Shown: in pieces, positions 1-64,000 of the stretch
Layout of the letters: each line of letters opens with the position of its first letter
How positions within the stretch are numbered: position 1 is the first letter of the stretch
Source of the DNA: an uncultured bacterium
GTDB taxonomy: Bacteria; Hydrothermota; Tepidihabitantia; B3-TA06; CAYQJV01
NCBI GenBank assembly: GCA_964417925.1
Contig: CAYQJV010000005.1
Coordinates: forward strand, 176-64,175
DNA: 64,000 bases
Reading direction: 5' to 3'
Notes under the pieces: model-generated
The model's input: only the letters and a program-made list of their open reading frames with translations
What the model was told of the DNA's origin: nothing
Databases searched by the model: none
Program-made: the position numbers and the translations under genes

Positions 1-196
1 GTCAAGTAGAATTCCATAATATTGGACGCATTTTATCGTTAATAAATCATAATGATGCATCACCCCACTATCCTCTAAAAACCTCTCAACGATTTCATTA
101 TTATTCAATATTCAATCTCTATCTACCTTTCTATTCATCAAGTATAATATGTTTCTGAAATTTTTAAAACCAACAAAAAATAAATCATTTTTAACT

Positions 197-225
197 TGAC
201 ATTTTCCAAAAAAATCATATATTTA
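197..225 (+). promoter_or_regulatory. putative sigma70-like promoter (TTGACA at 197-202, AT-rich -10 near 218-225)
   Basis: TTGACA hexamer and a TATATT-like element 15-17 bp downstream, followed by AAGGAGG and the ATG at 252; seen in sequence only. Confidence 0.3.
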
Positions 226-251
226 CAAAACGCTAAAAAGAAGGAGGTATT

Positions 252-335
252 ATGGCTTGTAAAAAGAAAACAAAAAAAACTACTGCAAAAAAAACTACAA
301 AAAAAACTGCTAAGAAAACTACTAAGAAAAAGTAA
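252..335 (+). CDS. small lysine-rich peptide, 27 aa (MACKKKTKKTTAKKTTKKTAKKTTKKK)
   Basis: ATG 8 nt after a consensus AAGGAGG; KK/TT repeats encoded by A8 runs; not in ORF track (too short); may be real micro-protein or low-complexity artefact. Confidence 0.3.
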   Translation: MACKKKTKKTTAKKTTKKTAKKTTKKK

Positions 336-377
336 TAATTTAATTTAGATTCATAAAAAGGAGGAAAAAAGTAAAAA

Positions 378-1031
378 TTGAGCGAAGTAATAGGAATTTT
401 TCTTTCCTTTATCTATATTGGGATTATACTTTTTGTAGCAGAGTTCATAAGAAAAAGAAGAAATCTTAAAACATCTGTAACCAGAGAGATAATCCATATT
501 GGGGTTTCTTTGTGGGGAATAGGAATATACTTTATTTTTAAAACATGGTGGGGAGTGTTAATACCTCCTTTGATTTTCACTGGTTTGAATTACCTTTCTT
601 ACAAATATGAAATTTTTAAAGCAATGGAAATAAAGGGAAATATCGGAACTGTTCTTTATCCGTTTTCTTTATGTATAATATTCCCTATCGCATGGAAATT
701 AGGCCATAAACTACCTGCAGTGGCAGCATTGCTTACAATGGGGTTGGGTGACGGATTTGCAGGAATAATAGGAAGCAGATGGGGAAAGCACAAATACAGA
801 GTTTTCAATACAACAAAATCAATAGAAGGAAGTATTGCGATGTTTACGTTTTCCTTTATAGCATTTTTAATAGTGGTAATAGGGTTCACTAATACTCCGG
901 GGGATAAAGCTATTTTATGTGGCATACTTATCTCCTCCATTGCTACATTTGTTGAAGCAATTTCTCCTCCAAATATAGATAACTTAACTGTTCCCTTTGT
1001 GGTTTTTATTAGCAGCTGGTTTATCCTATAA
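378..1031 (+). CDS. CTP-dependent polyprenol/dolichol-kinase-like membrane protein (CdsA/SEC59 cytidylyltransferase superfamily)
   Basis: Multi-TM ORF with GLGDGFAGIIGSRWGKHK...KSIEGS motif typical of CTP_transf_1-like kinases; TTG start after AGGAGG. Confidence 0.55.
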   Translation: MSEVIGIFLSFIYIGIILFVAEFIRKRRNLKTSVTREIIHIGVSLWGIGIYFIFKTWWGVLIPPLIFTGLNYLSYKYEIFKAMEIKGNIGTVLYPFSLCIIFPIAWKLGHKLPAVAALLTMGLGDGFAGIIGSRWGKHKYRVFNTTKSIEGSIAMFTFSFIAFLIVVIGFTNTPGDKAILCGILISSIATFVEAISPPNIDNLTVPFVVFISSWFIL

Positions 1032-1804
1032 TGGATTTTGTAATAGGTATCTTTTTATCCTGTATCGTACTTATCCCTGCTTATCTTTTATCTGCACTTA
1101 CATTGGATGGACTAATTGCTGGAATTATTGTAGGAACATGTGTATACACTGGTTTTGGCTTTTTTGGTTTTGTAACTCTTTTGTTCTTTTTCCTAACCGG
1201 CTCTATACTATCAAAAGTTAGGGAGAAAAAAGTAATCCCTCTATTTGAAATGGAAAAACAAGGCAAGCGGGACTTATGGCAGGTTCTTGCTAATGGAGGA
1301 GTGGCAATGATATCTGCTATCCTTTATGTTTTAGGTATAAAAAAGGCTATCTATCTCTTTATAGGCACTATGGCTACGGTTACTGCAGATACCTGGGCAA
1401 CAGAACTCGGTTTGCTTTCAGGAGCAACTCCCAGAAATATTATAAACTTAAAGCGTATAGCTCCTGGTATGTCCGGAGGAGTCACAGTATATGGCACTAT
1501 TGGAGGTATCACCGGAGCCTCTGCAATAGGGGTTATCTCTTCACTCTTTTATAAAAGAAAAATAGTTTTACTTATTGCTATCATAGGAGGCATCTTTGGA
1601 TTTTTATTAGATAGCATTTTGGGAGCCACAGTGCAAAGGATGGGATACTGCAGGAGATGTAATAAATTTACAGAGAAGGTAATTCATGGATGTGGGGAAA
1701 GAACCAAAAAGATAAGAGGAATAAATTTTCTCAACAATGATTGGGTCAATTTTTTAAGCTCTTTTATGGGTGGAGTAATAGGAATATTTTTATCTTTACT
1801 GTAG
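1031..1804 (+). CDS. DUF92/TMEM19-family integral membrane protein
   Basis: Multi-TM ORF abutting previous gene (ATG overlaps its stop); DUF92 proteins commonly pair with CdsA-like kinases. Confidence 0.55.
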   Translation: MDFVIGIFLSCIVLIPAYLLSALTLDGLIAGIIVGTCVYTGFGFFGFVTLLFFFLTGSILSKVREKKVIPLFEMEKQGKRDLWQVLANGGVAMISAILYVLGIKKAIYLFIGTMATVTADTWATELGLLSGATPRNIINLKRIAPGMSGGVTVYGTIGGITGASAIGVISSLFYKRKIVLLIAIIGGIFGFLLDSILGATVQRMGYCRRCNKFTEKVIHGCGERTKKIRGINFLNNDWVNFLSSFMGGVIGIFLSLL

Positions 1805-1823
1805 TTTTTGATTAAGGTATTTC

Positions 1824-1851
1824 TTGACTATGGCAAGCTATAAGTTATAAT
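1824..1851 (+). promoter_or_regulatory. sigma70-like promoter for tRNA-Leu (TTGACT -35 at 1824-1829, TATAAT -10 at 1846-1851, 16-bp spacer)
   Basis: Consensus hexamers with canonical spacing about 20 nt upstream of tRNA 5' end. Confidence 0.45.
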
Positions 1852-1871
1852 TATAAATAATTAAATCAGTA

Positions 1872-1954
1872 GCGAGGATGGCGGAATTGGAAGACGCGCT
1901 GGATTTAGGATCCAGTGGGGTAATCCCGTGGGGGTTCAAGTCCCCCTCCTCGCA
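1872..1954 (+). tRNA. tRNA-Leu (anticodon TAG), long variable arm
   Basis: 7-bp acceptor stem GCGAGGA/TCCTCGC, anticodon loop CTGGA-TTTAGGA-TCCAG, extra arm, T-loop GGGGGTTCAAGTCCCCC. Confidence 0.9.
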
Positions 1955-1970
1955 TATGGAATACACATTA

Positions 1971-3200
1971 ATGAAAAAAAGCGAGTGGCTTATAGGAATA
2001 GAAGCTAAAATAAATGGAGAAGAAGTTTTAAAAAGAGAAGAGGAAATAGCAAAGAAATACAAAAGGCATGCAGAAATTCCTGGTTTCAGAAAAGGAAAAG
2101 CTCCTTTGGAAATGGTGAGGAAGAAATTCGAAAAGGATATAGAAGCAGATGTGGTGGAGAGTTTTGCAAACGAAGTATACAAGAGGTTTCTTTCAGAAGA
2201 TAAGTACAAACCGGTTTCTCCAGCGAAGATATCTTACTGGAATTTCCTTGAAAATAGAGAACTGAGGTTTGAAATTGAAGTAGAAGTTGAACCTGAACTA
2301 CAGCTTCCTGAATATAAGAATATCAAAGTATCTAAGGAACTCAAGTTTAAAATGGAAGAAGAAATAGAAAAAAGATTAAAAACATTAGCAGAAAAAAATG
2401 CTACCTTTGTAAAAAGTAATAAACCTGCACAAAAAGGTGATTATCTGCTTGTAGATTATTCAGTATACGATAGCAAAGGAAGAAAAATCTCTAAACAAGA
2501 AAATGTATTAGTTGAATGTGGTGATCCAGAGAATTTTGTAGAGATAAACCAAGTACTTGAAGGGGCTAAATCCGGAGAGATTAAGTTATGTGAAATTGAG
2601 TATCCTGAGGATTATCCTGATGTTTCATTGAGAAATAAAAAATTCCAGTACAAATTCTTCATAAAAGAAGTTAAAGAAAAAAGAATCCCTAAAATTGACG
2701 ATGAACTGGCAAACACTGTAGGATATGAAAATCTCCAAGCCCTTAAGAAAGCTATTGAAGAGGAAATACATAAAGAAAAGGAAGCTATAATTGAAAGAAA
2801 TATTGAAGAACAAATAATAAACCACCTTCTCCAAAATACCCATGTATCTTTACCTCCTTCAGAGGTTGAAGAGGAGTATAGATACCTCCTTTTAAAATAC
2901 GGATTACAGGATACAGAAGAAATAAGAAAAAAGTTAATTCAAAGAGCAGAAGATACTGTTAAAATAAGGCTTATTTTAAAAAAAATTGCAGAAAAAGAGA
3001 AAATTACCGCGTCTGAAGAAGAGATAGAAAAGGAAATAGAAAAAAAGGCAAAACAACATGGAGTATCAGTAGAAAGGGCTAAAACTCTGTGGAGAAAAGA
3101 CTCCATAAAAGAGGAAATAATAGCAAAGAAGGTTATAGAATTTTTAAAACAAAATGCAATTGTAGAAGGAGGTATAGTTGTATATCCCAATAGTTATTGA
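1971..3200 (+). CDS. tig: trigger factor
   Basis: PGFRKGKAP signature, FKBP-like middle domain; ORF-track N-terminal extension (1878-1970) overlaps the tRNA so start placed at ATG 1971. Confidence 0.9.
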
Positions 3201-3762
3201 ACAAACCCCGCGAGGGGAACGAGCTTATGACATATACTCAAGACTTCTTAGAGAAAGAATAATATTTTTGGGTTCTCCAGTAGATGACCAAGTTGCAAAC
3301 ATTGTTGTAGCGCAACTTCTTTTTCTTGAAGCAGAAGACCCGGATAAAGACATTTATTTATACATCAATTCGCCTGGAGGAGTGGTTTCTGCAGGACTTG
3401 CAATTTATGACACAATGCAGTACATAAAACCAAAAGTAGTTACCATCTGTGTAGGAATGGCTGCAAGCCTTGCAGCACTTCTTCTTGCTGCAGGGGAAAA
3501 AGGTAAAAGATTTGCTTTACCAAATTCCAGAATAATGATACATCAGCCCCAAATTTCTGGAATATCAGGTTCTGCTTCTGATGTAGAGATTCATGCACGA
3601 GAAATTGTTAAGCTAAAAAGAAGGCTTAACGAAATATTAGCCCAGCATACGGGACAACCTGTAGAAAAAATAGAAAAAGACTCTGAAAGGGATTTCTTTA
3701 TGGATCCACAAGAGGCTAAAGAATATGGAATAATAGATGAAATAATAAAAAGAAGAAAATGA
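3178..3762 (+). CDS. clpP: ATP-dependent Clp protease proteolytic subunit
   Basis: [23 protein letters not shown]-terminus, Ser-His-Asp context (GMAAS...MIHQP); TTG start 7 nt after GAAGGAGG. Confidence 0.95.
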
Positions 3763-4988
3763 AAAAAGAAATAAAGTGTTCCTTTTGTGATAGACCAAAA
3801 TCATCTGTAAGAAGATTGATTTCTGGAAGAAGTGGATATATATGCGATGACTGCATTAAAATTCTTTATGATTTAATTTCTGAGGAGGAAAGGCTTGAGC
3901 AAACTGTCTCATTACAAAAATTACCTACACCTGAAGAGTTCAAAAAGTTTCTTGATCAATATGTAATAGGGCAGGAAAGGGCTAAAAAAGTAATTTCGGT
4001 AGCAGTATATAATCATTACAAAAGAATATTTTCTAAGAAACAGGGGGTTGAGATAGAAAAAAGCAATATACTGCTCATAGGTCCTACTGGAACAGGCAAA
4101 ACTCTTTTAGCCCAAACTATGGCTAAATTTTTGAATGTACCATTCGCAATATACGATGCTACCCCTCTTACAGAAGCAGGTTATGTAGGAGAAGATGTAG
4201 AAAATATTCTTTTAAGATTGCTTCAAGCTGCGAACTATGACATTCAAAGAGCAGAAATGGGAATAGTTTATTTGGATGAGGTAGACAAGCTCGCAAGGAA
4301 AAGTGACTCTCCTTCTATCACGAGAGATGTCTCAGGGGAGGGAGTACAGCAGGCTTTGTTAAAAATTTTGGAAGGCACCATTGCAAATGTTCCTCCTAAA
4401 GGAGGAAGGAAACATCCAGAACAGCCATATTTACCTGTTAATACTAAGAATATTCTATTTATCTTAGGAGGGACTTTTGAAGGATTGGTGGATATAATTA
4501 AAAGAAGATTAAAGAAATCCTCTCTTGGTTTTGCCTCTGAAATTGAGGATATAAGCACAATGCCTGAAGATAAGTTATTATCTCTTGTAGAACCTGATGA
4601 TTTAATAAAGTATGGGTTGATACCAGAGTTTGTAGGTAGAATACCGGTGATAGCAACTCTCTCTCCTCTATCTAAGGAACAATTGGTAGAGATCTTAATA
4701 AAACCTGAAAACGCTTTAGTTAAACAGTATAAACATATATTTGAACTTGAAGGAATAAAGCTTGATTTTACAGAAGACGCCTTAAACACCGTAGCAGAAC
4801 TGGCTATAAAACGTGGAACTGGAGCAAGGGGATTAAGAGCCATTTTAGAAGATGCAATGCTTGATATCATGTATGAACTTCCTACTTTTTCAAAAAAGGG
4901 ATATTCAGAATGCATTATCACTGTAGAGACAATTACAAAAGGTACTCCACCTAAATTACTCAAAGCTCAAGAGAGGAAAAAAGCTTAG
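3759..4988 (+). CDS. clpX: ATP-dependent Clp protease ATP-binding subunit ClpX
   Basis: C4 zinc finger CSFC...CDDC, Walker A GPTGTGKT, translationally coupled to clpP. Confidence 0.95.
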
Positions 4989-4991
4989 ACG

Positions 4992-6941
4992 CTATTCTAT
5001 TTTCATAATTTTCCCTTTGATTTTAATGGTAGGAGTAATTACTATAACTATGTATAATCCCTCTTTTAAACAATTTGTAGGAATTTCTATTTCTTTTTCT
5101 CCATTTTCTATATTTTTTACATACAAAAGTTTCCCTGTAATGGAATAGATAAACACATCTGCTTTATCTCCAGGATAATCTAAAATAAGTTTAGCTTTAT
5201 TCCTAAAAGGAGAAGGCATGGTATATGGCGAAGTGTAATTTTTTATGTAAACAGTTTTATAAATATAATTACTACGATTCCCAACACTATCCTCAGCACA
5301 CACAAAATAATAATATTTGCCTCTTTTTTTACCAAATAAAATTTTTTTATTTTCTATTTCATAAAAAATTGAATTTATACTTAAAGTATCTATAAATACG
5401 TTTCTTATCTCTAATCCGCCTTCGTAGGGAATCTTCTTAATAAACTCAAATTTCAAATACACTGGTTGGTCAGTTTGAAATATTAAGTTTCTTTTTTGCC
5501 ATGAAAAACTCTTAAATGTTATTGAATCTATTCTCTCCCACTCAACCCCATCTTTGGATACCTCAATGTAAAAACCATCTTTTTCCAACATCATTGTTTC
5601 TACATCGTAACTTTCAGAAAGAAAAGAATTGTATTCAAACTCAAGGAAAAAAGATTTGGATATCTTCTGTTTTAACAAGGCAGAACAATCTGCCCCAAAT
5701 CTTAATTTTCCCTCTCTTATTTCTGCCTTGTTTAGAACGAAATTGTTTTCATCTATCACTGGAGTTAAAAATCTCCCTTTTCCAACAGCTTCAACAACCC
5801 TATAACCTTTAAGAGCAAAATCATCTGCAGGCCTCCACTGCAACTCTACAAGATTATCTTTAATTCTTACCATAAAGGAGGTATCTATACGGGGAGGAAC
5901 ATCATCAATTCCATAGAACCGGTACAGAAACTGTGTCCACTTACAAAGCGTATCCCATAATAGCTTTTTATATTCTTTGTAAGCATATTTAAAGGACAAA
6001 TAGTTTAGAGGAAACCATATCCCAATTCCTCCTACAGGATAGGCATAAATGATTACTTTATTTATACTTTCCATTGCTTCTTCATCCTTTATGTTTTTTA
6101 AGAAACTAAGCATATCCACATAATCAGGATAACCTGACTCAATAGAAAATTCCTTTGATTCCTTTCGTGCATCCTTAAGTATACTAATATTATCTTTTTC
6201 CAATAATGTATTAAAACGAGAAATAAAAGAATTGAGCTGTAAAAGACAAATGGCTGATATGTATTGGGTTATCCCTTTAGATTTATAATAGCTGCTTACC
6301 TCATCTACAATATAAGTTGCTACTTCTTCTGTGCTCAAACTTGCATGTCTATCCATTGCATTCAGTAAGATATCATAAGGAATTCCAGAACTCACAAAAA
6401 GACTTTCGGATGCAATCATAACCTCTACAGCATCTTTTATTTCACATGCCACTTCCATTATTCCCATTACACAGGCATCAAAAATCACGATGCTAATCTT
6501 TTTCCCTATAATTTTTTTTATCTCTTCAAAAGCCTTTTTCAACTCCCCACCTGCAACTCCTATTGAGTTTCCAGAACTTCTATCTTTACTTACTGCCTGC
6601 AGTTTTTCTCTCCATCCATTACCATGCCCCCATATTACGAGAGCATATCTATCTGCAGATACAAAAGACTTTGATTCCCTGACAAAATCAACCAATGTAT
6701 TATAATCTCCCATATCTATTTCACCTTTTCTATATAGAAAATGTAAACCAGTTTTATCCAATTTATAAAACTGAGATTCATCGGTAAGGTAATCTACAAG
6801 TACAGTAGCTGAAATATTCTTAACTTGGGTACTCTTTAATTGTGCAAGTACTGTATCTACAAGAGGGGAGAGTGAGTTATCTCCATTTATATATAAAAAA
6901 ACTCCCCAATTACTACAAAAAAGCAGAGAAAGTATTTTCAT
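4992..6941 (-). CDS. clostripain-like (peptidase C11) cysteine protease with T9SS C-terminal sorting domain
   Basis: Signal peptide; WGHGNGW (His-Gly) and IVIFDACVMG (Cys) catalytic motifs of C11; C-terminal 80 aa match Por-secretion-tail pattern (DVFIYSITGKLLY...GLYIVIV...IKGKIMKIE). Confidence 0.7.
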   Translation of the reverse strand: MKILSLLFCSNWGVFLYINGDNSLSPLVDTVLAQLKSTQVKNISATVLVDYLTDESQFYKLDKTGLHFLYRKGEIDMGDYNTLVDFVRESKSFVSADRYALVIWGHGNGWREKLQAVSKDRSSGNSIGVAGGELKKAFEEIKKIIGKKISIVIFDACVMGIMEVACEIKDAVEVMIASESLFVSSGIPYDILLNAMDRHASLSTEEVATYIVDEVSSYYKSKGITQYISAICLLQLNSFISRFNTLLEKDNISILKDARKESKEFSIESGYPDYVDMLSFLKNIKDEEAMESINKVIIYAYPVGGIGIWFPLNYLSFKYAYKEYKKLLWDTLCKWTQFLYRFYGIDDVPPRIDTSFMVRIKDNLVELQWRPADDFALKGYRVVEAVGKGRFLTPVIDENNFVLNKAEIREGKLRFGADCSALLKQKISKSFFLEFEYNSFLSESYDVETMMLEKDGFYIEVSKDGVEWERIDSITFKSFSWQKRNLIFQTDQPVYLKFEFIKKIPYEGGLEIRNVFIDTLSINSIFYEIENKKILFGKKRGKYYYFVCAEDSVGNRSNYIYKTVYIKNYTSPYTMPSPFRNKAKLILDYPGDKADVFIYSITGKLLYVKNIENGEKEIEIPTNCLKEGLYIVIVITPTIKIKGKIMKIE

Positions 6942-6943
6942 TT

Positions 6944-6976
6944 AAAAGATAAGGGGGGAGACCCCCCTTATCTTTT
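6944..6976 (-). terminator. 15-bp GC-rich stem-loop (AAAAGATAAGGGGGG-AGA-CCCCCCTTATCTTTT), possible intrinsic terminator/attenuator overlapping porV-like stop and abutting C11 peptidase start
   Basis: Perfect inverted repeat flanked by A-run and T-run on both strands; seen directly. Confidence 0.5.
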
Positions 6977-7956
6977 TAAAATACCATTCCTACGGAAACC
7001 CTATGTATCATAGGTAAATATTTGTGATGTTCCACAGCATAGTCCATAAGAATCTTATACATCGGTCTTGGTATCACAAATCCTATTCCTCCTGATAAAT
7101 CTCTATTGTTTCTATTCGTATATCCTACTCTAAAGAAGTACCTGTCGCTTATACTATACTCCATTCCTAAAGCAAATACTTCTCCTTGATCTATTAGATA
7201 TCCAAAATCAGCTGCAAAGGCAAGTTTTGCCTCGGATGTTTTAAAGAGGTAAGTGGAAAGTCCTCCAAGAAATGTAAGTGGAAGGGGAAACGGCTCTGAT
7301 TCATAAGTAGAGGGCACATCTTCACTCATCAATGTATCAGGAGCATGCATGAATTCAAGTGCTTCTCCTTTAAATGCAACATCTGTAGGTGAGTAATTGA
7401 GTGCTACAAATCCCAGTTTTGTATTCTGTATTCCTGTTTCATAAGTTCCTCCTATATCAAATGCTACTGCTGTAGCAGAAACTTTGTGAATATTCATATT
7501 TATTACTTTCACACCAAACCCTGAAGAAAACTTATCGGTGAGCTTGGAAGCATATGTAACTCCTATTGCATAATTATTGGCAGTGAAGTAATGTTCGCCT
7601 TCTCCTAATTGATCCTCGTAAGCGGTCATAAGTATTCTTCCAGAAAGGTGTCCAGTAATTTGTATTCCTATGGCATTTCTACCAAGCGGAATTCCTATGG
7701 CAAGATTTTCCAAGTACATTCCTGCAAATAAATTTGCATGGGTAAAGGAAAAAGTATTTTTACTCACTGTAGTTATACCTGCTGGATTCCAGTATATTGC
7801 ATCAAGCCCATCTGCAAATCCTGCATATGCATATCCCAATGCAGAAGGCCTTGCTCCTCCACCCATTTTTAAAAATGCAGAGGAAGCCCCTATGCCTCCA
7901 AGCCTTGCAAAAGTCACACTCGCAATAACAAGGGCAATGAGAATTATTTTTTTCAT
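6976..7956 (-). CDS. PorV/PorQ-like outer-membrane beta-barrel (putative T9SS shuttle/anchor protein)
   Basis: Signal peptide then FLKMGGGARPSALGYAYAGFADGLDAIYWNPAGI, the N-terminal signature I associate with the PorV/PorQ family; beta-rich, C-terminal Phe; co-operonic with T9SS cargo. Confidence 0.55.
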   Translation of the reverse strand: MKKIILIALVIASVTFARLGGIGASSAFLKMGGGARPSALGYAYAGFADGLDAIYWNPAGITTVSKNTFSFTHANLFAGMYLENLAIGIPLGRNAIGIQITGHLSGRILMTAYEDQLGEGEHYFTANNYAIGVTYASKLTDKFSSGFGVKVINMNIHKVSATAVAFDIGGTYETGIQNTKLGFVALNYSPTDVAFKGEALEFMHAPDTLMSEDVPSTYESEPFPLPLTFLGGLSTYLFKTSEAKLAFAADFGYLIDQGEVFALGMEYSISDRYFFRVGYTNRNNRDLSGGIGFVIPRPMYKILMDYAVEHHKYLPMIHRVSVGMVF

Positions 7957-7973
7957 TTCTCCTCCTTAAAAAA

Positions 7974-10900
7974 TTATTTTATAATGGCAAATTTACCAAG
8001 TTTTGATTTTCCATCTTCTGTAACTATCTGGTAAATGTATAAACCACTGTAAATGTCAAGATTTTGCTCTGTCCTAAGATTCCAGAATTCACTTCCTCCA
8101 CCCTCGTGTTCTATGGTTTTTATAAGAAGTCCTGAAGGATCAAATATCCTGATTGTACATTTGTATGGAAGCCCTTGGAAGTAAACTCCTCTTTCATACT
8201 TACTCTTATCCCATGGAGCTCTCACATAATAAGGATTTGGCACTACTCTCACACCGTCAAGTGTGTAGTCTTCTTTTCTTTCTTCAAGAGAATGCGTAGA
8301 GATAACAAATTTATCGTCTATAAAGGGCTTAAGAGTCTTTATGTAAAAGGTATCTCCAATCACAGGGTCTACAGTATCTTTTACAACCGCAGTATCTATA
8401 TAAAACTCAACTCTCAAGAGCTTCTCATGAGTCTCTTTGTCAAGTATTTGAACATTATCACCCAAGCTTAAAATTCCTGTAGGAGAAGAATCTAAGTAGT
8501 ATTTAAACGGCACATCTTCGCCGGTCTTTACATCTTTAATTATAAAATTAGCTGGTTTTCCATTTATATCTGTACTGCTTCCTTCTTCAGCAATTACTAT
8601 TATATAATCCGTGGGATAAAGTTTCCATGCTTGGATAGAATGCATATAGTTACATTTACTACCTGCCACCCAACCTGTTTGAGCAGTATCATATTTAGTC
8701 TCCTGATCTATCATCAATGAATCTGGAGTATCCACCGTTATCATTAACCCATCTGCCGGTGGATAGAGATCCTCTCCTTTAATATATTTAACACTATCAA
8801 GTACTATTTCTCCTGTTCTTTTATTCTTTAGGTACCATCCTTTTACCTTATAATTTTCTGAATAAAAGCCAAGTTCATATTCATCTCCAGTAAGTTCCAA
8901 CGGATTTACCACGGTAACTTTAACAAAACCTTTACCTTCACCCTCTACGTGTTCCACGTATGCAGAATCTACGTTGAACTGATCCGCTGCAAACCTTGAA
9001 GGTATTGCAAAATACTTTTTACCTGTTAAACCACTTTCAAGTGAGGGGATACCATATTCTGGTTGAGGTCTGGAATACGAGGTTACACTGTAATAATAGG
9101 TCATTCCGTTTTTAACATCTGTATCTATGTAATAGTATTTAAGCCCTGTTTGTGCTCCTACACTGGAGGATTTATAGGTATTTACTATAAACACATCACC
9201 TTTATTAGGAGTAAGATCGGCTTCAGGACGTTCGGGATCAAATACTCCATTATAAATAGCAACATAAATACCATCAAAATAGATATAGGCTCCAGGAACA
9301 TATCCAGGATGTTCGCTGTATATCGTATCTCCTATCGGATCTTTTACAAAAAATCCTTTTTTATCTTTTATGGCATCTGGATTGTACTCGTATACCTGTT
9401 GTTCTGTCAGATTGTAAACTATAAAGTCTGTAGAATCTGTGAAGTTAATTGCATATGTAGCTTCTTTAAATAACTCATCCTTTGTCTGTGGTTCAAATCC
9501 CTTAAACTCAATATAGGCCATTGAGGTCTTAGTTTTGTAAGAAACCATTGCTGTATCAATGGTATAAGAATTAGCAACATCATAATCTGCAAGCAAGGTC
9601 CATGAACCAGCTATTCCTGTTAAACTTTTATATACTCTGTATCCTTCAAAAGTTTTATGCCCGCTCATCGGGTCTACAAAATTTTCAGGAGAGTTGTCCC
9701 ATACCAGATAAACCTTATTATCGCCTGGAATTACTGTAAGATTGGGAGGAGGTGGTGGTGAGAATCCTACGTATCCCATTTTAAAAAGTGTATCAGCTAT
9801 TTTTGCACTCTCTTTTAAACCTTCTAAGGTTAAAGAGACTATAACTGCAACCGTGAACTCTATCTCTTCACCAGGATAAAGAATCTCATAAGGGCCACTT
9901 GCTGATAACTGCCTCACATCTTTTGGCTCTTCCCATGTCATATACTCTGTGCTCTTAAGCATTTCATACTTGGCACTATCTCCAAAAATTCCTGGATAAT
10001 CGGGTGGGTCTCCATTTAACCATGTAGCAAAACCTGTTAAACCTTTATCTGCGGGTGTTTGAAGCAACACACAACCTATATACCCTGGAGGAGTGCTCCA
10101 ACCCTCTTCATAACCATCCGAATCATAGGTATACCCGAGGTTGAGTTCTTCGTCAAAACCTATCATATCGTCATCAGCATCTCCAACATCGTTATCCATG
10201 AAGTATCCTACATATACATTTTTCAATGGGAATGGATTCATATTCTTTATTTTGTAATTTATGAAGATGATATTGTCATTATAATTGTAGTTCCAAGAAT
10301 AGGTTCTTTGCTCTATTCTTATTCCCAATCCCCATGTATCATATGGTCCTGTATCCCTTATCCATATGACAGTAGCATCATCCTCTGGAATCCAATCTCC
10401 ACCACACGCATAAGTATCTTCCATTGATACAATATCTCCTATTTTAAGCTCCATACCCGCTGGCCTTCTTTTATTCAGTGTAGTATCTGTAAAAGGCCAG
10501 ATAGTCTGATAATCTTCAGGGGTTCCATGCTGAGCGAAAAGAAAGTCTCCTTCTCCTTCATATCCGTATCCTTCAGGAATTCTCTGGGTACTAAAGTAAA
10601 GTCCTAATCCTGAAATATCTCCCATTCCTCCTGCATTTTCAAGTTCGGGAACACTCATTGCACCAAGATCTGAATAGAAAGCAGCTTTTGATACATTGGG
10701 AACCCAAGTAGTGTCATTACCTTTCACCTTAGGATATAAAGCTCCTACCCATATTCCATTCGCCCAACTGTAGTACTGCCCACTACCTGCAGGGTACTCT
10801 CCTACTGATTTATAAATATATTCTCCTCTCAATGCATCAAAAGGAAAGGTACCATCATAATATTCCCAGGAAGGAGGTTGCCTAAACACACCACCTTGAA

Positions 10901-11138
10901 GTGTGTTAGAAACAAGCCATCCCTTTAGATTTCCAACTCCAGTCCATGCAATCATCCACCAATCTGCAGGCTTATCAGTAATCTCTGACATCAAGGATTT
11001 ATCGATCCTTTTTTTATGATGTTTCAGAGGATAGTTCCAATCAAGATTTTTAAAAACTGGAGGACGAGCAAACAGTGGAATTATTATACTTGTTGAAAAG
11101 ATAAGCGCCATTATCATCATAATCTTATTTTTTCTCAT
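7974..11138 (-). CDS. 1054-aa secreted T9SS-cargo protein of unknown family (module-1 cargo A)
   Basis: Signal peptide; Asp-rich DxDxGDxxDDMIG motif; PPPPPN linker; FN3-like segment; C-terminal T9SS CTD (RIFDPSGLLIKTI...GLYIYQIVTEDGKSKLGKFAIIK). Confidence 0.8.
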   Translation of the reverse strand: MRKNKIMMIMALIFSTSIIIPLFARPPVFKNLDWNYPLKHHKKRIDKSLMSEITDKPADWWMIAWTGVGNLKGWLVSNTLQGGVFRQPPSWEYYDGTFPFDALRGEYIYKSVGEYPAGSGQYYSWANGIWVGALYPKVKGNDTTWVPNVSKAAFYSDLGAMSVPELENAGGMGDISGLGLYFSTQRIPEGYGYEGEGDFLFAQHGTPEDYQTIWPFTDTTLNKRRPAGMELKIGDIVSMEDTYACGGDWIPEDDATVIWIRDTGPYDTWGLGIRIEQRTYSWNYNYNDNIIFINYKIKNMNPFPLKNVYVGYFMDNDVGDADDDMIGFDEELNLGYTYDSDGYEEGWSTPPGYIGCVLLQTPADKGLTGFATWLNGDPPDYPGIFGDSAKYEMLKSTEYMTWEEPKDVRQLSASGPYEILYPGEEIEFTVAVIVSLTLEGLKESAKIADTLFKMGYVGFSPPPPPNLTVIPGDNKVYLVWDNSPENFVDPMSGHKTFEGYRVYKSLTGIAGSWTLLADYDVANSYTIDTAMVSYKTKTSMAYIEFKGFEPQTKDELFKEATYAINFTDSTDFIVYNLTEQQVYEYNPDAIKDKKGFFVKDPIGDTIYSEHPGYVPGAYIYFDGIYVAIYNGVFDPERPEADLTPNKGDVFIVNTYKSSSVGAQTGLKYYYIDTDVKNGMTYYYSVTSYSRPQPEYGIPSLESGLTGKKYFAIPSRFAADQFNVDSAYVEHVEGEGKGFVKVTVVNPLELTGDEYELGFYSENYKVKGWYLKNKRTGEIVLDSVKYIKGEDLYPPADGLMITVDTPDSLMIDQETKYDTAQTGWVAGSKCNYMHSIQAWKLYPTDYIIVIAEEGSSTDINGKPANFIIKDVKTGEDVPFKYYLDSSPTGILSLGDNVQILDKETHEKLLRVEFYIDTAVVKDTVDPVIGDTFYIKTLKPFIDDKFVISTHSLEERKEDYTLDGVRVVPNPYYVRAPWDKSKYERGVYFQGLPYKCTIRIFDPSGLLIKTIEHEGGGSEFWNLRTEQNLDIYSGLYIYQIVTEDGKSKLGKFAIIK

Positions 11139-11159
11139 TTCTCTCCTCCTTTTATAATT

Positions 11160-14100
11160 TTAAAAGTTAATTTCAAATCCCAGTTTTATTGTCCTGGGAT
11201 CACTGAAGTTTGCGGGATTATTATAATATTCTTCCCAGTCCTTTAGATCCGCAAGATAAGCATCCCATGCGGTAGGAAATCTATCTGGGTACATCTCTGC
11301 ATATCTTTCGTACCTTGAAGGCTCCCATTCTGGCCTGTTTCCTGGATCATCTGGCAATCCTGTTCTTGAGTACACATTCCTCACATTCCTTATGTTAAGC
11401 ACATTTCTTACATCCAGGTAAAATCTTAAATGCATCTTTTTACCCAGGAGAAAACCTTTTGTAATTTTCATATCAAGGTTATAAGAAGGAGGCATTCTCC
11501 TTGAATTGGGTTCAAGTAAGTTACCTTTTTCGTCTGTAGGGGTATAAGGAGCACCAGAGTGGAAAACAAATTGGAAATTGAGATTCAGGTCAGAAAGTAG
11601 TGTTCCTAAGAAGGTACCTGACATGTAATTCATAGGGAAGTAATAGTTTATATTTGCCTTCACACTGTGGGTAATATCAAACTCAAGGGGATATACGGTT
11701 TTAGGTGGAGGTATATTGGTTCTTAAGTATCTGTAGTAAAACTCTCTTCCAGAGGATCCTGTTCCTTTTGCATTTAAATATGAATACACAAACGTTCCAG
11801 AAAGATACTCATTTGCTCTCTTTGTAATTCCTATATCTATTCCTTTTACAGTGGCAAAATCTTCCAAAGTATATATTGTATAGCTTGCTAATTTCTTTTT
11901 ATAGATCGTATTTATTCTACGGCTGGCAAGAAGATTCTGAACATCTTTGTAATAAGCAGTTATCTCTGCTGCAAGGTTGGGAGTAAATGCATATCTGTAT
12001 CCAACTTCATAGGCAATTGTTTTTTCTGGAGGAAGATTTGGATTACCTATCAGAGGTACCCCCACTGTAATGTCTGCTTCAAGATTTTGATAGAGATCTC
12101 TTAAAGGTACTGGCTGGAAGAAATGACCATAGGATGCATAAAGCACAGACTTCTCTGAAACTGAAAATGAAATTCCAACCCTCGGTGACAACTGCCACTT
12201 AGGAGATGCCTTTGCCTTTCCTGCATCCAGGTTCTCAAGATCAACATAAAATTCTGAATTTGGATCAAAATAGTCAAATCTTAATCCAAGGTTTAATGTC
12301 AAATCTTGATATTCAAACTTATCCTGTATGAATGCTGCAGCAGACACAGGCTCTTTGTGATAATGGTCATTATAAGGATGCTCATTCACAAACTGCACAT
12401 CTGTAAGGTCAAGGAAATACTTAATGTATTCCACTCCTGTTTTTACTTCATGGAACTTGTTCGCCTGCCAAGTAACTTTAAAATTGGCAGTATAGTGTCT
12501 TGTGTTTCTATCATGCCACCAAGGCCAGAAGTAGTATGCCCATCTTCCCCATATAGGGTCGTTTTCATACCTGATAAGATACATATTACCACTGGGTTCT
12601 ATAGAATCATCTGGAATTGAATCCATCTGCCACAGTTTAATATCTCTCTGATACTTTTCAAGGTCAAATGTGTCATAAACAACTTTATAATAATAATCTA
12701 TAGTTGTATCTATCCTTACTATAGTACTCTCCTTCCATGTGGTATCATACTTAAAACCTAAAATGGAATCTGTTCTAAAGTATCTCCAAGTATTTACTTC
12801 ATAGCAAAATTCGTTTCGCGCCTCAACTTCTCTTTTGGCTCTTTCTTCTGAAAGTTCTCCACTCCATATCCATTGTTTGCTTTCTGGGTCATACTTTCCA
12901 TACTTTTCTACATTCTCATAGTACCAGTACCACAAAGCTGTTGCTGTATCTGTTTCACTAACAAGTCCTTTATATCTTTCAAATATTTCTTTCATTGTAT
13001 CCTCTGGCACTGTAAAACGCATGTTTTGAGGATCATACCATCCTTTGCTGTACGCATATCCCACCCATTTCAACCTTCTACCAAAAGCCTTCCACTCAGT
13101 GTAATGCTTTCCATCTTGGGCACTTAAATGATAGTGTGTATTAAAAGTCCCTATGTTGAGTGTATAGAATAAATTGTCTTTTACGCTGTGTATTATCTTA
13201 AGATTCAACTGATAGTTATCTCGCATGTATCTTGGTGTAAAATCAAGCCATATGCCCTTTGATCTTGAATGACTATAAGAATGATACCATTGGGTTGAAT
13301 AATTACCACTCAGAATTGCCTTAAAACCTGTAAAGGGTTTCCATGTAATCTTAGCAGTTCCACTCTTTCTATGTCTGTCATTATGAGGAAGTCTATCCTC
13401 ATGTTCTAACAAATTACCAGAGACAAAAAATGTAAGTCTCGGAATGACTGGAAATGGACCACCAAAGTTTAGACTTATATTGTCATGTCCAAAACCATAC
13501 TTAGTATCACCTATTTCAAACATAAACGGCCTGTCTGTTTCGTAGGTAATAGAACCTTCGTAATTCTTTCCTCCTTCTTTGGTCACAATATTTACAATAC
13601 CCGACATTGCCTTTCCATATTCTGCACTGAATCCTCCTGTAATCACCAGCATCTCTGCAATCGCATTTTTATCTACAAAAACTCCACTTAAGCCAGTAGC
13701 AGGGTCATTTGCATTAATTCCATCCACCACATACACCACTTCACCACCTCTTCCTCCTCGTATATGTAATCCTCCAGAGAGCCCATGACTTGTCTCCACT
13801 GCTCCTGCTTGCAAAGCAACCACATCCTCATAATCTGAAATAGGTGTCTCTCTTAACGTTCTTGCTTCTATGCGCTTCATAGAACTTGTGACATCCTTTT
13901 GGATTATAGGTCTCTCTGCCTTTACCACCACTTCTTTCATCTTTATTGTGGTTGGCTCCAGCTTGAAGTCTATGTAGGTCGTCATATCTGCAGATACCTT
14001 CACGTTTTCTACTCGCATCGGGTTGTACCCTATCATTGATGCTTCTACAGTGTATGTTCCTACAGGTACATTAATGATAAAATAGGATCCGTCAATATCA

Positions 14101-14264
14101 GTAGAAGCTCCCAGTTGTGTCCCAAGAATTATTACGGACGCTCCAACAAGAGGTTCTCCTGTGGACTTATCTATTACCCTTCCGGCAATTTTACCGGTTA
14201 TCCCTGCATATAAAGAACCACTGATTAAGAGGAATAGACACAAAAGAGTAAGGTTTTTTCTCAT
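11160..14264 (-). CDS. TonB-dependent receptor with N-terminal CarboxypepD_reg domain (SusC/RagA-like architecture, module 1)
   Basis: Signal peptide, carboxypeptidase-regulatory-like domain, plug motifs (IRGGRGGEVVYVVDGINANDP, VITGGFSAEYG), 22-strand-sized barrel, terminal Phe. Confidence 0.85.
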   Translation of the reverse strand: MRKNLTLLCLFLLISGSLYAGITGKIAGRVIDKSTGEPLVGASVIILGTQLGASTDIDGSYFIINVPVGTYTVEASMIGYNPMRVENVKVSADMTTYIDFKLEPTTIKMKEVVVKAERPIIQKDVTSSMKRIEARTLRETPISDYEDVVALQAGAVETSHGLSGGLHIRGGRGGEVVYVVDGINANDPATGLSGVFVDKNAIAEMLVITGGFSAEYGKAMSGIVNIVTKEGGKNYEGSITYETDRPFMFEIGDTKYGFGHDNISLNFGGPFPVIPRLTFFVSGNLLEHEDRLPHNDRHRKSGTAKITWKPFTGFKAILSGNYSTQWYHSYSHSRSKGIWLDFTPRYMRDNYQLNLKIIHSVKDNLFYTLNIGTFNTHYHLSAQDGKHYTEWKAFGRRLKWVGYAYSKGWYDPQNMRFTVPEDTMKEIFERYKGLVSETDTATALWYWYYENVEKYGKYDPESKQWIWSGELSEERAKREVEARNEFCYEVNTWRYFRTDSILGFKYDTTWKESTIVRIDTTIDYYYKVVYDTFDLEKYQRDIKLWQMDSIPDDSIEPSGNMYLIRYENDPIWGRWAYYFWPWWHDRNTRHYTANFKVTWQANKFHEVKTGVEYIKYFLDLTDVQFVNEHPYNDHYHKEPVSAAAFIQDKFEYQDLTLNLGLRFDYFDPNSEFYVDLENLDAGKAKASPKWQLSPRVGISFSVSEKSVLYASYGHFFQPVPLRDLYQNLEADITVGVPLIGNPNLPPEKTIAYEVGYRYAFTPNLAAEITAYYKDVQNLLASRRINTIYKKKLASYTIYTLEDFATVKGIDIGITKRANEYLSGTFVYSYLNAKGTGSSGREFYYRYLRTNIPPPKTVYPLEFDITHSVKANINYYFPMNYMSGTFLGTLLSDLNLNFQFVFHSGAPYTPTDEKGNLLEPNSRRMPPSYNLDMKITKGFLLGKKMHLRFYLDVRNVLNIRNVRNVYSRTGLPDDPGNRPEWEPSRYERYAEMYPDRFPTAWDAYLADLKDWEEYYNNPANFSDPRTIKLGFEINF

Positions 14265-14294
14265 GTGTCCTCCTTGTTTTTGTTTATTATTAAA

Positions 14295-14321
14295 CAGAGG
14301 GGAGAGAGGCTCTCCCCTCTG
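14295..14321 (-). promoter_or_regulatory. intercistronic GC-rich stem-loop (CAGAGGGGAGAG-AGG-CTCTCCCCTCTG) between porV-like-2 and TBDR-1
   Basis: Perfect 12-bp inverted repeat immediately 5' of the AAGGAGGA RBS of the downstream cistron. Confidence 0.5.
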
Positions 14322-14345
14322 TAATCTATTGGTTTTTTTATTTTT

Positions 14346-15380
14346 TTAAAGCTCAAGGGTAAATATAATTCTGTGAGAGCCTCCAAGAAATTCAAGATGA
14401 CGATAGGCATAATCTATCCTTAATCTACTACCTGTAACTGGCCTAACTACTATACCCATTCCAGCAGATAGTCCTGTCTTCCATCCTAACTCTTTAGCAT
14501 ACTCTATATCAGTGTTAAAAATATATCCACTTCTTAAATAGAAGAAATTGTTAGTATTGTACTCAAATCCCATATTAATGGTTTCGTTTATGTCAGAGTA
14601 ATGAACAAGGTCCGCAACTAAGGTAAATTTATTTACCTGCGTAGATATCACATCGTATGCTATTCCAAACCTAAATGTAGTGGGTAAAGGATTAGGAGTT
14701 GTTCTATACTCTGCAGGTATTGGCATATCAGGTCTTACACTGTCATAAACATTGATCTGTAATTGTCTCCCATGGAAACTCATTTCTGGGCCAAAATTGG
14801 ACACAGCTACTCCAAGTCTTAAATTATGGGCTCCTCCTGCATCATAAAACAATCCAACATCAAATGCAGGACCATCAGCAGACACATCCCATATCCCTTG
14901 ATGGATAAGTTTAAAGGTAGCCCCAAAAGAAAGCTTCTCAGTGATCATCCTGCCAACCGATATACCAAGGGCTAAAAATGCAGCACTAAAATACACACCT
15001 CTTCCCAGATCCTCTCTCACTGGAGTCGTGATATCATCCAGTTTTGTCTCTTCAAACTTACCAGCAGAAAGTACAGTGGCGCTTATTCCCAGCGTGCCCA
15101 GTCCCTTAACAGGAGTAACAAAGGATATGTATTCGTGGGTCATATCAGAGATCCAGTCAATATGATTGGCAAGTATCTCTATTTTGGAAAGCCTTGCAAG
15201 TCCTGCAGGATTCCAGTAGGTAGCAGAGGCATCATCAGCAACTGCTACGAACGCATCTCCCATACCAGTGGATCTTCCCACACCTATCTTCAAAAACTGA
15301 GCAGTCACTGTGGCAACCTTAGAAAAAGCACCAAATGTAAAGGTAGAAATAATCAAAATGCCCGTCAATATTTTTTTCAT
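14346..15380 (-). CDS. PorV/PorQ-like outer-membrane beta-barrel (module 2)
   Basis: FLKIGVGRSTGMGDAFVAVADDASATYWNPAGLA signature; start moved to second ATG (MKKIL) which has an AGGAGG RBS; ORF track starts 15 nt earlier. Confidence 0.55.
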   Translation of the reverse strand: MKKILTGILIISTFTFGAFSKVATVTAQFLKIGVGRSTGMGDAFVAVADDASATYWNPAGLARLSKIEILANHIDWISDMTHEYISFVTPVKGLGTLGISATVLSAGKFEETKLDDITTPVREDLGRGVYFSAAFLALGISVGRMITEKLSFGATFKLIHQGIWDVSADGPAFDVGLFYDAGGAHNLRLGVAVSNFGPEMSFHGRQLQINVYDSVRPDMPIPAEYRTTPNPLPTTFRFGIAYDVISTQVNKFTLVADLVHYSDINETINMGFEYNTNNFFYLRSGYIFNTDIEYAKELGWKTGLSAGMGIVVRPVTGSRLRIDYAYRHLEFLGGSHRIIFTLEL

Positions 15381-15400
15381 CTCTCCTCCTATCATGAATA

Positions 15401-18397
15401 TTAATGCAAAATTACAAATTTACCAACCTGATTTCCAACCTTGGACTCCACATGGAATATATAAACTCCGGAAGCAACAATCTGGTTATGCATGTTAAGG
15501 AGATCCCAAAATTCCATTCCACCTTTATCGCTTTCCTCATCCGTGGCTCTGTGTTCTATTACCTTTACCAGATCTCCTGCAAGAGTGTATATTCTGATGG
15601 TACATTCTGAAGGAAGATTTATAAATGCAATTTTCCTTGCCTCTCTCTTTATTTCCCATCTATTGTACATTATATAAGGATTTGGAACGACCTTAACATT
15701 CAAGGTATAGGTAGTATCTCTTTTTAAGTAATCAGGGATCACCGTTATAGTGTATTTATTATAAGCTGGTGCAGTGCCAATGCTTTTGTTACCTTTTATT
15801 ATCCATACATCACCGTCATTGATGTATTCTGCTAAGTTACCCAACGGTTGAGTAGCTTTCTTTCTCAATTGAATATAACCACCACACAAATAAATTGCAG
15901 ATATTTCATCTTCATAAGGATCAAGGTATTGCTTAGCTTCTTCCCTTCCAAACTGGAATGCCCATCCATTACCATTTCTTATTCCCTCCTCAGAAACATT
16001 ATTATATTTTGTGAATGGAACAGTAGTTTGATGGTCTAAATCTGTAACCTCTAAGGTAAGTAATCCTCCACTCTTATGCCATACCAGTTTGAAATCACTC
16101 CCTCTATAAGCCCACTTACCTTTTGCTGAAGCGAACTTAATAGAATCCCTCGGGAAGTTTCCTTTTTCTATTACAACATCTTCAAAGATGGAAGATTTAA
16201 TGGTATCTATGTAAAGAGAAAATTCTAATACCACATCTTCCAACGGAGGAAGAGATTTAAATAATTGAGTACCAAAGTTGTAAGAAATGGTATCTTTATA
16301 CTCTCCGCTTCCATAGCGTACAACAAAAGGATACTGGATTGCATTACCTGCATAAAGAGGAGCATCAAATTCTATTTCATATTTCTTTTCGGTCTTTTCT
16401 GCAGAATACATCAATGAAGTAGCAGAAATATCTAATCCTGGATTTACAGTATCTCCTGATTCTACTGCCATAGAAACACTTCCTTCATGGTACTCTACAG
16501 GTTCTGTTCTTGGAATTGCACTCACTGCCTTCTTACCTCCTTCAAGCCAGAAAGGAGTGGGTATGGAATCCCATCCTGTGGTGTCTGTCCATACTACTAT
16601 CTGCTTACCCCTTACAGTATCTCCATCCGGTAGTACAGTATCTATTTCCACGGTATCTATTCTAATAGTATCTATATGGGGAGCAAGAACCGTATAGTAG
16701 TTATAATCAAAAGCAGTTACTGCATAATAATAAGGGAATCCATTCACAACATCATCATCTATGTAATAATAGCGAATACCCTTGTCATCTGCTATGATCC
16801 ATTTAACCGAATCGGCCTCACTGGTATCTGTAAACACAATTCCATCTTTCAAATCGTATGTAGCCAAAAGCTCCCAAGTAATTCCGTCTGTACTTTTGTA
16901 TATTTTATATCCTTCAAAATCATATTGCCTATAATTTGGATCATAGGCTGCACTTCCTGGAACCGAAGCAATGGCATAATAGGGGTCAGGAGTTACCTCT
17001 GAATAGTTATCCCATGTGATTATTATCTCTTTATCCTTTGGAATCAACTTCACATTTGGAGAAGGAGGAGGAGAAGGTAACAACCAATTCATATCGTATA
17101 TAAATTGTGCAGTAGAAGAGACTTTTGCAAGAGGCAGTGTATCCTGCTTTCCATTTATCCAATATTCTGCTGCAATAACTGCAACAACAATTACGGTAGA
17201 ATCCCCAGGTTCAAGACTAAAAGGTCCTGTAGCCTGTAAAAATCTCTTATCTGCAGGTCCAGGATCAAGACTATCATAGGGTTCGTATTCTTCCGTCTTA
17301 TAATTGTATCCTGCCATCATCATGTATCTATCCTTATCTGTTGGTGGATCTATGTCTATTGTAAATCTCTTGAATGCAGTTAAACCAAGTTGTTCTATCT
17401 CACTTGGATCTTCCCAATCAGGGATTCCATCTCCATCACCATCCCCATAAGGTGGATAAAGGGAAATAAGCAAAGTACTGTCAAGCTCTTCTTCATCCAC
17501 CAGTCCATCTCCATCGTTGTCTATACCATCATGCAATGCATAGGGACTTTGTAGATAATCATACGCCATTACTCCAGGAACTCCTGATTCCCATGTTTTA
17601 CCAGGATTCTCATTCCCATCATAGTCCCAGCAGAATCCAACATTATCTACAACAATGCTGTCCTGGGTTTCTGGATCGTAGAAAGTCTTATTAAGAATTA
17701 AACCAATCATATCATCTTTATAATCACCTATATCTGGATCAACCACTGCTGCAACATACATGCTATCCAAGGTATGATCTGTGACATTCTTTATTACATA
17801 CTTAAGAAATACAATGTCTTTATTGGAGGGGTAATTCCAAGCATACACCCATAGATAGATATCTACTCCTATAGGTCTGGTATCTCCTGGATCATGTCTT
17901 GAAGGATCAAGGTCACAGAATGCACAGAACATATCTTGTAAGGAGAAAACTTTTGGCCCTTCAGGACCCCACTCTATATGAAATCTATCCCATGGAACCG
18001 TTGTCCAATCATCTTCTGTAGACTTATACACTTTGTCCTCAGGACTTCCATAACCTTGCTCCCAATAATCATGTATCGTAGGTACCATTTCAGAAGCTCC
18101 TGAATTTGGGTTATAACCATAACTTACAAGGGCTTGACCTGCCTCCTTATCATATGCTCCAACCCATATTCCTGCACCAAATAGGTAATAGTTCCTCAAA
18201 GGCTGTGGCCAGTATCCTCCTGGATCTCCAACTTCAGCATCATGCCCAAATCTACCATCATTGAGTACCTTTAAATTCCAGGCATTTATATCAGACTCCT
18301 TAACATCAAAGATTTTACTTCCTGGACGATATGTTGCAGTTCTTGCTAAAACTACAGAAATGATTAATATACTCATCAACAATATTTTTCTTTTCAT
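15401..18397 (-). CDS. 998-aa secreted T9SS-cargo protein, paralog of cargo A (module-2 cargo B)
   Basis: Signal peptide; shared blocks with cargo A (GIWVGA..., DPDIGDYKDDMIG); IDNDGDGLVDEE Ca-binding-like repeat; C-terminal T9SS CTD. Confidence 0.8.
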   Translation of the reverse strand: MKRKILLMSILIISVVLARTATYRPGSKIFDVKESDINAWNLKVLNDGRFGHDAEVGDPGGYWPQPLRNYYLFGAGIWVGAYDKEAGQALVSYGYNPNSGASEMVPTIHDYWEQGYGSPEDKVYKSTEDDWTTVPWDRFHIEWGPEGPKVFSLQDMFCAFCDLDPSRHDPGDTRPIGVDIYLWVYAWNYPSNKDIVFLKYVIKNVTDHTLDSMYVAAVVDPDIGDYKDDMIGLILNKTFYDPETQDSIVVDNVGFCWDYDGNENPGKTWESGVPGVMAYDYLQSPYALHDGIDNDGDGLVDEEELDSTLLISLYPPYGDGDGDGIPDWEDPSEIEQLGLTAFKRFTIDIDPPTDKDRYMMMAGYNYKTEEYEPYDSLDPGPADKRFLQATGPFSLEPGDSTVIVVAVIAAEYWINGKQDTLPLAKVSSTAQFIYDMNWLLPSPPPSPNVKLIPKDKEIIITWDNYSEVTPDPYYAIASVPGSAAYDPNYRQYDFEGYKIYKSTDGITWELLATYDLKDGIVFTDTSEADSVKWIIADDKGIRYYYIDDDVVNGFPYYYAVTAFDYNYYTVLAPHIDTIRIDTVEIDTVLPDGDTVRGKQIVVWTDTTGWDSIPTPFWLEGGKKAVSAIPRTEPVEYHEGSVSMAVESGDTVNPGLDISATSLMYSAEKTEKKYEIEFDAPLYAGNAIQYPFVVRYGSGEYKDTISYNFGTQLFKSLPPLEDVVLEFSLYIDTIKSSIFEDVVIEKGNFPRDSIKFASAKGKWAYRGSDFKLVWHKSGGLLTLEVTDLDHQTTVPFTKYNNVSEEGIRNGNGWAFQFGREEAKQYLDPYEDEISAIYLCGGYIQLRKKATQPLGNLAEYINDGDVWIIKGNKSIGTAPAYNKYTITVIPDYLKRDTTYTLNVKVVPNPYIMYNRWEIKREARKIAFINLPSECTIRIYTLAGDLVKVIEHRATDEESDKGGMEFWDLLNMHNQIVASGVYIFHVESKVGNQVGKFVILH

Positions 18398-18410
18398 TTC
18401 TCCTCCTTAA

Positions 18411-21158
18411 TTAAAATAGAATACTAAAACCAACCCTTATTAACCTGGGATTACCGTAGTTAAGTGGATTATCCACAAGGGGCTTTCTCGCATTCATGTA
18501 AGACTCATATGCTTCTCTTCTTGTAATATATCCATCGTGGTTGAAATCTCTTGCAGGATGATAATAAGTGGTTCCGATCCATCCAAGATCTGAAAAATCA
18601 TTTTCTGTAATTATAGCTCCATCATCATCTGGCTTACCCGTGGCTCCATGAACTGAAAGCACATTGGTAACATTGAAGAGATTTCTTATATCTGCGAACA
18701 CTTCCATGCTCAGCCCAAATATATTCAACTTTTTGGTGATCTTAGCATCTGTGTACCACACATTTGGCCTTCTTGCAGAATTTAAATCTCCTATCTGGTT
18801 ACCCCTGGTGTCTGTAGGAGTATATGGCAAACCGGTTCTGAAATACGTCACAAAACCAATTTCAGAATTCCTCAAAAGATTAATATGGAAATCCTTTGGA
18901 AACTTAAATCCAAGATCCCAGTTTAAAGTATGTCTTACATCATAATCAAGCCAGTAATCAACAGCTGGTATGGTAATGCCTCTGTAACTCAGATAGTAAT
19001 TTGCATAAGCTGTGGCAGCTGTTCCCTTTGCCTCTTGATAGGTATAGGAAATCTTGGTATGCCAGAATTGTCCCTCAACAAGAAGTTTTGTAAGTGTTAC
19101 TTCAAATCCCTTTACCCTTCCAAATGCAGTATTCTTGTAGAGATAATAAGACATAGGAAGTGCCTGAATCAATTCAGTAGTTACAAGGTCATAAATATCT
19201 TTGTAAAATAGTGTTAAATCAAATGCAAAATAATCGGTCAACTGAGCTTCAAACCCCGTTTCATAGGCGATTGTTTTTTCTGCTGCGAGATCAGGATTAC
19301 CTACTATTATATTCCCCCTTCTTGAAACATCTGCATGCAGAGATTCATAGAGATAGGAAAACCCAGGATCCTGGAAGAAATGCCCGTAGAAAAATCTAAA
19401 CTTAACTCTATCAGTAACAGGAAATGCCATCCCAAATCTTGGGGAGATTTTATATTTGATGGTTGCCCTTACTGTATCATTTCTAAAAAGGCTTTCAGGA
19501 TATACCCTTTTATAAGCAGCTGGATCAAGCATATCCAATCTGAATCCACCCCTTAAGACAAGACCTTCAAAGTCTGCCCTATCCTGTACATAAGCAGCAA
19601 ATCTAACAGGATGTAGTTTATAAGCATCCCAGAATGGATTTGGATCCCAAGGAAGAGAATTCTCATAAAGCATTAAGGTATATTTGTTAAAATCAAAGCC
19701 CGTTTTAAATTCATGTACCTTACCTATGTTAAGGGTATAATCTCCCTTTGCAATATAGGTTTCTGAGGCTCTAAAATGCCATAATCTATAGTCTCCTTCA
19801 CCAATATATAGACCAAAAACGCCCCACGGATTATTGGTTCCATACCATGGTTCTGTAAATATCTCCAATTTATAAAGATTTTTAACTGCTGTATCAGGTG
19901 GTAAGGTATCATTGTGCAGAACAAAATCTTCTGCTTTAAATTTAAATCTATGCCATATACCTGCTTTATCCAGAATCCCCCATATACCTTGCAAATTTTC
20001 TTCTGCTTCTTTATCTCTTATTCCTATAATTCTTCCATTGTAAAAGTATCCAAGTTTAAAATTAATAACACCACTACCAATCATCATATTGAACAACAGA
20101 TTAAGCCTTCTAAAATCCATTCTGTTAGAACGATAATGGTCAAGCCAGTATCTCCAAGACATACTAAAAGAATTCCACTGTTCACTGCTTAAAAATGCAG
20201 CAAGATTTATTTTACCCGAAGGAAACCTAAATGTTAACTTGCCTTCTATTCTTCCCTCATCTCTTTTGCTTGGCAATCTATCTCTATTGGTGTATAGATA
20301 ATCTCTTGTAAAGAGCTCTCCTGAAATAAAGTAGCCTGATTTTTTTATCCCCGGCAAGGGCCCAGAAATATGCCCCTGCCAGTACTTGTATCCATAATTC
20401 AGTGCTGTAGTTGGGAATATAGCATCTGTAGTGTATCTTAAAGCTCCCTCTACACCTGGTTTTGTACCTCCTTCCTTTGTAACTACCTGAATTACTCCAG
20501 ACATTGCCTGGCCATATTCAGGGTCAAAACCACCTGTTAAAACAATAACCTCCTGTATTGCATCCCTTGAAGGAGAAGCATAAGAAATGCCATAAAATGG
20601 ATCCTGAGTATTAATACCATCTACATATGTGGCAACCTCACCAAACCTTCCTCCACGAATATGGGTATAGCCATCTGCAGTAGTAACTCCTGCCTGCAAT
20701 GCGACAAGTCCGGTTAAAGTTTGAACGGGTAATCTATCAAATTCTTTTGAAGAGATAACTCTTGTAGTCTGTACTGCTGTTCTCACTACTACATCTCTTT
20801 TAGCCCTTACCTCAACAGGACCAACCTCAATCACCGTTGGCCTCAACTTAAAATCCACAGTGGTTGTTTGGTCAGGAATAACCAGTACTCCTGTTTTTCT
20901 TACAGTTTGATATCCTATGTATGACGCAACCACAGTGTATGTTCCTGGTGGAATATTAAAAATAAGATAACTTCCTGTCTCATCGGTGGCTGCTCCAAGG
21001 TCTGTACCCTCAATTATAATGTTAACTCCTATAAGGGGCTCTCCGGTCTCTGCATCTACAACCCTTCCCGTAATTCTTCCTGTCTCTCCTGCCCATAAAA
21101 GGGCAAAGAGAGCTATAAGTAAAACTATCTTCCTCATCATATCCCCCTTGTTATTCAA
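18411..21158 (-). CDS. TonB-dependent receptor with CarboxypepD_reg domain (module 2), paralog of 11160-14264
   Basis: N-terminal 100 aa about half identical to TBDR-1 (GRVVDAETGEPLIGVNIII...PGTYTVVASYIGY), plug motifs, terminal Phe. Confidence 0.85.
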   Translation of the reverse strand: MNNKGDMMRKIVLLIALFALLWAGETGRITGRVVDAETGEPLIGVNIIIEGTDLGAATDETGSYLIFNIPPGTYTVVASYIGYQTVRKTGVLVIPDQTTTVDFKLRPTVIEVGPVEVRAKRDVVVRTAVQTTRVISSKEFDRLPVQTLTGLVALQAGVTTADGYTHIRGGRFGEVATYVDGINTQDPFYGISYASPSRDAIQEVIVLTGGFDPEYGQAMSGVIQVVTKEGGTKPGVEGALRYTTDAIFPTTALNYGYKYWQGHISGPLPGIKKSGYFISGELFTRDYLYTNRDRLPSKRDEGRIEGKLTFRFPSGKINLAAFLSSEQWNSFSMSWRYWLDHYRSNRMDFRRLNLLFNMMIGSGVINFKLGYFYNGRIIGIRDKEAEENLQGIWGILDKAGIWHRFKFKAEDFVLHNDTLPPDTAVKNLYKLEIFTEPWYGTNNPWGVFGLYIGEGDYRLWHFRASETYIAKGDYTLNIGKVHEFKTGFDFNKYTLMLYENSLPWDPNPFWDAYKLHPVRFAAYVQDRADFEGLVLRGGFRLDMLDPAAYKRVYPESLFRNDTVRATIKYKISPRFGMAFPVTDRVKFRFFYGHFFQDPGFSYLYESLHADVSRRGNIIVGNPDLAAEKTIAYETGFEAQLTDYFAFDLTLFYKDIYDLVTTELIQALPMSYYLYKNTAFGRVKGFEVTLTKLLVEGQFWHTKISYTYQEAKGTAATAYANYYLSYRGITIPAVDYWLDYDVRHTLNWDLGFKFPKDFHINLLRNSEIGFVTYFRTGLPYTPTDTRGNQIGDLNSARRPNVWYTDAKITKKLNIFGLSMEVFADIRNLFNVTNVLSVHGATGKPDDDGAIITENDFSDLGWIGTTYYHPARDFNHDGYITRREAYESYMNARKPLVDNPLNYGNPRLIRVGFSILF

Positions 21159-22086
21159 CCACCTTTATAGGTATTGCTATCATCGAGGCTTTTAATGATT
21201 CCTTTGGATATACAAATACATGGTATATAATTGCCTCAAAGTAAATCTTCTTCAACCCCGGCTCAGTAAAAACAAATTTCTTTGTAGTATCTGAATAAAT
21301 GTAGTGTTTTCCATCTATCACAAAATATTTAACAGTAGTATCTATAACATTGAATCCTCTTTCAGGGTCCAGGGCTGTCCAAAAACTCTCTATCTCTACC
21401 GTATCTCCTGCTTTCACAGAAATAAGGGAATCAACTGAATAAAGTCTTTCTACTCCATAGGTTGTAGTATCTGGTCTATAATAAATTGTATCCTTCCCAC
21501 CAGAATGACTTAAGATCACACGGAAAACAACAGGAGCATCCTGAATATTGGGAATATCCATTTTTGCTCCGCCTGTTATCTTGGAAAGAATCCAATTCCC
21601 TTCGTCATCCCTTTCAAAGAAAGCCCTCCTCCACACCTCTGCCTCAAAACTCTTTTCAAAGGTTGTATCAATAGAAGTGGGTGTACTATCTCCTTTTCTA
21701 TACACTTTATCAATATAAATCTCAATTGTCCCTTTCAAAGAATCAATTATCTCAACCTCAAGGGTAGTATCAAAAGGACTCAAAATCATCGTATCTTTAT
21801 GAATACTATCCGTAATGTTTCTAAAAAATCCATAAGGTATATATCTTTCCATAGAGATATTATCCTTAACATAATCTTCAATAACTCCAGGAAGCTCTAC
21901 CTTTTCTTTTTCAAGAAAGCCAAGAGAATATATTATATCTTGATTCTCTTCCAAAAGATTCATAATTGCAGTTGTATCCTCTGAAGAGGGTTCCCAGGGA
22001 GGTGGGGGAGGTTCTTTGGTACAACTATTAATAAAAAATAGCAATATCCCTATTATTACACATCCTATCCCATGCTTTATCCTCAT
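21151..22086 (-). CDS. lipoprotein of unknown function (lipobox FFINSC, Pro-rich linker)
   Basis: Signal peptide with Cys lipobox, PPPPPWEP linker; sits immediately upstream of TBDR-2 with 8-nt overlap. Confidence 0.6.
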   Translation of the reverse strand: MRIKHGIGCVIIGILLFFINSCTKEPPPPPWEPSSEDTTAIMNLLEENQDIIYSLGFLEKEKVELPGVIEDYVKDNISMERYIPYGFFRNITDSIHKDTMILSPFDTTLEVEIIDSLKGTIEIYIDKVYRKGDSTPTSIDTTFEKSFEAEVWRRAFFERDDEGNWILSKITGGAKMDIPNIQDAPVVFRVILSHSGGKDTIYYRPDTTTYGVERLYSVDSLISVKAGDTVEIESFWTALDPERGFNVIDTTVKYFVIDGKHYIYSDTTKKFVFTEPGLKKIYFEAIIYHVFVYPKESLKASMIAIPIKVVE

Positions 22087-22099
22087 GTTTTTCCTCCTT

Positions 22100-22128
22100 C
22101 TGTGGAGAGGGAACTCCCCTCTCCACAG
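22100..22128 (-). promoter_or_regulatory. intercistronic GC-rich stem-loop (CTGTGGAGAGGG-AACTC-CCCTCTCCACAG)
   Basis: Perfect 12-bp inverted repeat immediately 5' of AAGGAGGAAAAAC-ATG of the lipoprotein gene. Confidence 0.5.
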
Positions 22129-22137
22129 AGTTTAACT

Positions 22138-23871
22138 TTACCTTATTAAGGTAATCTTACCAGAGTAAGTACCTTTTTCTGTTTTTAAAGTGTAGAAGTA
22201 TATGCCTGAACTAAGGCCTGGAACTTTTATCTGATTGTTTCCACGTGTTACATTTAACGTTCTTTCAAAGACCTTTCTGCCTGCAGTATTGTAAAGTACA
22301 ATACGAGCATTATCAACAGCAGTTTTTGAAGTTATATGTATAGCACCTGTTCCTCCAAACACTGTAATGTTTTCAGAAACCACGGCCTCCTCAATTCCTA
22401 CGGTTGTGGGTACTTTTAGTATCACAGGAAGATATTTGTCGTAAATTGTTGCAAGTTCATCGTTAAGCAGATGAGTATAGTAAACATCTCTTCCATCTAA
22501 CTGTTCACAGAAGAATATGTGAGCAACTGCAGTACTGTCATCCACAATCTGAAGGTTCTTTGCTACATGAGGCCTACATTCAGTCTCTTCCTCAGTATTT
22601 GTAACATTTGCCTCACTAAGATCGTTCCACTCCACCCCTCTGTTCCAACTATACCTTACGTATATATCCCACCTTATTCCTTCTCCAGCTGTGGAATCTG
22701 CAATATCTTCCTGCTGCCCCCATACCGCTGCAATCCATTTATCAGAAGTAGCCAAACTTATACAACCAGGGTCTACAAGTGGTGCTATTGCACCTGGATC
22801 AGGCTCTGCATTTACAAGAAATGCGGTATCACTAACTTCAGGAATGTATACATACACTGCACCAAAAGGAGGATATCTTCCTGTCTGGTCATAGTATTCA
22901 TACCGAGAATAGATAAATGCAGGAGAACCATCATCAAACAATGCAACCTGTAAATCCACATAAGCTGGTTGACCTTCTTTGAATAGATGGAATGTATCAA
23001 TTACAGGAACATAAAACTCTATAGGTTGAGGGGATGACCAGGTTTCTCCTTCATCTTCTGAGGTTACATAATAATACCCATGAGAATTATTATCCCATGC
23101 CGCCACAATTATCTTGTCTCCTCTAACATCCCAACCAGAAAGAAAAACTGCATCTCCTAAATCTGGGAACAATTGTGTCTGTACCTCAGTAGAGGTAAAA
23201 TCATCCAAGGTTCTATAAAACCATACAGCACCCTTATCAGTTCCTAAAGTAATCTGCATTACAATACCAATGGCACCACTCTCCAGCTGTTTTCCTATCA
23301 CTTTATGACAATCAATATCACCTCCTAAGGGAAGAGGATCATCCCATACTCCACTTCCCCATCCACCAGAACCATATGCTCCAGCAGGAATCCCCCAGGC
23401 AGGACCTTCTGTCAACACAGGGAATGTAGCTCTTGGATAATCGTCATAGGAAACCACTGCTGTAGGATACCTTCCTCCAGGATTTGACCCAGAAATTCCA
23501 AACTCTCCCCTAAAAATGGTATCAGCAATATTTTCTGAAGTAAATTGATCAGATGAACTATGTGCTATTATAATTCCTGTAGGATCAAGACCTCTATTCA
23601 CTATCAACACATAACCAGCTTCTGGATTCCAAGAAATACATTCATGTAATGCCCCAAAAAGACATCCCCAAGCATGGCCTGAAGAGTCTACAATAACTCC
23701 TGTGCTGAATTTCACATCAGGAGAAGGCGAAATATAACGGCCATTCTCCGCATCAAAAGGACTGTACTTATTAAGTATCATCGCACTTTTATTGAGTTCG
23801 TTAACAGGTATATACATTGCTGCTGTTAACACACTCACCATAAAAACACTTAATAACATCTTCTTCATCAT
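22138..23871 (-). CDS. BNR/Asp-box repeat secreted protein with T9SS C-terminal sorting domain
   Basis: Signal peptide, SxDxGxTW-type repeat (TSEDEGETWSS), C-terminal CTD (ARIVLYNTAGRKV...SGIYFYTLKTEKGTYSGKITLIR). Confidence 0.7.
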   Translation of the reverse strand: MMKKMLLSVFMVSVLTAAMYIPVNELNKSAMILNKYSPFDAENGRYISPSPDVKFSTGVIVDSSGHAWGCLFGALHECISWNPEAGYVLIVNRGLDPTGIIIAHSSSDQFTSENIADTIFRGEFGISGSNPGGRYPTAVVSYDDYPRATFPVLTEGPAWGIPAGAYGSGGWGSGVWDDPLPLGGDIDCHKVIGKQLESGAIGIVMQITLGTDKGAVWFYRTLDDFTSTEVQTQLFPDLGDAVFLSGWDVRGDKIIVAAWDNNSHGYYYVTSEDEGETWSSPQPIEFYVPVIDTFHLFKEGQPAYVDLQVALFDDGSPAFIYSRYEYYDQTGRYPPFGAVYVYIPEVSDTAFLVNAEPDPGAIAPLVDPGCISLATSDKWIAAVWGQQEDIADSTAGEGIRWDIYVRYSWNRGVEWNDLSEANVTNTEEETECRPHVAKNLQIVDDSTAVAHIFFCEQLDGRDVYYTHLLNDELATIYDKYLPVILKVPTTVGIEEAVVSENITVFGGTGAIHITSKTAVDNARIVLYNTAGRKVFERTLNVTRGNNQIKVPGLSSGIYFYTLKTEKGTYSGKITLIR

Positions 23872-23934
23872 TACCTCCTTTTTCTTTTTATTTATTTTTT
23901 ATTTATTTTTTTATTTTTATCACCCCCTTTCTTT

Positions 23935-24552
23935 TTAATCTGTTAATCTAAAGTGGAAGGGTATGGAAACCCATACCCTCACATACCTATCTCTCTGTTT
24001 AGCAGGAGAAAAGAGCCATTGTCTTGCAGCCTGCACCGCTGCTCTATCAAGTTCAGCATTTCCTGAAGATTTAAGTATTTTAACATCTATTACTTTTCCA
24101 TCTGTATCAACAAGTGCGCTTACTACCACAGTTCCCTCTATCTCCGCCTTTCTTGCAAGTTCAGGATAAACAGGCTTAACCTGCCTGATAGGTTTTGGCT
24201 TTACTTCCACTTTATAATAAGGAACAACAGGAACTTCAACACTTTCTTCAGGTTTTTTGTATATCTCAGCAAAATCGGTTGTAGAAATTGTAGCAGCCTC
24301 CACCTCTGCCTCTGATTCAGCTGCCACTGGAAGAGCAGGTTTCTGTTCTGGAGGAGGTTCCACTATTTCTTGTAGTTCACTTGGGATATTTTCTGCAATA
24401 AGTTCTATCTTTTTCTTAGGCTTATAAGGAGTCACCTTTATTTCACGGGGGAGTAGTACAAAAAGAAGTATATGAATCAATAAAGCACCCGCTATACCTA
24501 TTCGTAGATAAATTGGGTACTCTCTTTTTAAATCCATCACCTCAACGGCCAT
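23935..24552 (-). CDS. tonB: energy transducer TonB
   Basis: N-terminal TM anchor, Pro/Glu-rich spacer, C-terminal TonB domain (VKPVYPELARKAEIEGTVVVSALVDTDGKV). Confidence 0.75.
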   Translation of the reverse strand: MAVEVMDLKREYPIYLRIGIAGALLIHILLFVLLPREIKVTPYKPKKKIELIAENIPSELQEIVEPPPEQKPALPVAAESEAEVEAATISTTDFAEIYKKPEESVEVPVVPYYKVEVKPKPIRQVKPVYPELARKAEIEGTVVVSALVDTDGKVIDVKILKSSGNAELDRAAVQAARQWLFSPAKQRDRYVRVWVSIPFHFRLTD

Positions 24553-24560
24553 ACTTCCTC

Positions 24561-24971
24561 CTAAGTTTCATATTCCGTTGCAAAAGTTAGTTTAAGTGCT
24601 CCAACCTCTCTTAACTTTTCTATCACCTGGTTCACCGTTTTATATTTTGCGTAGTGGTCAGCCCTGAGTATAACTATGAGGTCAGGGTTCTCTGTAAGCT
24701 TCTCCTGAATTTTAACGCCAAGCAAGGAAAGGCTTACCAACTTATCATCAATAACAATTCTGCCCTCCCTATCCACCCATACATTCGTAGTATTCCTACG
24801 CAATCTTATTCTTTCGGTTGCCTTTGCCTTTGGAAGAGTAATTGGAATTCCTTTTTCAACTCTAAAAACAGTTGTAACCATAAAGAAAAGTATCAAAAGA
24901 AATGCAATATCCGACATAGAAGCAGTAGGAATATAGGCTTCGTGTTCCTTTTTTCTTTTTATCTTCATCAC
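24561..24971 (-). CDS. exbD: biopolymer transport protein ExbD/TolR
   Basis: Single N-terminal TM (IAFLLILFFMV) plus periplasmic ExbD fold; tandem with paralog. Confidence 0.8.
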   Translation of the reverse strand: MMKIKRKKEHEAYIPTASMSDIAFLLILFFMVTTVFRVEKGIPITLPKAKATERIRLRRNTTNVWVDREGRIVIDDKLVSLSLLGVKIQEKLTENPDLIVILRADHYAKYKTVNQVIEKLREVGALKLTFATEYET

Positions 24972-25375
24972 TCCTCCTCAAGAGGTACAAGACTTATTCG
25001 CTTTGCCTTTGCAAGTTTTAATTCATCTAAAACATCTATCATTATTTTATAAGGAGCAGAAGGGGAGACTTTTATAGCAAATGCAAGACTCTCATTTTCT
25101 CCTAAAGCCCGCTCTATTTTCTCCCTCAATTGAGGAATTGTAATTTTTTCATTCTCTATTAACACATCCCCCACAGGATTGACGAGTATTTCCATAATAT
25201 TTTCTTTTTTAACCTTCACCGTCTCACCTTTTTCAGGCAACAATAATTTCAATCCCTTTTCTCTGGCAAATATAGTGGCGGTCATAAAAAATATAATCAG
25301 AAGAAAGGCAATATCTGCCATAGAGGCTGTAGGAATCTCAGCCTTGGTTTCTTTTCTTTCTCTAAGGGTTACCAT
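24968..25375 (-). CDS. exbD: biopolymer transport protein ExbD/TolR (second paralog)
   Basis: Same architecture (ADIAFLLIIFFMTAT); 4-nt overlap with neighbours. Confidence 0.8.
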   Translation of the reverse strand: MVTLRERKETKAEIPTASMADIAFLLIIFFMTATIFAREKGLKLLLPEKGETVKVKKENIMEILVNPVGDVLIENEKITIPQLREKIERALGENESLAFAIKVSPSAPYKIMIDVLDELKLAKAKRISLVPLEEE

Positions 25376-25378
25376 TTT

Positions 25379-26005
25379 TTATCCCTTTGATTTTAAAATA
25401 CCTTTTTCTAAAAGGAAATCTACAAGCACAGAGGCAGCCTCTTCCATATCTCTTGCGTATCTATTAATCACAGCTGAATAAAGGGTGTGAAATAACACCA
25501 CCGGCGCTGCAATGGCAAGTCCTGAAGCAGTGGTAATCAAAGCCTCAGAGATACCTGATGCTACAATTGTAGGTTCTACTTCTCCTGCTTTTGCGATAGC
25601 ATCAAAAGCACTTATCATTCCAGTCACTGTACCAAGAAATCCAAGAATTGGGGCAAGGGTGGAAGCCATGGAAAGCCATATCATCCCTCTGTCAAGAAAC
25701 GCAAGTTCCACTGCTCCAGCAGCAGAAATACTTTCTTCAACTACCTCCTTCCCAAGCTTCACCTTTGCAAGGCCTGCTCCCAGTATCTTTGCTACTGGCT
25801 GAGGTGTTTTATCACACAGTTCCTTAGCAGCCTCTATGCCTTCCTCTTCTATAACTTGTTTTAGTCTTTCTACAAACTTTAATGGATTCAACCTTGCTTT
25901 AATAAGAAGAGTTATGGCTCTTTCTATTATAAAAGCAAGAGCTATAAGAGATACCACAAGAAGGGCATACATTACTCTTCCGCCTTTAATGAAGAGTTCT
26001 ATCAT
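25379..26005 (-). CDS. exbB: MotA/TolQ/ExbB proton-channel protein
   Basis: Three TM segments, conserved C-terminal TolQ/ExbB region (GTVTGMISAF...GISEALITTASGL). Confidence 0.85.
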   Translation of the reverse strand: MIELFIKGGRVMYALLVVSLIALAFIIERAITLLIKARLNPLKFVERLKQVIEEEGIEAAKELCDKTPQPVAKILGAGLAKVKLGKEVVEESISAAGAVELAFLDRGMIWLSMASTLAPILGFLGTVTGMISAFDAIAKAGEVEPTIVASGISEALITTASGLAIAAPVVLFHTLYSAVINRYARDMEEAASVLVDFLLEKGILKSKG

Positions 26006-26033
26006 TCATTCCTCCTTTCTTTTGCTTTTTAAA

Positions 26034-26061
26034 ATTATAACTCATAATAATATTTTGTCAA
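26034..26061 (-). promoter_or_regulatory. sigma70-like promoter on minus strand (TTGACA -35 at 26056-26061, TATAAT -10 at 26034-26039, 16-bp spacer) upstream of exbB
   Basis: Both hexamers are perfect consensus; AGGAGG RBS then exbB ATG about 25 nt downstream. Confidence 0.55.
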
Positions 26062-26062
26062 A

Positions 26063-26413
26063 TCATCTTTCAATCCAGATTGTAAATATGTATACCCCTA
26101 AAAAAAACAAAAGCCCTGCTATAAATATAAAACCATTCATCATAAGTGTAGCCTGCATATAACTCTTAATAAGAGGAAAAAGGTCCAAAGGCCCTGCACA
26201 CATTAATCTTGTAGAGATGTTAACCAGTCGGTATATGTTTAAAACAAGGGCAACCAAAATTAAAATAGCAGAGACTCCAGAACATACCCATACCGGCGGT
26301 TTTTTTAAATAAAATATAAGAAATTTCAATAATCTCGCAACCTTAAACAGTACCACAACCAATATTATCATCCCTAATATAAATACAATTTGTGGAATAA
26401 TCTCTATTTTCAT
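26063..26413 (-). CDS. small integral membrane protein, unknown function (116 aa)
   Basis: Three predicted TM helices; overlaps next gene by 4 nt. Confidence 0.5.
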   Translation of the reverse strand: MKIEIIPQIVFILGMIILVVVLFKVARLLKFLIFYLKKPPVWVCSGVSAILILVALVLNIYRLVNISTRLMCAGPLDLFPLIKSYMQATLMMNGFIFIAGLLFFLGVYIFTIWIER

Positions 26414-26754
26414 TTCTTAAATATTAAATTTGAAAATCTTATAATACCTATAAGTATCGTTATACCAGAAATCAAAGAGAAAATATACGAAATCCACTCT
26501 AATGTTACCGGAGGTTTTATGTACCCAAGTACTACACCAGAAATAAAAATAATACCAGCAAAAATCATGTATCCTGAAGGAGCTAAATATAAAAATATCC
26601 AATTGGTTTTAACATTCAATACTTTTTCATATTTTTTGGCTACTCTTCCTATGAAGAAAAATCCTAACCAAAACAGTATTGCTCCTCCAACAAGCAGTAT
26701 GTATGAGCAGGTAACAAACCAAAAGTATTCAGTAGGAGAAAGTCCATACATCAT
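26410..26754 (-). CDS. small integral membrane protein, unknown function (114 aa)
   Basis: Hydrophobic 4-TM-like profile, translationally coupled to neighbours. Confidence 0.5.
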   Translation of the reverse strand: MMYGLSPTEYFWFVTCSYILLVGGAILFWLGFFFIGRVAKKYEKVLNVKTNWIFLYLAPSGYMIFAGIIFISGVVLGYIKPPVTLEWISYIFSLISGITILIGIIRFSNLIFKK

Positions 26755-27341
26755 TCAATACCTGTTTCTATAAGTTTCCAGAATGCCCCTGATTCATTGC
26801 GTTGCACAATACCGGTGTTGTTTTTGAACCAGTAGGTAAATTTAAATGTGTCTATCTTGATAATCTCTTGATAAGAAATACACCAAGCCTCTCCTGTTTC
26901 TAACTCTTCCATGCCATCCACATGTGCCTTTAGTATATAGGCGATATTTCCATTTTCATCGTATAAAGTATCGCTCCATTCTTTGTTTTTATAGAGAGGT
27001 AAATCTATCAATCTTATAAATCCTTTTGCTATCTCCTTTTTCTCCCCAAATTCTATGGTATCTTTTTTTATATACCTGCTTAAACCATTATCATTGTTTA
27101 AAAATGTAATATCTATGCCTTGCAAAACTATCTTGAACTCTATTCCTTCTATTATAGTATCTCCTATCACACTCCACTTTTCTTCACTCTCCTCTGAAGA
27201 ATAGATCCAATATCTTCCGTTCTCCAAAGGAAAACAAAAATCACTCTCCTCCTTCCACTGAGTACAGGAGAAAATACCCAGTAAGGTAATCAAACCATAG
27301 TGAAGCTTCACATTTTTCAATATACACATAAAACCACCCAT
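26751..27341 (-). CDS. secreted/lipoprotein-like protein of unknown function (196 aa)
   Basis: N-terminal hydrophobic segment with Cys (LLGIFSC); first gene after promoter region next to tRNA-Ile. Confidence 0.5.
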   Translation of the reverse strand: MGGFMCILKNVKLHYGLITLLGIFSCTQWKEESDFCFPLENGRYWIYSSEESEEKWSVIGDTIIEGIEFKIVLQGIDITFLNNDNGLSRYIKKDTIEFGEKKEIAKGFIRLIDLPLYKNKEWSDTLYDENGNIAYILKAHVDGMEELETGEAWCISYQEIIKIDTFKFTYWFKNNTGIVQRNESGAFWKLIETGIE

Positions 27342-27366
27342 GTCAAGTTAGTTTTACAAAAAATAC

Positions 27367-27394
27367 TTGACATAAAAAAAGTTTTATGTATTAT
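27367..27394 (+). promoter_or_regulatory. sigma70-like promoter for tRNA-Ile (TTGACA 27367-27372, TATTAT 27389-27394)
   Basis: Consensus -35, 16-bp spacer, -10-like hexamer about 10 nt before tRNA 5' end. Confidence 0.4.
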
Positions 27395-27403
27395 TTATAA
27401 AAA

Positions 27404-27477
27404 GGGCCTATAGCTCAGTCGGTCAGAGCGCGCGCCTGATAAGCGCGAGGTCGGTGGTTCGAATCCACCTGGGCCCA
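27404..27477 (+). tRNA. tRNA-Ile (anticodon GAT)
   Basis: Cloverleaf: acceptor GGGCCTA/TGGGCCC, D-loop AGCTCAGTCGGTCAGAGC, anticodon loop CTGATAA, T-loop GGTTCGAATCC. Confidence 0.9.
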
Positions 27478-27480
27478 TGT

Positions 27481-28305
27481 ATGGGAAAGTACTTGAAGAT
27501 ATTATGTACACTGGTGTTTTTCTTCTATTGCAATCCTATTTTTTCTCCCTTAGGACTTGTAGAAATAAAAGGAGTAATAGAAAATCCCGAAGAAATAATA
27601 AAGGAAATAAATTTTTTTAAAAACAATCCACAGATCAAAGGTGTTTTAGTTAGAATAGAATCACCTGGAGGAAGTGTTGCAGCATCTCAAGAGATATATG
27701 AAGCCTTAAAAGAGTTAAAGAAATGTGGGAAAAAAATAGTAGTTTCCATGGGAAATATTGCAGCTTCTGGTGGATATTATGTCGCGCTTCCTGCGGATGT
27801 AATAGTTGCAAATCCGGGGACAGTAACTGGATCAATTGGTGTGATAGTAGAATACCCGGTGGTTGAGAAACTTTTAAAAAAAGTTGGAGTGGATGTTGAG
27901 GTAATAAAGTCTTCTGAGTTTAAAGATATTCTTTCACCATTTAGAAGGCCAAAGGAAAAAGAAAAAAATATATTGAAGAACGTAGTAATGGATATATACG
28001 ATCAGTTTGTGGAAAAAGTGGCAAGGGAAAGAAAGATTCCTGTAGATAGTGTAAAAAAAATAGCAGATGGAAGAATAATGTCCGGGAGGGAGGCTTTGAA
28101 ATTAGGATTGGTTGACAGCTTAGGAGGTATAGAAAAAGCAAAAAAAATCCTTGCTAAATTATGTAAGGTAAAGGAACCGGTTAAACTTTTCAAATTAAAA
28201 AAGAAGAAATCCTTACTTAAAGAGATTATAGAAGGAAGTATATTTTGTACTGACCTTCTTCCCATCAGGCCTTATCCAGTGCTTAAGTATTTGTATAAAC
28301 TTTGA
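27481..28305 (+). CDS. sppA: signal peptide peptidase SppA (36K type)
   Basis: ESPGGSVAASQEIYEAL and GNIAASGGYY (Ser) motifs of S49 family; start moved to ATG 27481 because ORF-track start overlaps the tRNA. Confidence 0.8.
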   Translation: MGKYLKILCTLVFFFYCNPIFSPLGLVEIKGVIENPEEIIKEINFFKNNPQIKGVLVRIESPGGSVAASQEIYEALKELKKCGKKIVVSMGNIAASGGYYVALPADVIVANPGTVTGSIGVIVEYPVVEKLLKKVGVDVEVIKSSEFKDILSPFRRPKEKEKNILKNVVMDIYDQFVEKVARERKIPVDSVKKIADGRIMSGREALKLGLVDSLGGIEKAKKILAKLCKVKEPVKLFKLKKKKSLLKEIIEGSIFCTDLLPIRPYPVLKYLYKL

Positions 28306-31300
28306 AAGAGAATAAAGTTTATATTCCTCTTGTACCTCCTACAGTATTAACTAAATACATAGAAACAAAAAATAACTTCATTACAAAAAGAAAATCTATT
28401 CTTCTATTAACCGACATCTCTGGTTTTACAAAGTATACAGAAAGTCTTGTAGGAAGGAAAAAAGAGAATATAGAAAACATAACGAAAATTCTTAACCAGC
28501 ATTTTGAAACCATGGATAAAGAAGTTTCAAGATATAAAGGCTTCCTGGTAAGGTATGCAGGGGATTCTATGCTTGCAATGTTTGGAGGAGAAAAAGCCCA
28601 AGAAAGGGCCATAGAGGCAGGATGGAGAATAATAGATTCCATGGAAAAATTAAAAAAAGAGGAAGGACTGGATATAAAGGTAATAATAGGTGGAGGTGAA
28701 TTTTACGAAATGGTACTTGGAGACGAAGAAAAAAGAGAGTGGGCAATAACAGGAAGAGTAATTTCAGAAATGGCATCGGTAGAAAAACAGGTAGAAGCTG
28801 GAAATGTAATGGTAAAAAAAGAAATATATCAGGAAAAATTCCCTGAAATAGAAGAACCTCCTAAGATAACTGTTGAAGATGTTAAAGTATTTTATCCCGC
28901 CTCTCTTGAAAGACTTCCAGATACCACATTTAGGGGAGAGTATAGAATTGCAGCTACTGTATTTATAAATATTTATGGCTATGATGAAGAAAATCCTCAA
29001 TTTGAAGAGTTAAACAACTTTTTCATCTATATAAAGAATCAGGCAAAAAAATATGGAGGAATAGTTAACAAAATAGATATACATCATGAAGGGATAAAGA
29101 TAATGGTCGTTTTCGGAGCTCCTTTTGCAATAGCAGAGGAATACTTGAAAGCAGTAGAATTTGCAAGAAAAATAGTACATTACAAAACATCTTTAAAAAC
29201 AAAAGGTACAGTAGGACATGGGTATGTGTATGCAGGCTTTATTGGAGGAGACAGAAAAGAATACACCATCATAGGAAGTTCTGTAAATACCTCTGCAAAA
29301 CTTTTGTCTTTTACTGCGAACAGAGAGATAATTATTTCTGAAGAGTTAAAAAAGAATCTTGAAGATGTTTATTCTTTCCTAAAGAAAGGGACCTTTGAAG
29401 TTCCTGGGATAGAAAAGAAAATTTGGTATTATAAATTACTGGATATAAAAAAAGAAAAAAAAGAAAAGATTACAGAATCCAGAGAAAAGATAATTAATAA
29501 AATTTTAAAAGAAATGGGAAAAAAAGAAAACAAAGTATTTATTATAGAAGGAGTAAGGGGGACAGGAAAATCTTTTATTGCAGATGCCATCATTCAAAAA
29601 TATAAAGGAAATTGGATTAATATAAGAGGAGAAGAAGGTATAGCCTATGAACTGTTCCGAAAGATTCTTGAAACAAATGCCGGGATTGAAATCCAGGATG
29701 ATAAAAAGAAAATTCAAAAAAAGTTAAATATGCATTTTCTATCGCTTAACCTCCCTCCTGAGTTTGAAAAAAAGATTCCCTTTATAGAAACTGTAATATT
29801 TGGGATTGAGCATCCAGAATTTATCATCACAAACTACCCTCCAGAACTGATAAAAGAAAACCTAAAAGAGGCATTCCGGATTTATTTAACACAGCTGTTT
29901 TATAATTCTCCTTTTCTATTGGTAGTGGATGACTTCCATAAAATGGATAAAGAAAGCATAGAAATTATCAGCCATTTTTTGAAAGGTATAGAACTGACAA
30001 AGGAAAAGGGAATTACAATGCTTTTTACGATGCTTCCCGAAGTTAACGAAACGTGGAAAGGCTATTCTAATGTGGAAATATTCAGGCTTCCAAGTTTTTC
30101 AAAAGAAGAGATAAAAGAACTGGGGCTTTTTTATTTCAACAAAGAACCTTCAGAAGATTTTGTTGAATTTTTATGGGGGAAAACCAAGGGGAACCCATCT
30201 TACACCATTCATATGATGGAACATATATTAAGAGAGCATCTCTTTAAAATAGATGAAAAGGTCCAACTTGCAGAAACAGCTAAACTCCAGGAAATACCTG
30301 AAACGGTGTATGGATTACTAATGTCTAAGGTTGATACTTTGCCCTTAGAAACCAAGGAGATTTTAAAAATAGGAGCAGTATACGGATTAAATTTTTCACT
30401 AAGCATTATCAAGAGGATCACCAAAAAGGAGAACATTCAATCCCTGCTCTCATTTGCATTAAAAGAAGGACTTATTTTAAAATTTTCAAATGGCGATGTA
30501 GAATATTTATTTGCAGAATCCATGACAAGAGAAGCGGTTTACAACTCTCTTTTATTGGAAGAAAGAAAAAAATTGCATAACCAGATTGCAGAAGAGGTTG
30601 AGAAAATGTATAAAGATACTGAAAGATTTTATCCTTTCCTTGCGCATCATTTCCATCAAGCAGAAATTTGGGAAAAAGCGTTCTGGTATTACTATCTTGC
30701 AGGAAAAGAAGATGCAAAATTCTATCGTAATGAACAAGCAGTAGAGAATCTTAGTAGAGCAATAGATATATGGAATGAAAAACTTGAAAATTCAGAGTAC
30801 AGAAAGGAAATATATGAATGCTATAAAACCAGAGGAATGGTAAATCTTTACTTAGGAAATCACCAGGATACATTGAATGATTTTTCAAAAGCAATTTCTT
30901 TTGCCAAGGAAAATAAAATGCTAAAAGAAGAAGTAGATTCTTTAAATAGATATGCAGATGTATTACTTGAGATAAGAAATAAAAAAGGTATAGATTATGC
31001 TACTCAAGCCCTTCAAAAAAGTAAAGAGATAGATTATATAAAAGGGATAGGCGATAGCTTCAGAGTAATGGGTAAGTACTACTTCTATATAGAAAATTCT
31101 CCTCAAAAATCCTTTGAATTCTTTAGTAAAGCAATGGAAAATTATTTGAGAGATCCTGCACTTAAAAAGGAATTGCTATCTGCATACATAGACCTTGCAG
31201 TAAATATGCGGAAACTTGCACAACCTCATAAAGCAGTAAAATTCTTTAACAAAGCAAAGGAACTTGCTGAAACCACAGGAGTGAAACATCTTGAACTTGT

Positions 31301-32708
31301 AACTTTAAGAAACATGGGGCATCTTTATTACGACGCAGGAGATATTAATAAAGCAGAAGAGTTATTGCAGAACGCTTTAAACATAGCTATGGAAATAGGG
31401 CATAGGGAAGAAAGTACAAAACTCATCACAGACCTTGCTAAAATAAAAATTACTCAGACGAAATTTAAAGAAGCAGTTGAACTACTCCAAAAGGCAAAGG
31501 AAAATCTACAATTTTTAAAATCAAAAAGGATTGAGGGTGAAATTGAAAAAGGACTTGGGTATGTAAACTTTTATACTGGAAACTATAATACTGCGTTAAT
31601 GCATTTTAAAGATGCAGCAAAAATATTTGAAGAAATAGATGAACCAAACGAACTTGTTGATTCCATGATAAACATTTCAATGATAGAAACTGTAAAAGAG
31701 GAGTTCAAAAAGGCACGTACGGATGTTGAAAAAACATTAGAAATAGCAAAAAGATTGAATAATCCATTTATTGAAGCTCAAGCTTTAAATATATTATCCA
31801 CCATACAACTCCATTACGGAGATTTTGAAAATGCGTATTCATCTGCAGAGCAATCAGTAGAAATAAGAAAGAAACTGAACGATCCCTGGGGAACTGCAGA
31901 AAGTCTTCTCACACTTATAGATGTCTGCTGGCAGATGGAACAATGGGAAAAGGGAATAGGATACTGTAATGAAACAGTTGAAATAGCAAGAACTCAGAAT
32001 CCTTTAATGGTATGTGATGCGATGAATGTAAAAGGAAGGATTCTTATAGACGCAGGTGACTATGAACAGGCGGAAAGAGTTTTATCTACTACCCTAAAAA
32101 TAGCAGAACAAACAAAAAGCATTGAGCATCTATTTAAAGTTCAATATAGCATTGGAAAGTTATACTTAGAACAAAAAAGGATAGAAAAAGTACTTGAAAT
32201 ACTGCCAAATCTTTATTCTGCCAACCAAAGTTTAAAATCGTATAACATAGATTTTCAAACTCGTATGATTTCTGCAGAAATTCACATAATCCAAAATAAT
32301 CCTAATGCATCCATTGAAGTATTAAAACCACCTGATGAGTGGGAAAAAGATAAACTCAGTTTTATCAACTTAATAGAAGGCTGGCTACTTTATACAAAAG
32401 CCCTCTTGGAAAAAAGAAACCTTGAGCTTGTGGAAGAATGCATAGTGAAATTAAAAAATATCATAAAAGGTAAAAATCTTTTATACAAGACCGCTTTAAT
32501 GCTTTTGTTAGAATACAATACTCAAAAATATAAATTGGAAAACAAGGCAAAGTTTGTACGTTTTATTATAAGTATGATAAACCCTTCGGTTAAAAGGATC
32601 TATAAAACACTACAAGAAGTTATAAAAAAGAAAGCAGATGAATTAAAGGAATTGAAGCCTTTTTATCTGAAAAAATGGGGTGCCATCCGATTTATAGATG
32701 AGAATTAG
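28302..32708 (+). CDS. 1468-aa signalling protein: tandem class-III nucleotidyl-cyclase homology domains + STAND/AAA NTPase + TPR repeats
   Basis: CHD1 has metal Asps (LLTDISGFT, YAGDSML); CHD2 lacks them but keeps GSSVNTSAKL (Asn, Lys); Walker A GVRGTGKS; long C-terminal TPR array. Confidence 0.8.
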   Translation: MKENKVYIPLVPPTVLTKYIETKNNFITKRKSILLLTDISGFTKYTESLVGRKKENIENITKILNQHFETMDKEVSRYKGFLVRYAGDSMLAMFGGEKAQERAIEAGWRIIDSMEKLKKEEGLDIKVIIGGGEFYEMVLGDEEKREWAITGRVISEMASVEKQVEAGNVMVKKEIYQEKFPEIEEPPKITVEDVKVFYPASLERLPDTTFRGEYRIAATVFINIYGYDEENPQFEELNNFFIYIKNQAKKYGGIVNKIDIHHEGIKIMVVFGAPFAIAEEYLKAVEFARKIVHYKTSLKTKGTVGHGYVYAGFIGGDRKEYTIIGSSVNTSAKLLSFTANREIIISEELKKNLEDVYSFLKKGTFEVPGIEKKIWYYKLLDIKKEKKEKITESREKIINKILKEMGKKENKVFIIEGVRGTGKSFIADAIIQKYKGNWINIRGEEGIAYELFRKILETNAGIEIQDDKKKIQKKLNMHFLSLNLPPEFEKKIPFIETVIFGIEHPEFIITNYPPELIKENLKEAFRIYLTQLFYNSPFLLVVDDFHKMDKESIEIISHFLKGIELTKEKGITMLFTMLPEVNETWKGYSNVEIFRLPSFSKEEIKELGLFYFNKEPSEDFVEFLWGKTKGNPSYTIHMMEHILREHLFKIDEKVQLAETAKLQEIPETVYGLLMSKVDTLPLETKEILKIGAVYGLNFSLSIIKRITKKENIQSLLSFALKEGLILKFSNGDVEYLFAESMTREAVYNSLLLEERKKLHNQIAEEVEKMYKDTERFYPFLAHHFHQAEIWEKAFWYYYLAGKEDAKFYRNEQAVENLSRAIDIWNEKLENSEYRKEIYECYKTRGMVNLYLGNHQDTLNDFSKAISFAKENKMLKEEVDSLNRYADVLLEIRNKKGIDYATQALQKSKEIDYIKGIGDSFRVMGKYYFYIENSPQKSFEFFSKAMENYLRDPALKKELLSAYIDLAVNMRKLAQPHKAVKFFNKAKELAETTGVKHLELVTLRNMGHLYYDAGDINKAEELLQNALNIAMEIGHREESTKLITDLAKIKITQTKFKEAVELLQKAKENLQFLKSKRIEGEIEKGLGYVNFYTGNYNTALMHFKDAAKIFEEIDEPNELVDSMINISMIETVKEEFKKARTDVEKTLEIAKRLNNPFIEAQALNILSTIQLHYGDFENAYSSAEQSVEIRKKLNDPWGTAESLLTLIDVCWQMEQWEKGIGYCNETVEIARTQNPLMVCDAMNVKGRILIDAGDYEQAERVLSTTLKIAEQTKSIEHLFKVQYSIGKLYLEQKRIEKVLEILPNLYSANQSLKSYNIDFQTRMISAEIHIIQNNPNASIEVLKPPDEWEKDKLSFINLIEGWLLYTKALLEKRNLELVEECIVKLKNIIKGKNLLYKTALMLLLEYNTQKYKLENKAKFVRFIISMINPSVKRIYKTLQEVIKKKADELKELKPFYLKKWGAIRFIDEN

Positions 32709-33568
32709 TAACCCGCAACTCCCTGCTTTGTCTGGAATGCCCATCTAACTACCGCCTTCCAGGTGTTTCCATCCTTCCAGATGGAGTCTACAACAATTTT
32801 ACCATAGTAGTTATCCCATGTGGCTATCTCGTATATCATACCAACCGATACCTTCATACTATCCGAATAATTTGAAGTATTGGCTTCTCCTTCTATATGC
32901 TCATACCATTCTTCTGCAGATTTATTAGGATTTCTAATATAAGCATCGTTTCCACTATCCCACATCTTCTTAGGAGATTTAAAAACAAGGTAAGGTTTAT
33001 CATCTGGAACAAGGTCTACTACAAAGTCTATTTTATCTTTATTTTCTTCTACAGCCTCACACACCTCAGGATGCCCTGTATTTCTATTGAAACCAAATGC
33101 ATTCATATTACCTGCGGTGAGAAGTATTGCACCCCAGGAAAGTTCCATTGTTCCCGTGGGTCTTGGATAAAAGGCATAAAGTCGTGAACCTTCATCAAGA
33201 GGATCACCTTCCACCACTGCTCTTATCTGTACAACGTATTTAGTTCCGTTGCTCAATCCCTCTACTGTTTGAATGGTGTTTTCAGTTATTGGAACATTGT
33301 TAACTTTATATTCCTCTGCTTCTTCTGCAGAAAGATCTTTTAAGGAGGAGTCTTCGCTCACATATACATTTATTCCATCCATTCCTTGAGGAAGCTCCTC
33401 AGGAAGTCCTTCAATAACTATGTCAACCTTCTGGTCATCGGGACGGTTTTCAACATCTAAACTATCAACAATTTCTTTTATCTTCGTTATATCTGGTGGT
33501 TTTGGTATACAAGCAAGACCTATAAATAAAACTGTAATCAATAACACTATAAACTTTTTCATATACAC
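32705..33568 (-). CDS. lipoprotein of unknown function (lipobox GLAC)
   Basis: Signal peptide plus Cys, acidic secreted domain; stop codon overlaps the stop of the convergent 28302-32708 gene. Confidence 0.6.
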   Translation of the reverse strand: MYMKKFIVLLITVLFIGLACIPKPPDITKIKEIVDSLDVENRPDDQKVDIVIEGLPEELPQGMDGINVYVSEDSSLKDLSAEEAEEYKVNNVPITENTIQTVEGLSNGTKYVVQIRAVVEGDPLDEGSRLYAFYPRPTGTMELSWGAILLTAGNMNAFGFNRNTGHPEVCEAVEENKDKIDFVVDLVPDDKPYLVFKSPKKMWDSGNDAYIRNPNKSAEEWYEHIEGEANTSNYSDSMKVSVGMIYEIATWDNYYGKIVVDSIWKDGNTWKAVVRWAFQTKQGVAGY

Positions 33569-33639
33569 CTCCTTGTTATTAAAGAACGGATGGCACCCCT
33601 TTTATTTTATCTTTTAGAATTTTCTTGTCAAGCAAATTT

Positions 33640-36600
33640 TCATACTACACTCTTTAACTCTTTGCTTAATCTTATGATCTCTCTTATAATAAATAGATTA
33701 TTATAAAATTTTCTTCTGTATTCCTGTGGAATGCTTTTTATCTCTTCTTTTAGAAATTCAAGAGATTTTTTTATATATTTTTTTGCATGCAAAATTTTTT
33801 TATGAAAAAGCAGTATGCGAATATGAACATATAAAAGTATTAATTCCCCTGCCTTTTCCTTCCTCTCCTCCCTTAAACTCTTACAGGAAAGGTAAAAAGC
33901 CTTAAGAGGAGCTTCCTCTATATAAGAAAGAGCAAGATAGGAGAGAAGGATGGGAAAATATCTTGTGTATCCTGTTTCTTGAGCAACTTTTATACATCTA
34001 TTTATAAGTTTTCTTGCCTTATCGTACTCTTTTTTAAGAAGCATCACCCACGAAAGATGTTTTAAGTTTTCCATTACCCAAGATTTGTCTCCTATTTTCT
34101 CAAAAATTACAAGTGATCCTTTTAAAAATCTTTCTGCCTTTTCCAACTCTCCGGTGTTTAAATACAAAAATCCAATATTTGAAAGCACGGAAGCAATTCC
34201 AGGCTTTTCATTGAGTTTCACTCTTATCCGATACGCCTCCCAGTAATATTTAAGAGCCTTCTCTAAATCTCCTAATCTCCCATATAAAGAGGCTAAGTTT
34301 GCATAACGGTATGCGGCGCTTCTGCGGTAGTTGAATTTAACTGCGTAATCCAGTACCTGTTCCATTACTTTTATCGCTTCCTTATATCTTTTCAAAAGTA
34401 TAAGCATCGTACCTTCATTTCCTTTTACCCTCAACCAAGTATGCATATCTCCTGATTTATACGCCATCTCTGCTGCTTCTTTAAAGTAGTGATACGCTCT
34501 ACCAAAGTCACCTTTATGGTAAAAGTACGTCGCTTTTTGAGCAAGAATATGGGCTTTTTGGTAAATATCCACCTTACCTGACTTTTCCGCTTTTTCTATC
34601 CATTCTGCTGCTTTTTCCAGTTCTCCCTCTGTGATAAGATACAACGAAAGATTTAACATGTTGCGGTAATCTTCACTTATGGAAGGAGAAGACTCTATTG
34701 CCTCGGCTGTCTCCTTTATGGCCTCCCGGATATTGCCAATTCGGTAAAGAACATTTCCATATTCGTATTTTACCAATTTATACAGTACTGGCAATTTATC
34801 TTTATGAAGCGTCACATCATTTTTTAGATTTTGAAAGATCTCCGCTGCTTTTTTGTTGTTTTCTAACACATACATCTCATACTCTGCAGTATAATAACGA
34901 AGTTTAAACCGATACTCTATTTCATTAAGCACTAGGGTGAGCCCTTCCATTACTTTAAGATAATAAAGAATCTTATCCCTTTTACGAAGTTTTATTAAAC
35001 TTTTTAAAATTTTCTCAATCAAAAGGAAACTTTCCTTATAAAGGCTTTTTTTATCAGTATAAACTTTATTCATGTTAACAAGTGCATTTTCATAAAACTT
35101 AAATGCCTCTTCAAATGAATAGTTGTGATACGCTCTATCTCCTGCCTCTATTAAATAAGGAAGTGCCTTTTCCCAATTCTCGGCTCTTGAATAGTGGAAA
35201 GCCACTGCTTCTATAAACTCCTTGTTGTAGTTCAACCGTTTTTCATACCACTCTGCTATCAAGTTATGGAACCTTCTCCTTTCTCTGAAAGGCAAAAGAT
35301 TGTAAGCAGTATTCCTTATAAGCTCATGTTTAAAAAGGTATTTAAGTCTTTCAGGTTCGTATATCAAGCCATAATTTTTTAAAGAATTAAGTACAAAACG
35401 AAGATTTTCTTTTATTTCTGGGTTAAGATATTCTGCTATCTTAAAATCAAACTCCTGTCCAACCACCGAAAGCCTCTTCAGTGTGTCCTTCTCTTCTGCA
35501 CCAAGAAGATCTATCCTTGCAAGGATAAGTGAATATATAGTAGAAGGAAATTCCTCCTTTTTCTCTGTTTTTAATACATGTTTAGTAAGTTCCTCCAAAA
35601 AGAATGGATTACCCGCACCTATCCTTATTACTTCTTCAGGAACCGAAACATCTCCTGCTATAGATTTTATGATTTTATCTGCACTTTCAGGTGAAATTTC
35701 TCTTAATCGGAGTTGAAACCTGTGTTGTAGTGTAGCAAATGACCTTTCAATTCTTTCCTCTGGCCTTTGGGAAATAATAAAAAGTATGGGGAATCCTTTT
35801 AAACCCGAGTAGAGATAGTTTATTAATTCTACAGTAGCATTATCAAGCCATTGTGCATCGTCAATTGCAAATATTGTGGGAGTCTCTTTTAATCTCTGTT
35901 TTAGGATATCAAGCACGAGTAAAGAAAATTTATCTTTTATATTGCTTATTGTAGGACTTTTATCTCCCTTCCATCCCAATACCTGCATGAAAAGCTCTCT
36001 TTCCCATTCTTCTTTACCCAGTCTTTTGAAGATTCTATCCATCTCTCTTCTATACCTTACTTCATCAAAACTGTATGGAAGAGTAAAAAAATCTTTAAAA
36101 AATGCTCTAAAAGGAAAATAAGGAACATCTTGATAGAATACAGAGCCTTTAAGCATGTATGTCTTTATACCTAATTTTTCGGCCTTTTTCTTTATCTCAT
36201 GAATAAACCTTGTTTTTCCCATCCCTGCTTGAGCAATTATATGAACTAAACTTCTATTACCTTCAATACTTTTTGATAATATTTGCATCACCTCCAATAC
36301 CTCTTTTTCTCGCCCTACAAAAGGAGTAAAATAGAAAGGTTTGCTCTTCTTTTCTTTTGTAAGAATCCAAGCATCCTTTAAAAAGTTTGTTTTCTCAAGT
36401 AACAGGGAGTGTTTCTTCTTAAATAAAAACAAAACTCCGCTTTTCTTTTTTACCTCATCCCCTACTAATACTTCCTCAACTTTTGCTATTCTAAGCAATC
36501 TTTCTGCCTTGTTCACCGAGTTTCCTATTATGGTAAACTCTTTTCTATTTTTACTTCCTATGGTTCCTGCAAAACTTCTACCCGATGTAACGGAAATTTT

Positions 36601-37578
36601 AAAAGCAACTTTTTTCTCTTCTAAAAACTTTTTAATCTCAAGACCCGCATAAAGAGCGGGAATCCCTGGTTCTTCTTTTAGCGCAGGTAATCCAAATACT
36701 GCCATTATTCGGCTACCTTTAAAATATGGCTCAACCTTATTTATGAATCCTCCAAATCTTTCCACTATCTCATCCACCTTACTAAATACCGCAGAGTAAA
36801 AATCCGCATCTATGGGAAGGTTCCACCAGTTTATAAACAACGTGGCCATATACCGATGTTCATCCGAAAAATCCATTATTTTGGAGTGCGGAAGAAATTT
36901 AAGCATCTGTTCCGTGTCCTTAAAATCAACCGTTGAAGTAAAAGATGGTATCTTTCTTGATATCTCAGAGATGTTTGGAAATTCTGATGGCTCTATTGCT
37001 CTATACCTTCCAATACGCCTACCTATGGGGTTCTTTGGACCCTTATTATAGAAACTCTCCACCACCACGATTTCTCCAGGTCTTGCTATAGCCTCTGCAA
37101 TCATTGCCTGGGATGGAACCTCTCCAATTATTACCCTCTCCTTCCTTTCTTTACCTTCAACCAGAATTTCATAAAATTCTCCTGCGCTTACTCCAGCAGA
37201 AACTGAAAGTATAAACTCCTTTCCATCTATATTTAATTTCTTTCTATGCCATTTTAAGATTACACTCTTCAGCAATGAGAGTACATCATCTCTATAATCC
37301 ATAGGAAAATAAAAAAGTAATCCATCCCCACTAAACTTCAAAAGCACTCCACCTCCCTCCCTCATGGAGGCGATGATATCTCCAAAATAATCGTTGAGTA
37401 TCTCAACAAGTTGTTCTATACCTTGAGAGCCTTTTTTATCAAAGTAATCGGTCAAGGCAGAAAAACCAGAAATATCCAAAAATATTATAATTCCTTGCTC
37501 TTTGATTTTCCCGCCCTTGTGTACCTTCTCTATAAAAGAGGTCATATCCTTGGGGAAATATACAGATATTTCATTCAT
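33640..37578 (-). CDS. 1312-aa paralogous tandem-cyclase-homology/STAND NTPase/TPR protein
   Basis: CHD1 IIFLDISGFS and FSGDGLL; CHD2 TIIGNSVNKAERL (Asn, Arg); Walker A AQAGMGKT; TPR-rich C-terminus. Confidence 0.8.
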   Translation of the reverse strand: MNEISVYFPKDMTSFIEKVHKGGKIKEQGIIIFLDISGFSALTDYFDKKGSQGIEQLVEILNDYFGDIIASMREGGGVLLKFSGDGLLFYFPMDYRDDVLSLLKSVILKWHRKKLNIDGKEFILSVSAGVSAGEFYEILVEGKERKERVIIGEVPSQAMIAEAIARPGEIVVVESFYNKGPKNPIGRRIGRYRAIEPSEFPNISEISRKIPSFTSTVDFKDTEQMLKFLPHSKIMDFSDEHRYMATLFINWWNLPIDADFYSAVFSKVDEIVERFGGFINKVEPYFKGSRIMAVFGLPALKEEPGIPALYAGLEIKKFLEEKKVAFKISVTSGRSFAGTIGSKNRKEFTIIGNSVNKAERLLRIAKVEEVLVGDEVKKKSGVLFLFKKKHSLLLEKTNFLKDAWILTKEKKSKPFYFTPFVGREKEVLEVMQILSKSIEGNRSLVHIIAQAGMGKTRFIHEIKKKAEKLGIKTYMLKGSVFYQDVPYFPFRAFFKDFFTLPYSFDEVRYRREMDRIFKRLGKEEWERELFMQVLGWKGDKSPTISNIKDKFSLLVLDILKQRLKETPTIFAIDDAQWLDNATVELINYLYSGLKGFPILFIISQRPEERIERSFATLQHRFQLRLREISPESADKIIKSIAGDVSVPEEVIRIGAGNPFFLEELTKHVLKTEKKEEFPSTIYSLILARIDLLGAEEKDTLKRLSVVGQEFDFKIAEYLNPEIKENLRFVLNSLKNYGLIYEPERLKYLFKHELIRNTAYNLLPFRERRRFHNLIAEWYEKRLNYNKEFIEAVAFHYSRAENWEKALPYLIEAGDRAYHNYSFEEAFKFYENALVNMNKVYTDKKSLYKESFLLIEKILKSLIKLRKRDKILYYLKVMEGLTLVLNEIEYRFKLRYYTAEYEMYVLENNKKAAEIFQNLKNDVTLHKDKLPVLYKLVKYEYGNVLYRIGNIREAIKETAEAIESSPSISEDYRNMLNLSLYLITEGELEKAAEWIEKAEKSGKVDIYQKAHILAQKATYFYHKGDFGRAYHYFKEAAEMAYKSGDMHTWLRVKGNEGTMLILLKRYKEAIKVMEQVLDYAVKFNYRRSAAYRYANLASLYGRLGDLEKALKYYWEAYRIRVKLNEKPGIASVLSNIGFLYLNTGELEKAERFLKGSLVIFEKIGDKSWVMENLKHLSWVMLLKKEYDKARKLINRCIKVAQETGYTRYFPILLSYLALSYIEEAPLKAFYLSCKSLREERKEKAGELILLYVHIRILLFHKKILHAKKYIKKSLEFLKEEIKSIPQEYRRKFYNNLFIIREIIRLSKELKSVV

Positions 37579-37600
37579 TTAATTTAATATATTGCTGAAT

Positions 37601-37623
37601 ATTAATTTGTCAAACAAATTAAT
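37601..37623. promoter_or_regulatory. perfect 9-bp inverted repeat ATTAATTTG-N5-CAAATTAAT in divergent promoter region
   Basis: Palindrome between divergent 33640-37578(-) and yitT(+); TTGACA at 37643-37648 downstream; candidate operator. Confidence 0.35.
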
Positions 37624-37680
37624 GCATCAAAAGTTGTATTATTGACAAAAGATATCCATTGAGTAAACTTATAACTCATT

Positions 37681-38553
37681 ATGAAAAAAATAAAGTTGAA
37701 GATTAAATGGAAGGATGAGTTTATAGATGGTATTTTTATACTTATAGGATCTGCAATTCTTGGTGTGGGATATGCCTTTTTCCTCATTCCCCATCATATT
37801 GTTCCAGGAGGATTAGGAGGACTTTCCATTGTTATCAATTATCTCATTGGCATCAGTGTGGGTACCGGATATGTAATTTTAAACATACCTGTATTTATCT
37901 TGGGTATTAAAAATCTTGGATTTAGATATGGAATAAAAAGTCTTATAGGAATACTCTTATCATCCTTTTTCATAGATCTTTTTTATAAGTTTCTGAGCTT
38001 ACCTACTGCTACAGGCAGTAAACTACTGGCATCGGTATACGGAGGAGCATTACTTGGACTTGGACTTGGTATAGTATTCAGAGGCCATGCCTCAACAGGA
38101 GGAACAGATGTAATAGGACAGGTAATAAATAAATTTACAAATCTGAGTGTAGGAATCGGCATTCTTATAGTAGATTTTGTTATAATCTCTCTTTCTGGAG
38201 TTGTTTTTAGATCTTTTGAATTACCCCTTTACGGTTACCTTGCACTTTTTATTTCTTCCAAAGTGGTGGATTTTGTACTTGAAGGGTGGGGATATGCAAA
38301 AATGGTGATAATAATTACAGATAAGGAGGAGAAAATAAAAGATGTAATACTTTCTAAAATGAACCGAGGAGTAACCGGGCTTAAGTCAATCACAGGATAT
38401 CGTAAAAAAGAGACTGAAGCACTTCTTGTAGTGGTTGCTAAAAAGGAAATACCCGTTTTAAAACAATACGTAAAGACAATAGACCCAAAAGCTTTTGTGA
38501 TCATTTCAGATGTTTATGAAGTTTTGGGAAAGGGCTTTAGACCCCGAATATAA
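37681..38553 (+). CDS. YitT-family membrane protein (DUF161/DUF2179)
   Basis: N-terminal multi-TM region and C-terminal DUF2179-like domain (LVVVAKKEIPVLKQYVKTIDPKAFVIISDV). Confidence 0.7.
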   Translation: MKKIKLKIKWKDEFIDGIFILIGSAILGVGYAFFLIPHHIVPGGLGGLSIVINYLIGISVGTGYVILNIPVFILGIKNLGFRYGIKSLIGILLSSFFIDLFYKFLSLPTATGSKLLASVYGGALLGLGLGIVFRGHASTGGTDVIGQVINKFTNLSVGIGILIVDFVIISLSGVVFRSFELPLYGYLALFISSKVVDFVLEGWGYAKMVIIITDKEEKIKDVILSKMNRGVTGLKSITGYRKKETEALLVVVAKKEIPVLKQYVKTIDPKAFVIISDVYEVLGKGFRPRI

Positions 38554-38572
38554 AAACAATAAGGAGGAAACA

Positions 38573-39163
38573 ATGGGAAAAATTAAAATACTTGTTATAA
38601 ATGGATCCCCAAGAAAGGATGGCATTACGATGTCTCTTGCAAAATATGTTATTTCCTCTGCAAAAAAAAGTGGGGCAGAGATAGAAATAATTCACTTGAT
38701 TGATAAAAAAATTAAACCCTGCGAAGGTTGTGTAAGTAAAAATCCCAAAGAATGCAACAGAGATAGATGCAAAGAGTTGAATGATGATATAGAGGAAATA
38801 TTTAATAAGTTTATGGAGTGTGATGGGGTATTATTTGTTTCTCCTGTCTACTGGTATTCTCCTTCTGCATTAATGAAAAATTTAATTGACAGATTAACTG
38901 CCCTTGAAAATGAAGGGAAATTACTTGACGGAAAGGTAGGAGGATTCGTTGTTACAGCCCAAGAAGATGGTGCTATGATGACCATACTTACAATGATGGG
39001 GACTCTGAATGATATGGGCTTTATTTTCCCTCCTTATGCTTTTACATATTCGGTAGGTTTTGAAAAGGTAGAAGAGGATAAAGAGGCTATAACCTATGCA
39101 GAAAGGCTTGGGAAAAATATGGTTGAGTTGATAGAAATAGTAAAAAAAAGAAAATGGGTATAA
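38573..39163 (+). CDS. NADPH-dependent FMN reductase family / iron-sulfur flavoprotein-like
   Basis: ILVINGSPRKDG flavodoxin-like N-terminus, compact Cys cluster CEGC-x7-C-x4-C; start set at ATG 38573 after AAGGAGGA. Confidence 0.65.
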   Translation: MGKIKILVINGSPRKDGITMSLAKYVISSAKKSGAEIEIIHLIDKKIKPCEGCVSKNPKECNRDRCKELNDDIEEIFNKFMECDGVLFVSPVYWYSPSALMKNLIDRLTALENEGKLLDGKVGGFVVTAQEDGAMMTILTMMGTLNDMGFIFPPYAFTYSVGFEKVEEDKEAITYAERLGKNMVELIEIVKKRKWV

Positions 39164-39200
39164 AATTGACTTTTCAATTTATTTTACTTATCATTCTAAA

Positions 39201-39659
39201 ATGAATCCCGAAGAGATAGAAAAAAAGGAGTTTCCAAAAGTTCTAAGAGGATATGATGTAGTACAGGTGAAAAGTTACTTAAAAGAGATAGCATCCTATC
39301 TAAAACAGTTAATGGATGAAAAACAACACTTGGAAATAAGAATAAAAAAACTTGAAGAAAAAATAGAAGGTTATGAAAAAATAGAAAAAATGCTTGAAGA
39401 AACTGTCACCACTACAAAAAGGGCTACTGAAGAAATAAAAGAAAAAGCCAAAAGGGAAGCAGAAAGAATACTTAGGGAAGCAAGGAAAAAAACGGAGGAA
39501 ATGATAACCACTGCAGAAACTAAAAAGGCAACACTTGAAAAAGAAATAGAAATTTTAAAAGGACAGAAGGAGGCATTACTTGAAGATATAAAAGAAGTGA
39601 TTTCACAGTATACCGCTCTTTTAAAAAGATATGGAGGAGAAAAATGGTCCAACAAATGA
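39201..39659 (+). CDS. DivIVA-domain coiled-coil protein
   Basis: FPKVLRGYDVVQVKSYLKEI N-terminal DivIVA motif followed by coiled coil; possible leaderless start (TTGACT/TATCAT promoter ends 6 nt before ATG). Confidence 0.6.
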   Translation: MNPEEIEKKEFPKVLRGYDVVQVKSYLKEIASYLKQLMDEKQHLEIRIKKLEEKIEGYEKIEKMLEETVTTTKRATEEIKEKAKREAERILREARKKTEEMITTAETKKATLEKEIEILKGQKEALLEDIKEVISQYTALLKRYGGEKWSNK

Positions 39660-40459
39660 GCGAAGCGATAGAATTTATAAAAAGTGTTACCAAGATAAAA
39701 CCCAAACTCGGTATTATCCTTGGATCAGGCCTTTATCCGGCTGTGGAAGAACTCAAAGAACAGGTCAAAATTCCTTATCAACAGATTCCTAATTTTATGA
39801 CTCCCACTGCTCCAGAGCATCCCGGGGAACTGATACTTGGATATTTGAATGATTATCCCATAATAGTGATGAAAGGAAGGCTTCACTATTACGAAGGATA
39901 CACCGGAGAACAGATTACATTCCCTGTAAGGCTTATGAAAAAACTGGGTATAAATAGATTAATAATCACCAACATCGCGGGTGGGATAAACTCATTTTAT
40001 AAGCTTGGAGATATAGTGATAATATATGACCATATAAATCTTCTCGGCAGAAATCCATTGGAGGGATTTATTTGTGAAGACCCCAGGAAAAGGTTTCCTG
40101 TAATGTGTGGAGCCTATTCCAGAGAGATGATTGAAATCGCAGAAAGGGCATTTATTAAAGCAGAAATTGCTCCAAGGTATGGTGTTTATGCAGGGGTTCT
40201 GGGGCCATCCCTTGAAACTCCAGCGGAGCTAAGAGCACTCATCTCTATTGGTGCAGATCTCGTTGGAATGTCCACCATCCCTGAAGTTATAGTAGCAGTA
40301 CAGGAAGGAATAAAAGTACTTGCTCTATCTGTAGTTACAAACATCGTTAATCTTTGGCACCATCCACACGAAGAAAACTTCTTAGAAGTTGCAAAACAGG
40401 GAGCAGAGAAGCTAAAAAAAATCATCTTCTTTATCATTGAAATACTAAAAACTCAATGA
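39644..40459 (+). CDS. purine nucleoside phosphorylase (PNP/MTAP family I)
   Basis: LGIILGSGL, TPTAPEHPGEL, GMSTIPE motifs of PNP family. Confidence 0.8.
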   Translation: MVQQMSEAIEFIKSVTKIKPKLGIILGSGLYPAVEELKEQVKIPYQQIPNFMTPTAPEHPGELILGYLNDYPIIVMKGRLHYYEGYTGEQITFPVRLMKKLGINRLIITNIAGGINSFYKLGDIVIIYDHINLLGRNPLEGFICEDPRKRFPVMCGAYSREMIEIAERAFIKAEIAPRYGVYAGVLGPSLETPAELRALISIGADLVGMSTIPEVIVAVQEGIKVLALSVVTNIVNLWHHPHEENFLEVAKQGAEKLKKIIFFIIEILKTQ

Positions 40460-41316
40460 AAAGAATACTTTACATCTCTATTCTATCCCTGTTGTTATGT
40501 AGAAAAACCACTGAAAATATAAGCGAAGCAGAATCTGCTCTTATAAAGAGAGATTACACCAAAGCATTATTTATCCTTGAGCCCTTAAAGAGTAAAAAAA
40601 ACGCAAGAATCAAGTATCTTTTTGGAAAAACATACCTCGGATTAAAAAATGTAAAAGAATTTACTCTATATTTCAATGAAACTTTAAAACTCGATTCCTC
40701 GTATACCGATAGTATTATAGCATGTTGCATTAAACGAGCAAAGGAACTTTACAGAGTCAAAGAATATGAAACAGCGATACAGATACTTAAATATGCAGAA
40801 AAATTGAATGGATTTGGAAAATCAAAATTGGGACTTTTAACCTTTGGGGACATATACAAAGTTTTTGGAGAGTTTACAAAGGCAGAGTATTATTACCGAA
40901 AGGCATTGACCTATGCTAAACCTGCGGAAAGAGAGAAGATATGGGAAAAATTGATCAAAATATATGAAGATTCTAAGGAATGGGACCAAGCATGCAGGGT
41001 GTGCCTTGAAGCAATGAGAAAGGACAAGTTATGGCATCTTCAGTTAAAATATACTCAATATGCTTACAAACTTGCAGAAACTCTTTTTACTGAAGGCAAA
41101 ATAGATTCTGCAGCAAAGGTAATGGAAGAAGCTTCAAAGTTGGAAATTCCAAATATGATAAAGGATGAATTTTTCTTTCTTTACGGTGAAATTTTACTTG
41201 CTAAGGGAGATATTGAAAAAGCCAAACAAATGTACAAGCTTGTTCTATCCTGCGCTTTAGCATCCCCCTCCCTTAGGGAAAGATCAAGGGAAAGACTAAA
41301 GATTTTGAGTAAATGA
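40456..41316 (+). CDS. TPR-repeat lipoprotein
   Basis: Signal peptide with LLLC lipobox, TPR-like helical repeats; translationally coupled both sides. Confidence 0.6.
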   Translation: MKRILYISILSLLLCRKTTENISEAESALIKRDYTKALFILEPLKSKKNARIKYLFGKTYLGLKNVKEFTLYFNETLKLDSSYTDSIIACCIKRAKELYRVKEYETAIQILKYAEKLNGFGKSKLGLLTFGDIYKVFGEFTKAEYYYRKALTYAKPAEREKIWEKLIKIYEDSKEWDQACRVCLEAMRKDKLWHLQLKYTQYAYKLAETLFTEGKIDSAAKVMEEASKLEIPNMIKDEFFFLYGEILLAKGDIEKAKQMYKLVLSCALASPSLRERSRERLKILSK

Positions 41317-41957
41317 GAAAAGCACTTGTTCTACTAAGCATTTTTATAGTAATTGCTTCTTGCAGAAGAGGGAAAAAGACTGTTCACGTCCCCCCTCCTG
41401 AAGAACTGTTTAAAAAGGCGGAGAAGTTATACAATGATAAAAAATATTATAAAGCAGCAGAAGTATTTAATAAAATAATACTCAACTACCCTGGGTGTTC
41501 TTTGGTTCCTGAGGCACAATACTATTTAGCATACTCTTACTACTATATGAAGGATTATGAAAGAGCAGAAGTGGAATTTGAATTCCTATACAGACAGTTT
41601 CCTACTTCTGCATATGCAGAGGAAGGGGAGTTAATGGCTGCAGTATGTATGTATCTTGCTTCTCCACCTTATTATAAAGACCAGACAAAAACATTGGAAG
41701 CAAAGAAAATGTTTGAAAAATTTATAAAAAGACACCCTAACAGTCCACTTAAAGAGAAGGCTGAAGAGTACATTAAAAAGATAAATGAAAAACTTGCACA
41801 AAAGGAGTTTGAAACTGCGTTGCTTTACTATAAATTTGCCGAATACAGAGCTGCTCTTCAGTCCTTTAAATACATAGTAGAAAACTTTCCGGACACTGAC
41901 AAGGCAAAGGAAGCAAAAAGATACATGGAAAAATGTAAAAAATATCTTGAAAAATGA
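41313..41957 (+). CDS. outer-membrane assembly lipoprotein BamD/YfiO-like (TPR)
   Basis: Lipobox IASC, TPR-like repeats with BamD-type N-terminal block (YYKAAEVFNKIILNYPGCSLVPEAQYYLAYSYY). Confidence 0.55.
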   Translation: MRKALVLLSIFIVIASCRRGKKTVHVPPPEELFKKAEKLYNDKKYYKAAEVFNKIILNYPGCSLVPEAQYYLAYSYYYMKDYERAEVEFEFLYRQFPTSAYAEEGELMAAVCMYLASPPYYKDQTKTLEAKKMFEKFIKRHPNSPLKEKAEEYIKKINEKLAQKEFETALLYYKFAEYRAALQSFKYIVENFPDTDKAKEAKRYMEKCKKYLEK

Positions 41958-42514
41958 AGATAGGAATTTTTGGAGGAAGATTTGACCCTCCGCATGTAGG
42001 GCATCTGATACATGCCCAGTTGCTGTGTTCTGATCACGGATTGGATGTAATACTTTTTGTCCCTTCATTTGACCCCCCTCATAAAAATGTTGTTGCTTCT
42101 TTTGATGATAGGTTTAAAATGACAAAAATAGCAATAAGCAGAAACAAACGGTTCTGGATTACCCCTCTTGAAAAACAAAAAGGAGGTAAATCTTACACAG
42201 TAAATACATTGATGATTCTTAAAAGAATCTACAAACACCACGAGCTCTATCTCATCATAGGAGCAGATGAATGGAAAAACTTTAACCAATGGAAGGAACC
42301 CAATAAAATAATGGAACTTTCAAAAATAATTGTTCTTCCAAGAAAAGACATAAAGATAAAAAAGAAAAAGGAGATAATAACTCCATCTCTTCCATTAATA
42401 GATATATCCTCTACTGATATAAGAGAACGAATAAAAAGGGGAAAATCAATCAAGTACTTAGTACCAGAAGGGGTAAGAATGTACATATTGAAAAATAACC
42501 TTTATAAAGATTAA
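41954..42514 (+). CDS. nadD: nicotinate-nucleotide adenylyltransferase
   Basis: GGRFDPPHVGHL (H/TxGH) nucleotidyltransferase motif, size 186 aa. Confidence 0.85.
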   Translation: MKIGIFGGRFDPPHVGHLIHAQLLCSDHGLDVILFVPSFDPPHKNVVASFDDRFKMTKIAISRNKRFWITPLEKQKGGKSYTVNTLMILKRIYKHHELYLIIGADEWKNFNQWKEPNKIMELSKIIVLPRKDIKIKKKKEIITPSLPLIDISSTDIRERIKRGKSIKYLVPEGVRMYILKNNLYKD

Positions 42515-42860
42515 AAAAAATTTCACCCCTTACTCTGCTTGGAGAATAGCACAAAAAGTGGTTACAGAAATGCTTATGGAGACGACTCCTATGCCTGGTA
42601 CCGGGATGGCTGTGCAGAATACATATTTACCCATCCATTAAACATTTATTCCATTTCTAAAACGAGAGTAAGCTGGTTTTACAGATGTGGAAAAGAACTT
42701 GAAAATCAAACATACATTGACAGGGCGTTGAGCTTTGGGAATAGATAATTGATACAGATAATGATGGAGGAATTCCTGCATCCACACAGGACTCCTGTAC
42801 AGAGGATATGACATGGATTTCTGCTCAAGAAGGAAGTTAAGCAAATTTATTTTATAAAAA

Positions 42861-43325
42861 TTAAAGAGATTCCTCTTTAAAAAAAGTCTCCTTTACCACA
42901 ATTATTATAACAGAGATTACAATTGAAGCATCTGCAACATTGAAGGTATACCACCTCAGATTTCCTATGCCCATATCAATGAAATCAACCACCTTTCCTT
43001 TAACAACTCTATCAATGATGTTTCCCATTCCTCCTCCAAGAATCACTCCTAAAAGGACAAGATAAAATTTTGAGTCTGTTTTTGAAATAAGATAAATAAC
43101 AAATGCTATTCCTGCAACAGGAAGTATATAATAAATCCATGAAGGACCAAAAGAAAGTCCAAAAAGTCCTTTTTCATTGTAGAGAAAAGTTATTTTTATA
43201 TAGTCTCCTAATATTTTCACACTTTCATGAAGAAAAAGATTTTTAACTACTAAATACTTGGTAAATTGATCTACAAAGGTAACTATCATTGCAGGCAAAA
43301 ATGCATACACGATTTTCCTCATCAC
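42861..43325 (-). CDS. lspA: lipoprotein signal peptidase II
   Basis: Four TM, conserved NIIDR and FNVADASI motifs. Confidence 0.85.
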   Translation of the reverse strand: MMRKIVYAFLPAMIVTFVDQFTKYLVVKNLFLHESVKILGDYIKITFLYNEKGLFGLSFGPSWIYYILPVAGIAFVIYLISKTDSKFYLVLLGVILGGGMGNIIDRVVKGKVVDFIDMGIGNLRWYTFNVADASIVISVIIIVVKETFFKEESL

Positions 43326-44068
43326 TTAATTTTACTCTTTTTTACACTGAAGTCAAAAATATCAAAAGGAAAATACACTCTGTTTACATTGGTAACTCCA
43401 ACAAGAATGTTATCCAGAACCTTTCTATCTATTTTTTTTAACTCCTGTATTAACCTCCTTATCAATAACCTTTTATTCTCATTCTCATACGGACACTTAT
43501 TTTCAATCACTTTGATCTGCTTTTTTCTTGTATATTCTTCTATATCTTCCTCGGTAAAAAAATAGAGAGGGCGTATAATAAAAAACTTTCCTCCAAAAAA
43601 GTCCTGTTTTATCTTCATGGTTGCTATTTCTCTGTTAAAAAAAAGATTCATCAACAAAGATTCAACAACATCTTCTTTATGATGTCCAAGGGCAATCTTC
43701 TTTACCCCTTTCTCTTCTGCAATTTCAAAAAGCCTTTTTCTCTTTTCCCTTGAACATGCATAACATTTGGAACCTTCCTTATTAAAGGATGGTGAAATCT
43801 CCTCATGGTAAAACCTTATCCTTTTTTTATTGCAGAACCCCTCCAAATATCTAATCACTTCTTCATTTTTTCTAAAAATCTCTTGAAAATGCACTGCCTC
43901 TATCTCATATCCTTTGTTGTACTTCTCGTTGTATAAAGACAACAGAGATAAAAGTGTTAAACTATCCTTTCCTCCAGAAACTCCAACAATTATCCTTTCC
44001 TTTTCCTCTAATAATGAGTGCTTTTCTATTGCTTTTTTAAAAAGCCTTAGATAACGTTTTATCCAGAT
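43322..44068 (-). CDS. PP-loop ATPase, TtcA/TilS-like tRNA-modifying enzyme; PP-loop region lies upstream of any canonical start codon
   Basis: ORF track starts at TTG 43942, but in-frame upstream sequence encodes IIVGVSGGKDS (SGGxDS PP-loop) up to stop at 44075; CYAC Cys motif downstream; start likely ATC/ATA or sequence error. Confidence 0.55.
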   Translation of the reverse strand: MWIKRYLRLFKKAIEKHSLLEEKERIIVGVSGGKDSLTLLSLLSLYNEKYNKGYEIEAVHFQEIFRKNEEVIRYLEGFCNKKRIRFYHEEISPSFNKEGSKCYACSREKRKRLFEIAEEKGVKKIALGHHKEDVVESLLMNLFFNREIATMKIKQDFFGGKFFIIRPLYFFTEEDIEEYTRKKQIKVIENKCPYENENKRLLIRRLIQELKKIDRKVLDNILVGVTNVNRVYFPFDIFDFSVKKSKIK

Positions 44069-44074
44069 TTTATT

Positions 44075-45895
44075 TTAAGGCTTTAATTCTTCAGGCTTGG
44101 TCTCTTCTTTTTTAATCTCATGGTAGTACTCAAGACCTGTAAGTACTTTAAATTCAACTCTTCTATTCATTGCCATACCTTCCTCAGTATCATTAGGGGC
44201 TATAGGTTGAGTTGCTCCGTATCCTTTCGCTACAAGTCTGTCTGGAGAAATGTTAAACTTCTCAATCAAGTACTTCCTTACAGCTTCTGCTCTTGCCTGT
44301 GAAAGTTCCATGTTATTTTTGAACTCTTTGGTATGAATAGGTCTTGGGTCTGTATGACCCGCTATCTCAACCTTTATTGTAGGGTTTTCCAATAGAATCT
44401 TTCCTATACGATCCAAAATAGGATATGAGTCTGGCAACAATCTTGCCTTTCCAGTTTCAAAGTGAATGTTATGAAATACAATAACCTCTTTTTCCCTGAG
44501 CAAGGCAAAATCTTTAACAGTAGTCTTATCAGGCTCAACAACAACTTCTGCTTCTTGGGGGAAATACTTTGGATGTTTGGGTTCTACCTTTAATGTATAC
44601 TTTCCTCTGTAAAGAGAAGGAGTCTCATACTCTCCATTTTTTGTTTCCACCTTTCCTTTATCAGGACCATCATAGTATATAACTGCTTCCAGAGGTTTGT
44701 TGGTCTTGACATCATAAACTTTTCCTCTGATCTTTCCTGGAGGAATTTTAGCAAGTTCTATTATCTTCTGTGTAGTTTTACCTGCTTTTACTTCTGCTTC
44801 TGCAGTAGTAGAATAATAATCAAACATCTCCGCTTTAATTTGAACCTTCCCTGGTATTATACCTACCTTTCTCCACACACCTTTCTCAGAAAGTTTTACT
44901 TTTGTTTTAAGAACCCCTCTCATACTGATCTCAGCGGGTAAAGGCCTTTTAGTATCCCTATCTATCACCTTAACAACCAATACACCTGTTTTGGGCCTTT
45001 CACCAAACACATAGTTCAGCCCTATTCTATGAGTATTGCCAAGTATTCCAAACGGCTCTATAGTATAATCAATTCTTACATCTTTCTTTATTAAAAATCC
45101 AAGACCTGCAGTAAAACCACTTACAGGATTAAGCTGGTTTATACTTTTAGGCCCTGTAGAATATCCTATCCTTGCACTGGCATAGGGAGGAAGAAAGAAC
45201 TCTGCTCCCGCATGTATGGATGGAGAGTTATCAATTGGAAGATCAACATCTGTTACCAATGATAGCAGTTCTGAAGGTTTAAAACCTGTACCTATTCTTA
45301 TCCCCATGGGGAGCATGTAATTCCCTCCAGGATACCTCATGCCTGGGGATAGATTATACACCGTTATGCCCAATCCAACCTTTGAAAATCTTGCATGCCA
45401 CCCAATATCAACTGCGCCTCCGAAAGCTTGAACATCATACAGATCTTCATACAGTCCTTTTATCCCTATTCCCATGTTCGTATTTCCTAAAAACCTTCGG
45501 GTATAGGTGAAGATCACCAACCCTTCTTTAATAGAGATCACACTATCAGGAAGAGGAGTATTATCTTCATCCCAATGTTCTATTCCACCTGCAGTTGAAA
45601 AATTCATACCAAAACCTATGGTAGTGGTGGGAGAATTAGGCCATACGATTGCTAAAAATTCATCTCTAATTCCTTGCAACCATTCATGATGAACAGCCAT
45701 CAACTCCCATGTTTCCATTTGGTTAAGTCCAGCAGGATTCCACCATAGAGCATTAATATCATCGGCAAGTCCAACAAAGGCATTCCCCATTGCTGCTACT
45801 CTGGGGCCAACTCCTATCTTTAAAAATTGATGGGCAGTGGTTCCAACATCGGTACCATTGAATTGAGCAAAAATTAAAAAGTACAATAACATCAT
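44075..45895 (-). CDS. PorV-like beta-barrel fused to two CarboxypepD_reg-like domains and a C-terminal OmpA peptidoglycan-binding domain
   Basis: N-terminus FLKIGVGPRVAAMGNAFVGLADDINALWWNPAGL; C-terminus OmpA_C motifs (NMELSQARAEAVRKYLIE...NRRVEF). Confidence 0.6.
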   Translation of the reverse strand: MMLLYFLIFAQFNGTDVGTTAHQFLKIGVGPRVAAMGNAFVGLADDINALWWNPAGLNQMETWELMAVHHEWLQGIRDEFLAIVWPNSPTTTIGFGMNFSTAGGIEHWDEDNTPLPDSVISIKEGLVIFTYTRRFLGNTNMGIGIKGLYEDLYDVQAFGGAVDIGWHARFSKVGLGITVYNLSPGMRYPGGNYMLPMGIRIGTGFKPSELLSLVTDVDLPIDNSPSIHAGAEFFLPPYASARIGYSTGPKSINQLNPVSGFTAGLGFLIKKDVRIDYTIEPFGILGNTHRIGLNYVFGERPKTGVLVVKVIDRDTKRPLPAEISMRGVLKTKVKLSEKGVWRKVGIIPGKVQIKAEMFDYYSTTAEAEVKAGKTTQKIIELAKIPPGKIRGKVYDVKTNKPLEAVIYYDGPDKGKVETKNGEYETPSLYRGKYTLKVEPKHPKYFPQEAEVVVEPDKTTVKDFALLREKEVIVFHNIHFETGKARLLPDSYPILDRIGKILLENPTIKVEIAGHTDPRPIHTKEFKNNMELSQARAEAVRKYLIEKFNISPDRLVAKGYGATQPIAPNDTEEGMAMNRRVEFKVLTGLEYYHEIKKEETKPEELKP

Positions 45896-48800
45896 TCACC
45901 TCCTTTCCCTGAACATAGTGCTTTTTTAATTACCACTTTGCTTTTTACATCTTTAAACAACTCATTTTGTGTATCAGGTTCAAAAGTAAATACATATAAA
46001 TAAATTCCTGGAGCCACATGTTTTCCATGTTCGGTAGTTCCATCCCAATGTACCACATGGGTACCAAAAGAGTACCATTCATTTTCTATAAGTGTGGTGA
46101 TGTATTCTCCTGCTCTGTTGAATATCCTTAATGTTACTTTTCCATCTGCAGGAAGGGAGAAGAAGAAATCGGTCTCCTTTGAAAATGGATTTGGATAGTT
46201 ATGAATGTTAAACATAGGGATTACCACAGTCAAAAATGGAAGCGTATCTTTTATGGTCTTATCCTGTGAAGAAACTCCATATATAACCCTATTATCAATT
46301 CTCATTGTCTCCAATTCCTCTGTATCACCTGTGAACCGTTTTCCCGCCTCTGCAGGAGGAGTAACCCTTAAGATCAACTCCAGGGTATCAAATGGCAAAA
46401 TCTCTCCAGTATCTATTGTATCATTCCCATTATTATCCCTCAAAGGAATTCCTTGTGCATCAAGGATTTCCGCTCTCCAGAGCTGATTTCCTTGTGTCCA
46501 TAGGTCTATTGTATCCGGCTCATTACCTGTATTTATTACCCTAAAACCATACTCCTTATACTCTCCTGGATGTATGTATGCAGTATCCGGTGGTTCCATA
46601 AAGAATCCATAAAACCTTACAAGAACCTTTGTCCTGCACAAAGCTTCGTCAGTTACTCCTTCTTGAACTGAAGAATGCACAACCACATATGTTGAATCTA
46701 TTGCACCTTCCTGTTCTACAAAAGGAGGTATTAACTCTATAAAGAAGTCTCTCTTCCCAGATGGTTCTACAACTCCCACATCTGGCAAACCATCATCATC
46801 CGTATCTGAAAGTTCTGCTGTTCCCGAAGCATCCAATAGACGAATGTTCCATCCTTCCCTTGTACCATAAGTGGTAATCTCCAAAACATCTTCACTGTTT
46901 CCATTATTTTCCACAGTAAGTTGGTACCTTATTGGTTCTCCTGCGAATGTAGAGTCATAGTGATCAGGGTATATTCTCACCGCAGGCACAGGGACAACAA
47001 CCGTTATAATCACTGCAGAATCCTTAACAGTTGAGTTGTTGGTTGAATAAACCCAAACAATTGTAGTATCAGCATCTCCTGCCATTGCATTGGCAGGTGG
47101 TGTTACTCCAACGATAAAACTTTTAGTCCCTCCTTCTGGAGACACATATCCCACATCTACGAGTTCATCACCATTGGTATCCTGCAGAGGTTCCATATTC
47201 TCGTTCAGGATCCTTACCTGCCATCCAGAAGTTGTACCTTGTGTTTCTACATTTATAACATCCTCTCCAAAACCATTGTTGGTAATCACAAGGTTGTATA
47301 AGATTTCTTCTCCTGGATAGGTTGAATCACTCTGGTCGGGTTCTACAGAAATTGAAGGTCCGTAATAAATCCTTACTTCAAACAGCACGGGAAGTTCTGC
47401 TGCGTTATCAAACCATAGAGAAGCCTTGTACTGTATGTACCTTCTATTTGTTGTCTCTCCATTGTAATAGTCTGGCACTGACCTTCCTTTTTCAATTGGG
47501 ATCCATTCTGTCCAGGAATCATCTGGAGTTTCTGTATCACCGGTTCTTATATACATTTTTATCCTTGATTTTCCAGGACAACTATCCACCCAACTAACCA
47601 CATCCCAGTTCACTGTATCTCCTGCATCAAATACCGAGGAAATATAATCTTCGTAGTTTTCTCTTGAGTAAGTGTTTCCAACCTCCCAGAATATTGCATG
47701 GTGGTCTGTATGATTGGGAACCTCGGTTATTCTTTCAAAATCAGGGCCAAACAACAATCCACTGTATCCTCCGAGACTGATCCAGTCATTGATGAACATA
47801 TCAAGATGCCCATCTTTGTTAAAATCAGCAATAACTCCTCCACTCATTGACCATTTTTTAGGTCCAAGAGTTATCTTCTTATCTTCTGAGAATTTTCCAT
47901 TATCGTTGATGTATACCCATATTGGATTTAGATAGGTTTGATCCTCTGCATTTCCAACAAAAAATACAATATCCAACCATCCATCCCCATTTATATCTGC
48001 TGCTGCACTTCCTCCAAAACATTTTCCTGCTTGAAGAGTCTCAGGAGCTGAAAACTGCCTGTTACCCTTGCCATAGTATAGATATGCTACACTCACTTTT
48101 TCTAAACCCGTGAAAACCAGATCAAGCCATCCATCCTTATTAAAATCTGCAACTGTAAGACCATGTGCATTGGGTTGTAGATACATCAACTCTGTTCTAT
48201 TACTTGCACTGTATCCTTGAGGACCACCCCAATAGATATAGTTGGGAAGTTCTTGAAAAGGTTCATCCCGAGTTAAATAATTAACCACCACTATATCGTA
48301 GTAGCCGTCCTTATCCAGATCCGCCACTTCAAAATTATGCCTTGGAGTTAAAGCGGGTAGAATGGTAACACTGTCATAAGCAAAAGAGGAATCTCCCCAG
48401 AAAATTCCAAATGAACTCATCAAATCAGGATATCCTCCATGGATTATATCAAGCCATCCATCTCTGTTTAGATCAGCTACTGTAACTGCTTCAACCTGAG
48501 CAGCACATTCTCCTATAACTCTATAATTCTCGGGGGTTGGCCCACTATCTGTACCCCAGAAAAGGGTAATTCCACCTCTATCTGCAACTCCATAAAGCCT
48601 GTAATTCTGCAGTATTAGATCAGTATATCCATCAAGATTTAAATCACAACCCACAACATTTGCTCCTGCACCTGTTGGATAGGATAGTCTTCTCGTAGGT
48701 AAAAAGTATTCATCCTCTGGACCTCCGAGATACACGTATATGGAATCCTTAATCGGATCTTGACTCCCAAGCTCAACAATGTTAGATACAACTGCATCCA

Positions 48801-48978
48801 TCCAGCCATCACCATTAAAATCCCATCTCGGAATCCATTCCACATCTCCTGGAAGCGAATCGTGATAAGCCCTATGCGTTGCATAAAGATTGTGTTCATA
48901 TATTCCATCTCTGAAATCTTCTTGAGTAGTTTCAACCCATACGCCCCTTAGAGCAAAAATAAAATAGAAAACATACAT
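45892..48978 (-). CDS. FG-GAP/VCBS repeat beta-propeller protein with three CARDB-like domains and T9SS C-terminal sorting domain
   Basis: Six ADxNxDGxxD repeats, thrice-repeated about 100-aa Ig-like modules, CTD NYPNPFSKETDFFFSLPADGKVTLRIFNRAGE...GIYLYVF. Confidence 0.75.
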   Translation of the reverse strand: MYVFYFIFALRGVWVETTQEDFRDGIYEHNLYATHRAYHDSLPGDVEWIPRWDFNGDGWMDAVVSNIVELGSQDPIKDSIYVYLGGPEDEYFLPTRRLSYPTGAGANVVGCDLNLDGYTDLILQNYRLYGVADRGGITLFWGTDSGPTPENYRVIGECAAQVEAVTVADLNRDGWLDIIHGGYPDLMSSFGIFWGDSSFAYDSVTILPALTPRHNFEVADLDKDGYYDIVVVNYLTRDEPFQELPNYIYWGGPQGYSASNRTELMYLQPNAHGLTVADFNKDGWLDLVFTGLEKVSVAYLYYGKGNRQFSAPETLQAGKCFGGSAAADINGDGWLDIVFFVGNAEDQTYLNPIWVYINDNGKFSEDKKITLGPKKWSMSGGVIADFNKDGHLDMFINDWISLGGYSGLLFGPDFERITEVPNHTDHHAIFWEVGNTYSRENYEDYISSVFDAGDTVNWDVVSWVDSCPGKSRIKMYIRTGDTETPDDSWTEWIPIEKGRSVPDYYNGETTNRRYIQYKASLWFDNAAELPVLFEVRIYYGPSISVEPDQSDSTYPGEEILYNLVITNNGFGEDVINVETQGTTSGWQVRILNENMEPLQDTNGDELVDVGYVSPEGGTKSFIVGVTPPANAMAGDADTTIVWVYSTNNSTVKDSAVIITVVVPVPAVRIYPDHYDSTFAGEPIRYQLTVENNGNSEDVLEITTYGTREGWNIRLLDASGTAELSDTDDDGLPDVGVVEPSGKRDFFIELIPPFVEQEGAIDSTYVVVHSSVQEGVTDEALCRTKVLVRFYGFFMEPPDTAYIHPGEYKEYGFRVINTGNEPDTIDLWTQGNQLWRAEILDAQGIPLRDNNGNDTIDTGEILPFDTLELILRVTPPAEAGKRFTGDTEELETMRIDNRVIYGVSSQDKTIKDTLPFLTVVIPMFNIHNYPNPFSKETDFFFSLPADGKVTLRIFNRAGEYITTLIENEWYSFGTHVVHWDGTTEHGKHVAPGIYLYVFTFEPDTQNELFKDVKSKVVIKKALCSGKGGE

Positions 48979-48991
48979 CCAACCTCCTTTT

Positions 48992-50320
48992 TCAGGATTT
49001 TAACTTTAAAATCGTAACATTTATCCTTTTCTTATCTATCTTACCTACAAGAAAGTACATCCCTGCAGGATACGAAGAAAAATCTATGCAGATATTTCCA
49101 TATCCATTACAGGACAAAACCTTTCTTCCATTCACATCAAACACATCTACCGAATAACTTCTACATCCTTTATATAGGAAATATCTATCAATATAAAAGA
49201 CTTTTTTAAAAAGCCCCCCATCTTCGTTTTTCTCTTTAACTCCTACTGCATAGGAAGAACCATAAATATCCAGATTACCCTGCCTTTCATCAACCCATAC
49301 AACAAGAAATTCCTTTCCTGTATGAACAATATCAATTTTCTCATTCTCCACCACTGTATTTTTGAAAGAAAGCCTCCCAAGTAGCTCCCAGGTGGCTCCC
49401 CCATCGGTTGAAATGCTCATATAGATGTTTCCTCCTTCTACATAGTATGCAGCAAAAACTGTATCGTTTGCATAAGTTACAGCAATATTTTTGGTTGTAC
49501 ATTCAAACCCAGACACAGCAGAAACCTCAAATGAATTCCCTCCATCATGGGAGTATGCTACATATACGCATCCCTGGTCTCCAGTATACAGAGTAAAACC
49601 TACGTATACATCGTTACCAGAAAAATAAACACTTGAAATTTCCTCATCCCCAGGAAGAGAGGAAACTGTAACTGAAGGTGATACAGAATGCCCTAAGATT
49701 TTGCATCCTTCAATATTTCCTTCATGTTGGTATACAACAAAAGCAGAATTTCCATTTGAAGCAATCCTTGGATTACTTTCTTCATCCGCAGTAGCTGCAA
49801 TTTCTAAATTATAAACTCCTCCTGAAGTTATGCAGTACCCTCTTATATCAGGGTTGTCTGCCTGAGTTCTATCTTCATAAACTATGTATATTGTCCCATC
49901 ATTAAGCACACATATATCGGGAAGATAGGCATTACTCCAGTCCTCACCAGGAATATAATGCGTTTCCCAGTTCTTAGCTGTATCAGTGGATATATACCAG
50001 TGAGGTGCATTTCCTACCTCAGGTGAGGGATCCGGACCTTCACATACAAGATACAGCACATTATTATCATCAACTGCAAGGGATGGCCTCCTATTATCTG
50101 CTTGTGAAGCATACAAAAATGTGCCTTGATCTACCCATATACCATCAGGTATTTTAAGAGAAACGATAATATCATGTTCTGTAGTATATCTCGCATATTC
50201 ATAGGCAAGATAAAAGATGCCTGTAGAGGAGTTATACTCTACATCAGGATAAAAATCATCTGCAGAATGGGCTCTTATTGCCTGATCAAATTGCAAAAAA
50301 AGAAAAAAAATCCCCAGCAT
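48992..50320 (-). CDS. BNR/Asp-box (sialidase-like propeller) protein with T9SS-like C-terminal domain
   Basis: SISTDGGATWE, SHDGGNSFE, STDTAKNWE Asp-box repeats; C-terminal YSVDVFDVNGRKV...GMYFLVGKIDKKRINVTILKLKS. Confidence 0.7.
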   Translation of the reverse strand: MLGIFFLFLQFDQAIRAHSADDFYPDVEYNSSTGIFYLAYEYARYTTEHDIIVSLKIPDGIWVDQGTFLYASQADNRRPSLAVDDNNVLYLVCEGPDPSPEVGNAPHWYISTDTAKNWETHYIPGEDWSNAYLPDICVLNDGTIYIVYEDRTQADNPDIRGYCITSGGVYNLEIAATADEESNPRIASNGNSAFVVYQHEGNIEGCKILGHSVSPSVTVSSLPGDEEISSVYFSGNDVYVGFTLYTGDQGCVYVAYSHDGGNSFEVSAVSGFECTTKNIAVTYANDTVFAAYYVEGGNIYMSISTDGGATWELLGRLSFKNTVVENEKIDIVHTGKEFLVVWVDERQGNLDIYGSSYAVGVKEKNEDGGLFKKVFYIDRYFLYKGCRSYSVDVFDVNGRKVLSCNGYGNICIDFSSYPAGMYFLVGKIDKKRINVTILKLKS

Positions 50321-50328
50321 GTCTCCTC

Positions 50329-51609
50329 CTATTTAAGGACAATTAACCTCAGAGTAGCTTTTTGGGGCTTATCTATTTTTACAAAATATACCCCCTCACT
50401 AAGGAGATTTATCAAATATTCTGTACCTCTTTCTAACACAAATAGCCTTTCCCCATTCTTAGAATAAACTACCCCCTCAATCTCAGGAGGTAATCTATTA
50501 ATAAAGGTTTTTTTAAAAACATACTTTTCTCTACTTCTCTCCTCTATACCTGTTCCAGGACCTATTCCACATACAGTATCATTGTATACCATGTATAAAG
50601 TTCCATCCTTATCCATTGCCATAGGAAGATCTACTCTATCAAAGATACTTTTTTCCCAATGTTTAATACCATCTTTATCAAAGCAGTATAAAATCCCATA
50701 TGTAGATGCAACATATATGTTTTCCTTCCTATCTATCACTACAGGAGATACTATCTCTGTTCCGACTGGTTGCCTCCATTCAATACTGCCATCCTGTGGA
50801 TCGATTTTATACAGATTACCGTCATCTGAACCAATATATATGTATCCAGAACTTGCTACTGCAGGAGCACATTGTAGATTATAACCTATAGAGGTAAACC
50901 ACTGAGGTGTTCCTGAAGGAGAAAAACAATAAAGCACACCATCCTTCCCAGGCATTACAACATCTCCTGAATGAAGCAACGCCCCTGCTTCTGTTCCTCC
51001 ACCTGTGGGAACAAACCATTTCTGTGTGCCTGAAGGAGAAATACAAAAAACCCCTTGGTTTAATCCTCCATAAAATGACTGAACATATACATACCCTTCA
51101 TCATCCACTACCGGAGCAGAAGTCACTTCTTGCCCAAGGTTTATCTCCCATATTACAGAACGATTTGCAGCATTGATGGAAACAAGCATTGTCTCTGCTG
51201 CAAAGAAAAGTCTACCCTGACTGTATATAATTGGTGAAGTAATTCTATGCCCTATCTCCTTCCTCCAAACCTCCTCTCCACTCAGTCTACTCACTGCATA
51301 TAGGGTTCCATCAAAAGAACCTACATAGACTGTATCCTCCAGGATAATCGGAGTAGAGGTGATAAGGCCTTGAGTCAAAAATTTCCACCTCTCATTGCCT
51401 GAAGAATCTACAGAAATCAAGTATCCTGTTTGGGTACCGAAAAATAAATTTCCATCTTCATCAATCACAACCCCAGTGAGTATCTTATACCCACTGCCTT
51501 TTTTCCACTTTATTATAGGAGCATCAGGACCTATGGCCTCCCCCCTTCCACTGTGATAATAATCATGCTGGAACATAGGCCAAGGGTGGAGAAACAACCA
51601 CAAAACCAT
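50329..51609 (-). CDS. PQQ-like beta-propeller repeat protein with short T9SS-like C-terminal domain
   Basis: Eight or more repeats of G.LYA....G...W type; C-terminus VVYSKNGERLFVL...GVYFVKIDKPQKATLRLIVLK; N-terminal signal peptide weak. Confidence 0.65.
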   Translation of the reverse strand: MVLWLFLHPWPMFQHDYYHSGRGEAIGPDAPIIKWKKGSGYKILTGVVIDEDGNLFFGTQTGYLISVDSSGNERWKFLTQGLITSTPIILEDTVYVGSFDGTLYAVSRLSGEEVWRKEIGHRITSPIIYSQGRLFFAAETMLVSINAANRSVIWEINLGQEVTSAPVVDDEGYVYVQSFYGGLNQGVFCISPSGTQKWFVPTGGGTEAGALLHSGDVVMPGKDGVLYCFSPSGTPQWFTSIGYNLQCAPAVASSGYIYIGSDDGNLYKIDPQDGSIEWRQPVGTEIVSPVVIDRKENIYVASTYGILYCFDKDGIKHWEKSIFDRVDLPMAMDKDGTLYMVYNDTVCGIGPGTGIEERSREKYVFKKTFINRLPPEIEGVVYSKNGERLFVLERGTEYLINLLSEGVYFVKIDKPQKATLRLIVLK

Positions 51610-51618
51610 ATCTTTTTA

Positions 51619-51646
51619 AATATATACCTTTTTTGGAATTTGTCAA
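51619..51646 (-). promoter_or_regulatory. sigma70-like promoter on minus strand (TTGACA at 51641-51646, TATATT at 51619-51624) giving a near-leaderless transcript for 50329-51609
   Basis: Consensus -35, 16-bp spacer, -10 hexamer ending about 10 nt before the ATG; no SD. Confidence 0.4.
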
Positions 51647-51692
51647 CTTTTCAAAAATTTGACTTTTTAACTTAAATGATTAAATTTATATA

Positions 51693-53852
51693 ATGCAAAA
51701 AGAAACCCAACTTTTAAGGAATATTTTTGAAAGAATTAAAAAGTTCAAAAATTGGAAATTAAAGGTGGAAATATCCAACGAAGAAAGGGACAAAGATAAA
51801 AGTATTGCATTAAAAATAGGGGATAGAACTCTTTTGATCTCAGGATTTAAGGAATCTGAGAAAAATGTTATCAATGAAATTATAGAAATAATCTATGAAG
51901 CAGAACGATTCAAAATGGAAAAGTACACAGATACAATGACAGGACTCTTTAATAAAGAGTATTTTATGCAAAAAATGAAGGAAAACATAGAAAAACTGCG
52001 CCAAGAACTTCTCAATAAGGAAAAAAAAGAACACAGGAAAAGTTTTGATTTAAGTATGCTTCACATTGACCTTGACCATTTCAAAAGAATAAACGATACC
52101 TGGGGGCACAGCATAGGGGATGCTGTGTTAAAATCCTTTGCCTGTTACATTGAAAATTTCTCACTTTCCTATTTTAAAGAAGACACTGAAGTTATCACCG
52201 CAAGACTTGGAGGAGAAGAATTTGGAATTCTCCTCCCCAACACTCCTGGAACCATAGCACGAAGTTTCGCAGAAACTCTACTTGAAAATCTAAAATCAAA
52301 AAGTATAGTAAAAAAAGAAAAAGATATCCCCTCCATATCAGTAACTGCAAGCATTGGAGTTGCAACACTTAAAAGTGCTGAATGTTTATCAGGAAACTTT
52401 AATGCAGATGCCTTAGCATCAAAACTTTACAATGACGCCGATGTTGCAACCTATGTTGCTAAGAAACTTGGCAGAGCCAGAGTAATAGCCTATGAAAGAA
52501 TAAAATACGAAGGGGGTACAGTAATAGATTATGATGAAACTACAGAGATAGTGGTGATAGACATAGGAAGTGATATGGGGGTGAATGTTGGTGATATCTT
52601 TAAAGTTTATGATAATAAAAAATTTACTGGAGAAAGCCCTATTTATGAACCAGGCTCAAAGGAGAAAATCATAGGGTATTACCCTAAGATTCCCTTAGGC
52701 GAAATAGAAGTAATAATGGTACAGCCTGGTGTTTCATTTGCAAAAAGAATAGGTACTGAACCTTTTACAGTAAAGCCAGGTTTTGTACTTGAGTACTCAA
52801 CAAGGGAGAGGGATAAAACCTCTGTGGAAAGAAGAAAAAGAGAAAGAAGAGCAAAAGGATTCATCTCTGAGAGAGGTATTTTTGAAAAAAGATTGGCCGA
52901 GGTTTCCTCTCAGGAAAGTTTTATAGTAAGCATAATGGCAATGGACAATTTCAGGATAATAACCGACAGACTGGGAAGTGCAAGAGTAGAGAAGCTTTAC
53001 AAAAAGGTTATCAAAGATATAGACAGCTTTCTGCCAGAAGGTTCTATAATGGCGAGACTCTCAAATGAAGAGATAGGAATAATTCCATCCCATATGGAGG
53101 ATAAAGAGATTAAAAGAATCTTTGAAGGTATAATAGAGGAATTAAAAAATCAAGAAAACATTGGTTTTTCTGCAGGGATATACAGTGCCCTAAAATGGGA
53201 AAAGGGAAGAAAGTATGCTTTAGAATGTGCACGAAAAGCACTTGAAATTGCGAGATTTGAGGGGGGTGCCAAAGTAGTAATATTTGATGAAAAGAATGCA
53301 ACCAAAAAACTTGAATTTTACATAAAACATAGAGATTACGAACATATTTTGGAGGAATACAACAGCTTGATAAAACTGGGACTTTCGGTCAAGGGATTGA
53401 GAAGTGTGTATGCAGAGGCTCTTTACTACTTTGGAAAACTTGAAGAAGCCTTAAAGGAAAATCTTACTGCATTGAAAGAATCTCCAAACAATCCAGAGAT
53501 TTTAAAAAACATTGCCTATACTTATCTTGAACTGGGAAGGGCCGAAGAGGCACTTAGATACTTTAAAAAATTGGAAGAGAATAATCAACTGTATGAAATT
53601 GCAAAAGACGCTCCTTGGATATTTAGAGATTATGGAATAGTGCTTTACAACTTGGGTAAATACAGGGAAGCCGAGAAGAAATTAACTGAGGCCGTTCAGC
53701 TGGAGAATACGGATGCCATGTCCTATTATTATAGGGCTATGTGTAGAGTAAAAGAGAAAGAAATTGAAAAGGCAAAGGAAGATTTAATAAAGGCAGTAGG
53801 TCTTGGTTATAAGGAACTATCTGAAGAGGCATCAAAAATTTTAGGAGGTTAA
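51693..53852 (+). CDS. diguanylate cyclase (GGDEF, active-site GGEEF) with second degenerate GGDEF-like domain and C-terminal TPR repeats
   Basis: TGLFNKEYF...[14 protein letters not shown]...[11 protein letters not shown]; second domain has SNEEIG; TPR array at C-terminus. Confidence 0.8.
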
Positions 53853-53853
53853 G

Positions 53854-54270
53854 ATGGTATATACTGAAGAAATTACATTCTCTACAAAAGGGTTTAACGA
53901 TATCATAGATATCACCCAAGAGGTTAAAAATGTGGTTAAAAAAAGCGGTATAAAAAATGGAATTGTATGTATCTCTCTTCCCGGATCTACAGGTGGAATT
54001 ACCACCATTGAATACGAACCAGGACTAATTCAGGATATAAAAGAAATACTGGAACAACTGGCTCCTATGAATAGAAGGTATCATCATGATGATACATGGC
54101 ATGATGGAAATGGCTATGCCCACATACGCTCTGCACTTATAGGAACCAGTGTTACATTTCCCATACTTAACCAAGATGTAGTACTTGGAACATGGCAGCA
54201 GATAATTTTCATAGATTTTGATAACAGGCCAAGAAATAGAAGACTGGTGGTGCAGATAATAGGAGAATAA
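53854..54270 (+). CDS. yjbQ: YjbQ/UPF0047 family protein (secondary thiamine-phosphate synthase-like)
   Basis: Whole-length similarity pattern: [22 protein letters not shown]...[15 protein letters not shown]. Confidence 0.8.
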
Positions 54271-54322
54271 AAATACTTGACATATTACAATAAATGTGTA
54301 TTCTTATCAAATGGAGGAGAAG

Positions 54323-54499
54323 ATGGAAGAAAAGTTAAAATTATTAGAGGAAAAATTGGAATTGTTATTAACGCAAATACATAACTTAAAAGCAGAAAAT
54401 GAAACTTTAAAAAGAAGGATACAAGAATTGGAGGGAGCAAGAGAGGAAGCTTTGCAAAGAATAGATGCATTGATTGACAAACTGGGTAATTTTGTCTAA
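54323..54499 (+). CDS. ZapB-like coiled-coil cell-division protein
   Basis: 58-aa continuous heptad coiled coil immediately upstream of zapA; start set at ATG with GGAGGAG RBS. Confidence 0.5.
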   Translation: MEEKLKLLEEKLELLLTQIHNLKAENETLKRRIQELEGAREEALQRIDALIDKLGNFV

Positions 54500-54518
54500 A
54501 ATTTAAAAAGGGAGCTTT

Positions 54519-54764
54519 ATGGAGGAGACGACGGTTAATATTTTTGGAGTTGAAATAAAGATGAGGCATAATACTCCAGAGGAGAGATTTAGAAGAGTGG
54601 TAAAGATGGTAGATGAAATGTTGAAAAACACTCAGGAGAGATTTAAAGACCTCTCTGCAAGAAAGGTAGCTATACTGGTTTCCTTGGAACTTGCAAACAG
54701 ATTGGAGGAAGCAAAAGAGGGAATTGACCGGTTACTGGGAAAGATAGAAAAAGAGATAGAGTAG
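54519..54764 (+). CDS. zapA: cell division protein ZapA
   Basis: VNIFGVEIKMRHNTPEE...ARKVAILVSLELAN pattern of ZapA, 81 aa. Confidence 0.75.
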   Translation: MEETTVNIFGVEIKMRHNTPEERFRRVVKMVDEMLKNTQERFKDLSARKVAILVSLELANRLEEAKEGIDRLLGKIEKEIE

Positions 54765-54772
54765 TTAAGAAA

Positions 54773-54950
54773 AAGCTCCCTGCCGTGCACGTGGTGGTTG
54801 GATGGTCTTGGGCCAACACTCAGGAAATGGGGGTTGATAGCCTATACCGATTGCGGCTCCGTGAGGAGCTACATAAGGTATGGGCTGAAGACCCCCCACC
54901 TTTACCCTGGGTTCAAAGACCCCTACCCACCACGGCACAGTGCAGGGATT
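54773..54950 (+). ncRNA. ssrS: 6S RNA (SsrS) candidate
   Basis: About 178-nt GC-richer island directly after zapA (conserved zapA-ssrS synteny); 5' GCUCCCUGCCGUGCACGUGGUGG pairs with 3' CCACCACGGCACAGUGCAGGGA closing stem, then T-run terminator; overlapping ORF 54785-55102 has no coding features. Confidence 0.55.
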
Positions 54951-54992
54951 TTTATTTGTTAAGTTTTAAAAATTTTAGAAAGGAGTGGGAGC

Positions 54993-56540
54993 ATGTTGGC
55001 TTATTTGATTTTAGCAGGCATTTTAGGAGTTGGCTTTGGTTTTTTAATTTCTCATTTAATTGTTATCGCAAGAATCACAAAGGTAAAGGAGAGAGCGAAT
55101 GAAATAATCAGACAAGCAGAAACAAAGGCAAAGGAGATTATAAAGAATGCTGAACTTTCCATAAAGGAAAGGTGGATAAACTTAAAATCCAAACTGGAAA
55201 AGGAACTTGCAGGAGAAAGGAAGGAACTCGAAAGATTTGCTAAATCTCTTTCTGAAAGGGAAGCCCGCCTGGAAAAGAGAAGTCAATATCTTACAGAAAG
55301 AGAAAGTGCTTTAATAAGGAATGAAAAACATCTTACAAACCTTGAAAAAATTCTCAAAACAAAGATAGAAAGGTATGATCAACTCATAGAAGAGGAAATA
55401 GAAAAGCTGGAAAAACTCTCTGCTCTTTCCAGAGAGGACGCAAAAAAAGAACTGTTCAACAGAATCAAGCAACAGGCAGAGCAGGAGGCTTATGAGATGG
55501 TAAAGGAGATAAAGGAAAGAGCCAAAAAGGAGGCAGAGGAACGAGCAAAAGAGATAATATCTCAAGCAATTCAGAGGATAGGATTGGGGCATTGGTCAGA
55601 AACCACGGTCTCTGTGATCTCCCTTCCTTCTGATGAATTGAAGGGAAGAATAATAGGTAGAGAGGGAAGAAACATAAGAACTTTTGAAACACTCACAGGG
55701 GTGGAAGTATTGGTTGATGACACGCCCGGTGCAGTAATTCTTTCTGCATTTGATCCTTTAAGAAGAGAAAAGGCAAAGATAGCCATGGAAAAGTTAATAT
55801 CAGATGGAAGGATACATCCTGCAAGGATAGAGGAAGTGATAAAAGAGGTAGAAAGGGAAATGGAGAAAATCATAAGGCAAACCGGAGAGAACACTGCACG
55901 CAACATCGGAATAATAGATTTGAATCCTGCTTTTTATACCTACATTGGGAAGATGAAGTTCAGAACCAGTTATGGGCAAAACCTGTTACAGCACTCTATT
56001 GAAGTAGCAAGACTTGCATCTCTAATGGCTGAAGAGCTGAATCTTGACACTCAAATTGCAAAAAGGGCAGGCCTTTTACATGACATAGGTAAGGTAGCAG
56101 ATTCAGGATACGAAGGTCCCCATGCTTTAATAGGAGCAAAAATAGCAGAGCAGTTAGGGGAAACTCCAGTAGTAGTAAATGCAATTGCTGCTCACCACGA
56201 GGAAACAGTACCTAAAACCCCTTATGCTTTTATTGTCTCTGCAGCAGATGCAATATCGGGAGCAAGACCAGGAGCAAGAAGAGAAACCTTGGAGTCGTAC
56301 CTTAAAAGGTTAGAGAAACTCGAAGATATAGCTATGTCCTATAAAGGAGTGGAAAAAGCATATGCAATTCAGGCGGGAAGGGAGTTAAGGGTTCTGGTGC
56401 AACCTGAAGAGATATCTGACATGGAGGCAGAACAGCTGGCAAAGGAGATATCTGCCCATATACAAAAAGAACTTAAATATCCTGGATACATAAAGGTCGT
56501 AGTAATAAGGGAGACGAGAAAGGTGGAATATGCAAGATGA
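54993..56540 (+). CDS. rny: ribonuclease Y
   Basis: N-terminal TM, coiled coil, KH domain (GRIIGREGRNIRTFE), HD domain (LLHDIGK). Confidence 0.95.
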   Translation: MLAYLILAGILGVGFGFLISHLIVIARITKVKERANEIIRQAETKAKEIIKNAELSIKERWINLKSKLEKELAGERKELERFAKSLSEREARLEKRSQYLTERESALIRNEKHLTNLEKILKTKIERYDQLIEEEIEKLEKLSALSREDAKKELFNRIKQQAEQEAYEMVKEIKERAKKEAEERAKEIISQAIQRIGLGHWSETTVSVISLPSDELKGRIIGREGRNIRTFETLTGVEVLVDDTPGAVILSAFDPLRREKAKIAMEKLISDGRIHPARIEEVIKEVEREMEKIIRQTGENTARNIGIIDLNPAFYTYIGKMKFRTSYGQNLLQHSIEVARLASLMAEELNLDTQIAKRAGLLHDIGKVADSGYEGPHALIGAKIAEQLGETPVVVNAIAAHHEETVPKTPYAFIVSAADAISGARPGARRETLESYLKRLEKLEDIAMSYKGVEKAYAIQAGRELRVLVQPEEISDMEAEQLAKEISAHIQKELKYPGYIKVVVIRETRKVEYAR

Positions 56541-57286
56541 GGATAATAACTTTTACAACCGATTTTGGAGATAAAGATGGCTTTACCGCGATGATGAAGG
56601 GAATGATTCTCTCCTATACCAAGAATGTAATATTTGTGGATATTTCCAATGAAATTCAACCCTTCAAAATAGAACAGGCAGAGTTCATTTTAAAAAACAG
56701 TTTTTACTGGTTCCCCGAAGAAACAATTCACATAGGTGTAGTTGATCCAGGCGTAGGTGGAAAAAGAAGAGGAATTATTGTGCATTATAAAAAACATTTT
56801 TTTGTAGGTCCTGACAATGGAATTTTCTCTTTTGCAGTAGAGGATGGAGGAAAAATCTACCGGATAAAAGAAGAACTTTTTAGCCAGAAAAGTCATACCT
56901 TTCATGGAAGAGACGTCTTTGCAACAACTGCGGGGATAATTCTATCCAAAGGAATAGAATGCATAGGAGAGCCTATTGAAAAAGCAGTGGTGTTAAAAGA
57001 AAAAAAGCCCCAGCAAAAAGGAAATAGAGTGATAGGAAAAGTTGTACACATAGACAGGTTTGGGAACCTTATTACAAACATAAAACCCTCGGATGTAAAA
57101 AAGGGAGTGATTTTTTTCAAAGGGAAAAAACTCACCTATAAGAGGTGTTATGAAGAAGGTGGTGAAGAACCCTTTTTTGTTATAGATGGATATGGGTACT
57201 ATGAAATCTCTTTAAAAGAGAAAAGTGCCCAAAAGTTCTTTAATGCAGAGATAGGTGATGAGGTAACATTTTTAAAGGAGGAATAA
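56537..57286 (+). CDS. SAM hydroxide adenosyltransferase (DUF62) family protein
   Basis: TDFGDKDGFTAMMKG and VVDPGVGGKRRGI motifs. Confidence 0.75.
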   Translation: MRIITFTTDFGDKDGFTAMMKGMILSYTKNVIFVDISNEIQPFKIEQAEFILKNSFYWFPEETIHIGVVDPGVGGKRRGIIVHYKKHFFVGPDNGIFSFAVEDGGKIYRIKEELFSQKSHTFHGRDVFATTAGIILSKGIECIGEPIEKAVVLKEKKPQQKGNRVIGKVVHIDRFGNLITNIKPSDVKKGVIFFKGKKLTYKRCYEEGGEEPFFVIDGYGYYEISLKEKSAQKFFNAEIGDEVTFLKEE

Positions 57287-57654
57287 TGGAATTCTTTTTT
57301 ATAGAAGAAAGATTCTTCAAAGAAAGAGCATCCTGGATTCCTCCTGTAGATCTTTTTCTAACCGATAATCATGTAATGATTTTTGCAGAACTTCCCGGTA
57401 TACAAAAGGAAGATATTGAGGTTACAGTTTCTACTGATTATGTAGAAATAAGAGGAATAAAAAGAGAACCAGAGGAGTTCAGGGATGCAATACATTTTTA
57501 TAAACTTGAATCATCCTATGGGAGTTTTGTGCGGAGAATAGGAATCCCCTGTAAAGTAATAGCAGATGAGACAGAAACCGAGTTTACAAATGGCATCCTT
57601 AAAATAAAGATACCAATAAAGAAAAAAAGAGAGATAGAAATACCCATTGAATAG
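57286..57654 (+). CDS. Hsp20/alpha-crystallin family small heat-shock protein
   Basis: WIPPVDLFLTDNHVMIFAELPG...GILKIKIP alpha-crystallin domain. Confidence 0.8.
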   Translation: MEFFFIEERFFKERASWIPPVDLFLTDNHVMIFAELPGIQKEDIEVTVSTDYVEIRGIKREPEEFRDAIHFYKLESSYGSFVRRIGIPCKVIADETETEFTNGILKIKIPIKKKREIEIPIE

Positions 57655-57663
57655 GGAGGAAAA

Positions 57664-60003
57664 ATGGCAGAAGAAAAAAAAGAGATAGAAATACCAAAAG
57701 AGATAGGAGTTGTTCCAATAAAAGGTGGAGTAATATTCCCAAATTTAGTTGCTCCACTTGTAATTACAACTCCAAGACTCATAAAATTGATAGACGATGT
57801 ATTATCAAAGCATAAAATAATATTTGTCGTCGCTCAAAAGGACACTCAGATTGAAGAGCCCAAACCAAAAGACCTCTACAGCACTGGTGTCATCTCTTTA
57901 ATTCTGAGGATGATGAGATTTCCTGATAATACCGTACGGCTTTTGGTTCAAGGTTTAAAAAGAGGTAAGATAAAGAAATTCACAAAAGAGGACCCCTATC
58001 TTGTTGCAGAAATTGAGGAAATAAAGGAAACCGTTGAAGATGATAAGGATACCAAGGCACTGATGCGGAATGTACTTGCTACCTTCCAAAAACTGGTTGA
58101 GATGGCTCCTTATCTTTCAGAAGAACTTGCCATAATGGCTTTAAACATCCAAACCCCTGATAAACTTTCGGACTTCATTGCCTCATATGTAAACTTCTCG
58201 GTAAATGAAAAACAGGAACTGCTTGAGGAAAAATCTGCAAAGAAAAGGTTGGAGAAACTTCTGAAACTCCTCTCAAAAGAGATAGAAATGCTGGAACTTG
58301 GGGAAAGGATAAAGGAAAGGGTTAAAGGAGAAATGGATAAGGCTCAAAGAGAGTACTTCCTGAGGGAACAGTTAAAGGCAATTCAAAAAGAACTGGGAAT
58401 GCTGGACGAAAAGACCGCAGAGATAAACGAACTCAAGGAAAAGATAGAAAAGGCTGGAATGCCTGAGGAGGCAAAAAAGGCAGCATATAGAGAACTGGAA
58501 AGACTACAACTAATGCCTCCCCACGCAGCAGAATATGTGGTAGCAAGAACCTATCTTGATTGGCTGGTAAATCTACCATGGTCAAAATCAACAGAGGACA
58601 ACCTTGACATAAAAAGGGCAAAAAAGATTCTTGATGAGGATCATTATAATTTAGAAAAGGTAAAAGAAAGAATTCTTGAATATCTTGCTGTAAAAAAGTT
58701 AAAACCAGATTCTAAGGGACCAATCCTATGTTTTGTTGGACCTCCAGGGGTTGGTAAAACCTCCCTGGGAAAATCAATTGCAAGGGCGTTGGGAAGGAAG
58801 TTCGTCCGGATTTCTCTTGGTGGAATAAGGGATGAGGCTGAAATAAGAGGGCATAGGAGAACCTATGTGGGTGCATTGCCAGGAAGGATAATTCAAGGAA
58901 TAAGAAATGCAGGAACAAACAATCCTGTGTTCATGCTTGATGAAATAGATAAGATAGGGGCCGACTTCAGAGGAGATCCATCTTCTGCGCTTCTTGAAGT
59001 ACTTGACCCTGAGCAGAACCATGCATTTTCTGACCATTATATAGAGGTCCCTTTTGACCTCTCCAAAGTAATGTTCATTGCAACTGCAAACATCACAGAC
59101 ACAATACTTCCTGCTTTAAGGGATAGGATGGAAATAATAGAACTTCCAGGATATACTCAAGAGGAGAAGCTTGAAATAGCCAAAAATTATCTTGTACCAA
59201 GACAACTTTCTGAAACAGGCTTATCTGCAAAGGATGTGGAGTTCACAGAGGAAGCGATAATGAAAATAATTGAGGAATACACAAGGGAGGCAGGGGTGAG
59301 AAATCTTGAGCGAGAAATAGGAAGTGTATTAAGGAAAATAGCAAGACGTTTTGCAGAGGGAGAAAAAGAGCATGTAAAAATTACACCGGAAAAGATTGAA
59401 GAGTTTCTTGGCCCACCTAAGTACTACTCTGAAATTGCAGCAAGAGAAAAAATACCAGGGATTGCCACTGGTCTTGCCTGGACTCCTACGGGAGGAGAAA
59501 TTCTCTTCATTGAATCCACAAAGATGCGTGGCAACAACAATCTTATCCTAACAGGCTCCCTTGGAGAGGTGATGAAAGAATCGGCACAGGCAGCGCTTTC
59601 CTATCTAAAGAGCAATGCAAGGAAATTTAACATTCCAGAAGAAAGTTTTGAAAAATGTGATATTCACATCCATGTTCCTCAAGGAGCGATCCCAAAGGAT
59701 GGTCCCTCTGCTGGAATTGCAATAGCAATGTCTCTTTTTTCACTTTTTACCCAAAAACCCATAGACCCAAAGATAGCAATGACAGGTGAGATTACCCTGT
59801 CTGGAAGAGTACTACCAGTAGGAGGAATAAAGGAAAAGATACTGGGAGCAAAAAGAGCGGGAATCACCACGGTAATCCTTCCAAAGGAGAATGAGAAGGA
59901 CCTTAAAGAGGTTCCAGAAAAAGCCAAGAAAGACATGAGGTTTGTATTTGTAGAAAACATAGACCAAGCAATTAAATTTTTATTTGATTCCAAAAGAGCC
60001 TGA
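57664..60003 (+). CDS. lon: ATP-dependent Lon protease
   Basis: Lon N-domain, Walker A GPPGVGKTS, proteolytic PKDGPSAGIA Ser-Lys dyad region. Confidence 0.95.
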   Translation: MAEEKKEIEIPKEIGVVPIKGGVIFPNLVAPLVITTPRLIKLIDDVLSKHKIIFVVAQKDTQIEEPKPKDLYSTGVISLILRMMRFPDNTVRLLVQGLKRGKIKKFTKEDPYLVAEIEEIKETVEDDKDTKALMRNVLATFQKLVEMAPYLSEELAIMALNIQTPDKLSDFIASYVNFSVNEKQELLEEKSAKKRLEKLLKLLSKEIEMLELGERIKERVKGEMDKAQREYFLREQLKAIQKELGMLDEKTAEINELKEKIEKAGMPEEAKKAAYRELERLQLMPPHAAEYVVARTYLDWLVNLPWSKSTEDNLDIKRAKKILDEDHYNLEKVKERILEYLAVKKLKPDSKGPILCFVGPPGVGKTSLGKSIARALGRKFVRISLGGIRDEAEIRGHRRTYVGALPGRIIQGIRNAGTNNPVFMLDEIDKIGADFRGDPSSALLEVLDPEQNHAFSDHYIEVPFDLSKVMFIATANITDTILPALRDRMEIIELPGYTQEEKLEIAKNYLVPRQLSETGLSAKDVEFTEEAIMKIIEEYTREAGVRNLEREIGSVLRKIARRFAEGEKEHVKITPEKIEEFLGPPKYYSEIAAREKIPGIATGLAWTPTGGEILFIESTKMRGNNNLILTGSLGEVMKESAQAALSYLKSNARKFNIPEESFEKCDIHIHVPQGAIPKDGPSAGIAIAMSLFSLFTQKPIDPKIAMTGEITLSGRVLPVGGIKEKILGAKRAGITTVILPKENEKDLKEVPEKAKKDMRFVFVENIDQAIKFLFDSKRA

Positions 60004-61165
60004 AGGGAAAATAGTAATCACGGATAGAGGAATCAAAAATATTCAGCAGGGTTCACCGTGGGTATGGGAAACTGAGATAAAAAAAGAGGAAAAACACCTT
60101 CCTCCAGGAGCCCTGGTGTGGTTATCAGACAGAAAGGGAAGGTTTGTTGGTATAGGTTACTACAATCCAAATTCCAAAATAAGGATACGCATGCTTACCA
60201 AAGAAAGAAAAAAAATAGATGTTGATTTTTTGGTACAAAGGATAAAAAATGCCCATAAATTAAGACGAAGTCTCTTCAACTCCTGTACAAATGCCTACAG
60301 GATAGTATTTGCAGAGGCAGATTATCTTCCTGGAATTATCATTGACAAGTACGACAAATTCATTGTAGTACAGTTTCATACTGCAGGTGCAGAAAGAATG
60401 AAGGAAGAAGTGGTAAAAGCAATTAACATATTATTTTCACCTCTCGGTATATACGAAAGAAACGATATTGAAGTACGTAAAAATGAAGGACTGGAAGAAA
60501 GAAAAGGAGTTTTGGATGGAAACCCACCCCCAGACGTGGTAATGATTCTTGAAAATGGGATAAGATTTCTCGTAGATATTAAAGAAGGTCAAAAAACGGG
60601 TTTTTACATTGACCAAAGGGAAAACAGAAAATCAATTGAAAGGTATGCTGAAGGAAGAGTTGTACTTGACCTTTTCTCCTATACTGGAGGGTTTGCGATG
60701 TATGCATTGAGAGGTAAGGCAAAACATGTAATATCTGTTGATACCTCTGAAAAGGCACTGCATCTTGCAGTAGAAAATGCAAAGATAAATGGGTTCAACA
60801 ACTACACCACGGTAAGAGAAGATGCATTTTCCTTTTTAGAGCAACATGAGGAGGCTGAGCTTATAATACTTGATCCTCCGGGATTCGTAAAAAGAGTAAA
60901 AGACATTGAAAAAGGTAGTAAAAAATACATTGCTTTAAACAGCATGGCAATATCAAGGATACGGGATGGCTTCTTATTTACCTCTTCATGCTCCGGAGGA
61001 CTAACCATGGAGGATTTCAAAAACATAATAAGAAAATCTTTTCAAAGAACTCAGAAAAAAGTATCTATCTTAGAGACAAGGGAAAACCCTCCTGACCATC
61101 CGGTCAACCCTGCCCATCCATGGTCTGCCTATTTAAAATCAATGCTACTGTATGTCTCTGGATAA
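59984..61165 (+). CDS. rlmI: PUA-domain class I SAM-dependent rRNA (cytosine-C5) methyltransferase, RlmI-like
   Basis: N-terminal PUA-like (QQGSPWVWETEI), SAM-binding LDLFSYTGGFA, DPPGF motif; TTG start overlapping lon end. Confidence 0.7.
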   Translation: MIPKEPEGKIVITDRGIKNIQQGSPWVWETEIKKEEKHLPPGALVWLSDRKGRFVGIGYYNPNSKIRIRMLTKERKKIDVDFLVQRIKNAHKLRRSLFNSCTNAYRIVFAEADYLPGIIIDKYDKFIVVQFHTAGAERMKEEVVKAINILFSPLGIYERNDIEVRKNEGLEERKGVLDGNPPPDVVMILENGIRFLVDIKEGQKTGFYIDQRENRKSIERYAEGRVVLDLFSYTGGFAMYALRGKAKHVISVDTSEKALHLAVENAKINGFNNYTTVREDAFSFLEQHEEAELIILDPPGFVKRVKDIEKGSKKYIALNSMAISRIRDGFLFTSSCSGGLTMEDFKNIIRKSFQRTQKKVSILETRENPPDHPVNPAHPWSAYLKSMLLYVSG

Positions 61166-63554
61166 GAGGTTAAGAGAAACACTACCTTTTGTAAAAAAGC
61201 CCATAAGATATGTTAACCACGAGATGTACTGCATTGTAAAACCGAGCGCCCGTGTATCGGTTGCCTTCGTATTTCCCGATGTATATGAAATAGGGATGTC
61301 AAACCATGGATTGCGGATACTGTATCACATTGTAAATAAAATAGAGAATGCAAAGGCAGAAAGAGTATACATTCCCTGGATTGATATGATTGAACAGATG
61401 AAGAAAAGAGATATTCCACTTTTTTCATTGGAATCCAAAACACCCCTATCCAGGTTTGACATTATTGGATTTTCCCTTCAGTCCGAACTCTCATACACAA
61501 ATGTATTGCTTGCTCTTTCCTTGGCAGATATACCTCTCTTTTCAGATAAAAGGAGCAAAAAACATCCCGTAGTGATAGCAGGTGGTCCCTGTACTGTAAA
61601 TCCTTTACCCTTAAAAGAGTTCATAGATGCCTTTGTTATAGGAGAAGGTGAAGAGGTAATGAGAGAGATAATAGATGTTTTCAAAAAGGAAAAGGACAGA
61701 GAGAAAAGGATAGAGGCTCTATCAGAGATAGAGGGGGTATGGGTACCTCTATTGCACAAAAAAGAAAAACAAATAAAAAAGAGATGGGTCAAAGAACTTA
61801 AGTATGAAGATTTTCCTATGCCTCCCCTGCTTCCATTTTCCCAGATTGAGCATGACAGATTAACCATTGAGATTGCAAGAGGATGTACCAGAGGATGTAG
61901 ATTCTGCCAGGCGGGTTATATTACAAGACCTGTGAGGGAAAGACCAGAAGAGGATATTATAAGAATAGCCCATGAAGGGATTGGATGTACAGGATGGGAG
62001 GAGGTATCTTTACTCTCTTTTTCTGTTTCTGACTACTCCGCATTTAAAAACACTCTTTCAAAACTCGTAGAAGTACTCTATCCAAAAAAAATTGCCCTTT
62101 CAATTCCATCTTTCAGAGGAGAAACTGTAGATGATGAAATGATCCGCCTGCTTTCGCTTGTCAAAAAGACAGGGCTTACAATGGCTCCTGAAACCGTTTC
62201 ACAAAAACTTAAAAAAAGAATAAACAAGTTTATAAAAGAAGAAGAGATATTTAAAGCGATCTCCATTGCAGAAAAGTTTGGTTGGAGACATGTAAAACTC
62301 TACTTTATGATTGGATTACCAGGAGAAACCTGGGAGGATGTAGAAGAGATTATAAGATTTCTTAAAGAAACCTCCAGAGTATTTAAAAGAATGAGCATAA
62401 AGGCACATGTATCTCCCTTTGTTCCAAAACCCCATACTGCGTTTCAGTGGGAAAGGTTTGAACCCATAGAGAGCTTGAAGGAAAAAATTGAAAAAATCAA
62501 AAGCGATACAAAAAAGGTAAGGAACATCTCTATAAAATGGGCGAATCCAGAAGCCTCACTTATAGAGGCTATTCTTGCAAGGGGTGATGAAAAACTGAAT
62601 AAGGTAATCAAAAATGTATTTGACATGGGAGGTATATTTCAGGAGTGGAGTGAGTTTTTTAGAATGGAAAGTTGGATTAAGGCCTTTGAGAAAGAAGGAA
62701 TAGAATACAGAAATTATACAGATGCAAAAACTGCCTCTGAAAAACTTCCATGGGAATTTATATTTGCAGGAGTGGATAAGGAGTTCTTGCTTAGGGAAAA
62801 GGAAAAGGCAGAAAAAGGTGAACTCACCGAAGACTGCAGGATTGGAACGTGTTCACGATGTGGTGCATGCAGTCCTGAGGAAATCAATAAATACAGAAAA
62901 AAAAGAGAAAGAAAATCTCCCTTGGTGATAATTCCCCAAAAAACAGAGAAAAAAACAACCGTAGAAAAGGGATTTAGAATAAAATTTGGTATAGAGGAGC
63001 CACTTAGATATGCAAGCCATTTGGATATTGTAAGAATGGTTTACCGAATGTTGCGTAGGTCTTCAATACCAATAGTTTATACCGAAGGTTTCTCCCCTCA
63101 TCCAAAGGTATCTTTTGGGCTACCAAAACCAGTTGGAGTAACAAGCAGAGGAGAATACTTAGACATTCGGGTAAAACCTTTTTATCATGGAAATATCGTT
63201 AAGGACTTAGAAAAAGTAGCCCCTCCAGGATTCAGGATATATACTTCAAAATTGTTCTATCCCCCAAAAGAATCTATTACAAAAATAATAGATGTTGCAC
63301 ATTATGAGGTTCTTTGTGAAGAGCTCACAGAGGAGATGTTGGAGAGAGCAAAAAACTCTTCTGATGTCTTATCTGCCTACATGAAGGACTCAACGCTTAC
63401 CCTTTTTCTAAAAGTAAAAGAAGGAGTTAAACTTTATAATGTTTTATCAACCATCCTTGGAAATGAAGAAAAAGCCCTCTCTGCTTCAGTGGAGAGGATA
63501 GACCTTTATGCAAATTATAATGGAAAATTAACAACACCACTGGAGGTGATCTAA
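61152..63554 (+). CDS. radical SAM protein (TIGR03960-like B12-binding/rSAM) fused to DUF2344 (TIGR03936-like) domain
   Basis: CTRGCRFCQAG CxxxCxxC cluster motif, 800 aa, C-terminal DUF2344-like region; conserved neighbour of RNase E/G genes. Confidence 0.7.
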   Translation: MSLDKRLRETLPFVKKPIRYVNHEMYCIVKPSARVSVAFVFPDVYEIGMSNHGLRILYHIVNKIENAKAERVYIPWIDMIEQMKKRDIPLFSLESKTPLSRFDIIGFSLQSELSYTNVLLALSLADIPLFSDKRSKKHPVVIAGGPCTVNPLPLKEFIDAFVIGEGEEVMREIIDVFKKEKDREKRIEALSEIEGVWVPLLHKKEKQIKKRWVKELKYEDFPMPPLLPFSQIEHDRLTIEIARGCTRGCRFCQAGYITRPVRERPEEDIIRIAHEGIGCTGWEEVSLLSFSVSDYSAFKNTLSKLVEVLYPKKIALSIPSFRGETVDDEMIRLLSLVKKTGLTMAPETVSQKLKKRINKFIKEEEIFKAISIAEKFGWRHVKLYFMIGLPGETWEDVEEIIRFLKETSRVFKRMSIKAHVSPFVPKPHTAFQWERFEPIESLKEKIEKIKSDTKKVRNISIKWANPEASLIEAILARGDEKLNKVIKNVFDMGGIFQEWSEFFRMESWIKAFEKEGIEYRNYTDAKTASEKLPWEFIFAGVDKEFLLREKEKAEKGELTEDCRIGTCSRCGACSPEEINKYRKKRERKSPLVIIPQKTEKKTTVEKGFRIKFGIEEPLRYASHLDIVRMVYRMLRRSSIPIVYTEGFSPHPKVSFGLPKPVGVTSRGEYLDIRVKPFYHGNIVKDLEKVAPPGFRIYTSKLFYPPKESITKIIDVAHYEVLCEELTEEMLERAKNSSDVLSAYMKDSTLTLFLKVKEGVKLYNVLSTILGNEEKALSASVERIDLYANYNGKLTTPLEVI

Positions 63555-64000
63555 TGCCAAGAAAGGAAATCCTTATTAATTCAACAAAACATGAAACAAG
63601 AATTGCCGTGCTTGAGGATGGTAAACTTGTTGAATTTTATTTTGAAAGGGAGAAAAAAAGCCCGGTGGGGAGAATATATAAAGGAAGGGTGGAGAATGTA
63701 GTTCCTGGGTTATCGGGAGCATTTGTATCTTTGGGTCTTGAGAAAAATGGATTTCTCCCACTTTCAGATATTCCTCAGGATGCTCTTGCAATGCTTCAAG
63801 AATCAGATGTAAAGACCGGAGAGAAAAAAGAACTTGACTTAAAAACAGGGCAAGAGATTTTGGTACAGGTTGTTAAGGAACCTGTGGGACAGAAGGGAGT
63901 AAGACTATCCTCTTACATATTTCTACCTGGAAGATACCTCGTTCTCATGCCAAACTTTGATTTTGTGGGAGTATCCAGAAGAATAAGGGATGCAAAGGAG
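63554..64000 (+). CDS. rng: ribonuclease G/E family (N-terminal S1 domain), 3'-truncated by window end
   Basis: ATG overlapping stop of previous gene (TAATG); INSTKHETRIAVLEDGKLVEFYFER...IYKGRVENVVPGL S1-domain signature; open to window end. Confidence 0.75.
   Translation, partial: MPRKEILINSTKHETRIAVLEDGKLVEFYFEREKKSPVGRIYKGRVENVVPGLSGAFVSLGLEKNGFLPLSDIPQDALAMLQESDVKTGEKKELDLKTGQEILVQVVKEPVGQKGVRLSSYIFLPGRYLVLMPNFDFVGVSRRIRDAKE

Follow-up and report, generated by a model that had tools for sequence, protein, structure and literature searches.

In Sus-like loci the partner of the TonB-dependent receptor (TBDR) is a lid, a lipoprotein of the SusD family. The locus analysed here encodes two TBDRs and no SusD-family protein, which raises the question of what serves the receptors as partner and how this partner is delivered to the surface and anchored there. 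The locus lies in a 64-kb stretch of bacterial DNA (the window), where a first-pass annotation had described 13 co-directional minus-strand genes running from a consensus sigma70 promoter at 26.06 kb.

Organization of the gene cluster

All 13 open reading frames were found, at the coordinates and in the order that had been claimed: exbB-exbD-exbD-tonB, a 577-aa protein with a T9SS-type C-terminal domain (CTD), a lipoprotein, two triplets and a CTD-bearing C11 peptidase. Each triplet consists of a TBDR with an N-terminal CarboxypepD_reg domain, a protein of about 1000 aa (big protein) and an outer-membrane barrel of the PorV/PorQ family, and the two triplets are paralogous copies. The features are, in the direction of reading:

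26034..26061, minus strand: sigma-70-type promoter match, TTGACA-16 nt-TATAAT, 12/12, 28 nt upstream of exbB
25379..26005, minus strand: exbB, 208 aa, MotA/TolQ/ExbB proton channel (PF01618, 93.7 bits)
24968..25375, minus strand: exbD copy 1, 135 aa (PF02472, 84.8 bits)
24561..24971, minus strand: exbD copy 2, 136 aa, 4-nt overlap with copy 1 (PF02472, 94.9 bits)
23935..24552, minus strand: tonB, 205 aa (PF03544 TonB_C, 88.6 bits)
22138..23871, minus strand: 577-aa secreted protein with canonical type A T9SS CTD (TIGR04183, 37.1 bits; PF18962, 35.7 bits)
22098..22130: GC-rich hairpin of 14 bp within the 51-nt gap, coding (minus) strand without T tail
21151..22086, minus strand: putative lipoprotein of 311 aa, in which FINSC closes the signal peptide and a Pro-rich linker follows
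18411..21158, minus strand: TBDR 1, 915 aa from TTG, with CarboxypepD_reg, Plug and 22-strand-type barrel
15401..18397, minus strand: big protein 1, 998 aa, all-beta, with Sec signal and PorZ/PorU-like CTD and without lipobox
14346..15395, minus strand: PorV/PorQ-family outer-membrane barrel 1, 349 aa (NF033709, 182.8 bits)
14294..14322, minus strand: GC-rich hairpin of 13 bp with T-containing tail, within the 81 nt that separate modules 1 and 2
11160..14264, minus strand: TBDR 2, 1034 aa, with CarboxypepD_reg, Plug and barrel
7974..11138, minus strand: big protein 2, 1054 aa
6976..7956, minus strand: PorV/PorQ-family outer-membrane barrel 2, 326 aa (NF033709, 144.7 bits)
6951..6968, minus strand: G6/C6 hairpin followed by TTTT, extendable to about 15 bp (6943-6976)
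4992..6941, minus strand: C11 (clostripain-family) cysteine peptidase, 649 aa, type A/C-like T9SS CTD

As a pattern, the promoter was borne out: the match at 26061-26034 is the sole perfect one (12/12) within 4.5-27.6 kb, and after it come AAAGGAGG and the exbB ATG. The gene order stood, but not the claim that all genes overlap or are separated by 50 nt or less, as three gaps are longer: tonB to the 577-aa gene (63 nt), the 577-aa gene to the lipoprotein gene (51 nt) and barrel 1 to TBDR 2 (81 nt). GC-rich hairpins of about 13-15 bp are present in the 51-nt and 81-nt gaps and in the 34-nt gap 5' of the C11 gene, and in two of the three the coding strand continues into a terminator-like T tail. 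The first of them is abutted by the SD of the lipoprotein gene, the second can be either a terminator-like or an RNA-processing/stability element, and the third takes up the whole space from barrel 2 to the C11 gene, the ATG of which is left without an SD. Because terminator-like hairpins separate the modules and precede the C11 gene, co-expression is not guaranteed, and a single transcript for the 13 genes is an unproven inference.

The CTD of the 577-aa protein exceeds the TIGR04183 cut-off (23 bits) and matches a substrate CTD chain (8glj_D); no family was found for its body. Its former label, "BNR", could not be upheld, since there is no Pfam BNR domain and only one clean Asp-box (SEDEGETW) was recognized by eye; a BNR-like propeller may exist but lacks proof. 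The FINSC of the 311-aa protein was read as an N-terminal lipobox-like motif. This protein had no family match; at the locus L089, the 75%-identical relative, a 305-aa gene occupies the same position. The description of the last gene as a T9SS-sorted C11 protease agrees with its scores (PF03415, 115.2 bits; TIGR04183, 24.1 bits, just above the cut-off; NF033708, 25.7 bits), and its catalytic His (GHGNGW) and Cys (FDACVM) motifs are present and align to solved C11 enzymes (6mzo).

TBDR 1, for which an ATG 7 codons inside the TTG-started frame is the likelier start, matched PF13620 (73.8 bits), PF13715 (72.6) and PF07715 (28.8), and TBDR 2 matched PF00593 (95.9), PF13715 (77.4), PF25183 (55.2) and PF07715 (34.1). 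The two receptors are 31% identical over their full length. Assignment of TBDR 1 to the SusC family was rejected, as TIGR04056, whose cut-off is 368 bits, gave 70 bits and covered the N-terminal 200 aa only.

Both barrels are well above the cut-off of the PorV/PorQ-family model NF033709 (90 bits), as expected from their annotation as PorV-like, and they share 31% identity. Barrel 1 is below the equivalog cut-offs of PorV, PorQ and PorV2, and its sole sequence match among solved structures is F. johnsoniae PorV (6h3i_F, E 7.5e-4). All three PorV-family genes of the window sit after a gene for a CTD protein; in the third case, the CTD best matches that of PorU and the PorV/PorQ-family barrel is next downstream.

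Structure and C-terminal domain of the big proteins

Big protein 2 consists of a signal peptide, a beta-supersandwich (residues ~55-460), Fn3-like and Ig-like sandwiches, a variable region (701-955) and the CTD (956-1054). The two big proteins are 29% identical in the N-terminal core and 40% in the last ~100 aa. They belong to no Pfam or NCBIfam family, and no relative was found by sequence in the PDB. A lipobox was found in none of 48 big-protein homologues, which, together with the absence of SusD, supports the earlier proposal that the surface partners are not delivered by the lipoprotein pathway.

The big proteins had also been annotated as T9SS cargo. TIGR04183 alone did not support this (13.9 and 16.5 bits, under the cut-off), but homology to type A CTDs was evident at the profile level: HHalign comparison of the big-protein CTD with 98 canonical type A CTDs gave a probability of 96.5% (E 8e-10); control domains reached 0.5-2%. 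In both NCBIfam and the PDB the CTDs of PorZ and PorU matched best, the PDB sequence matches being weak (E 0.011 and 0.099), and PorZ was the top PDB match when Foldseek was run with the big-protein model. The big-protein CTD thus has homologues in the type A CTDs, and its nearest counterparts are in PorZ and PorU. PorU and PorZ retain their CTDs, which are bound by PorV and PorQ (PMC10202324; PMC5562754), and it has been proposed in a review that cognate PorV-like barrels shield CTDs from cleavage (PMC10202324). The CTD is also the most conserved region of the big proteins (56% mean pairwise identity, compared with 26% in region 701-955 and 26-43% elsewhere), which is easier to reconcile with a lasting protein-protein interface than with a signal that is thrown away.

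It is conceivable, if unlikely, that PorU removes the CTD and the big protein then becomes attached to lipid/LPS or is released; the barrel would be a dedicated PorV-type shuttle carrying bulky cargo from the translocon rather than a permanent anchor, and the TBDR would still import. Shuttling is a known role of PorV (PMC5562754; PMC10202324), and the type A CTDs to which the big-protein CTD is homologous are cleavable. However, a discarded signal would not be expected to be the best-conserved part of the protein, and the nearest matches, PorZ and PorU, are the two CTDs known to remain uncleaved. Moreover, cargo with canonical CTDs does without a private barrel: the many canonical-CTD enzymes within triplet loci lack one, and paralogues with the same N-terminal domain as the big protein but a canonical Por_Secre_tail had neither TBDR nor barrel neighbours (2/2, a contrast that rests on two cases only).

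The confident AF2 model of the big protein is all-beta and contains a supersandwich of the type found in carbohydrate enzymes, a fold otherwise known from glycoside hydrolases and phosphorylases. We also considered, as an improbable alternative, that the big protein is an enzyme rather than a passive lid, processing glycans or peptides, for example, by way of an invariant acidic cluster (D315/D317/D323/D339/E344), so that the unit would combine surface enzyme, anchor and importer. The cluster falls in the most conserved stretch, residues 301-350, and one paralogue adjoins an M4 peptidase. Yet the supersandwich is the non-catalytic N-domain in the glycoside hydrolases and phosphorylases that possess it, the model shows neither an (alpha/alpha)6 domain nor any other that could be recognised as catalytic, there was no match to a Pfam, NCBIfam or PDB enzyme family, and the cluster could equally be a Ca2+ site.

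Conservation and neighbours of the triplet

Hundreds of genomes from the Bacteroidota-related (FCB) phyla contain the triplet; at least 592 related loci were found in species-representative genomes, and the big-protein family comprises 1952 clusters at 50% identity (E<=1e-30). In the best 80 of these loci, the gene immediately preceding the big-protein gene encoded a TBDR in 68 of 70 evaluable cases, and the one immediately following it encoded a PorV-like barrel in 72 of 75; all shared the strand of the big-protein gene, and the gaps had a median of 17 nt. The 80 genomes represent WOR-3, Marinimicrobia, Calditrichota, Ignavibacteria, KSB1, Rhodothermales, Cytophagia and others; order and adjacency were kept over at least eight phylum-level lineages, and three phylum-level relatives show the same TBDR-big protein-barrel order as the window. 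The module is also present in Bacteroidota orders known to use T9SS. The conservation of the triplet in relatives, on which the first-pass annotation depended, is thereby established. Ton genes were clustered with the module in only one related genome (locus L090: exbB-exbD-exbD-tonB-TBDR-big protein-...-barrel-S8/CTD), and their presence in the cluster is a feature of the lineage, not of the module in general.

Among 71 downstream neighbours at related loci were Por_Secre_tail (27), GH144-like (11), CBM20 (10), GH94 (6-7) and CBM48 (6) proteins, as well as GH53, GH2, GH3 and amylase; the 68 upstream neighbours included Por_Secre_tail (22), LacI (15) and CBM9 (9). The Ignavibacterium album locus reads LacI-GH94-CBM9/CTD-TBDR-big protein-barrel-GH144-like-CBM-GH35/42. 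At the loci of the closest relatives of the window and of Marinimicrobia, glycosidases are replaced by peptidases (S8 with CTD, C10 with CTD); the flanking peptidases of related loci are of families S8, C10 and C11, and many of the flanking hydrolases carry CTDs. These hydrolase, CBM and LacI or peptidase flanks lend independent support to the nutrient-capture function suggested before. The substrate can only be inferred: at this locus it is probably peptides or protein fragments, with uncertainty, since the supersandwich suggests glycan binding, yet the local enzymes are peptidases.

There is little to recommend the opposite direction of transport, in which a CarboxypepD_reg-type TBDR would work outward and translocate the big protein or the hydrolases with TonB energy, the barrel being the acceptor, perhaps independently of a canonical T9SS. 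A receptor of this type, Oar of Myxococcus, reportedly takes part in PopC secretion, the TBDRs are outside the SusC family, and at this locus as in L090 the operon begins with the Ton genes. Furthermore, no T9SS core gene (SprA, PorK-N, PorU) lies within the 64-kb window, so that T9SS export is inferred from CTD homology and the phylogenetic range of the module. Against outward transport stand the occurrence of the module in T9SS-using Bacteroidota orders and its resemblance, in the flanks, to substrate-utilisation loci: LacI, GH94 phosphorylases acting on imported oligosaccharides, and symporters are what import predicts.

Least credible is that the barrels serve small hydrophobic compounds as FadL-type channels and adjoin the big proteins only through shared regulation, or that the cluster merely juxtaposes independent functions, because the Toluene_X/FadL Pfam matches are weak and sub-threshold (24-25 bits) compared with 145-183 bits for the PorV/PorQ model, and, although hairpins lie between the units, the close spacing and cross-phylum order of the triplet and the position of all three PorV-family genes after CTD proteins speak against both.

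Proposed mechanism

The reading that we regard as probable, though not secured, is SusD-independent TonB uptake in which the partner of the receptor is exported by T9SS and its CTD is kept on the cognate PorV/PorQ-like barrel. The big protein would be exported by Sec, remain non-lipidated and pass the outer membrane via T9SS. Its CTD would stay uncleaved and docked on the barrel; this anchoring is inferred from the likeness to PorZ/PorQ and PorU/PorV, where an uncleaved CTD sits on a barrel. Docking would hold the big protein at the surface beside the TBDR, for which it may act as substrate-capturing partner, either as a lid or as a surface binding protein. Its contact with the barrel or the TBDR is inferred, with no direct evidence. 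CTD-tagged hydrolases (the C11 peptidase, perhaps joined by the 577-aa protein) would cleave the polymer at the cell surface, and the TBDR would take in the products, powered by ExbB-ExbD-ExbD-TonB from the head of the cluster.

No description of the three-gene unit was found in the literature. In the SusC/SusD pair the receptor has a lipoprotein lid, whereas at this locus a T9SS-type CTD protein and a barrel are found in its stead, and a TBDR partnered by a secreted CTD protein with its own small barrel looks like an arrangement that has not been described before.

Organization of the gene cluster

ORF calling identified 13 ORFs on the minus strand of the window, between 26005 and 4992. Searches against Pfam and NCBIfam confirmed the gene order proposed in the first-pass annotation: exbB-exbD-exbD-tonB, a protein with a type IX secretion system (T9SS) C-terminal sorting domain (CTD), a putative lipoprotein, two triplets and a C11 peptidase. 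By triplet we mean a TonB-dependent receptor (TBDR), a large protein of about 1000 residues (the big protein) and a PorV/PorQ-family barrel. With ExbB, ExbD and the TonB C-terminal domain all above the Pfam gathering scores, the Ton energising complex is complete.

Genes of the cluster (window, 26005 to 4992), listed from exbB to the C11 peptidase gene
ExbB, minus strand, PF01618 93.7 bits
ExbD (first copy), minus strand, PF02472 84.8 bits
ExbD (second copy), minus strand, PF02472 94.9 bits
TonB, minus strand, PF03544 88.6 bits
577-aa protein, minus strand, type A T9SS CTD as sole recognisable part, TIGR04183 37.1 bits (cut-off 23)
311-aa protein, minus strand, no family, lipoprotein-like signal (FINSC)
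TBDR 1, minus strand, CarboxypepD_reg, Plug and barrel
Big protein 1, minus strand, 998 aa, no family
PorV/PorQ-family barrel 1, minus strand, NF033709 182.8 bits (cut-off 90)
TBDR 2, minus strand, PF07715 34.1 and PF00593 95.9 bits
Big protein 2, minus strand, 1054 aa, no family
PorV/PorQ-family barrel 2, minus strand, NF033709 144.7 bits (cut-off 90)
C11 peptidase, 4992-6941, minus strand, PF03415 115.2 bits, CTD with TIGR04183 24.1 bits (cut-off 23)

The 577-aa protein had been described as a BNR cargo. Its sorting domain is well above the TIGR04183 cut-off, but the BNR assignment found no support in Pfam, NCBIfam or the PDB, and only one Asp-box could be discerned by eye.

The consensus promoter predicted upstream of exbB is present (TTGACA-16-TATAAT, 12/12 match at 26061-26034) and is followed by a strong Shine-Dalgarno sequence and the exbB start; no other perfect match occurs in the 23 kb scanned. 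The genes of the cluster lie on the same strand and the gaps are short, but not all of them are 50 nt or less as had been stated, since gaps of 63, 51 and 81 nt were found. Strong hairpins of about 13-15 bp, rich in GC, are located in three of the gaps of the otherwise AT-rich cluster (22098-22130, 14294-14322 and 6951-6968). Two of the three share a GGGGAGAG/CTCTCCCC core, and those at 14294-14322 and 6951-6968 carry T-rich tails on the coding strand. The hairpin at 6951-6968 touches the ATG of the C11 gene, for which no Shine-Dalgarno sequence is left. The possibility that the hairpins represent a shared dispersed repeat element was rejected because their motifs have no other copies in the window. 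In view of the hairpins, a single transcript that starts at the 26.06-kb promoter and includes the C11 gene is plausible but, without RNA data, not assured.

Just upstream of the exbB promoter, the minus strand contains small ORFs of 196, 114 and 116 aa without a Pfam family (26063-27341). They are preceded by a promoter-like sequence (11/12 match, 27346-27319), which faces a divergent 11/12 match (27367-27394) belonging to an S49 peptidase gene. Transcription from the small ORFs reading through into the cluster is possible. Farther along the window lie two paralogous-looking proteins of 1468 and 1312 aa (28302-32708, plus strand, and 33640-37578, minus strand), which combine an adenylate/guanylate cyclase domain, an AAA_16 ATPase and long, MalT-like TPR arrays; a 287-aa ORF of no family is located between these facing genes.

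Receptors, barrels and peptidase

The two triplets are paralogues, with 31% identity between the TBDRs (over their full length), 31% between the barrels and 29-40% between the big proteins. Both receptors have the plug and barrel of TonB-dependent receptors in Pfam and NCBIfam, in agreement with the first-pass annotation; for TBDR 1 this rests on PF07715 (28.8 bits) and on barrel matches to several TonB-receptor NCBIfam models (E 1e-11 to 1e-14). They do not qualify as members of the SusC/RagA family: against TIGR04056 (cut-off 368.25) they reached 70.2 and 80.0 bits, and the alignment was confined to the N-terminal ~200 aa comprising CarboxypepD_reg and the plug. Among the 13 ORFs no SusD/RagB-family protein was detected with Pfam or NCBIfam.

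The two ORFs that had been called PorV-like passed the PorV/PorQ family model NF033709 with 182.8 and 144.7 bits (cut-off 90), and the PDB match of barrel 1 was PorV (6h3i_F). They are not orthologues of PorV, PorQ or PorV2, because they remained below all three equivalog cut-offs: 63.1 and 49.7 bits against 250 for NF033710 (PorV), 77.5 and 70.4 against 220 for NF033711 (PorQ), and 81.0 and 56.7 against 325 for NF052325 (PorV2). The PorP/SprF model gave 17.7 bits (cut-off 90.55). The window contains a third NF033709 member (132.1 bits), a 606-aa fusion protein (44075-45895, minus strand) that combines the barrel with CarboxypepD_reg and a PorE-like OmpA peptidoglycan-binding domain. It is preceded, with a 4-nt overlap, by the gene of a 1028-aa FG-GAP repeat protein (45892-48978, minus strand), whose CTD matches that of PorU best (34.3 bits). 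A BamB-like propeller and a lipoprotein are encoded upstream of this pair (48992-51609).

The last gene of the cluster encodes a clostripain-like peptidase, as had been proposed: the protein belongs to family C11, and its catalytic His and Cys motifs (GHGNGW and FDACVM) align to their equivalents in 6mzo. Its assignment as a T9SS-sorted protein is borderline, because it passed the NCBIfam model (24.1 bits against 23) but failed that of Pfam (23.7 against 27). Only about 13 residues (MKILSLLFCSNWG...) precede the first conserved strand of the C11 fold, which is very short for the Sec signal peptide needed by T9SS cargo, and there is no in-frame upstream start.

The big protein family

The big protein belongs to no family in Pfam, NCBIfam or the PDB, where only sub-threshold matches to its CTD were obtained. 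Exact matches to the window proteins were confined to short Logan contigs and a single NCBI contig. Among named homologues of the big protein, the nearest belong to candidate division WOR-3 (44-46% identity); TA06, Fermentibacteria and Marinimicrobia come next. Judged by these best hits, the window derives from an uncultured bacterium of the FCB group that is probably related to WOR-3. An exhaustive HMM search yielded 1952 clusters (50% identity) at E<=1e-30 and 6401 at E<=1e-10. A Sec-type signal was present at the start of all 48 homologues examined and a lipobox in none of them.

AlphaFold2, run with the 48-sequence alignment, returned a confident all-beta model (pLDDT 87.1, pTM 0.76). Conservation is bimodal: mean pairwise identity is 54% in the supersandwich core and 56% in the last 100 residues, and falls to 26% in the least conserved part (residues 701-955 of big protein 2). 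This bimodality suggests a constant scaffold and interface combined with a variable, possibly substrate-specific, region. Some homologues of ~1200 aa (P0010, P0014, P0016, P0025-27, P0029, P0037 and P0040) align to the first 52-58% of the big protein with 47-53% identity, and have a Baseplate_J-like (PF04865) Pfam match in the remainder.

The C-terminal domain and its barrel

The first-pass annotation had regarded the C-termini of the big proteins as T9SS CTDs. Tested as single sequences, they did not reach the TIGR04183 cut-off (13.9 and 16.5 bits against 23); in NCBIfam they scored best against the CTD portions of PorZ (29.4 and 23.1 bits) and PorU (21 bits). The claim found support at the profile level. 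A profile of 20 family CTDs gave PorZ (5m11, E 0.011) and PorU (6za2, E 0.099) as top PDB hits, and 8-11 of the 20 sequences matched Por_Secre_tail, CHU_C or FlgD_ig at E<=1 (best E 0.006, 4.2e-6 and 2.1e-6). When compared by HHalign with 98 canonical CTDs, gathered from neighbouring genes by iterative HMM search, the big-protein CTD aligned over 57 columns with 96.5% probability (E 8e-10), whereas an unrelated beta-sandwich used as control gave 0.5-2%. This comparison and the PorZ/PorU profile matches indicate, from sequence homology alone, that the domain belongs to the type A CTD superfamily as a true though divergent member. Its VVPNPY motif is followed by an insert specific to the family.

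Three observations link this special CTD to a private barrel. Two paralogues, P0079 and P0074 (L091 8001-11351 and L092 8001-11417), share the N-terminal ~450-residue supersandwich of the big protein but end in a canonical Por_Secre_tail; in the two cases examined, no TBDR or PorV-like gene stands next to them, and one of the two adjoins an M4 peptidase with a CTD. Dozens of enzymes with canonical CTDs are encoded within the triplet loci, and they have no barrel of their own. Finally, in the FG-GAP protein of the window a special, PorU-like CTD is again followed by a PorV/PorQ-family barrel.

Conservation of the triplet

The order TBDR, big protein, PorV-like barrel was found at 49% identity in a WOR-3-like MAG, at 37-39% in Fermentibacteria and at 35% in Marinimicrobia. 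A survey with one genome per GTDB species yielded at least 592 loci, of which the best 80 were analysed. These came from groups including WOR-3/Stahlbacteria, Eisenbacteria, Krumholzibacteria, Calditrichota, KSB1, Marinimicrobia, Ignavibacteria (among them Ignavibacterium album, Melioribacter and the isolate Rosettibacter primus), Rhodothermales, Cytophagia, Chitinophagales and other Bacteroidota. ORFs were classed by phmmer against the window proteins, and only big-protein genes with enough flanking DNA were counted. Among these best 80 of at least 592 loci, a TBDR gene lay directly upstream in 68 of 70 cases and a PorV-like gene directly downstream in 72 of 75, which establishes that the adjacency is conserved in relatives. 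In the evaluable loci the triplet genes were all co-directional, and the gap between them had a median of 17 nt.

A Pfam census of operon-like neighbours found, among 71 downstream proteins, Por_Secre_tail (27), FlgD_ig (18), GH144-like 'Glycoamylase' (11), CBM20 (10), GH94 (6-7), CBM48 (6), GH53, GH2, GH3 and alpha-amylase. The 68 upstream proteins included Por_Secre_tail (22), LacI-family regulators (15), SurA-like PPIases (13), CBM9 (9) and GH94 (4). The I. album locus runs LacI, GH94, CBM9-CTD protein, TBDR, big protein, barrel, GH144-like, CBM protein, GH35/42. Such glycosidase-flanked loci are polysaccharide-utilisation loci (PULs) that lack only the SusC/SusD pair. In the closest relatives of the window and in Marinimicrobia the glycosidases are replaced by CTD-tagged peptidases (S8, C10; C11 in the window). 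The SurA-like PPIase (Rotamase with or without SurA_N) stood directly before the TBDR in 13 of the 68 upstream neighbours (loci L013-L088), which suggests a dedicated periplasmic chaperone of the triplet in some lineages.

The 75%-identical relative L089 has the same tandem double-module layout, and where the window has the lipoprotein gene it has one of 305 aa. The complete head of the cluster recurs in L090 (48% identity; exbB-exbD-exbD-tonB-TBDR-big protein-...-barrel-S8/CTD), the only one of the relatives examined with Ton genes near the triplet. A phmmer search of loci L001-L088, extending to 10 kb from the triplet, detected no Ton gene, 577-aa protein or 311-aa lipoprotein; these genes were therefore rejected as parts of the core module and are local additions. 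Two WOR-3-like loci (L003 13237-15009 and L090 13273-15075) encode a PKD/NHL-repeat protein of ~590-600 aa between big protein and barrel, an insertion indicating that the triplet has room for a fourth surface component.

Discussion

We consider it quite probable that the triplet is a conserved TonB-dependent uptake module. In the mechanism inferred, the big protein would be exported in two steps, first via Sec and then, by means of its CTD, via the T9SS. The CTD would stay on and dock on the cognate PorV/PorQ-like barrel, which would thus hold the protein at the surface. Beside the TBDR the big protein would capture substrate, as a functional analogue of SusD, of surface glycan-binding proteins (SGBPs) or of the lipoprotein lids of Bacteroides TonB-dependent transporters (TBDTs). 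The polymer would be cut by CTD-tagged hydrolases, in the window presumably the C11 peptidase, and the products imported by the TBDR, powered by ExbB-ExbD2-TonB, whose genes are present in the cluster and whose function here is inferred. As the co-encoded hydrolase is a C11 peptidase, the substrate of the window system is probably protein.

The anchoring detail, i.e. that the big protein is held on the barrel through its CTD, is a reading, inferred by analogy, to which we lean only slightly. PorZ and PorU, the two T9SS proteins for which retention of the CTD is known, are held on PorQ and PorV, which are 14-strand FadL-like barrels (PMC10202324; PMC5562754), and it has been proposed in a review that cognate PorV-like barrels shield such CTDs from cleavage (PMC10202324). 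The barrel could instead be only a shuttle, with the CTD cleaved, which we regard as unlikely. That the big protein is an enzyme is doubtful and slightly less likely; an invariant acidic cluster (D315, D317, D323, D339, E344) in its best-conserved stretch might bind a metal or form an active site. No T9SS core gene (SprA/Sov, PorK/L/M/N, PorT, PorU) was found within the 64-kb window, and it can be imagined that the triplet is a self-sufficient, TonB-powered device for surface assembly and uptake which needs no canonical T9SS, the CarboxypepD_reg-TBDR and the PorV-like barrel moving the CTD protein out and holding it in lineages such as WOR-3. This is very improbable; if true, the triplet would be an evolutionary precursor or minimal cousin of the T9SS attachment complex and SusCD. 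TBDR-driven export as such, without need of a canonical T9SS, has only a slim chance of being correct. Least credible is that the barrel is an unrelated FadL-type channel or that the genes came together by chance, given their conserved adjacency.

The uptake module proposed here resembles SusC/SusD (RagA/RagB) loci in that a CarboxypepD_reg TonB-dependent transporter stands by a surface partner, with hydrolases, binding modules and a regulator around; LacI, GH and CBM genes occur in the loci related to the triplet. RagAB is the peptide-importing version of SusCD. The triplet differs in having no SusD/RagB-family protein, in TBDRs that fail the SusC/RagA model, in a partner that is all-beta, ~1000 aa long and not lipidated and carries a T9SS-type CTD, and in a third, obligatory gene for a PorV/PorQ-family barrel. 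With PorU-PorV and PorZ-PorQ of P. gingivalis it has in common the CTDs, which match PorZ and PorU best, and barrels belonging to NF033709. The barrels are not orthologous, however, the big protein has neither the PorU peptidase domain nor the PorZ propellers, and the pair is tied to a TBDR and substrate-utilisation genes rather than to cargo processing.

Genes of type B CTD cargo (SprB-SprF, PG1035-PorP) adjoin a private PorP/SprF-like anchoring barrel, with or without PorE (PMC9143113). The third pair of the window, with its barrel fused to a PorE-like OmpA domain, is similar in this respect. In contrast, the big-protein CTD is type A-like, the barrel is of the PorV/PorQ and not the PorP/SprF family, and the triplet goes with TonB-dependent transport rather than with adhesion or gliding. 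For non-SusC TBDTs of Bacteroides (BtuG and other families), ligand capture by surface partners encoded alongside them has been reported (bioRxiv 10.1101/2023.03.17.533168; PMC10404256). These lids are lipoproteins delivered by the lipoprotein pathway, whereas the big protein has no lipobox and would rely on CTD and barrel. The 'atypical PUL' of Cytophaga hutchinsonii (chu_1276-1280) was rejected as the same system: its partners are small SGBP-B-like proteins, and PorV is not mentioned.

No published account of the triplet or of the big-protein family was found, nor anything on the triplet in the Caldithrix and single-cell cellulose literature; coverage of the literature was incomplete and an earlier genome paper is not excluded. 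A TBDT with partner and hydrolases, CTD-barrel anchoring and non-SusC TBDT lids are known concepts. What sets the triplet apart is their combination, in which the defining SusC and SusD features are absent and neither barrel is orthologous to PorV, PorQ or PorV2.

PULs are currently defined and counted via SusC/SusD pairs, and by this definition most non-Bacteroidia FCB lineages seem poor in PULs. The triplet can be tested directly, since it is present in cultured Ignavibacterium, Melioribacter, Rosettibacter and Bacteroidota orders. It would define a large protein family without a Pfam or NCBIfam model, would give a physiological role to many unexplained PorV/PorQ paralogues, and would extend the idea of a cognate barrel keeping an uncleaved CTD from the secretion machinery to nutrient acquisition. 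With its glycosidase or peptidase flanks and a spread over at least ~600 genomes at the species level and ~2000 protein clusters (50% identity, E<=1e-30), the conserved triplet would represent a second archetype of TonB-dependent polymer harvesting.

Follow-up and report, generated by a model that had tools for sequence, protein, structure and literature searches.

Two ancient paralogous modules of a TonB-dependent receptor, a large CTD protein and a PorV-family barrel: a gene triad found across many FCB-group phyla

The C-terminal domains (CTDs) of PorZ and PorU are not cleaved and remain stably bound to a barrel of the PorV/PorQ family. Cognate carrier or anchor barrels are encoded beside substrates of the T9SS (PMC9143113), and a carrier-protein model of this secretion system has been described (PMC10994853). 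In the case of type B cargo, the adjacent barrel is proposed to act as both carrier and surface anchor by way of a retained CTD (PMC9143113, PMC10994853). A Ton system may also be tied to secretion, since Oar and its Ton system are required for secretion of the protease PopC in Myxococcus (PMC6434023). The current work describes a triad of genes for a TonB-dependent receptor (TBDR), a large cargo protein and a PorV-like barrel (PorVQ). Though conserved across many FCB-group phyla, this triad is undescribed in the literature searched, and no account of it was found in work on the T9SS, PorV/PorQ or TonB-dependent transport.

In the window, the whole stretch of 64,000 nucleotides that was analysed, which comes from an uncultured WOR-3 bacterium, the order TBDR, cargo, PorV-like occurs twice in six intact minus-strand ORFs, with module B downstream of module A (Table 1). 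The gene order is identical in both copies, as the original prediction had stated; they also share their orientation, and the G+C content of the two modules is similar. The predicted span of the pair (7974-21158) contains five of the six genes; the second PorV-like gene falls just outside it. The gene string that includes both modules opens with ExbB, ExbD, ExbD and TonB, a set that also precedes related modules at six other loci. The 577-aa protein has no recognised domain in Pfam or NCBIfam besides its CTD, and an orthologue is found at the equivalent position in locus L007. Between its gene and the next, a GC-rich hairpin lies directly 5' of an AGGAGG ribosome-binding site. The gene of the 311-aa putative lipoprotein overlaps the start of TBDR-A by 8 nt, and its product has no match in Pfam or NCBIfam. 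Homologues lie directly 5' of TBDR-A in ten other loci, and this protein is specific to the A-type operon, of which the C11 peptidase gene is the conserved last gene. From its sequence, PorVQ-A likely starts at the ATG at 15380 rather than at 15395, giving a protein of 344 aa that begins MKKIL, with GGAGGAGA just before it. Read from the sequence, the stem of the hairpin between the modules has 13 bp and extends to about 14297-14321, and that of the palindrome behind PorVQ-B has 15 bp and extends to about 6945-6977.

Table 1. Features of the gene string that contains modules A and B (positions are those of the window)
Feature	Position	Strand	Evidence
ExbB (208 aa), first gene of the string	25379..26005	-	Pfam MotA_ExbB 93.7 bits
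ExbD (135 aa)	24968..25375	-	Pfam ExbD 84.8 bits
ExbD (136 aa)	24561..24971	-	Pfam ExbD 94.9 bits
TonB (205 aa)	23935..24552	-	Pfam TonB_C 88.6 bits
577-aa protein with canonical T9SS type A CTD	22138..23871	-	TIGR04183 37.1 bits (cut-off 23), Por_Secre_tail 35.7 bits
GC-rich hairpin (14 bp), interval between 577-aa gene and lipoprotein gene	22098..22130	.	Terminator-like scan and sequence; consensus match only
Putative lipoprotein (311 aa; MRIKHGIGCVIIGILLFFINSC...)	21151..22086	-	Inferred from N-terminal sequence
TBDR-A (915 aa, TTG start)	18411..21158	-	Pfam CarboxypepD_reg 73.8 bits, Plug 28.8 bits
Cargo-A (998 aa)	15401..18397	-	Signal peptide, beta domains, T9SS-type CTD; without Pfam match
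PorVQ-A (349 aa as listed)	14346..15395	-	NCBIfam NF033709 182.8 bits (cut-off 90)
Hairpin, 81-nt spacer between modules A and B	14301..14319	.	A/T-rich tail, no clean T-run; consensus match only
TBDR-B (1034 aa)	11160..14264	-	Pfam TonB_dep_Rec_b-barrel 95.9, CarbopepD_reg_2 77.4, OMP_b-brl_4 55.2, Plug 34.1 bits
Cargo-B (1054 aa), full-length paralogue of cargo-A	7974..11138	-	hhalign, A versus B families
PorVQ-B (326 aa)	6976..7956	-	NF033709 144.7 bits (cut-off 90)
Palindrome, interval between PorVQ-B and C11 gene	6951..6969	.	Terminator-like, both strands
C11 (clostripain-family) peptidase with T9SS CTD (649 aa)	4992..6941	-	Peptidase_C11 115.2 bits, TIGR04183 24.1 bits

Each gene of module A has a full-length homologue in module B. 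The two TBDRs are 31% identical over their full length (BLASTP, E 3e-123), and identity falls from 56% in the N-terminal ~120 aa, where about half had correctly been predicted for the first 100 aa, to 45% in the plug and 34% in the barrel. PorVQ-A and PorVQ-B, which were correctly seen to be related, are 31% identical over their full length (BLASTP, E 8e-44) and both score above the NF033709 cut-off. By BLASTP, the cargo proteins share 29% identity over ~350 aa (E 1e-22) and 40% over the C-terminal 108 aa. Profile-profile comparison of their orthologue families (hhalign) extends this to a collinear alignment of 762 columns, spanning 71-950 of A and 105-1070 of B (100% probability, E 2.9e-99), which confirms that they are paralogues. 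Similarity is therefore not confined to generic domains in any of the three pairs, and the objection that the original prediction had raised against itself falls away: the cargo proteins, which lack a Pfam family, align over about 760 columns. A recent repeat is also ruled out, because long DNA repeats between A and B are absent and only remnants of 25-56 nt are left at homologous motifs and ribosome-binding sites.

The divergence is deep, as had been proposed. For each copy in the window, orthologues from other genomes are closer relatives than the adjacent copy, and for cargo-B this includes orthologues in another phylum. Identities among A-type proteins exceed those between A and B in the TBDRs (46-50% versus 30-35%), the cargo proteins (40-42% versus 25-29%) and the PorVQ barrels (46-51% versus 29-34%). 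TBDR-B is 42-44% identical to other B-type TBDRs, and the orthologues of cargo-B, found in WOR-3, TA06 and Fermentibacteria, are 37-49% identical to it. The phylogenetic and co-evolutionary check that had been suggested gave a consistent result: nearest-neighbour loci are identical across all three families, and their distance matrices correlate at r = 0.85-0.93, with 0.93 for TBDR against cargo. Congruent A and B clades in every family show that the three genes were duplicated together, as one unit. The A/B split predates the radiation of WOR-3, with a depth that is approximate because the neighbour-joining trees (BLOSUM distances, midpoint root) are crude.

Cargo-A begins with a signal peptide and an N-terminal, beta-supersandwich-like domain of ~420 aa with an invariant DxDxG motif. 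An Fn3-like domain that contains a long beta-hairpin and a set of variable middle beta-domains follow, and the T9SS-type CTD at the end (~896-998) is conserved. In the AF2 model (pLDDT 82.8, pTM 0.69), residues ~900-998 form a beta-sandwich. Cargo-A has 676 homologues at E <= 1e-3, the closest of which outside its own lineage belong to WOR-3 MAGs and share about 40% identity with it along the full length; the family comprises 2,661 cluster representatives at E <= 1e-30. The cargo proteins match nothing above the curated cut-offs of Pfam and NCBIfam, and nothing meaningful was found when the family profile was compared with PDB sequences. A Foldseek search of the PDB with cargo-A gave only low TM-scores (0.18-0.24), to GH116, GH94 and dextran dextrinase-type enzymes with N-terminal beta-sandwich domains. 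Nothing in these searches pointed to an enzyme of a known family, and neither a binding nor a catalytic domain was recognised in the cargo. PorU and PorZ were ruled out as identities of the cargo, since the match to them is restricted to the CTD.

The CTD of cargo-A has no match to Por_Secre_tail (PF18962) or TIGR04183, and cargo-B reaches 16.5 bits (cut-off 23). When 67 cargo CTDs were compared with 41 canonical CTDs of neighbouring genes, however, hhalign gave 97.9% probability, E 4.2e-13 and 81 aligned columns. Judged by this comparison, the last ~90 aa of the cargo proteins are homologous to canonical T9SS CTDs, which are marked by a PNP motif and a C-terminal GKxxhh strand. Together with the N-terminal and Fn3 domains the CTD is conserved, and it is the best-conserved part of all (60% identity A-A, 55% B-B, 41.5% A-B); the middle region is the least conserved (35%, 25% and 18%). 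Such conservation of the CTD fits a retained binding role, not a disposable signal.

Both TBDRs have a CarboxypepD_reg N-terminal extension, a plug and a barrel. Of the domains that define a TBDR, a Plug (PF07715) followed by a barrel (PF00593 or related), both are found in TBDR-B. In TBDR-A the Plug is above the cut-off and the Pfam barrel is sub-threshold; a TBDR HMM gives 1282 bits, beside the full-length identity to TBDR-B. Between extension and plug lie the sequences GPVEVRAKR in TBDR-A and KEVVVKAER in TBDR-B, presumably akin to TonB boxes of the Bacteroidota type. Against the SusC/RagA subfamily model TIGR04056 (cut-off 368 bits), the two receptors score 70.2 and 80.0 bits, in the N-terminal region only, and no SusD/RagB-like gene was found in the locus with Pfam or NCBIfam. 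The PorV/PorQ family model NF033709 covers PorVQ-A at positions 2-320 of 326 and PorVQ-B at 5-326 of 326. Scores of A and B stay below the cut-offs of PorV proper (NF033710, 63.1 and 49.7 bits, cut-off 250), PorQ proper (NF033711, 77.5 and 70.4, cut-off 220) and the PorV2 model (81 and 56.7, cut-off 325). On these model scores, the barrels are members of the PorV/PorQ family and not orthologues of named T9SS components. The sole PDB sequence match of PorVQ-A is PorV of F. johnsoniae (6h3i_F, E 7.8e-4).

At least 592 genomic loci contain the triad; they come from many FCB-group phyla, among them WOR-3, Cloacimonadota, Marinimicrobia, Ignavibacteria, Calditrichota, Rhodothermales, Kryptonia, Poribacteria and others. 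The order TBDR, cargo, PorVQ was seen in 67 complete triads from about 60 loci, again in many of these phyla. Many genomes have only one module type, or several extra copies. Matches of the scan include MAGs of Ignavibacterium album, Rhodothermales and Melioribacteraceae, and further members of the family come from MAGs labelled Poribacteria, Verrucomicrobia and Lentisphaeria. Genes flanking the triads often encode T9SS CTDs (16 of 55 downstream, 15 of 39 upstream). The link to peptidases is restricted to WOR-3 clades; in other phyla the flanking genes vary, apart from frequent CTD proteins and FG-GAP proteins, and no conserved flanking function was found there. The scan of the window, which took in 23 of its 41 ORFs of 150 aa or more, showed no T9SS core gene (SprA, PorK-N, PorU); among the genes of the locus and 20 other window ORFs it showed no carbohydrate-active enzyme.

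We favour, as the rather more probable reading, two ancient paralogous modules in which a T9SS-delivered CTD protein on a PorV-family barrel serves a TonB-dependent transporter. Export of each large cargo protein would proceed through Sec and the T9SS in turn. A dedicated carrier barrel of the PorV family would recognise the CTD and keep it bound, in the manner of PorZ-PorQ and PorU-PorV or of type B cargo on PorP/SprF. The cargo would thereby be displayed beside its cognate transporter, where it may capture or present a substrate for TonB-powered import through the TBDR, the direction of transport being assumed. Because T9SS-secreted peptidases accompany the modules again and again (C11 for A, S8 and InhA-like for B), proteins or peptides would be the most likely substrates. 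Different specificities of the paralogues would come from the variable middle region of the cargo, and the predicted substrate specialisation of A and B is plausible from this sequence pattern. The analogy to PULs that accompanied it is fair for the logic, but the locus contains no SusD and the scanned genes no carbohydrate-active enzyme. More tentatively, and leaning against it on balance, one may see in the triad an unrecognised, ancient FCB outer-membrane machine that would form a physical link between type IX secretion and TonB-dependent transport, the CTD-tethered cargo being the extracellular partner of the transporter. It would then be a non-lipoprotein counterpart of the SusCD utilisomes that predates them or, in a radical version, a system in which the transporter is a TonB-powered export route of the cargo.

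Other functions can be considered for the same genes. The TBDR may be a TonB-powered exit route for the CTD protein, to be received by the PorV-like barrel, so that the triad would form a self-contained, Oar-like unit of secretion and display. The strict pairing of TBDR and cargo across phyla and their correlated distances (r = 0.93) fit a dedicated transporter and substrate, and the triad family occurs in MAGs of Poribacteria, Verrucomicrobia and Lentisphaeria, groups in which, to our knowledge, no T9SS is known. The TBDRs also share the architecture of the Oar subclass (CarboxypepD_reg extension, plug, large barrel), and PopC secretion through Oar and the Ton system provides a precedent (PMC6434023). 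Such export is nevertheless improbable: ordinary T9SS CTDs, to which that of the cargo is homologous, occur in many neighbouring proteins without a dedicated TBDR, PorV-type barrels are carriers of the T9SS, a multi-domain beta protein of ~110 kDa would be a difficult passenger for a 22-strand barrel, and the importers SusC and RagA are also among the CarboxypepD_reg-type TBDTs. It is more doubtful still, and hardly to be expected, that the cargo and PorV/PorQ-like pairs are the WOR-3 counterparts of PorU-PorV and PorZ-PorQ, and hence belong to the housekeeping equipment of the T9SS rather than to nutrient uptake. That arrangement is indeed mirrored by two pairs of a large CTD protein and a PorV/PorQ-family barrel; in NCBIfam the cargo C-termini match the models of PorZ and PorU best, if weakly (23-29 bits), and PorZ (5m11) and PorU (6za2) are present in the Foldseek list of cargo-A. 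These model matches, however, cover the CTD only and lie far under the cut-offs (260 and 420 bits), the TM-scores to PorZ and PorU are 0.08-0.09, and neither a C25 peptidase nor the PorZ beta-propeller fold was found. Moreover, the barrels do not reach the PorQ and PorV equivalog models, many genomes have one type only or several extra copies, and the TBDR, superfluous for an attachment complex, is always attached.

The ancient modular duplication proposed originally stands as the duplication of a unit, with congruent A and B clades; a local tandem event as the origin of the adjacency is not supported. Apart from L007, a close relative (71-82% identical) that alone shares the A+B arrangement, all other genomes examined have A and B at separate loci. 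Seven A-type loci elsewhere have the order lipoprotein, TBDR, cargo, PorVQ, C11; in these seven genomes the C11 gene directly follows PorVQ-A, and one of them, that of L018, is assigned to another phylum (Hydrothermota). Here and in L007, module B lies inside the A operon and interrupts the PorVQ-A/C11 junction. Four B-type loci elsewhere (L003, L004, L005, L009) are separate, single modules; two (L004, L009) have ExbBD-TonB genes of their own on the 5' side, and two (L003, L009) have CTD-bearing S8 or InhA-like peptidases on the 3' side. As A and B are not each other's closest relatives, and descendant lineages do not share their adjacency, the pattern does not look like tandem duplication in situ. 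Such a duplication may have occurred at this locus in a distant ancestor, with adjacency as the ancestral state and one copy dispersed or lost in other lineages. The common order, orientation and G+C content of the modules agree with this, as do tandem triad pairs in unrelated genomes (L060, an FCB-group MAG, and L074; partial in L061 and L067), which make tandem duplication a plausible mechanism for the birth of module paralogues. For A and B it is unlikely, however: their adjacency is confined to the window and L007, the next-closest A loci (L008, L017, L001 and others) and the four B loci are single modules with different flanks, and a junction kept as far as Hydrothermota is broken here by B. 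The tandem pair of L060 is an independent event because it sits within the C clade.

As a duplication this is ordinary gene-family evolution, but the unit concerned is out of the ordinary: a cassette of three genes, strictly conserved around a central protein of ~1000 aa without a Pfam family, that joins parts of two systems usually treated apart, a T9SS carrier barrel with its CTD protein on the one hand and a TonB-dependent transporter on the other. Should the three proteins assemble into a complex, this would show how FCB bacteria outside the well-studied Bacteroidia build surface devices for nutrient capture, and the 'cognate carrier' principle of the T9SS would then apply to the PorV family as well. 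The idea is directly testable, as there are, or probably are, cultured organisms that carry the triad.

Among known systems, Oar of Myxococcus xanthus has the same N-terminal architecture as the triad TBDRs (PF13620 extension and plug) and an adjacent Ton system (PMC6434023). PopC export by Oar, however, involves no PorV-like or CTD component, and the likeness is one of architecture. PorZ-PorQ and PorU-PorV of Porphyromonas gingivalis likewise join a CTD protein to a PorV/PorQ-family barrel, and the cargo CTDs match theirs weakly; beyond the CTD there is no similarity, the barrels score too low for the PorQ and PorV equivalogs, and the triad differs in its TBDR partner and its variable, lineage-specific copy number. 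The type B pairs SprB-SprF and PG1035-PorP resemble the triad in that a large surface protein gene lies beside a dedicated outer-membrane beta-barrel gene, and such pairs also multiply as paralogous sets. In contrast to SprB-SprF, the barrel here belongs to the FadL-like PorV/PorQ family and not to PorP/SprF (TIGR03519 only 17.7 bits), the CTD is type A-like, and a TBDR gene is always part of the unit.

The SusC/SusD, RagA/RagB and BtuB/BtuG utilisomes of Bacteroidota likewise place a CarboxypepD_reg-type transporter beside a surface-exposed accessory protein, and their loci, like the triad, multiply and diverge as paralogous modules. RagAB is associated with gingipains, which the link between triad and peptidases recalls. 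Unlike the utilisomes, the triad has no SusD, RagB or BtuG homologue, and its receptors stay far below the cut-off of the SusC/RagA model TIGR04056 (70-80 bits versus 368). Its accessory protein, which ends in a T9SS CTD instead of being a lipoprotein, is accompanied by its own PorV-like barrel.

Two paralogous triads, A and B, each consisting of a TonB-dependent receptor (TBDR), a large surface protein (the cargo) and a barrel of the PorV/PorQ family (PorVQ), lie in a gene string at 4992-26005, in which all genes are on the minus strand and separated by short spacers. The original prediction had placed this two-fold arrangement at 7974-21158, and all three pairs are indeed homologous; because that range ends at 7974, the second PorV-like gene was left out. 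The TBDRs share 31% identity across their entire length (E 3e-123), with 45% in the plug, 34% in the barrel and 56% in the N-terminal ~120 residues, in agreement with the half identity first noticed over 100 aa. The PorVQ proteins are related not only in their N-terminal signature but end to end (31%, E 8e-44); both score above the cut-off of the curated PorV/PorQ family model, and neither passes the PorV, PorQ or PorV2 equivalog models. Cargo-A and cargo-B match no Pfam family. BLASTP aligns them at 29% identity over ~350 residues and at 40% over the last 108, and profile-profile comparison of their orthologue families extends the collinear blocks to 762 columns (100% probability, E 2.9e-99), starting near the N-terminus and reaching the C-terminus. 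Therefore, the similarity of the triads is not confined to generic domains. At the DNA level, only remnants of 25-56 nt are left between A and B, at homologous motifs and ribosome-binding sites; the copies are old, as had been proposed, and not a recent repeat.

Coordinates and content of the features discussed (window positions unless a locus is named)
Feature	Position	Strand	Remark
ExbB	25379-26005	-	first in transcription order
ExbD	24968-25375	-	
Second ExbD	24561-24971	-	
TonB	23935-24552	-	
577-aa protein	22138-23871	-	canonical T9SS C-terminal domain
311-aa putative lipoprotein	21151-22086	-	no family
TBDR-A	18411-21158	-	
Cargo-A	15401-18397	-	
PorVQ-A	14346-15395	-	most likely start 15380
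TBDR-B	11160-14264	-	
Cargo-B	7974-11138	-	
PorVQ-B	6976-7956	-	
C11 clostripain-family peptidase	4992-6941	-	T9SS tail; last in string
GC-rich perfect hairpin	22098-22130		spacer at module border; consensus match only
GC-rich perfect hairpin	14301-14319		spacer at module border; consensus match only
GC-rich perfect hairpin	6951-6969		spacer at module border; consensus match only
606-aa protein	44075-45895	-	PorV/UPF0164-like N-terminal region, CarboxypepD_reg, OmpA domain
1028-aa FG-GAP protein	45892-48978	-	FlgD_ig/CHU_C-type tail
1468-aa protein	28302-32708	+	adenylate/guanylate cyclase domain, AAA_16 ATPase, TPR/MalT-like repeats
1312-aa protein	33640-37578	-	adenylate/guanylate cyclase domain, AAA_16 ATPase, TPR/MalT-like repeats
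NHL/PKD beta-propeller protein (~590 aa)	L003 13237-15009; L004 13403-15217; L009 13412-15166		between cargo-B and PorVQ-B

Cargo-A has hundreds of full-length homologues (~40% identity) in MAGs of candidate division WOR-3, and cargo-B has a separate orthologue set (37-49% identity) in WOR-3, TA06 and Fermentibacteria. When the three genes of the window were compared with those of six other loci, the same A/B split was seen in every family, with A-A versus A-B identities of 46-50% versus 30-35% for TBDR, 40-42% versus 25-29% for cargo and 46-51% versus 29-34% for PorVQ. Among 67 complete triads, the window copies had the same loci as nearest neighbours in all three families, and the distance matrices of TBDR, cargo and PorVQ were correlated at r = 0.85-0.93. 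These congruent splits, common neighbours and correlations show that all three genes of the module were duplicated together, earlier than the divergence of the WOR-3 lineages, consistent with the ancient modular duplication predicted, the cargo and PorV-like genes included. In a crude NJ tree, Cloacimonadota, Hydrothermota and KSB1 sequences lie near the A clade and Fermentibacteria inside the B clade; the duplication probably also predates some phylum-level splits.

The origin of the present adjacency is another matter. In seven other genomes, all from WOR-3 but for one Hydrothermota MAG (L001, L008, L010, L013, L014, L017, L018), the A-type operon consists of lipoprotein, TBDR-A, cargo-A, PorVQ-A and C11 peptidase, with no B module. 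B-type modules in other genomes are located apart from A; those of L004 and L009 have their own ExbB-ExbD-ExbD-TonB ahead, and those of L003, L004 and L009 contain an extra NHL/PKD protein between cargo and barrel. The modules of L003 and L009 are followed by T9SS-tailed S8 and InhA-like peptidases. The NHL/PKD protein is absent from the window, from a close relative (L007) and from the Fermentibacteria locus L005, a bare triad. Elsewhere the A+B arrangement was found in L007 only, where the six proteins are 69-82% identical. Thus, the B module of the window splits an otherwise conserved PorVQ-A/C11 junction, which is most simply explained if two paralogues that had long been apart were joined in the narrow lineage of the window and L007. 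Independent tandem pairs of the triad in other phyla (L060, L074) give some credit to an ancestral tandem origin in situ, but the separate A and B loci and the disrupted junction make it unlikely. The ancient duplication of the unit therefore stands, whereas its local tandem origin probably does not. In general, the pairs in L060 and L074 indicate that tandem duplication is a likely birth route for new module paralogues.

The duplication itself is unremarkable; the point of interest is the conserved triad, of which no description was found in the literature searched. A cargo alignment scan with one genome per GTDB species gave at least 592 cargo loci, and among those listed are WOR-3, Hydrothermota, KSB1, Cloacimonadota, Ignavibacteria, Kapaibacteria, Calditrichota, Marinimicrobia, Rhodothermales, Kryptonia, Glassbacteria, Poribacteria and others. 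An HMMER run over the full set of 1.84 billion cluster representatives gave 2,661 matches at E <= 1e-30, a number that rises to 8,421 at E <= 1e-10. Of 80 loci retrieved, nearly all of sufficient length have TBDR, cargo and PorVQ in this order on a single strand, with L061 and L067 as exceptions; in Poribacteria, a ~4-kb gap separates TBDR from cargo. The flanking genes are variable: T9SS-tailed proteins were found downstream in 16 of 55 loci and upstream in 15 of 39, eight of the latter being FG-GAP proteins directly upstream of the TBDR, in other phyla. The conserved unit is the triad. In L061, a TBDR gene lies 70 nt behind a cargo gene and the spacer contains no PorV-like gene; L067 has two cargo genes in tandem. 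For L019 and L033, both on a complete WOR-3 chromosome (CP070834.1), the tblastn matches were only partial and no intact ORF was obtained; frameshifts in the assembly may be the reason.

An AlphaFold2 model of cargo-A (56 homologues as input; pLDDT 82.8, pTM 0.69) is nearly all beta. A signal peptide is followed by an N-terminal sandwich domain of ~420 residues, an Fn3-like domain with a beta-hairpin ~30 residues long, variable middle domains and a C-terminal beta-sandwich. The N-terminal sandwich contains the invariant, mostly acidic residues D155, D162, D220, D222, G224, D354, D383 and R385. Foldseek against the PDB gave only low-TM matches (0.18-0.24) to enzymes bearing N-terminal beta-sandwich domains (GH116, GH94, dextran dextrinase), and negligible ones to PorZ and PorU; no enzyme family could be assigned from it. 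The T9SS-type C-terminal domain (CTD) falls below the curated Por_Secre_tail thresholds but shares homology with the canonical tails that neighbouring genes encode (hhalign 97.9%, E 4e-13). It is the best-conserved part of the cargo (60% within A, 55% within B, 41.5% A-B), and the middle region is the least conserved (35%, 25% and 18%). The ~450-aa N-terminal domain of cargo-B recurs at 50-56% identity in ~1100-aa proteins (P0194, P0196, P0199, P0208) whose C-terminal half differs and which carry a canonical Por_Secre_tail, the match in P0194 being 56% over 451 residues; it therefore behaves as a mobile unit. One of these proteins probably shares its contig with a B-type module, given that the longest contigs have the same length (142,798 nt). 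Variants of ~1200 aa (P0130, P0134, P0136, P0145-P0149) have a precomputed PF04865 (Baseplate_J) match. An acidic insertion in cargo-A (17400-17530, residues ~290-330; DGIDNDGDGLVDEEELD...DGDGDGIPDWEDP), missing in both the family consensus and cargo-B, looks like calcium-binding thrombospondin-type repeats (NCBIfam acid_disulf_rpt, 18.5 bits, below cut-off); a short internal DNA repeat is located at 17409-17515.

PorVQ-A most likely starts at 15380, where MKKIL is preceded by GGAGGAGA, in agreement with the 344-aa L007 orthologue. The three hairpins, with stems of 13-15 bp, are located exactly at module borders, and the two at 22098-22130 and 14301-14319 have a GGAGAGGGG-like arm in common; candidate roles are terminator or attenuator, RNA-processing site and REP-like element. 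The ATG annotated for the C11 peptidase (region 6941-6950) lies 3 nt past the 15-bp hairpin with no ribosome-binding site visible; possible explanations are a real start further downstream or an unusual coupling of expression. A CTD protein and a PorV-like element are paired once more at 44075-51609 (minus strand), where the 606-aa gene overlaps the end of the FG-GAP gene by 4 nt; a 442-aa family-less protein and a PQQ/BamB-like beta-propeller are encoded upstream. The 1468-aa and 1312-aa proteins, of the same architecture, are convergent with an 863-nt gene in between.

PorV-family barrels are carriers receiving the substrate CTD from the T9SS translocon (PMC10994853), and type B substrates are held on a cognate PorP/SprF-like barrel encoded alongside (PMC9143113). 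The private PorV-family gene after each cargo, the conservation of the CTD above the rest and the co-divergence of the pair suggest that each large protein may stay CTD-bound to its own barrel. It is very improbable that these pairs are analogues of PorU-PorV and PorZ-PorQ, for the likeness is confined to the CTD, the triad copy number varies and a TBDR is attached every time. The constant presence of a TBDR gene, together with the Ton system encoded in the gene string and what we take to be TonB-box-like motifs (GPVEVRAKR in TBDR-A, KEVVVKAER in TBDR-B), points to TonB-powered transport as the triad's purpose. An Oar-like role, in which the TBDR exports, has a common TBDR architecture and the PopC precedent (PMC6434023) in its favor, but the cargo carries an ordinary T9SS-type CTD, which renders such export quite unlikely.

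Retention and TonB-powered transport, taken together, lead us to read the triad as a transporter whose extracellular partner would be displayed by T9SS. The recurrent secreted C11, S8 and InhA-like peptidases suggest that the substrates in WOR-3 may be proteins or peptides. Specialization of A and B is plausible, and the variable middle domains would set the paralogue specificities apart. In its logic, such a triad would resemble the SusCD, RagAB and BtuBG complexes.

What the first reader, a model, noticed from the sequence alone, without database searches (positions are those of the whole stretch)
28302..37578. Convergent pair of giant tandem-cyclase / STAND-NTPase / TPR proteins flanking a lipoprotein
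Two paralogs (1468 and 1312 aa) have identical domain order but lack the HTH that such AC-ATPase proteins carry in actinobacterial MalT-like regulators, so the cyclase itself is the likely output. The effector - STAND NTPase - TPR sensor layout is also that of antiviral STAND (Avs-like) defence proteins, so a nucleotide second-messenger-producing immune sensor is a plausible alternative to a housekeeping signalling role. The two genes converge on a small lipoprotein gene whose stop overlaps the stop of the plus-strand paralog.
Basis: partly seen in the sequence, partly recalled or inferred. Interest (0 to 1): 0.7.

Follow-up and report, generated by a model that had tools for sequence, protein, structure and literature searches.

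The report
Two bacterial soluble-adenylyl-cyclase-like signalling proteins
The two giant genes are bacterial relatives of the animal "soluble adenylyl cyclase" (two fused cyclase domains, then a molecular-switch ATPase and a TPR sensor), a widespread and already described kind of signalling protein that sits here among housekeeping genes, with no sign of an antiviral role.

Summary
Gene A (28302-32708, +, 1468 aa) and gene B (33640-37578, -, 1312 aa) both read tandem cyclase domains, AAA_16 STAND NTPase, TPR, with no HTH. A 285-aa lipoprotein gene lies between them, and its stop codon overlaps A's.

Proteins with this architecture dominated every homologue search; none is closer than 28% identity to A or B apart from A's orthologue. 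No Avs profile matches, and the neighbours are core genes (SppA, TonB/ExbBD, ClpX, Lon, DivIVA).

A and B are old family members (21% identity), not a recent duplication. Only A plus the lipoprotein is syntenic in a relative. B is canonical. A alone has Lys for the transition-state Arg and Leu for the NTPase sensor-1 Arg, so it may be weak or non-catalytic.

Verdict: a new member of a known kind, of low interest.

The parts
27367..27394 (+). Promoter-like site (TTGACA-16-TATTAT) upstream of sppA. It probably drives an sppA-A transcript.
   Evidence: It matches 11 of 12 consensus positions and is intergenic. The site count for the region is not above the shuffle expectation, so this is a consensus match only.
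27454..28305 (+). sppA-like signal peptide peptidase (Peptidase_S49). Its stop overlaps the start of gene A by 4 nt (cTTTGA).
   Evidence: Pfam PF01343 at E 1.2e-50; sequence at 28296-28305.
28302..32708 (+). Gene A, 1468 aa: an sAC-like tandem cyclase - STAND NTPase - TPR protein of a divergent lineage.
   Evidence: The TTG start is supported by an N-terminal alignment from residue 1 with B and by the public gene call.
28377..28886 (+). A cyclase domain 1 (C1-like, aa 26-195). It has both metal-binding Asp residues, D38 (DISGF) and D88 (AGD).
   Evidence: Aligned to sAC D47/D99. These positions are conserved in 50 of 51 family members.
28917..29456 (+). A cyclase domain 2 (C2-like, aa 206-385). 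It has no metal Asp. It carries K257, T322 and N329, but K333 where the transition-state Arg (sAC R416) should be.
   Evidence: The K is unique among 51 family members and is also present in the 55% orthologue (VNTTAKLL).
29469..30551 (+). A NOD module (aa about 390-750): AAA_16 NBD with Walker A GVRGTGKS, Walker B LLVVDD and the GxP motif GNPSY, followed by a winged helix. The sensor-1 Arg is replaced by Leu578.
30555..32291 (+). A arm plus TPR sensor superhelix (aa about 752-1330).
   Evidence: TPR_12 at E 9e-39 and TPR_MalT at E 4e-25. The AF2 model (aa 1-1100) shows helix pairs from 752 to its end at 1100; beyond that the extent rests on Pfam TPR_MalT to aa 1327.
32705..33562 (-). Lipoprotein gene, 285 aa (lipobox FIGLA|C), with two beta-sandwich (FN3-like) domains. 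Its stop codon overlaps A's stop by 2 nt. The function is unknown, and it is probably not part of the cyclase mechanism.
   Evidence: The AF2 model has pLDDT 71 and only weak FN3 matches. The orthologue keeps the convergent overlap with the A orthologue.
33604..33631 (-). Promoter-like site (TTGACA-16-TAAAAT) in the B-lipoprotein gap. The lipoprotein is probably transcribed on its own.
   Evidence: It matches 11 of 12 consensus positions and is intergenic; a consensus match only.
33640..37578 (-). Gene B, 1312 aa: an sAC-like tandem cyclase - STAND NTPase - TPR protein with all canonical catalytic residues.
36994..37512 (-). B cyclase domain 1 (C1-like, aa 23-195): DISGF and SGD metal Asp residues, plus a Lys at the sAC K95 position.
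36394..36873 (-). B cyclase domain 2 (C2-like, aa 236-395): Lys, Thr, Asn and Arg at the sAC K334/T405/N412/R416 positions (FTIIGNSVNKAERL).
35239..36336 (-). B NOD module (aa about 415-780): Walker A AQAGMGKT, Walker B IFAIDD, sensor-1 SQRPE, GxP motif GNPFF.
   Evidence: Pfam AAA_16 at E 3.4e-14; family table; alignments A1 and A2.
33904..35211 (-). B arm plus TPR sensor (aa about 790-1225).
   Evidence: TPR_12 at E 5e-24 and TPR_MalT at E 6e-10.
37586..37613 (-). Promoter-like site (TTGACA-16-TATATT) ending 7 nt before B's ATG. The B mRNA may be leaderless.
   Evidence: a consensus match only.

Best explanation
Both genes encode cytoplasmic members of the soluble-adenylyl-cyclase-like (ADCY10-type) family of class III cyclases.

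In each polypeptide two cyclase homology domains pair with each other. Domain 1 supplies the two metal-binding aspartates. Domain 2 supplies the substrate Lys/Thr pair and the transition-state Asn/Arg. This gives one ATP-to-cAMP active site per molecule, as in sAC (shown at the level of sequence and fold; activity is inferred).

The cyclase module is fused to a MalT-type STAND switch (NBD-HD-WHD, arm, TPR superhelix). By analogy with MalT and PH0952, an unknown ligand bound by the TPR sensor would release autoinhibition, allow ADP/ATP exchange and oligomerisation, and so change cAMP output (inferred). With no HTH present, cAMP is the output.

B has every catalytic residue and is predicted to be an active, regulated adenylyl cyclase. 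A belongs to a divergent lineage in which the cyclase transition-state Arg is Lys and the NTPase sensor-1 Arg is Leu. Both changes are conserved in its orthologue, so A is probably a low-activity or nucleotide-binding regulatory variant.

This is housekeeping-type signal transduction, not an antiviral system. The lipoprotein is a conserved neighbour of A with no evident mechanistic link.
For: Relation to sAC:
- A residues 1-400 and B residues 1-420 both hit human sAC best (E 4e-24 and 1e-23), with C1 and C2 collinear.
- A 44-sequence family profile matches the sAC chain at 16-471 as one stretch, E 6e-85. The next non-ADCY10 cyclase scores 2e-40.

Catalytic residues, in 51 tandem-domain homologues:
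- Domain 1 keeps both Asp residues in 50 of 51.
- Domain 2 keeps Asn in 48 of 51 and Arg in 49 of 51.
- B is canonical at all 14 scored positions except the sAC bicarbonate-site Arg (R176), which most of the family also lacks.

STAND module:
- AAA_16 is found in 14 of 14 family members.
- The Walker A Lys and the GxP motif are invariant; Walker B and sensor-1 are invariant or near-invariant.

Literature:
- Full-length sAC is described as C1-C2 plus a predicted STAND domain with a P-loop (PMC12802110).
- Bacterial (Chloroflexus) sAC-like cyclases are described (Kobayashi et al. 2004, as cited in PMC11006738).
- The STAND switch mechanism is described in PMC6468293.

How common the architecture is:
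- 224 homologues at E<=1e-10 among the scored candidates.
- In the exhaustive search, 4321 cluster representatives score E<=1e-10, and most of the best 150 are 1250-1500 aa proteins matched across both domains from their N-terminus.

Context:
- The neighbours are SppA, TonB/ExbB/ExbD, YitT, DivIVA, PNP, a BamD-like protein, trigger factor, ClpX, Lon and RNase Y.
- G+C across the locus (0.32-0.35) lies within the window's range of 0.32-0.41.
Against: - No enzymatic evidence exists for these proteins.
- A has Lys at the position of the Arg that is otherwise kept in 49 of 51 members, and it lacks sensor-1 Arg. Cyclase activity and ATP hydrolysis by A are therefore doubtful.
- The sAC bicarbonate site is not conserved. 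R176 is Ala in A and Met in B, and K95 is Arg in A, so sAC-style bicarbonate activation cannot be assumed.
That is a lead, not a test.
- A sequence profile of the NTPase against the PDB gave only weak P-loop hits.
- The ligand of the TPR sensors is unknown.
Confidence: 0.75

Rival explanations
1. Antiviral STAND (Avs-like) sensor. The TPR domain recognises a phage protein, the NOD oligomerises, and the cyclase makes a nucleotide second messenger that triggers abortive infection.
For: - The layout of N-terminal effector, STAND NTPase and repeat sensor is shared with Avs proteins.
- Avs3 is a detectable structural match (Foldseek E 8e-11).
- Cyclase domains do serve as signal generators in other conflict systems (PMC7159879) and give weak PycC hits here.
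- One family member elsewhere (L011) is followed by a WD40-caspase gene and has a TIR gene nearby.
- Defence and non-defence STAND clades are interspersed (PMC13581612).
Against: - No Avs/AVAST model matches A or B at E<=0.01. Only 1 of 14 family NTPase modules gives a weak Avs1b hit.
- The Avs3 match has a target-normalised TM-score (TMt) of 0.08, against 0.53 for PH0952.
- There is no adjacent cNMP-binding effector gene, and no defence or mobile genes anywhere in 64 kb.
- Of the seven other loci inspected, six show no defence domains in their neighbours' listed Pfam hits (neighbours in L008 were identified by synteny with L002).
- The A-lipoprotein synteny is conserved at 55-60% identity.
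- The closest characterised relative is a metabolic sensor (sAC).
- The 2026 STAND census does not mention cyclases in its main text.
Confidence: 0.06
2. Paralogue A is not an enzyme. Its tandem cyclase-like module only binds ATP or another nucleotide (as proposed for the P. aeruginosa 6YII protein), and its NOD binds nucleotide without hydrolysing it. A would then act as a sensor or scaffold, possibly hetero-oligomerising with a canonical family member such as B.
For: - A is the only one of 51 family members with Lys at the transition-state Arg and with Leu at sensor-1 Arg. Both changes recur in its 55% orthologue, so they are selected rather than decay.
- A and B are adjacent in this genome.
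Against: - A keeps both metal Asp residues and the Lys, Thr and Asn. Lys retains the positive charge, so reduced activity is as likely as none.
- B is absent next to A in the relative, so an obligate A-B pair is not conserved.
- No interaction data exist.
Confidence: 0.3
3. A, the lipoprotein and B form one three-gene functional module, for example an envelope signal relayed through the lipoprotein to the cytoplasmic cyclases.
For: - The three genes are adjacent.
- The overlapping-stop arrangement of A and the lipoprotein is kept in a relative.
- Another family member (P0002) also has a convergent small gene with a 4-nt overlap.
Against: - The lipoprotein is exported, while A and B carry no recognised membrane or export domain (no TM predictor was run).
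- The gene convergent with P0002 is unrelated in sequence.
- B is replaced by an acetyltransferase operon in the relative.
- Each gene has its own promoter-like site.
- Convergent overlap is also what simple genome compaction would produce.
Confidence: 0.05

Closest known systems
Mammalian soluble adenylyl cyclase, full-length isoform (ADCY10 / sACfl)
   Same: - It has N-terminal C1-C2 tandem class III domains forming an intramolecular pseudo-heterodimer, with the same split of catalytic residues (Asp pair in C1; Lys/Thr/Asn/Arg in C2).
- It is the best sequence and fold match.
- It has a C-terminal predicted STAND P-loop module (PMC12802110).
- It has no membrane domain and no HTH (own knowledge).
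   Different: - Identity is only about 19%.
- The bicarbonate-site residue R176 is absent in both A and B, and K95 is kept only in B.
- sACfl is about 1610 aa and has a proposed haem domain and an autoinhibitory motif that were not looked for here.
Bacterial sAC-like cyclases (Chloroflexus aurantiacus; Kobayashi, Buck & Levin 2004)
   Same: They are described as bacterial cyclases with the functional domain structure of sAC (title and description as cited in PMC11006738). This is the kind to which A and B belong.
   Different: The paper itself was not available, so the residue-level comparison and bicarbonate responsiveness could not be checked. A and B come from an uncultured organism with FCB-like features (the Fibrobacterota-Chlorobiota-Bacteroidota group), not Chloroflexota.
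P. aeruginosa class III adenylyl cyclase-like ATP-binding protein (PDB 6YII, deposited as 'transcriptional regulator')
   Different: It was deposited as an ATP-binding, cyclase-like protein belonging to a transcriptional regulator. A and B have no HTH, and B keeps all catalytic residues. Only 12% identity.
MalT / PH0952 (STAND NTPases with a repeat sensor)
   Different: Their effector is a DNA-binding domain, whereas here it is a tandem cyclase.
Mycobacterial AC-ATPase-HTH proteins (Rv0386 type)
   Same: They combine a class III cyclase with an AAA_16-type ATPase (own knowledge; the survey PMC2447327 appears).
   Different: They have a single cyclase domain and a C-terminal LuxR HTH. A and B have two domains and no HTH.
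Avs3 / AVAST antiviral STANDs
   Same: They share the general layout of effector, STAND NTPase and repeat sensor, and give a weak structural match.
   Different: They have different NTPase families (no PADLOC Avs match), cell-killing effectors instead of a cyclase, and defence-island contexts instead of a core chromosomal context.

Membership tests
sAC-like (ADCY10-type) tandem class III cyclase | Two cyclase homology domains in one chain, collinear with sAC C1-linker-C2. | tested here: met
sAC-like (ADCY10-type) tandem class III cyclase | Asymmetric active site: the metal Asp pair only in domain 1; substrate Lys/Thr and transition-state Asn/Arg only in domain 2. | tested here: met
   B is met at every position. 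A is met except Arg->Lys at the R416 position. The pattern is conserved in the family: 50 of 51 for the Asp pair, 48 of 51 for Asn, 49 of 51 for Arg.
sAC-like (ADCY10-type) tandem class III cyclase | C-terminal P-loop STAND module homologous to that of ADCY10. | tested here: inconclusive
   The STAND module is present, and the literature says sACfl has one. afdb50 was unavailable.
sAC-like (ADCY10-type) tandem class III cyclase | Bicarbonate-binding pair K95 / R176 in domain 1. | tested here: not met
   R176 is Ala in A and Met in B, and it is Arg in only 1 of 51 family members. K95 is Arg in A and Lys in B.
sAC-like (ADCY10-type) tandem class III cyclase | Makes cAMP from ATP. | not testable with these tools
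   This needs an enzyme assay.
STAND NTPase, MalT/AAA_16 type with TPR sensor | Walker A, Walker B (hhhhDD/ED), sensor-1 Arg, and the GxP motif in the helical domain. | tested here: met
   B has all four. A has Walker A, Walker B and GxP but Leu at sensor-1. AAA_16 is found in 14 of 14 family members.
STAND NTPase, MalT/AAA_16 type with TPR sensor | NBD-HD-WHD core followed by an arm and a repeat sensor. | tested here: met
STAND NTPase, MalT/AAA_16 type with TPR sensor | Inducer-dependent ADP/ATP exchange and multimerisation. | not testable with these tools
   The mechanism is taken from PMC6468293.
Avs / AVAST antiviral STAND | Match to an Avs family profile. | tested here: not met
   In PADLOC, A and B match only PycC and generic TPR models. 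Only 1 of 14 family NTPase modules gives a weak Avs1b hit, E 1.8e-4.
Avs / AVAST antiviral STAND | Defence-island or mobile-element context. | tested here: not met
   The window holds core genes only. Of the seven other loci inspected, only one (L011) has conflict-like neighbours. This is a small sample, not a statistical test.
Avs / AVAST antiviral STAND | Protects against phage. | not testable with these tools
   This needs a phage challenge.
Pycsar | A single cyclase gene paired with an adjacent effector that has a cNMP-binding domain. | tested here: not met
   PycC hits are weak (25-31 bits). The neighbours are SppA, a lipoprotein and YitT.
MalT-like cyclase-ATPase-HTH regulators (Rv0386 / 6YII type) | A C-terminal LuxR/GerE-type DNA-binding domain. 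| tested here: not met
   There is no HTH family in either protein, nor in the C-terminal tails at E<=1.

The most novel reading that the evidence does not exclude
A and/or B are immune sensors of a not yet recognised cyclase-STAND class. The TPR domain detects a phage component, and the sAC-like module emits a cyclic nucleotide alarm. The catalytically odd paralogue A would then be a decoy or regulator.
Probability: 0.05. Interest if true: 0.8.

Novelty: new member of a known kind. Interest (0 to 1): 0.22.

Why it matters
On its own the locus adds two divergent, unannotated members to a large and already described family, so it matters little.

Two points have modest value. First, the role of the STAND/TPR part of mammalian full-length sAC is still unknown: a 2025 biochemical study found no isoform-specific regulator (PMC12802110). 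Compact bacterial homologues such as B could serve as tractable models for how a STAND switch controls an intramolecular cyclase dimer. Second, paralogue A is a natural variant that has replaced both the cyclase transition-state Arg and the NTPase sensor-1 Arg and is conserved as such. It could show how these modules drift from enzymes to nucleotide sensors.

Tried and rejected
- **afdb50 fold search** was meant to see whether full-length ADCY10 orthologues match the STAND part, but the library was unavailable.
- **Kobayashi et al. 2004** (PMC3644946) is not held. The supplements of the 2026 STAND census are not held either, so I could not check whether cyclase-STAND clades were scored as defence.
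- **NTPase sequence profile against the PDB** gave only weak P-loop hits: ClpC, ORC1, Apaf-1 at 3e-4 and Sr35 at 9e-4. STAND assignment therefore rests on Pfam AAA_16 and the fold searches.
- **Looking for a named eukaryotic ADCY10** among the exhaustive-search hits found none in the ten I checked. One was a 5195-aa protist protein.
I keep this only as a lead.
The T9SS sorting domain and SusC-like receptors suggest the FCB group.
- **The A orthologue in L008** looked split into three ORFs. Comparison with L003 (97-99% nt identity) shows an N-run and gaps, so it is an assembly or masking artefact and not a pseudogene.
- **The lipoprotein** has no Pfam, NCBIfam or PADLOC family. It has a single 60%-identical orthologue cluster in the protein database (also seen in the L008 MAG), and the fold search gives only weak FN3-like matches.
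- **Recent tandem duplication of A and B** is rejected. Each ranks far down the other's hit list, 70th and 165th of 320.
- **Intrinsic terminators**: the count of terminator-like sites is not above the shuffle expectation (10 found against 7.1 +/- 3.5 expected), and none lies at the A/lipoprotein junction.
Full report
**1. Observation**

Gene A is 28302-32708 (+), 1468 aa, with a TTG start. Gene B is 33640-37578 (-), 1312 aa. A 285-287 aa ORF lies between them on the minus strand. Gene calls on an independent public assembly of the same organism give 1468, 285 and 1312 aa.

Pfam finds two Guanylate_cyc stretches, AAA_16 and strong TPR_12/TPR_MalT in A. In B it finds Guanylate_cyc (second domain), AAA_16 and TPR. 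B's first cyclase domain is too divergent for Pfam but aligns to sAC C1. A and B align collinearly from residue 1 at 21% identity, E 2e-43. No HTH is present, even when the C-terminal tails are scanned at E<=1.

The middle gene most likely starts at ATG 33562, behind a GGAGG. It has a signal peptide ending in the lipobox FIGLA|C, and its TAA stop shares two bases with A's TAG. Because it lies downstream of B on the same strand, the layout is A-> <-lipoprotein <-B.

**2. What the cyclase module is**

The best solved relative of the first 400 residues of both proteins is human soluble adenylyl cyclase (ADCY10), with C1 and C2 matched in order: E 4e-24 for A and 1e-23 for B. A profile of 44 family members matches the sAC core as one uninterrupted stretch (profile 6-430 to chain 16-471) at E 6e-85. 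The best non-ADCY10 cyclase scores 2e-40.

Using the alignment to number residues, I tabulated the catalytic positions in 51 tandem-domain homologues.
- Domain 1 keeps both metal aspartates (sAC D47/D99) in 50 of 51.
- Domain 2 lacks them, but keeps the transition-state Asn in 48 of 51 and Arg in 49 of 51.
- The substrate pair is usually Lys/Thr, the adenylyl-cyclase and class IIIb signature (own knowledge of Linder & Schultz and Cann et al.).

This is the C1/C2 division of labour seen in sAC. Each polypeptide should therefore form one active site and one degenerate site intramolecularly.

B is canonical at every catalytic position scored. A has Lys333 in place of the Arg, and is the only family member with that change.

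The sAC bicarbonate pair is not conserved. R176 is Ala in A and Met in B, and is Arg in only 1 of 51 members. K95 is Arg in A and Lys in B.

**3. What the rest of the protein is**

All 14 sampled NTPase modules match AAA_16 (best E 4e-22), with minor weaker matches to NACHT, NB-ARC and nSTAND families. The family alignment shows an invariant Walker A Lys and GxP motif (GNPF), a near-invariant Walker B D/E-D, and a near-invariant sensor-1 Arg.

A alone has Leu at the sensor-1 position. Both of A's odd substitutions recur in its 55% orthologue.

**4. Known relatives and how common the architecture is**

Full-length sAC is described as C1-C2 followed by a predicted STAND domain with a P-loop, citing Leipe et al. 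2004 and Danot et al. 2009 (PMC12802110). Bacterial sAC-like cyclases with conserved domain structure were reported in 2004 (Kobayashi, Buck & Levin, as cited in PMC11006738; the paper itself is not held).

The authentic sequence must be used to confirm this.

The architecture is common.
- The word-indexed searches returned 45 hits for A and 224 for B at E<=1e-10. Many are annotated 'class 3 adenylate cyclase/TPR repeat protein'.
- About 50 of 167 collected hits have two cyclase domains, including one from cultured Cystobacter fuscus.
- The exhaustive search with B residues 1-395 found 17,121 cluster representatives at E<=1e-3 and 4,321 at E<=1e-10. Most of the best 150 are 1250-1500 aa proteins matched across both domains from their N-terminus.

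**5. Relationship of A and B, and synteny**

A and B are not a recent duplicate. Among 320 collected homologues, B ranks 70th for A and A ranks 165th for B.

A has an orthologue at 55% identity in hydrothermal-vent and Guaymas Basin metagenomes and in one MAG. There it is again convergent with the orthologue of the lipoprotein (60% identity), with overlapping stops. In those genomes, however, the position of B is occupied by an acetyltransferase/aminotransferase/amidohydrolase/tRNA-methyltransferase row.

The conserved unit is therefore A plus the lipoprotein, not the 'pair flanking a lipoprotein'. The fragmented appearance of the orthologue in L008 is an N-run and gap artefact. Another family member (P0002) also has a convergent small gene overlapping by 4 nt, but that gene is unrelated to the lipoprotein.

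Four promoter-like sites in the scanned region match 11 of 12 consensus positions, and all four fall in intergenic gaps: before sppA, before B, before the lipoprotein, and before the gene at 27341. This suggests three separate transcription units: sppA-A (4-nt stop/start overlap), B (possibly leaderless) and the lipoprotein. These are consensus matches only.

**6. Defence hypothesis**

PADLOC gives only weak generic PycC and TPR hits for A and B, and no Avs model. Family-wide, one weak Avs1b hit appears in 14 modules.

The 64-kb window encodes trigger factor, ClpX, a clostripain-like protease, SusC-like receptors, a T9SS cargo protein, TonB/ExbB/ExbD, SppA, YitT, a flavodoxin-like reductase, DivIVA, PNP, TPR/BamD-like proteins, OmpA-like and FG-GAP proteins, a GGDEF-TPR protein, RNase Y, Lon and a radical-SAM enzyme. 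Nothing mobile or defence-like is present, and G+C across the locus (0.32-0.35) lies within the window's range of 0.32-0.41.

Of the seven other loci with family members that I inspected, six show no defence domains among their neighbours. One (L011) has a WD40-caspase gene and a TIR gene nearby. This is a small sample and not a statistical test.

Cyclase domains are used in some conflict systems (PMC7159879), and defence and non-defence STAND clades are interspersed (PMC13581612). The immune reading is therefore not excluded, but nothing here supports it. I put it at about 5%.

**7. Mechanism proposed**

Shown by sequence and fold:
- an intramolecular C1/C2 cyclase with an sAC-like active site;
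- a MalT-type NOD and a TPR sensor;
- no DNA-binding domain.

Inferred from the STAND literature (PMC6468293), the resting protein is an ADP-bound closed monomer, autoinhibited by sensor-NOD contacts. An unknown ligand bound at the TPR sensor opens the NOD, ATP replaces ADP, and the protein multimerises, which changes cyclase output.

Because the active site is formed within one chain, oligomerisation is not needed to build it. Regulation is therefore more likely to work by relief of autoinhibition or by inter-subunit allostery. In mammals, full-length sAC has about 3-fold lower specific activity than the truncated catalytic form.

**8. Verdict**

Its 'cyclase is the output' inference is reasonable, with a caveat for A. 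Its Avs-like alternative is unsupported.

These are new, divergent members of the known sAC-like cyclase-STAND-TPR family (<=28% identity to anything but the orthologue) in an uncultured bacterium with FCB-like features. Interest is low. The only unusual points are A's paired loss of two catalytic arginines and the conserved stop-overlap with a lipoprotein gene.

Noticed in passing
window 37578-37613 (-) and 37642-37681 (+): The -10 element of the promoter-like site before gene B ends 7 nt before its ATG. The divergent yitT gene has a similar site 11 nt before its ATG. Both mRNAs may be leaderless or nearly so, whereas the lipoprotein gene has a strong GGAGG.
   Followed up: partly
window 51693-53852 (+): A 719-aa protein with a GGDEF diguanylate cyclase domain (two stretches) and C-terminal TPR repeats. 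It is a second TPR-coupled nucleotide cyclase in the same window.
   Followed up: no
family alignment, e.g. P0076-P0084: Twelve to thirteen of the 51 tandem-domain family members carry Glu/Gly instead of Lys/Thr at the substrate-specifying pair. From my own knowledge this resembles the guanylyl cyclase Cya2, so part of the family may make cGMP.
   Followed up: no
L011 12169-15351 and 18668-19300: One family member (P0079) is followed after 11 nt by a 1060-aa WD40 + caspase (Peptidase_C14) gene and has a TIR_2 gene 6 kb away. It is the only conflict-like neighbourhood among the loci inspected.
   Followed up: no
window 32705-32708; L003 2958-2961; L008 3499-3502; L006 12196-12199: Convergent genes with overlapping stop codons recur at the 3' end of A-type cyclase genes. 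In the two related genomes the partner is the lipoprotein orthologue. In L006 it is an unrelated 205-aa gene. No terminator-like site lies at the junction, so the transcripts would overlap antisense.
   Followed up: partly
window 7974-11138 (-) and 15401-18397 (-): Two large ORFs (1054 and 998 aa) have no Pfam match at E<=1e-5. Each sits just downstream (on the minus strand) of a SusC-like TonB-dependent receptor gene with a CarboxypepD_reg N-terminus.
   Followed up: no
P0175 (EukProt transcriptome protein, 5195 aa): A giant eukaryotic protein with six matched stretches to the B tandem-cyclase query is among the top hits of the exhaustive search.
   Followed up: no
window 22138-23871 (-): A 577-aa protein ends in a type IX secretion sorting domain (Por_Secre_tail). 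Together with the SusC-like receptors, this points to an organism of the FCB group. The closest relatives come from hydrothermal-vent and Guaymas Basin sediment metagenomes.
   Followed up: partly
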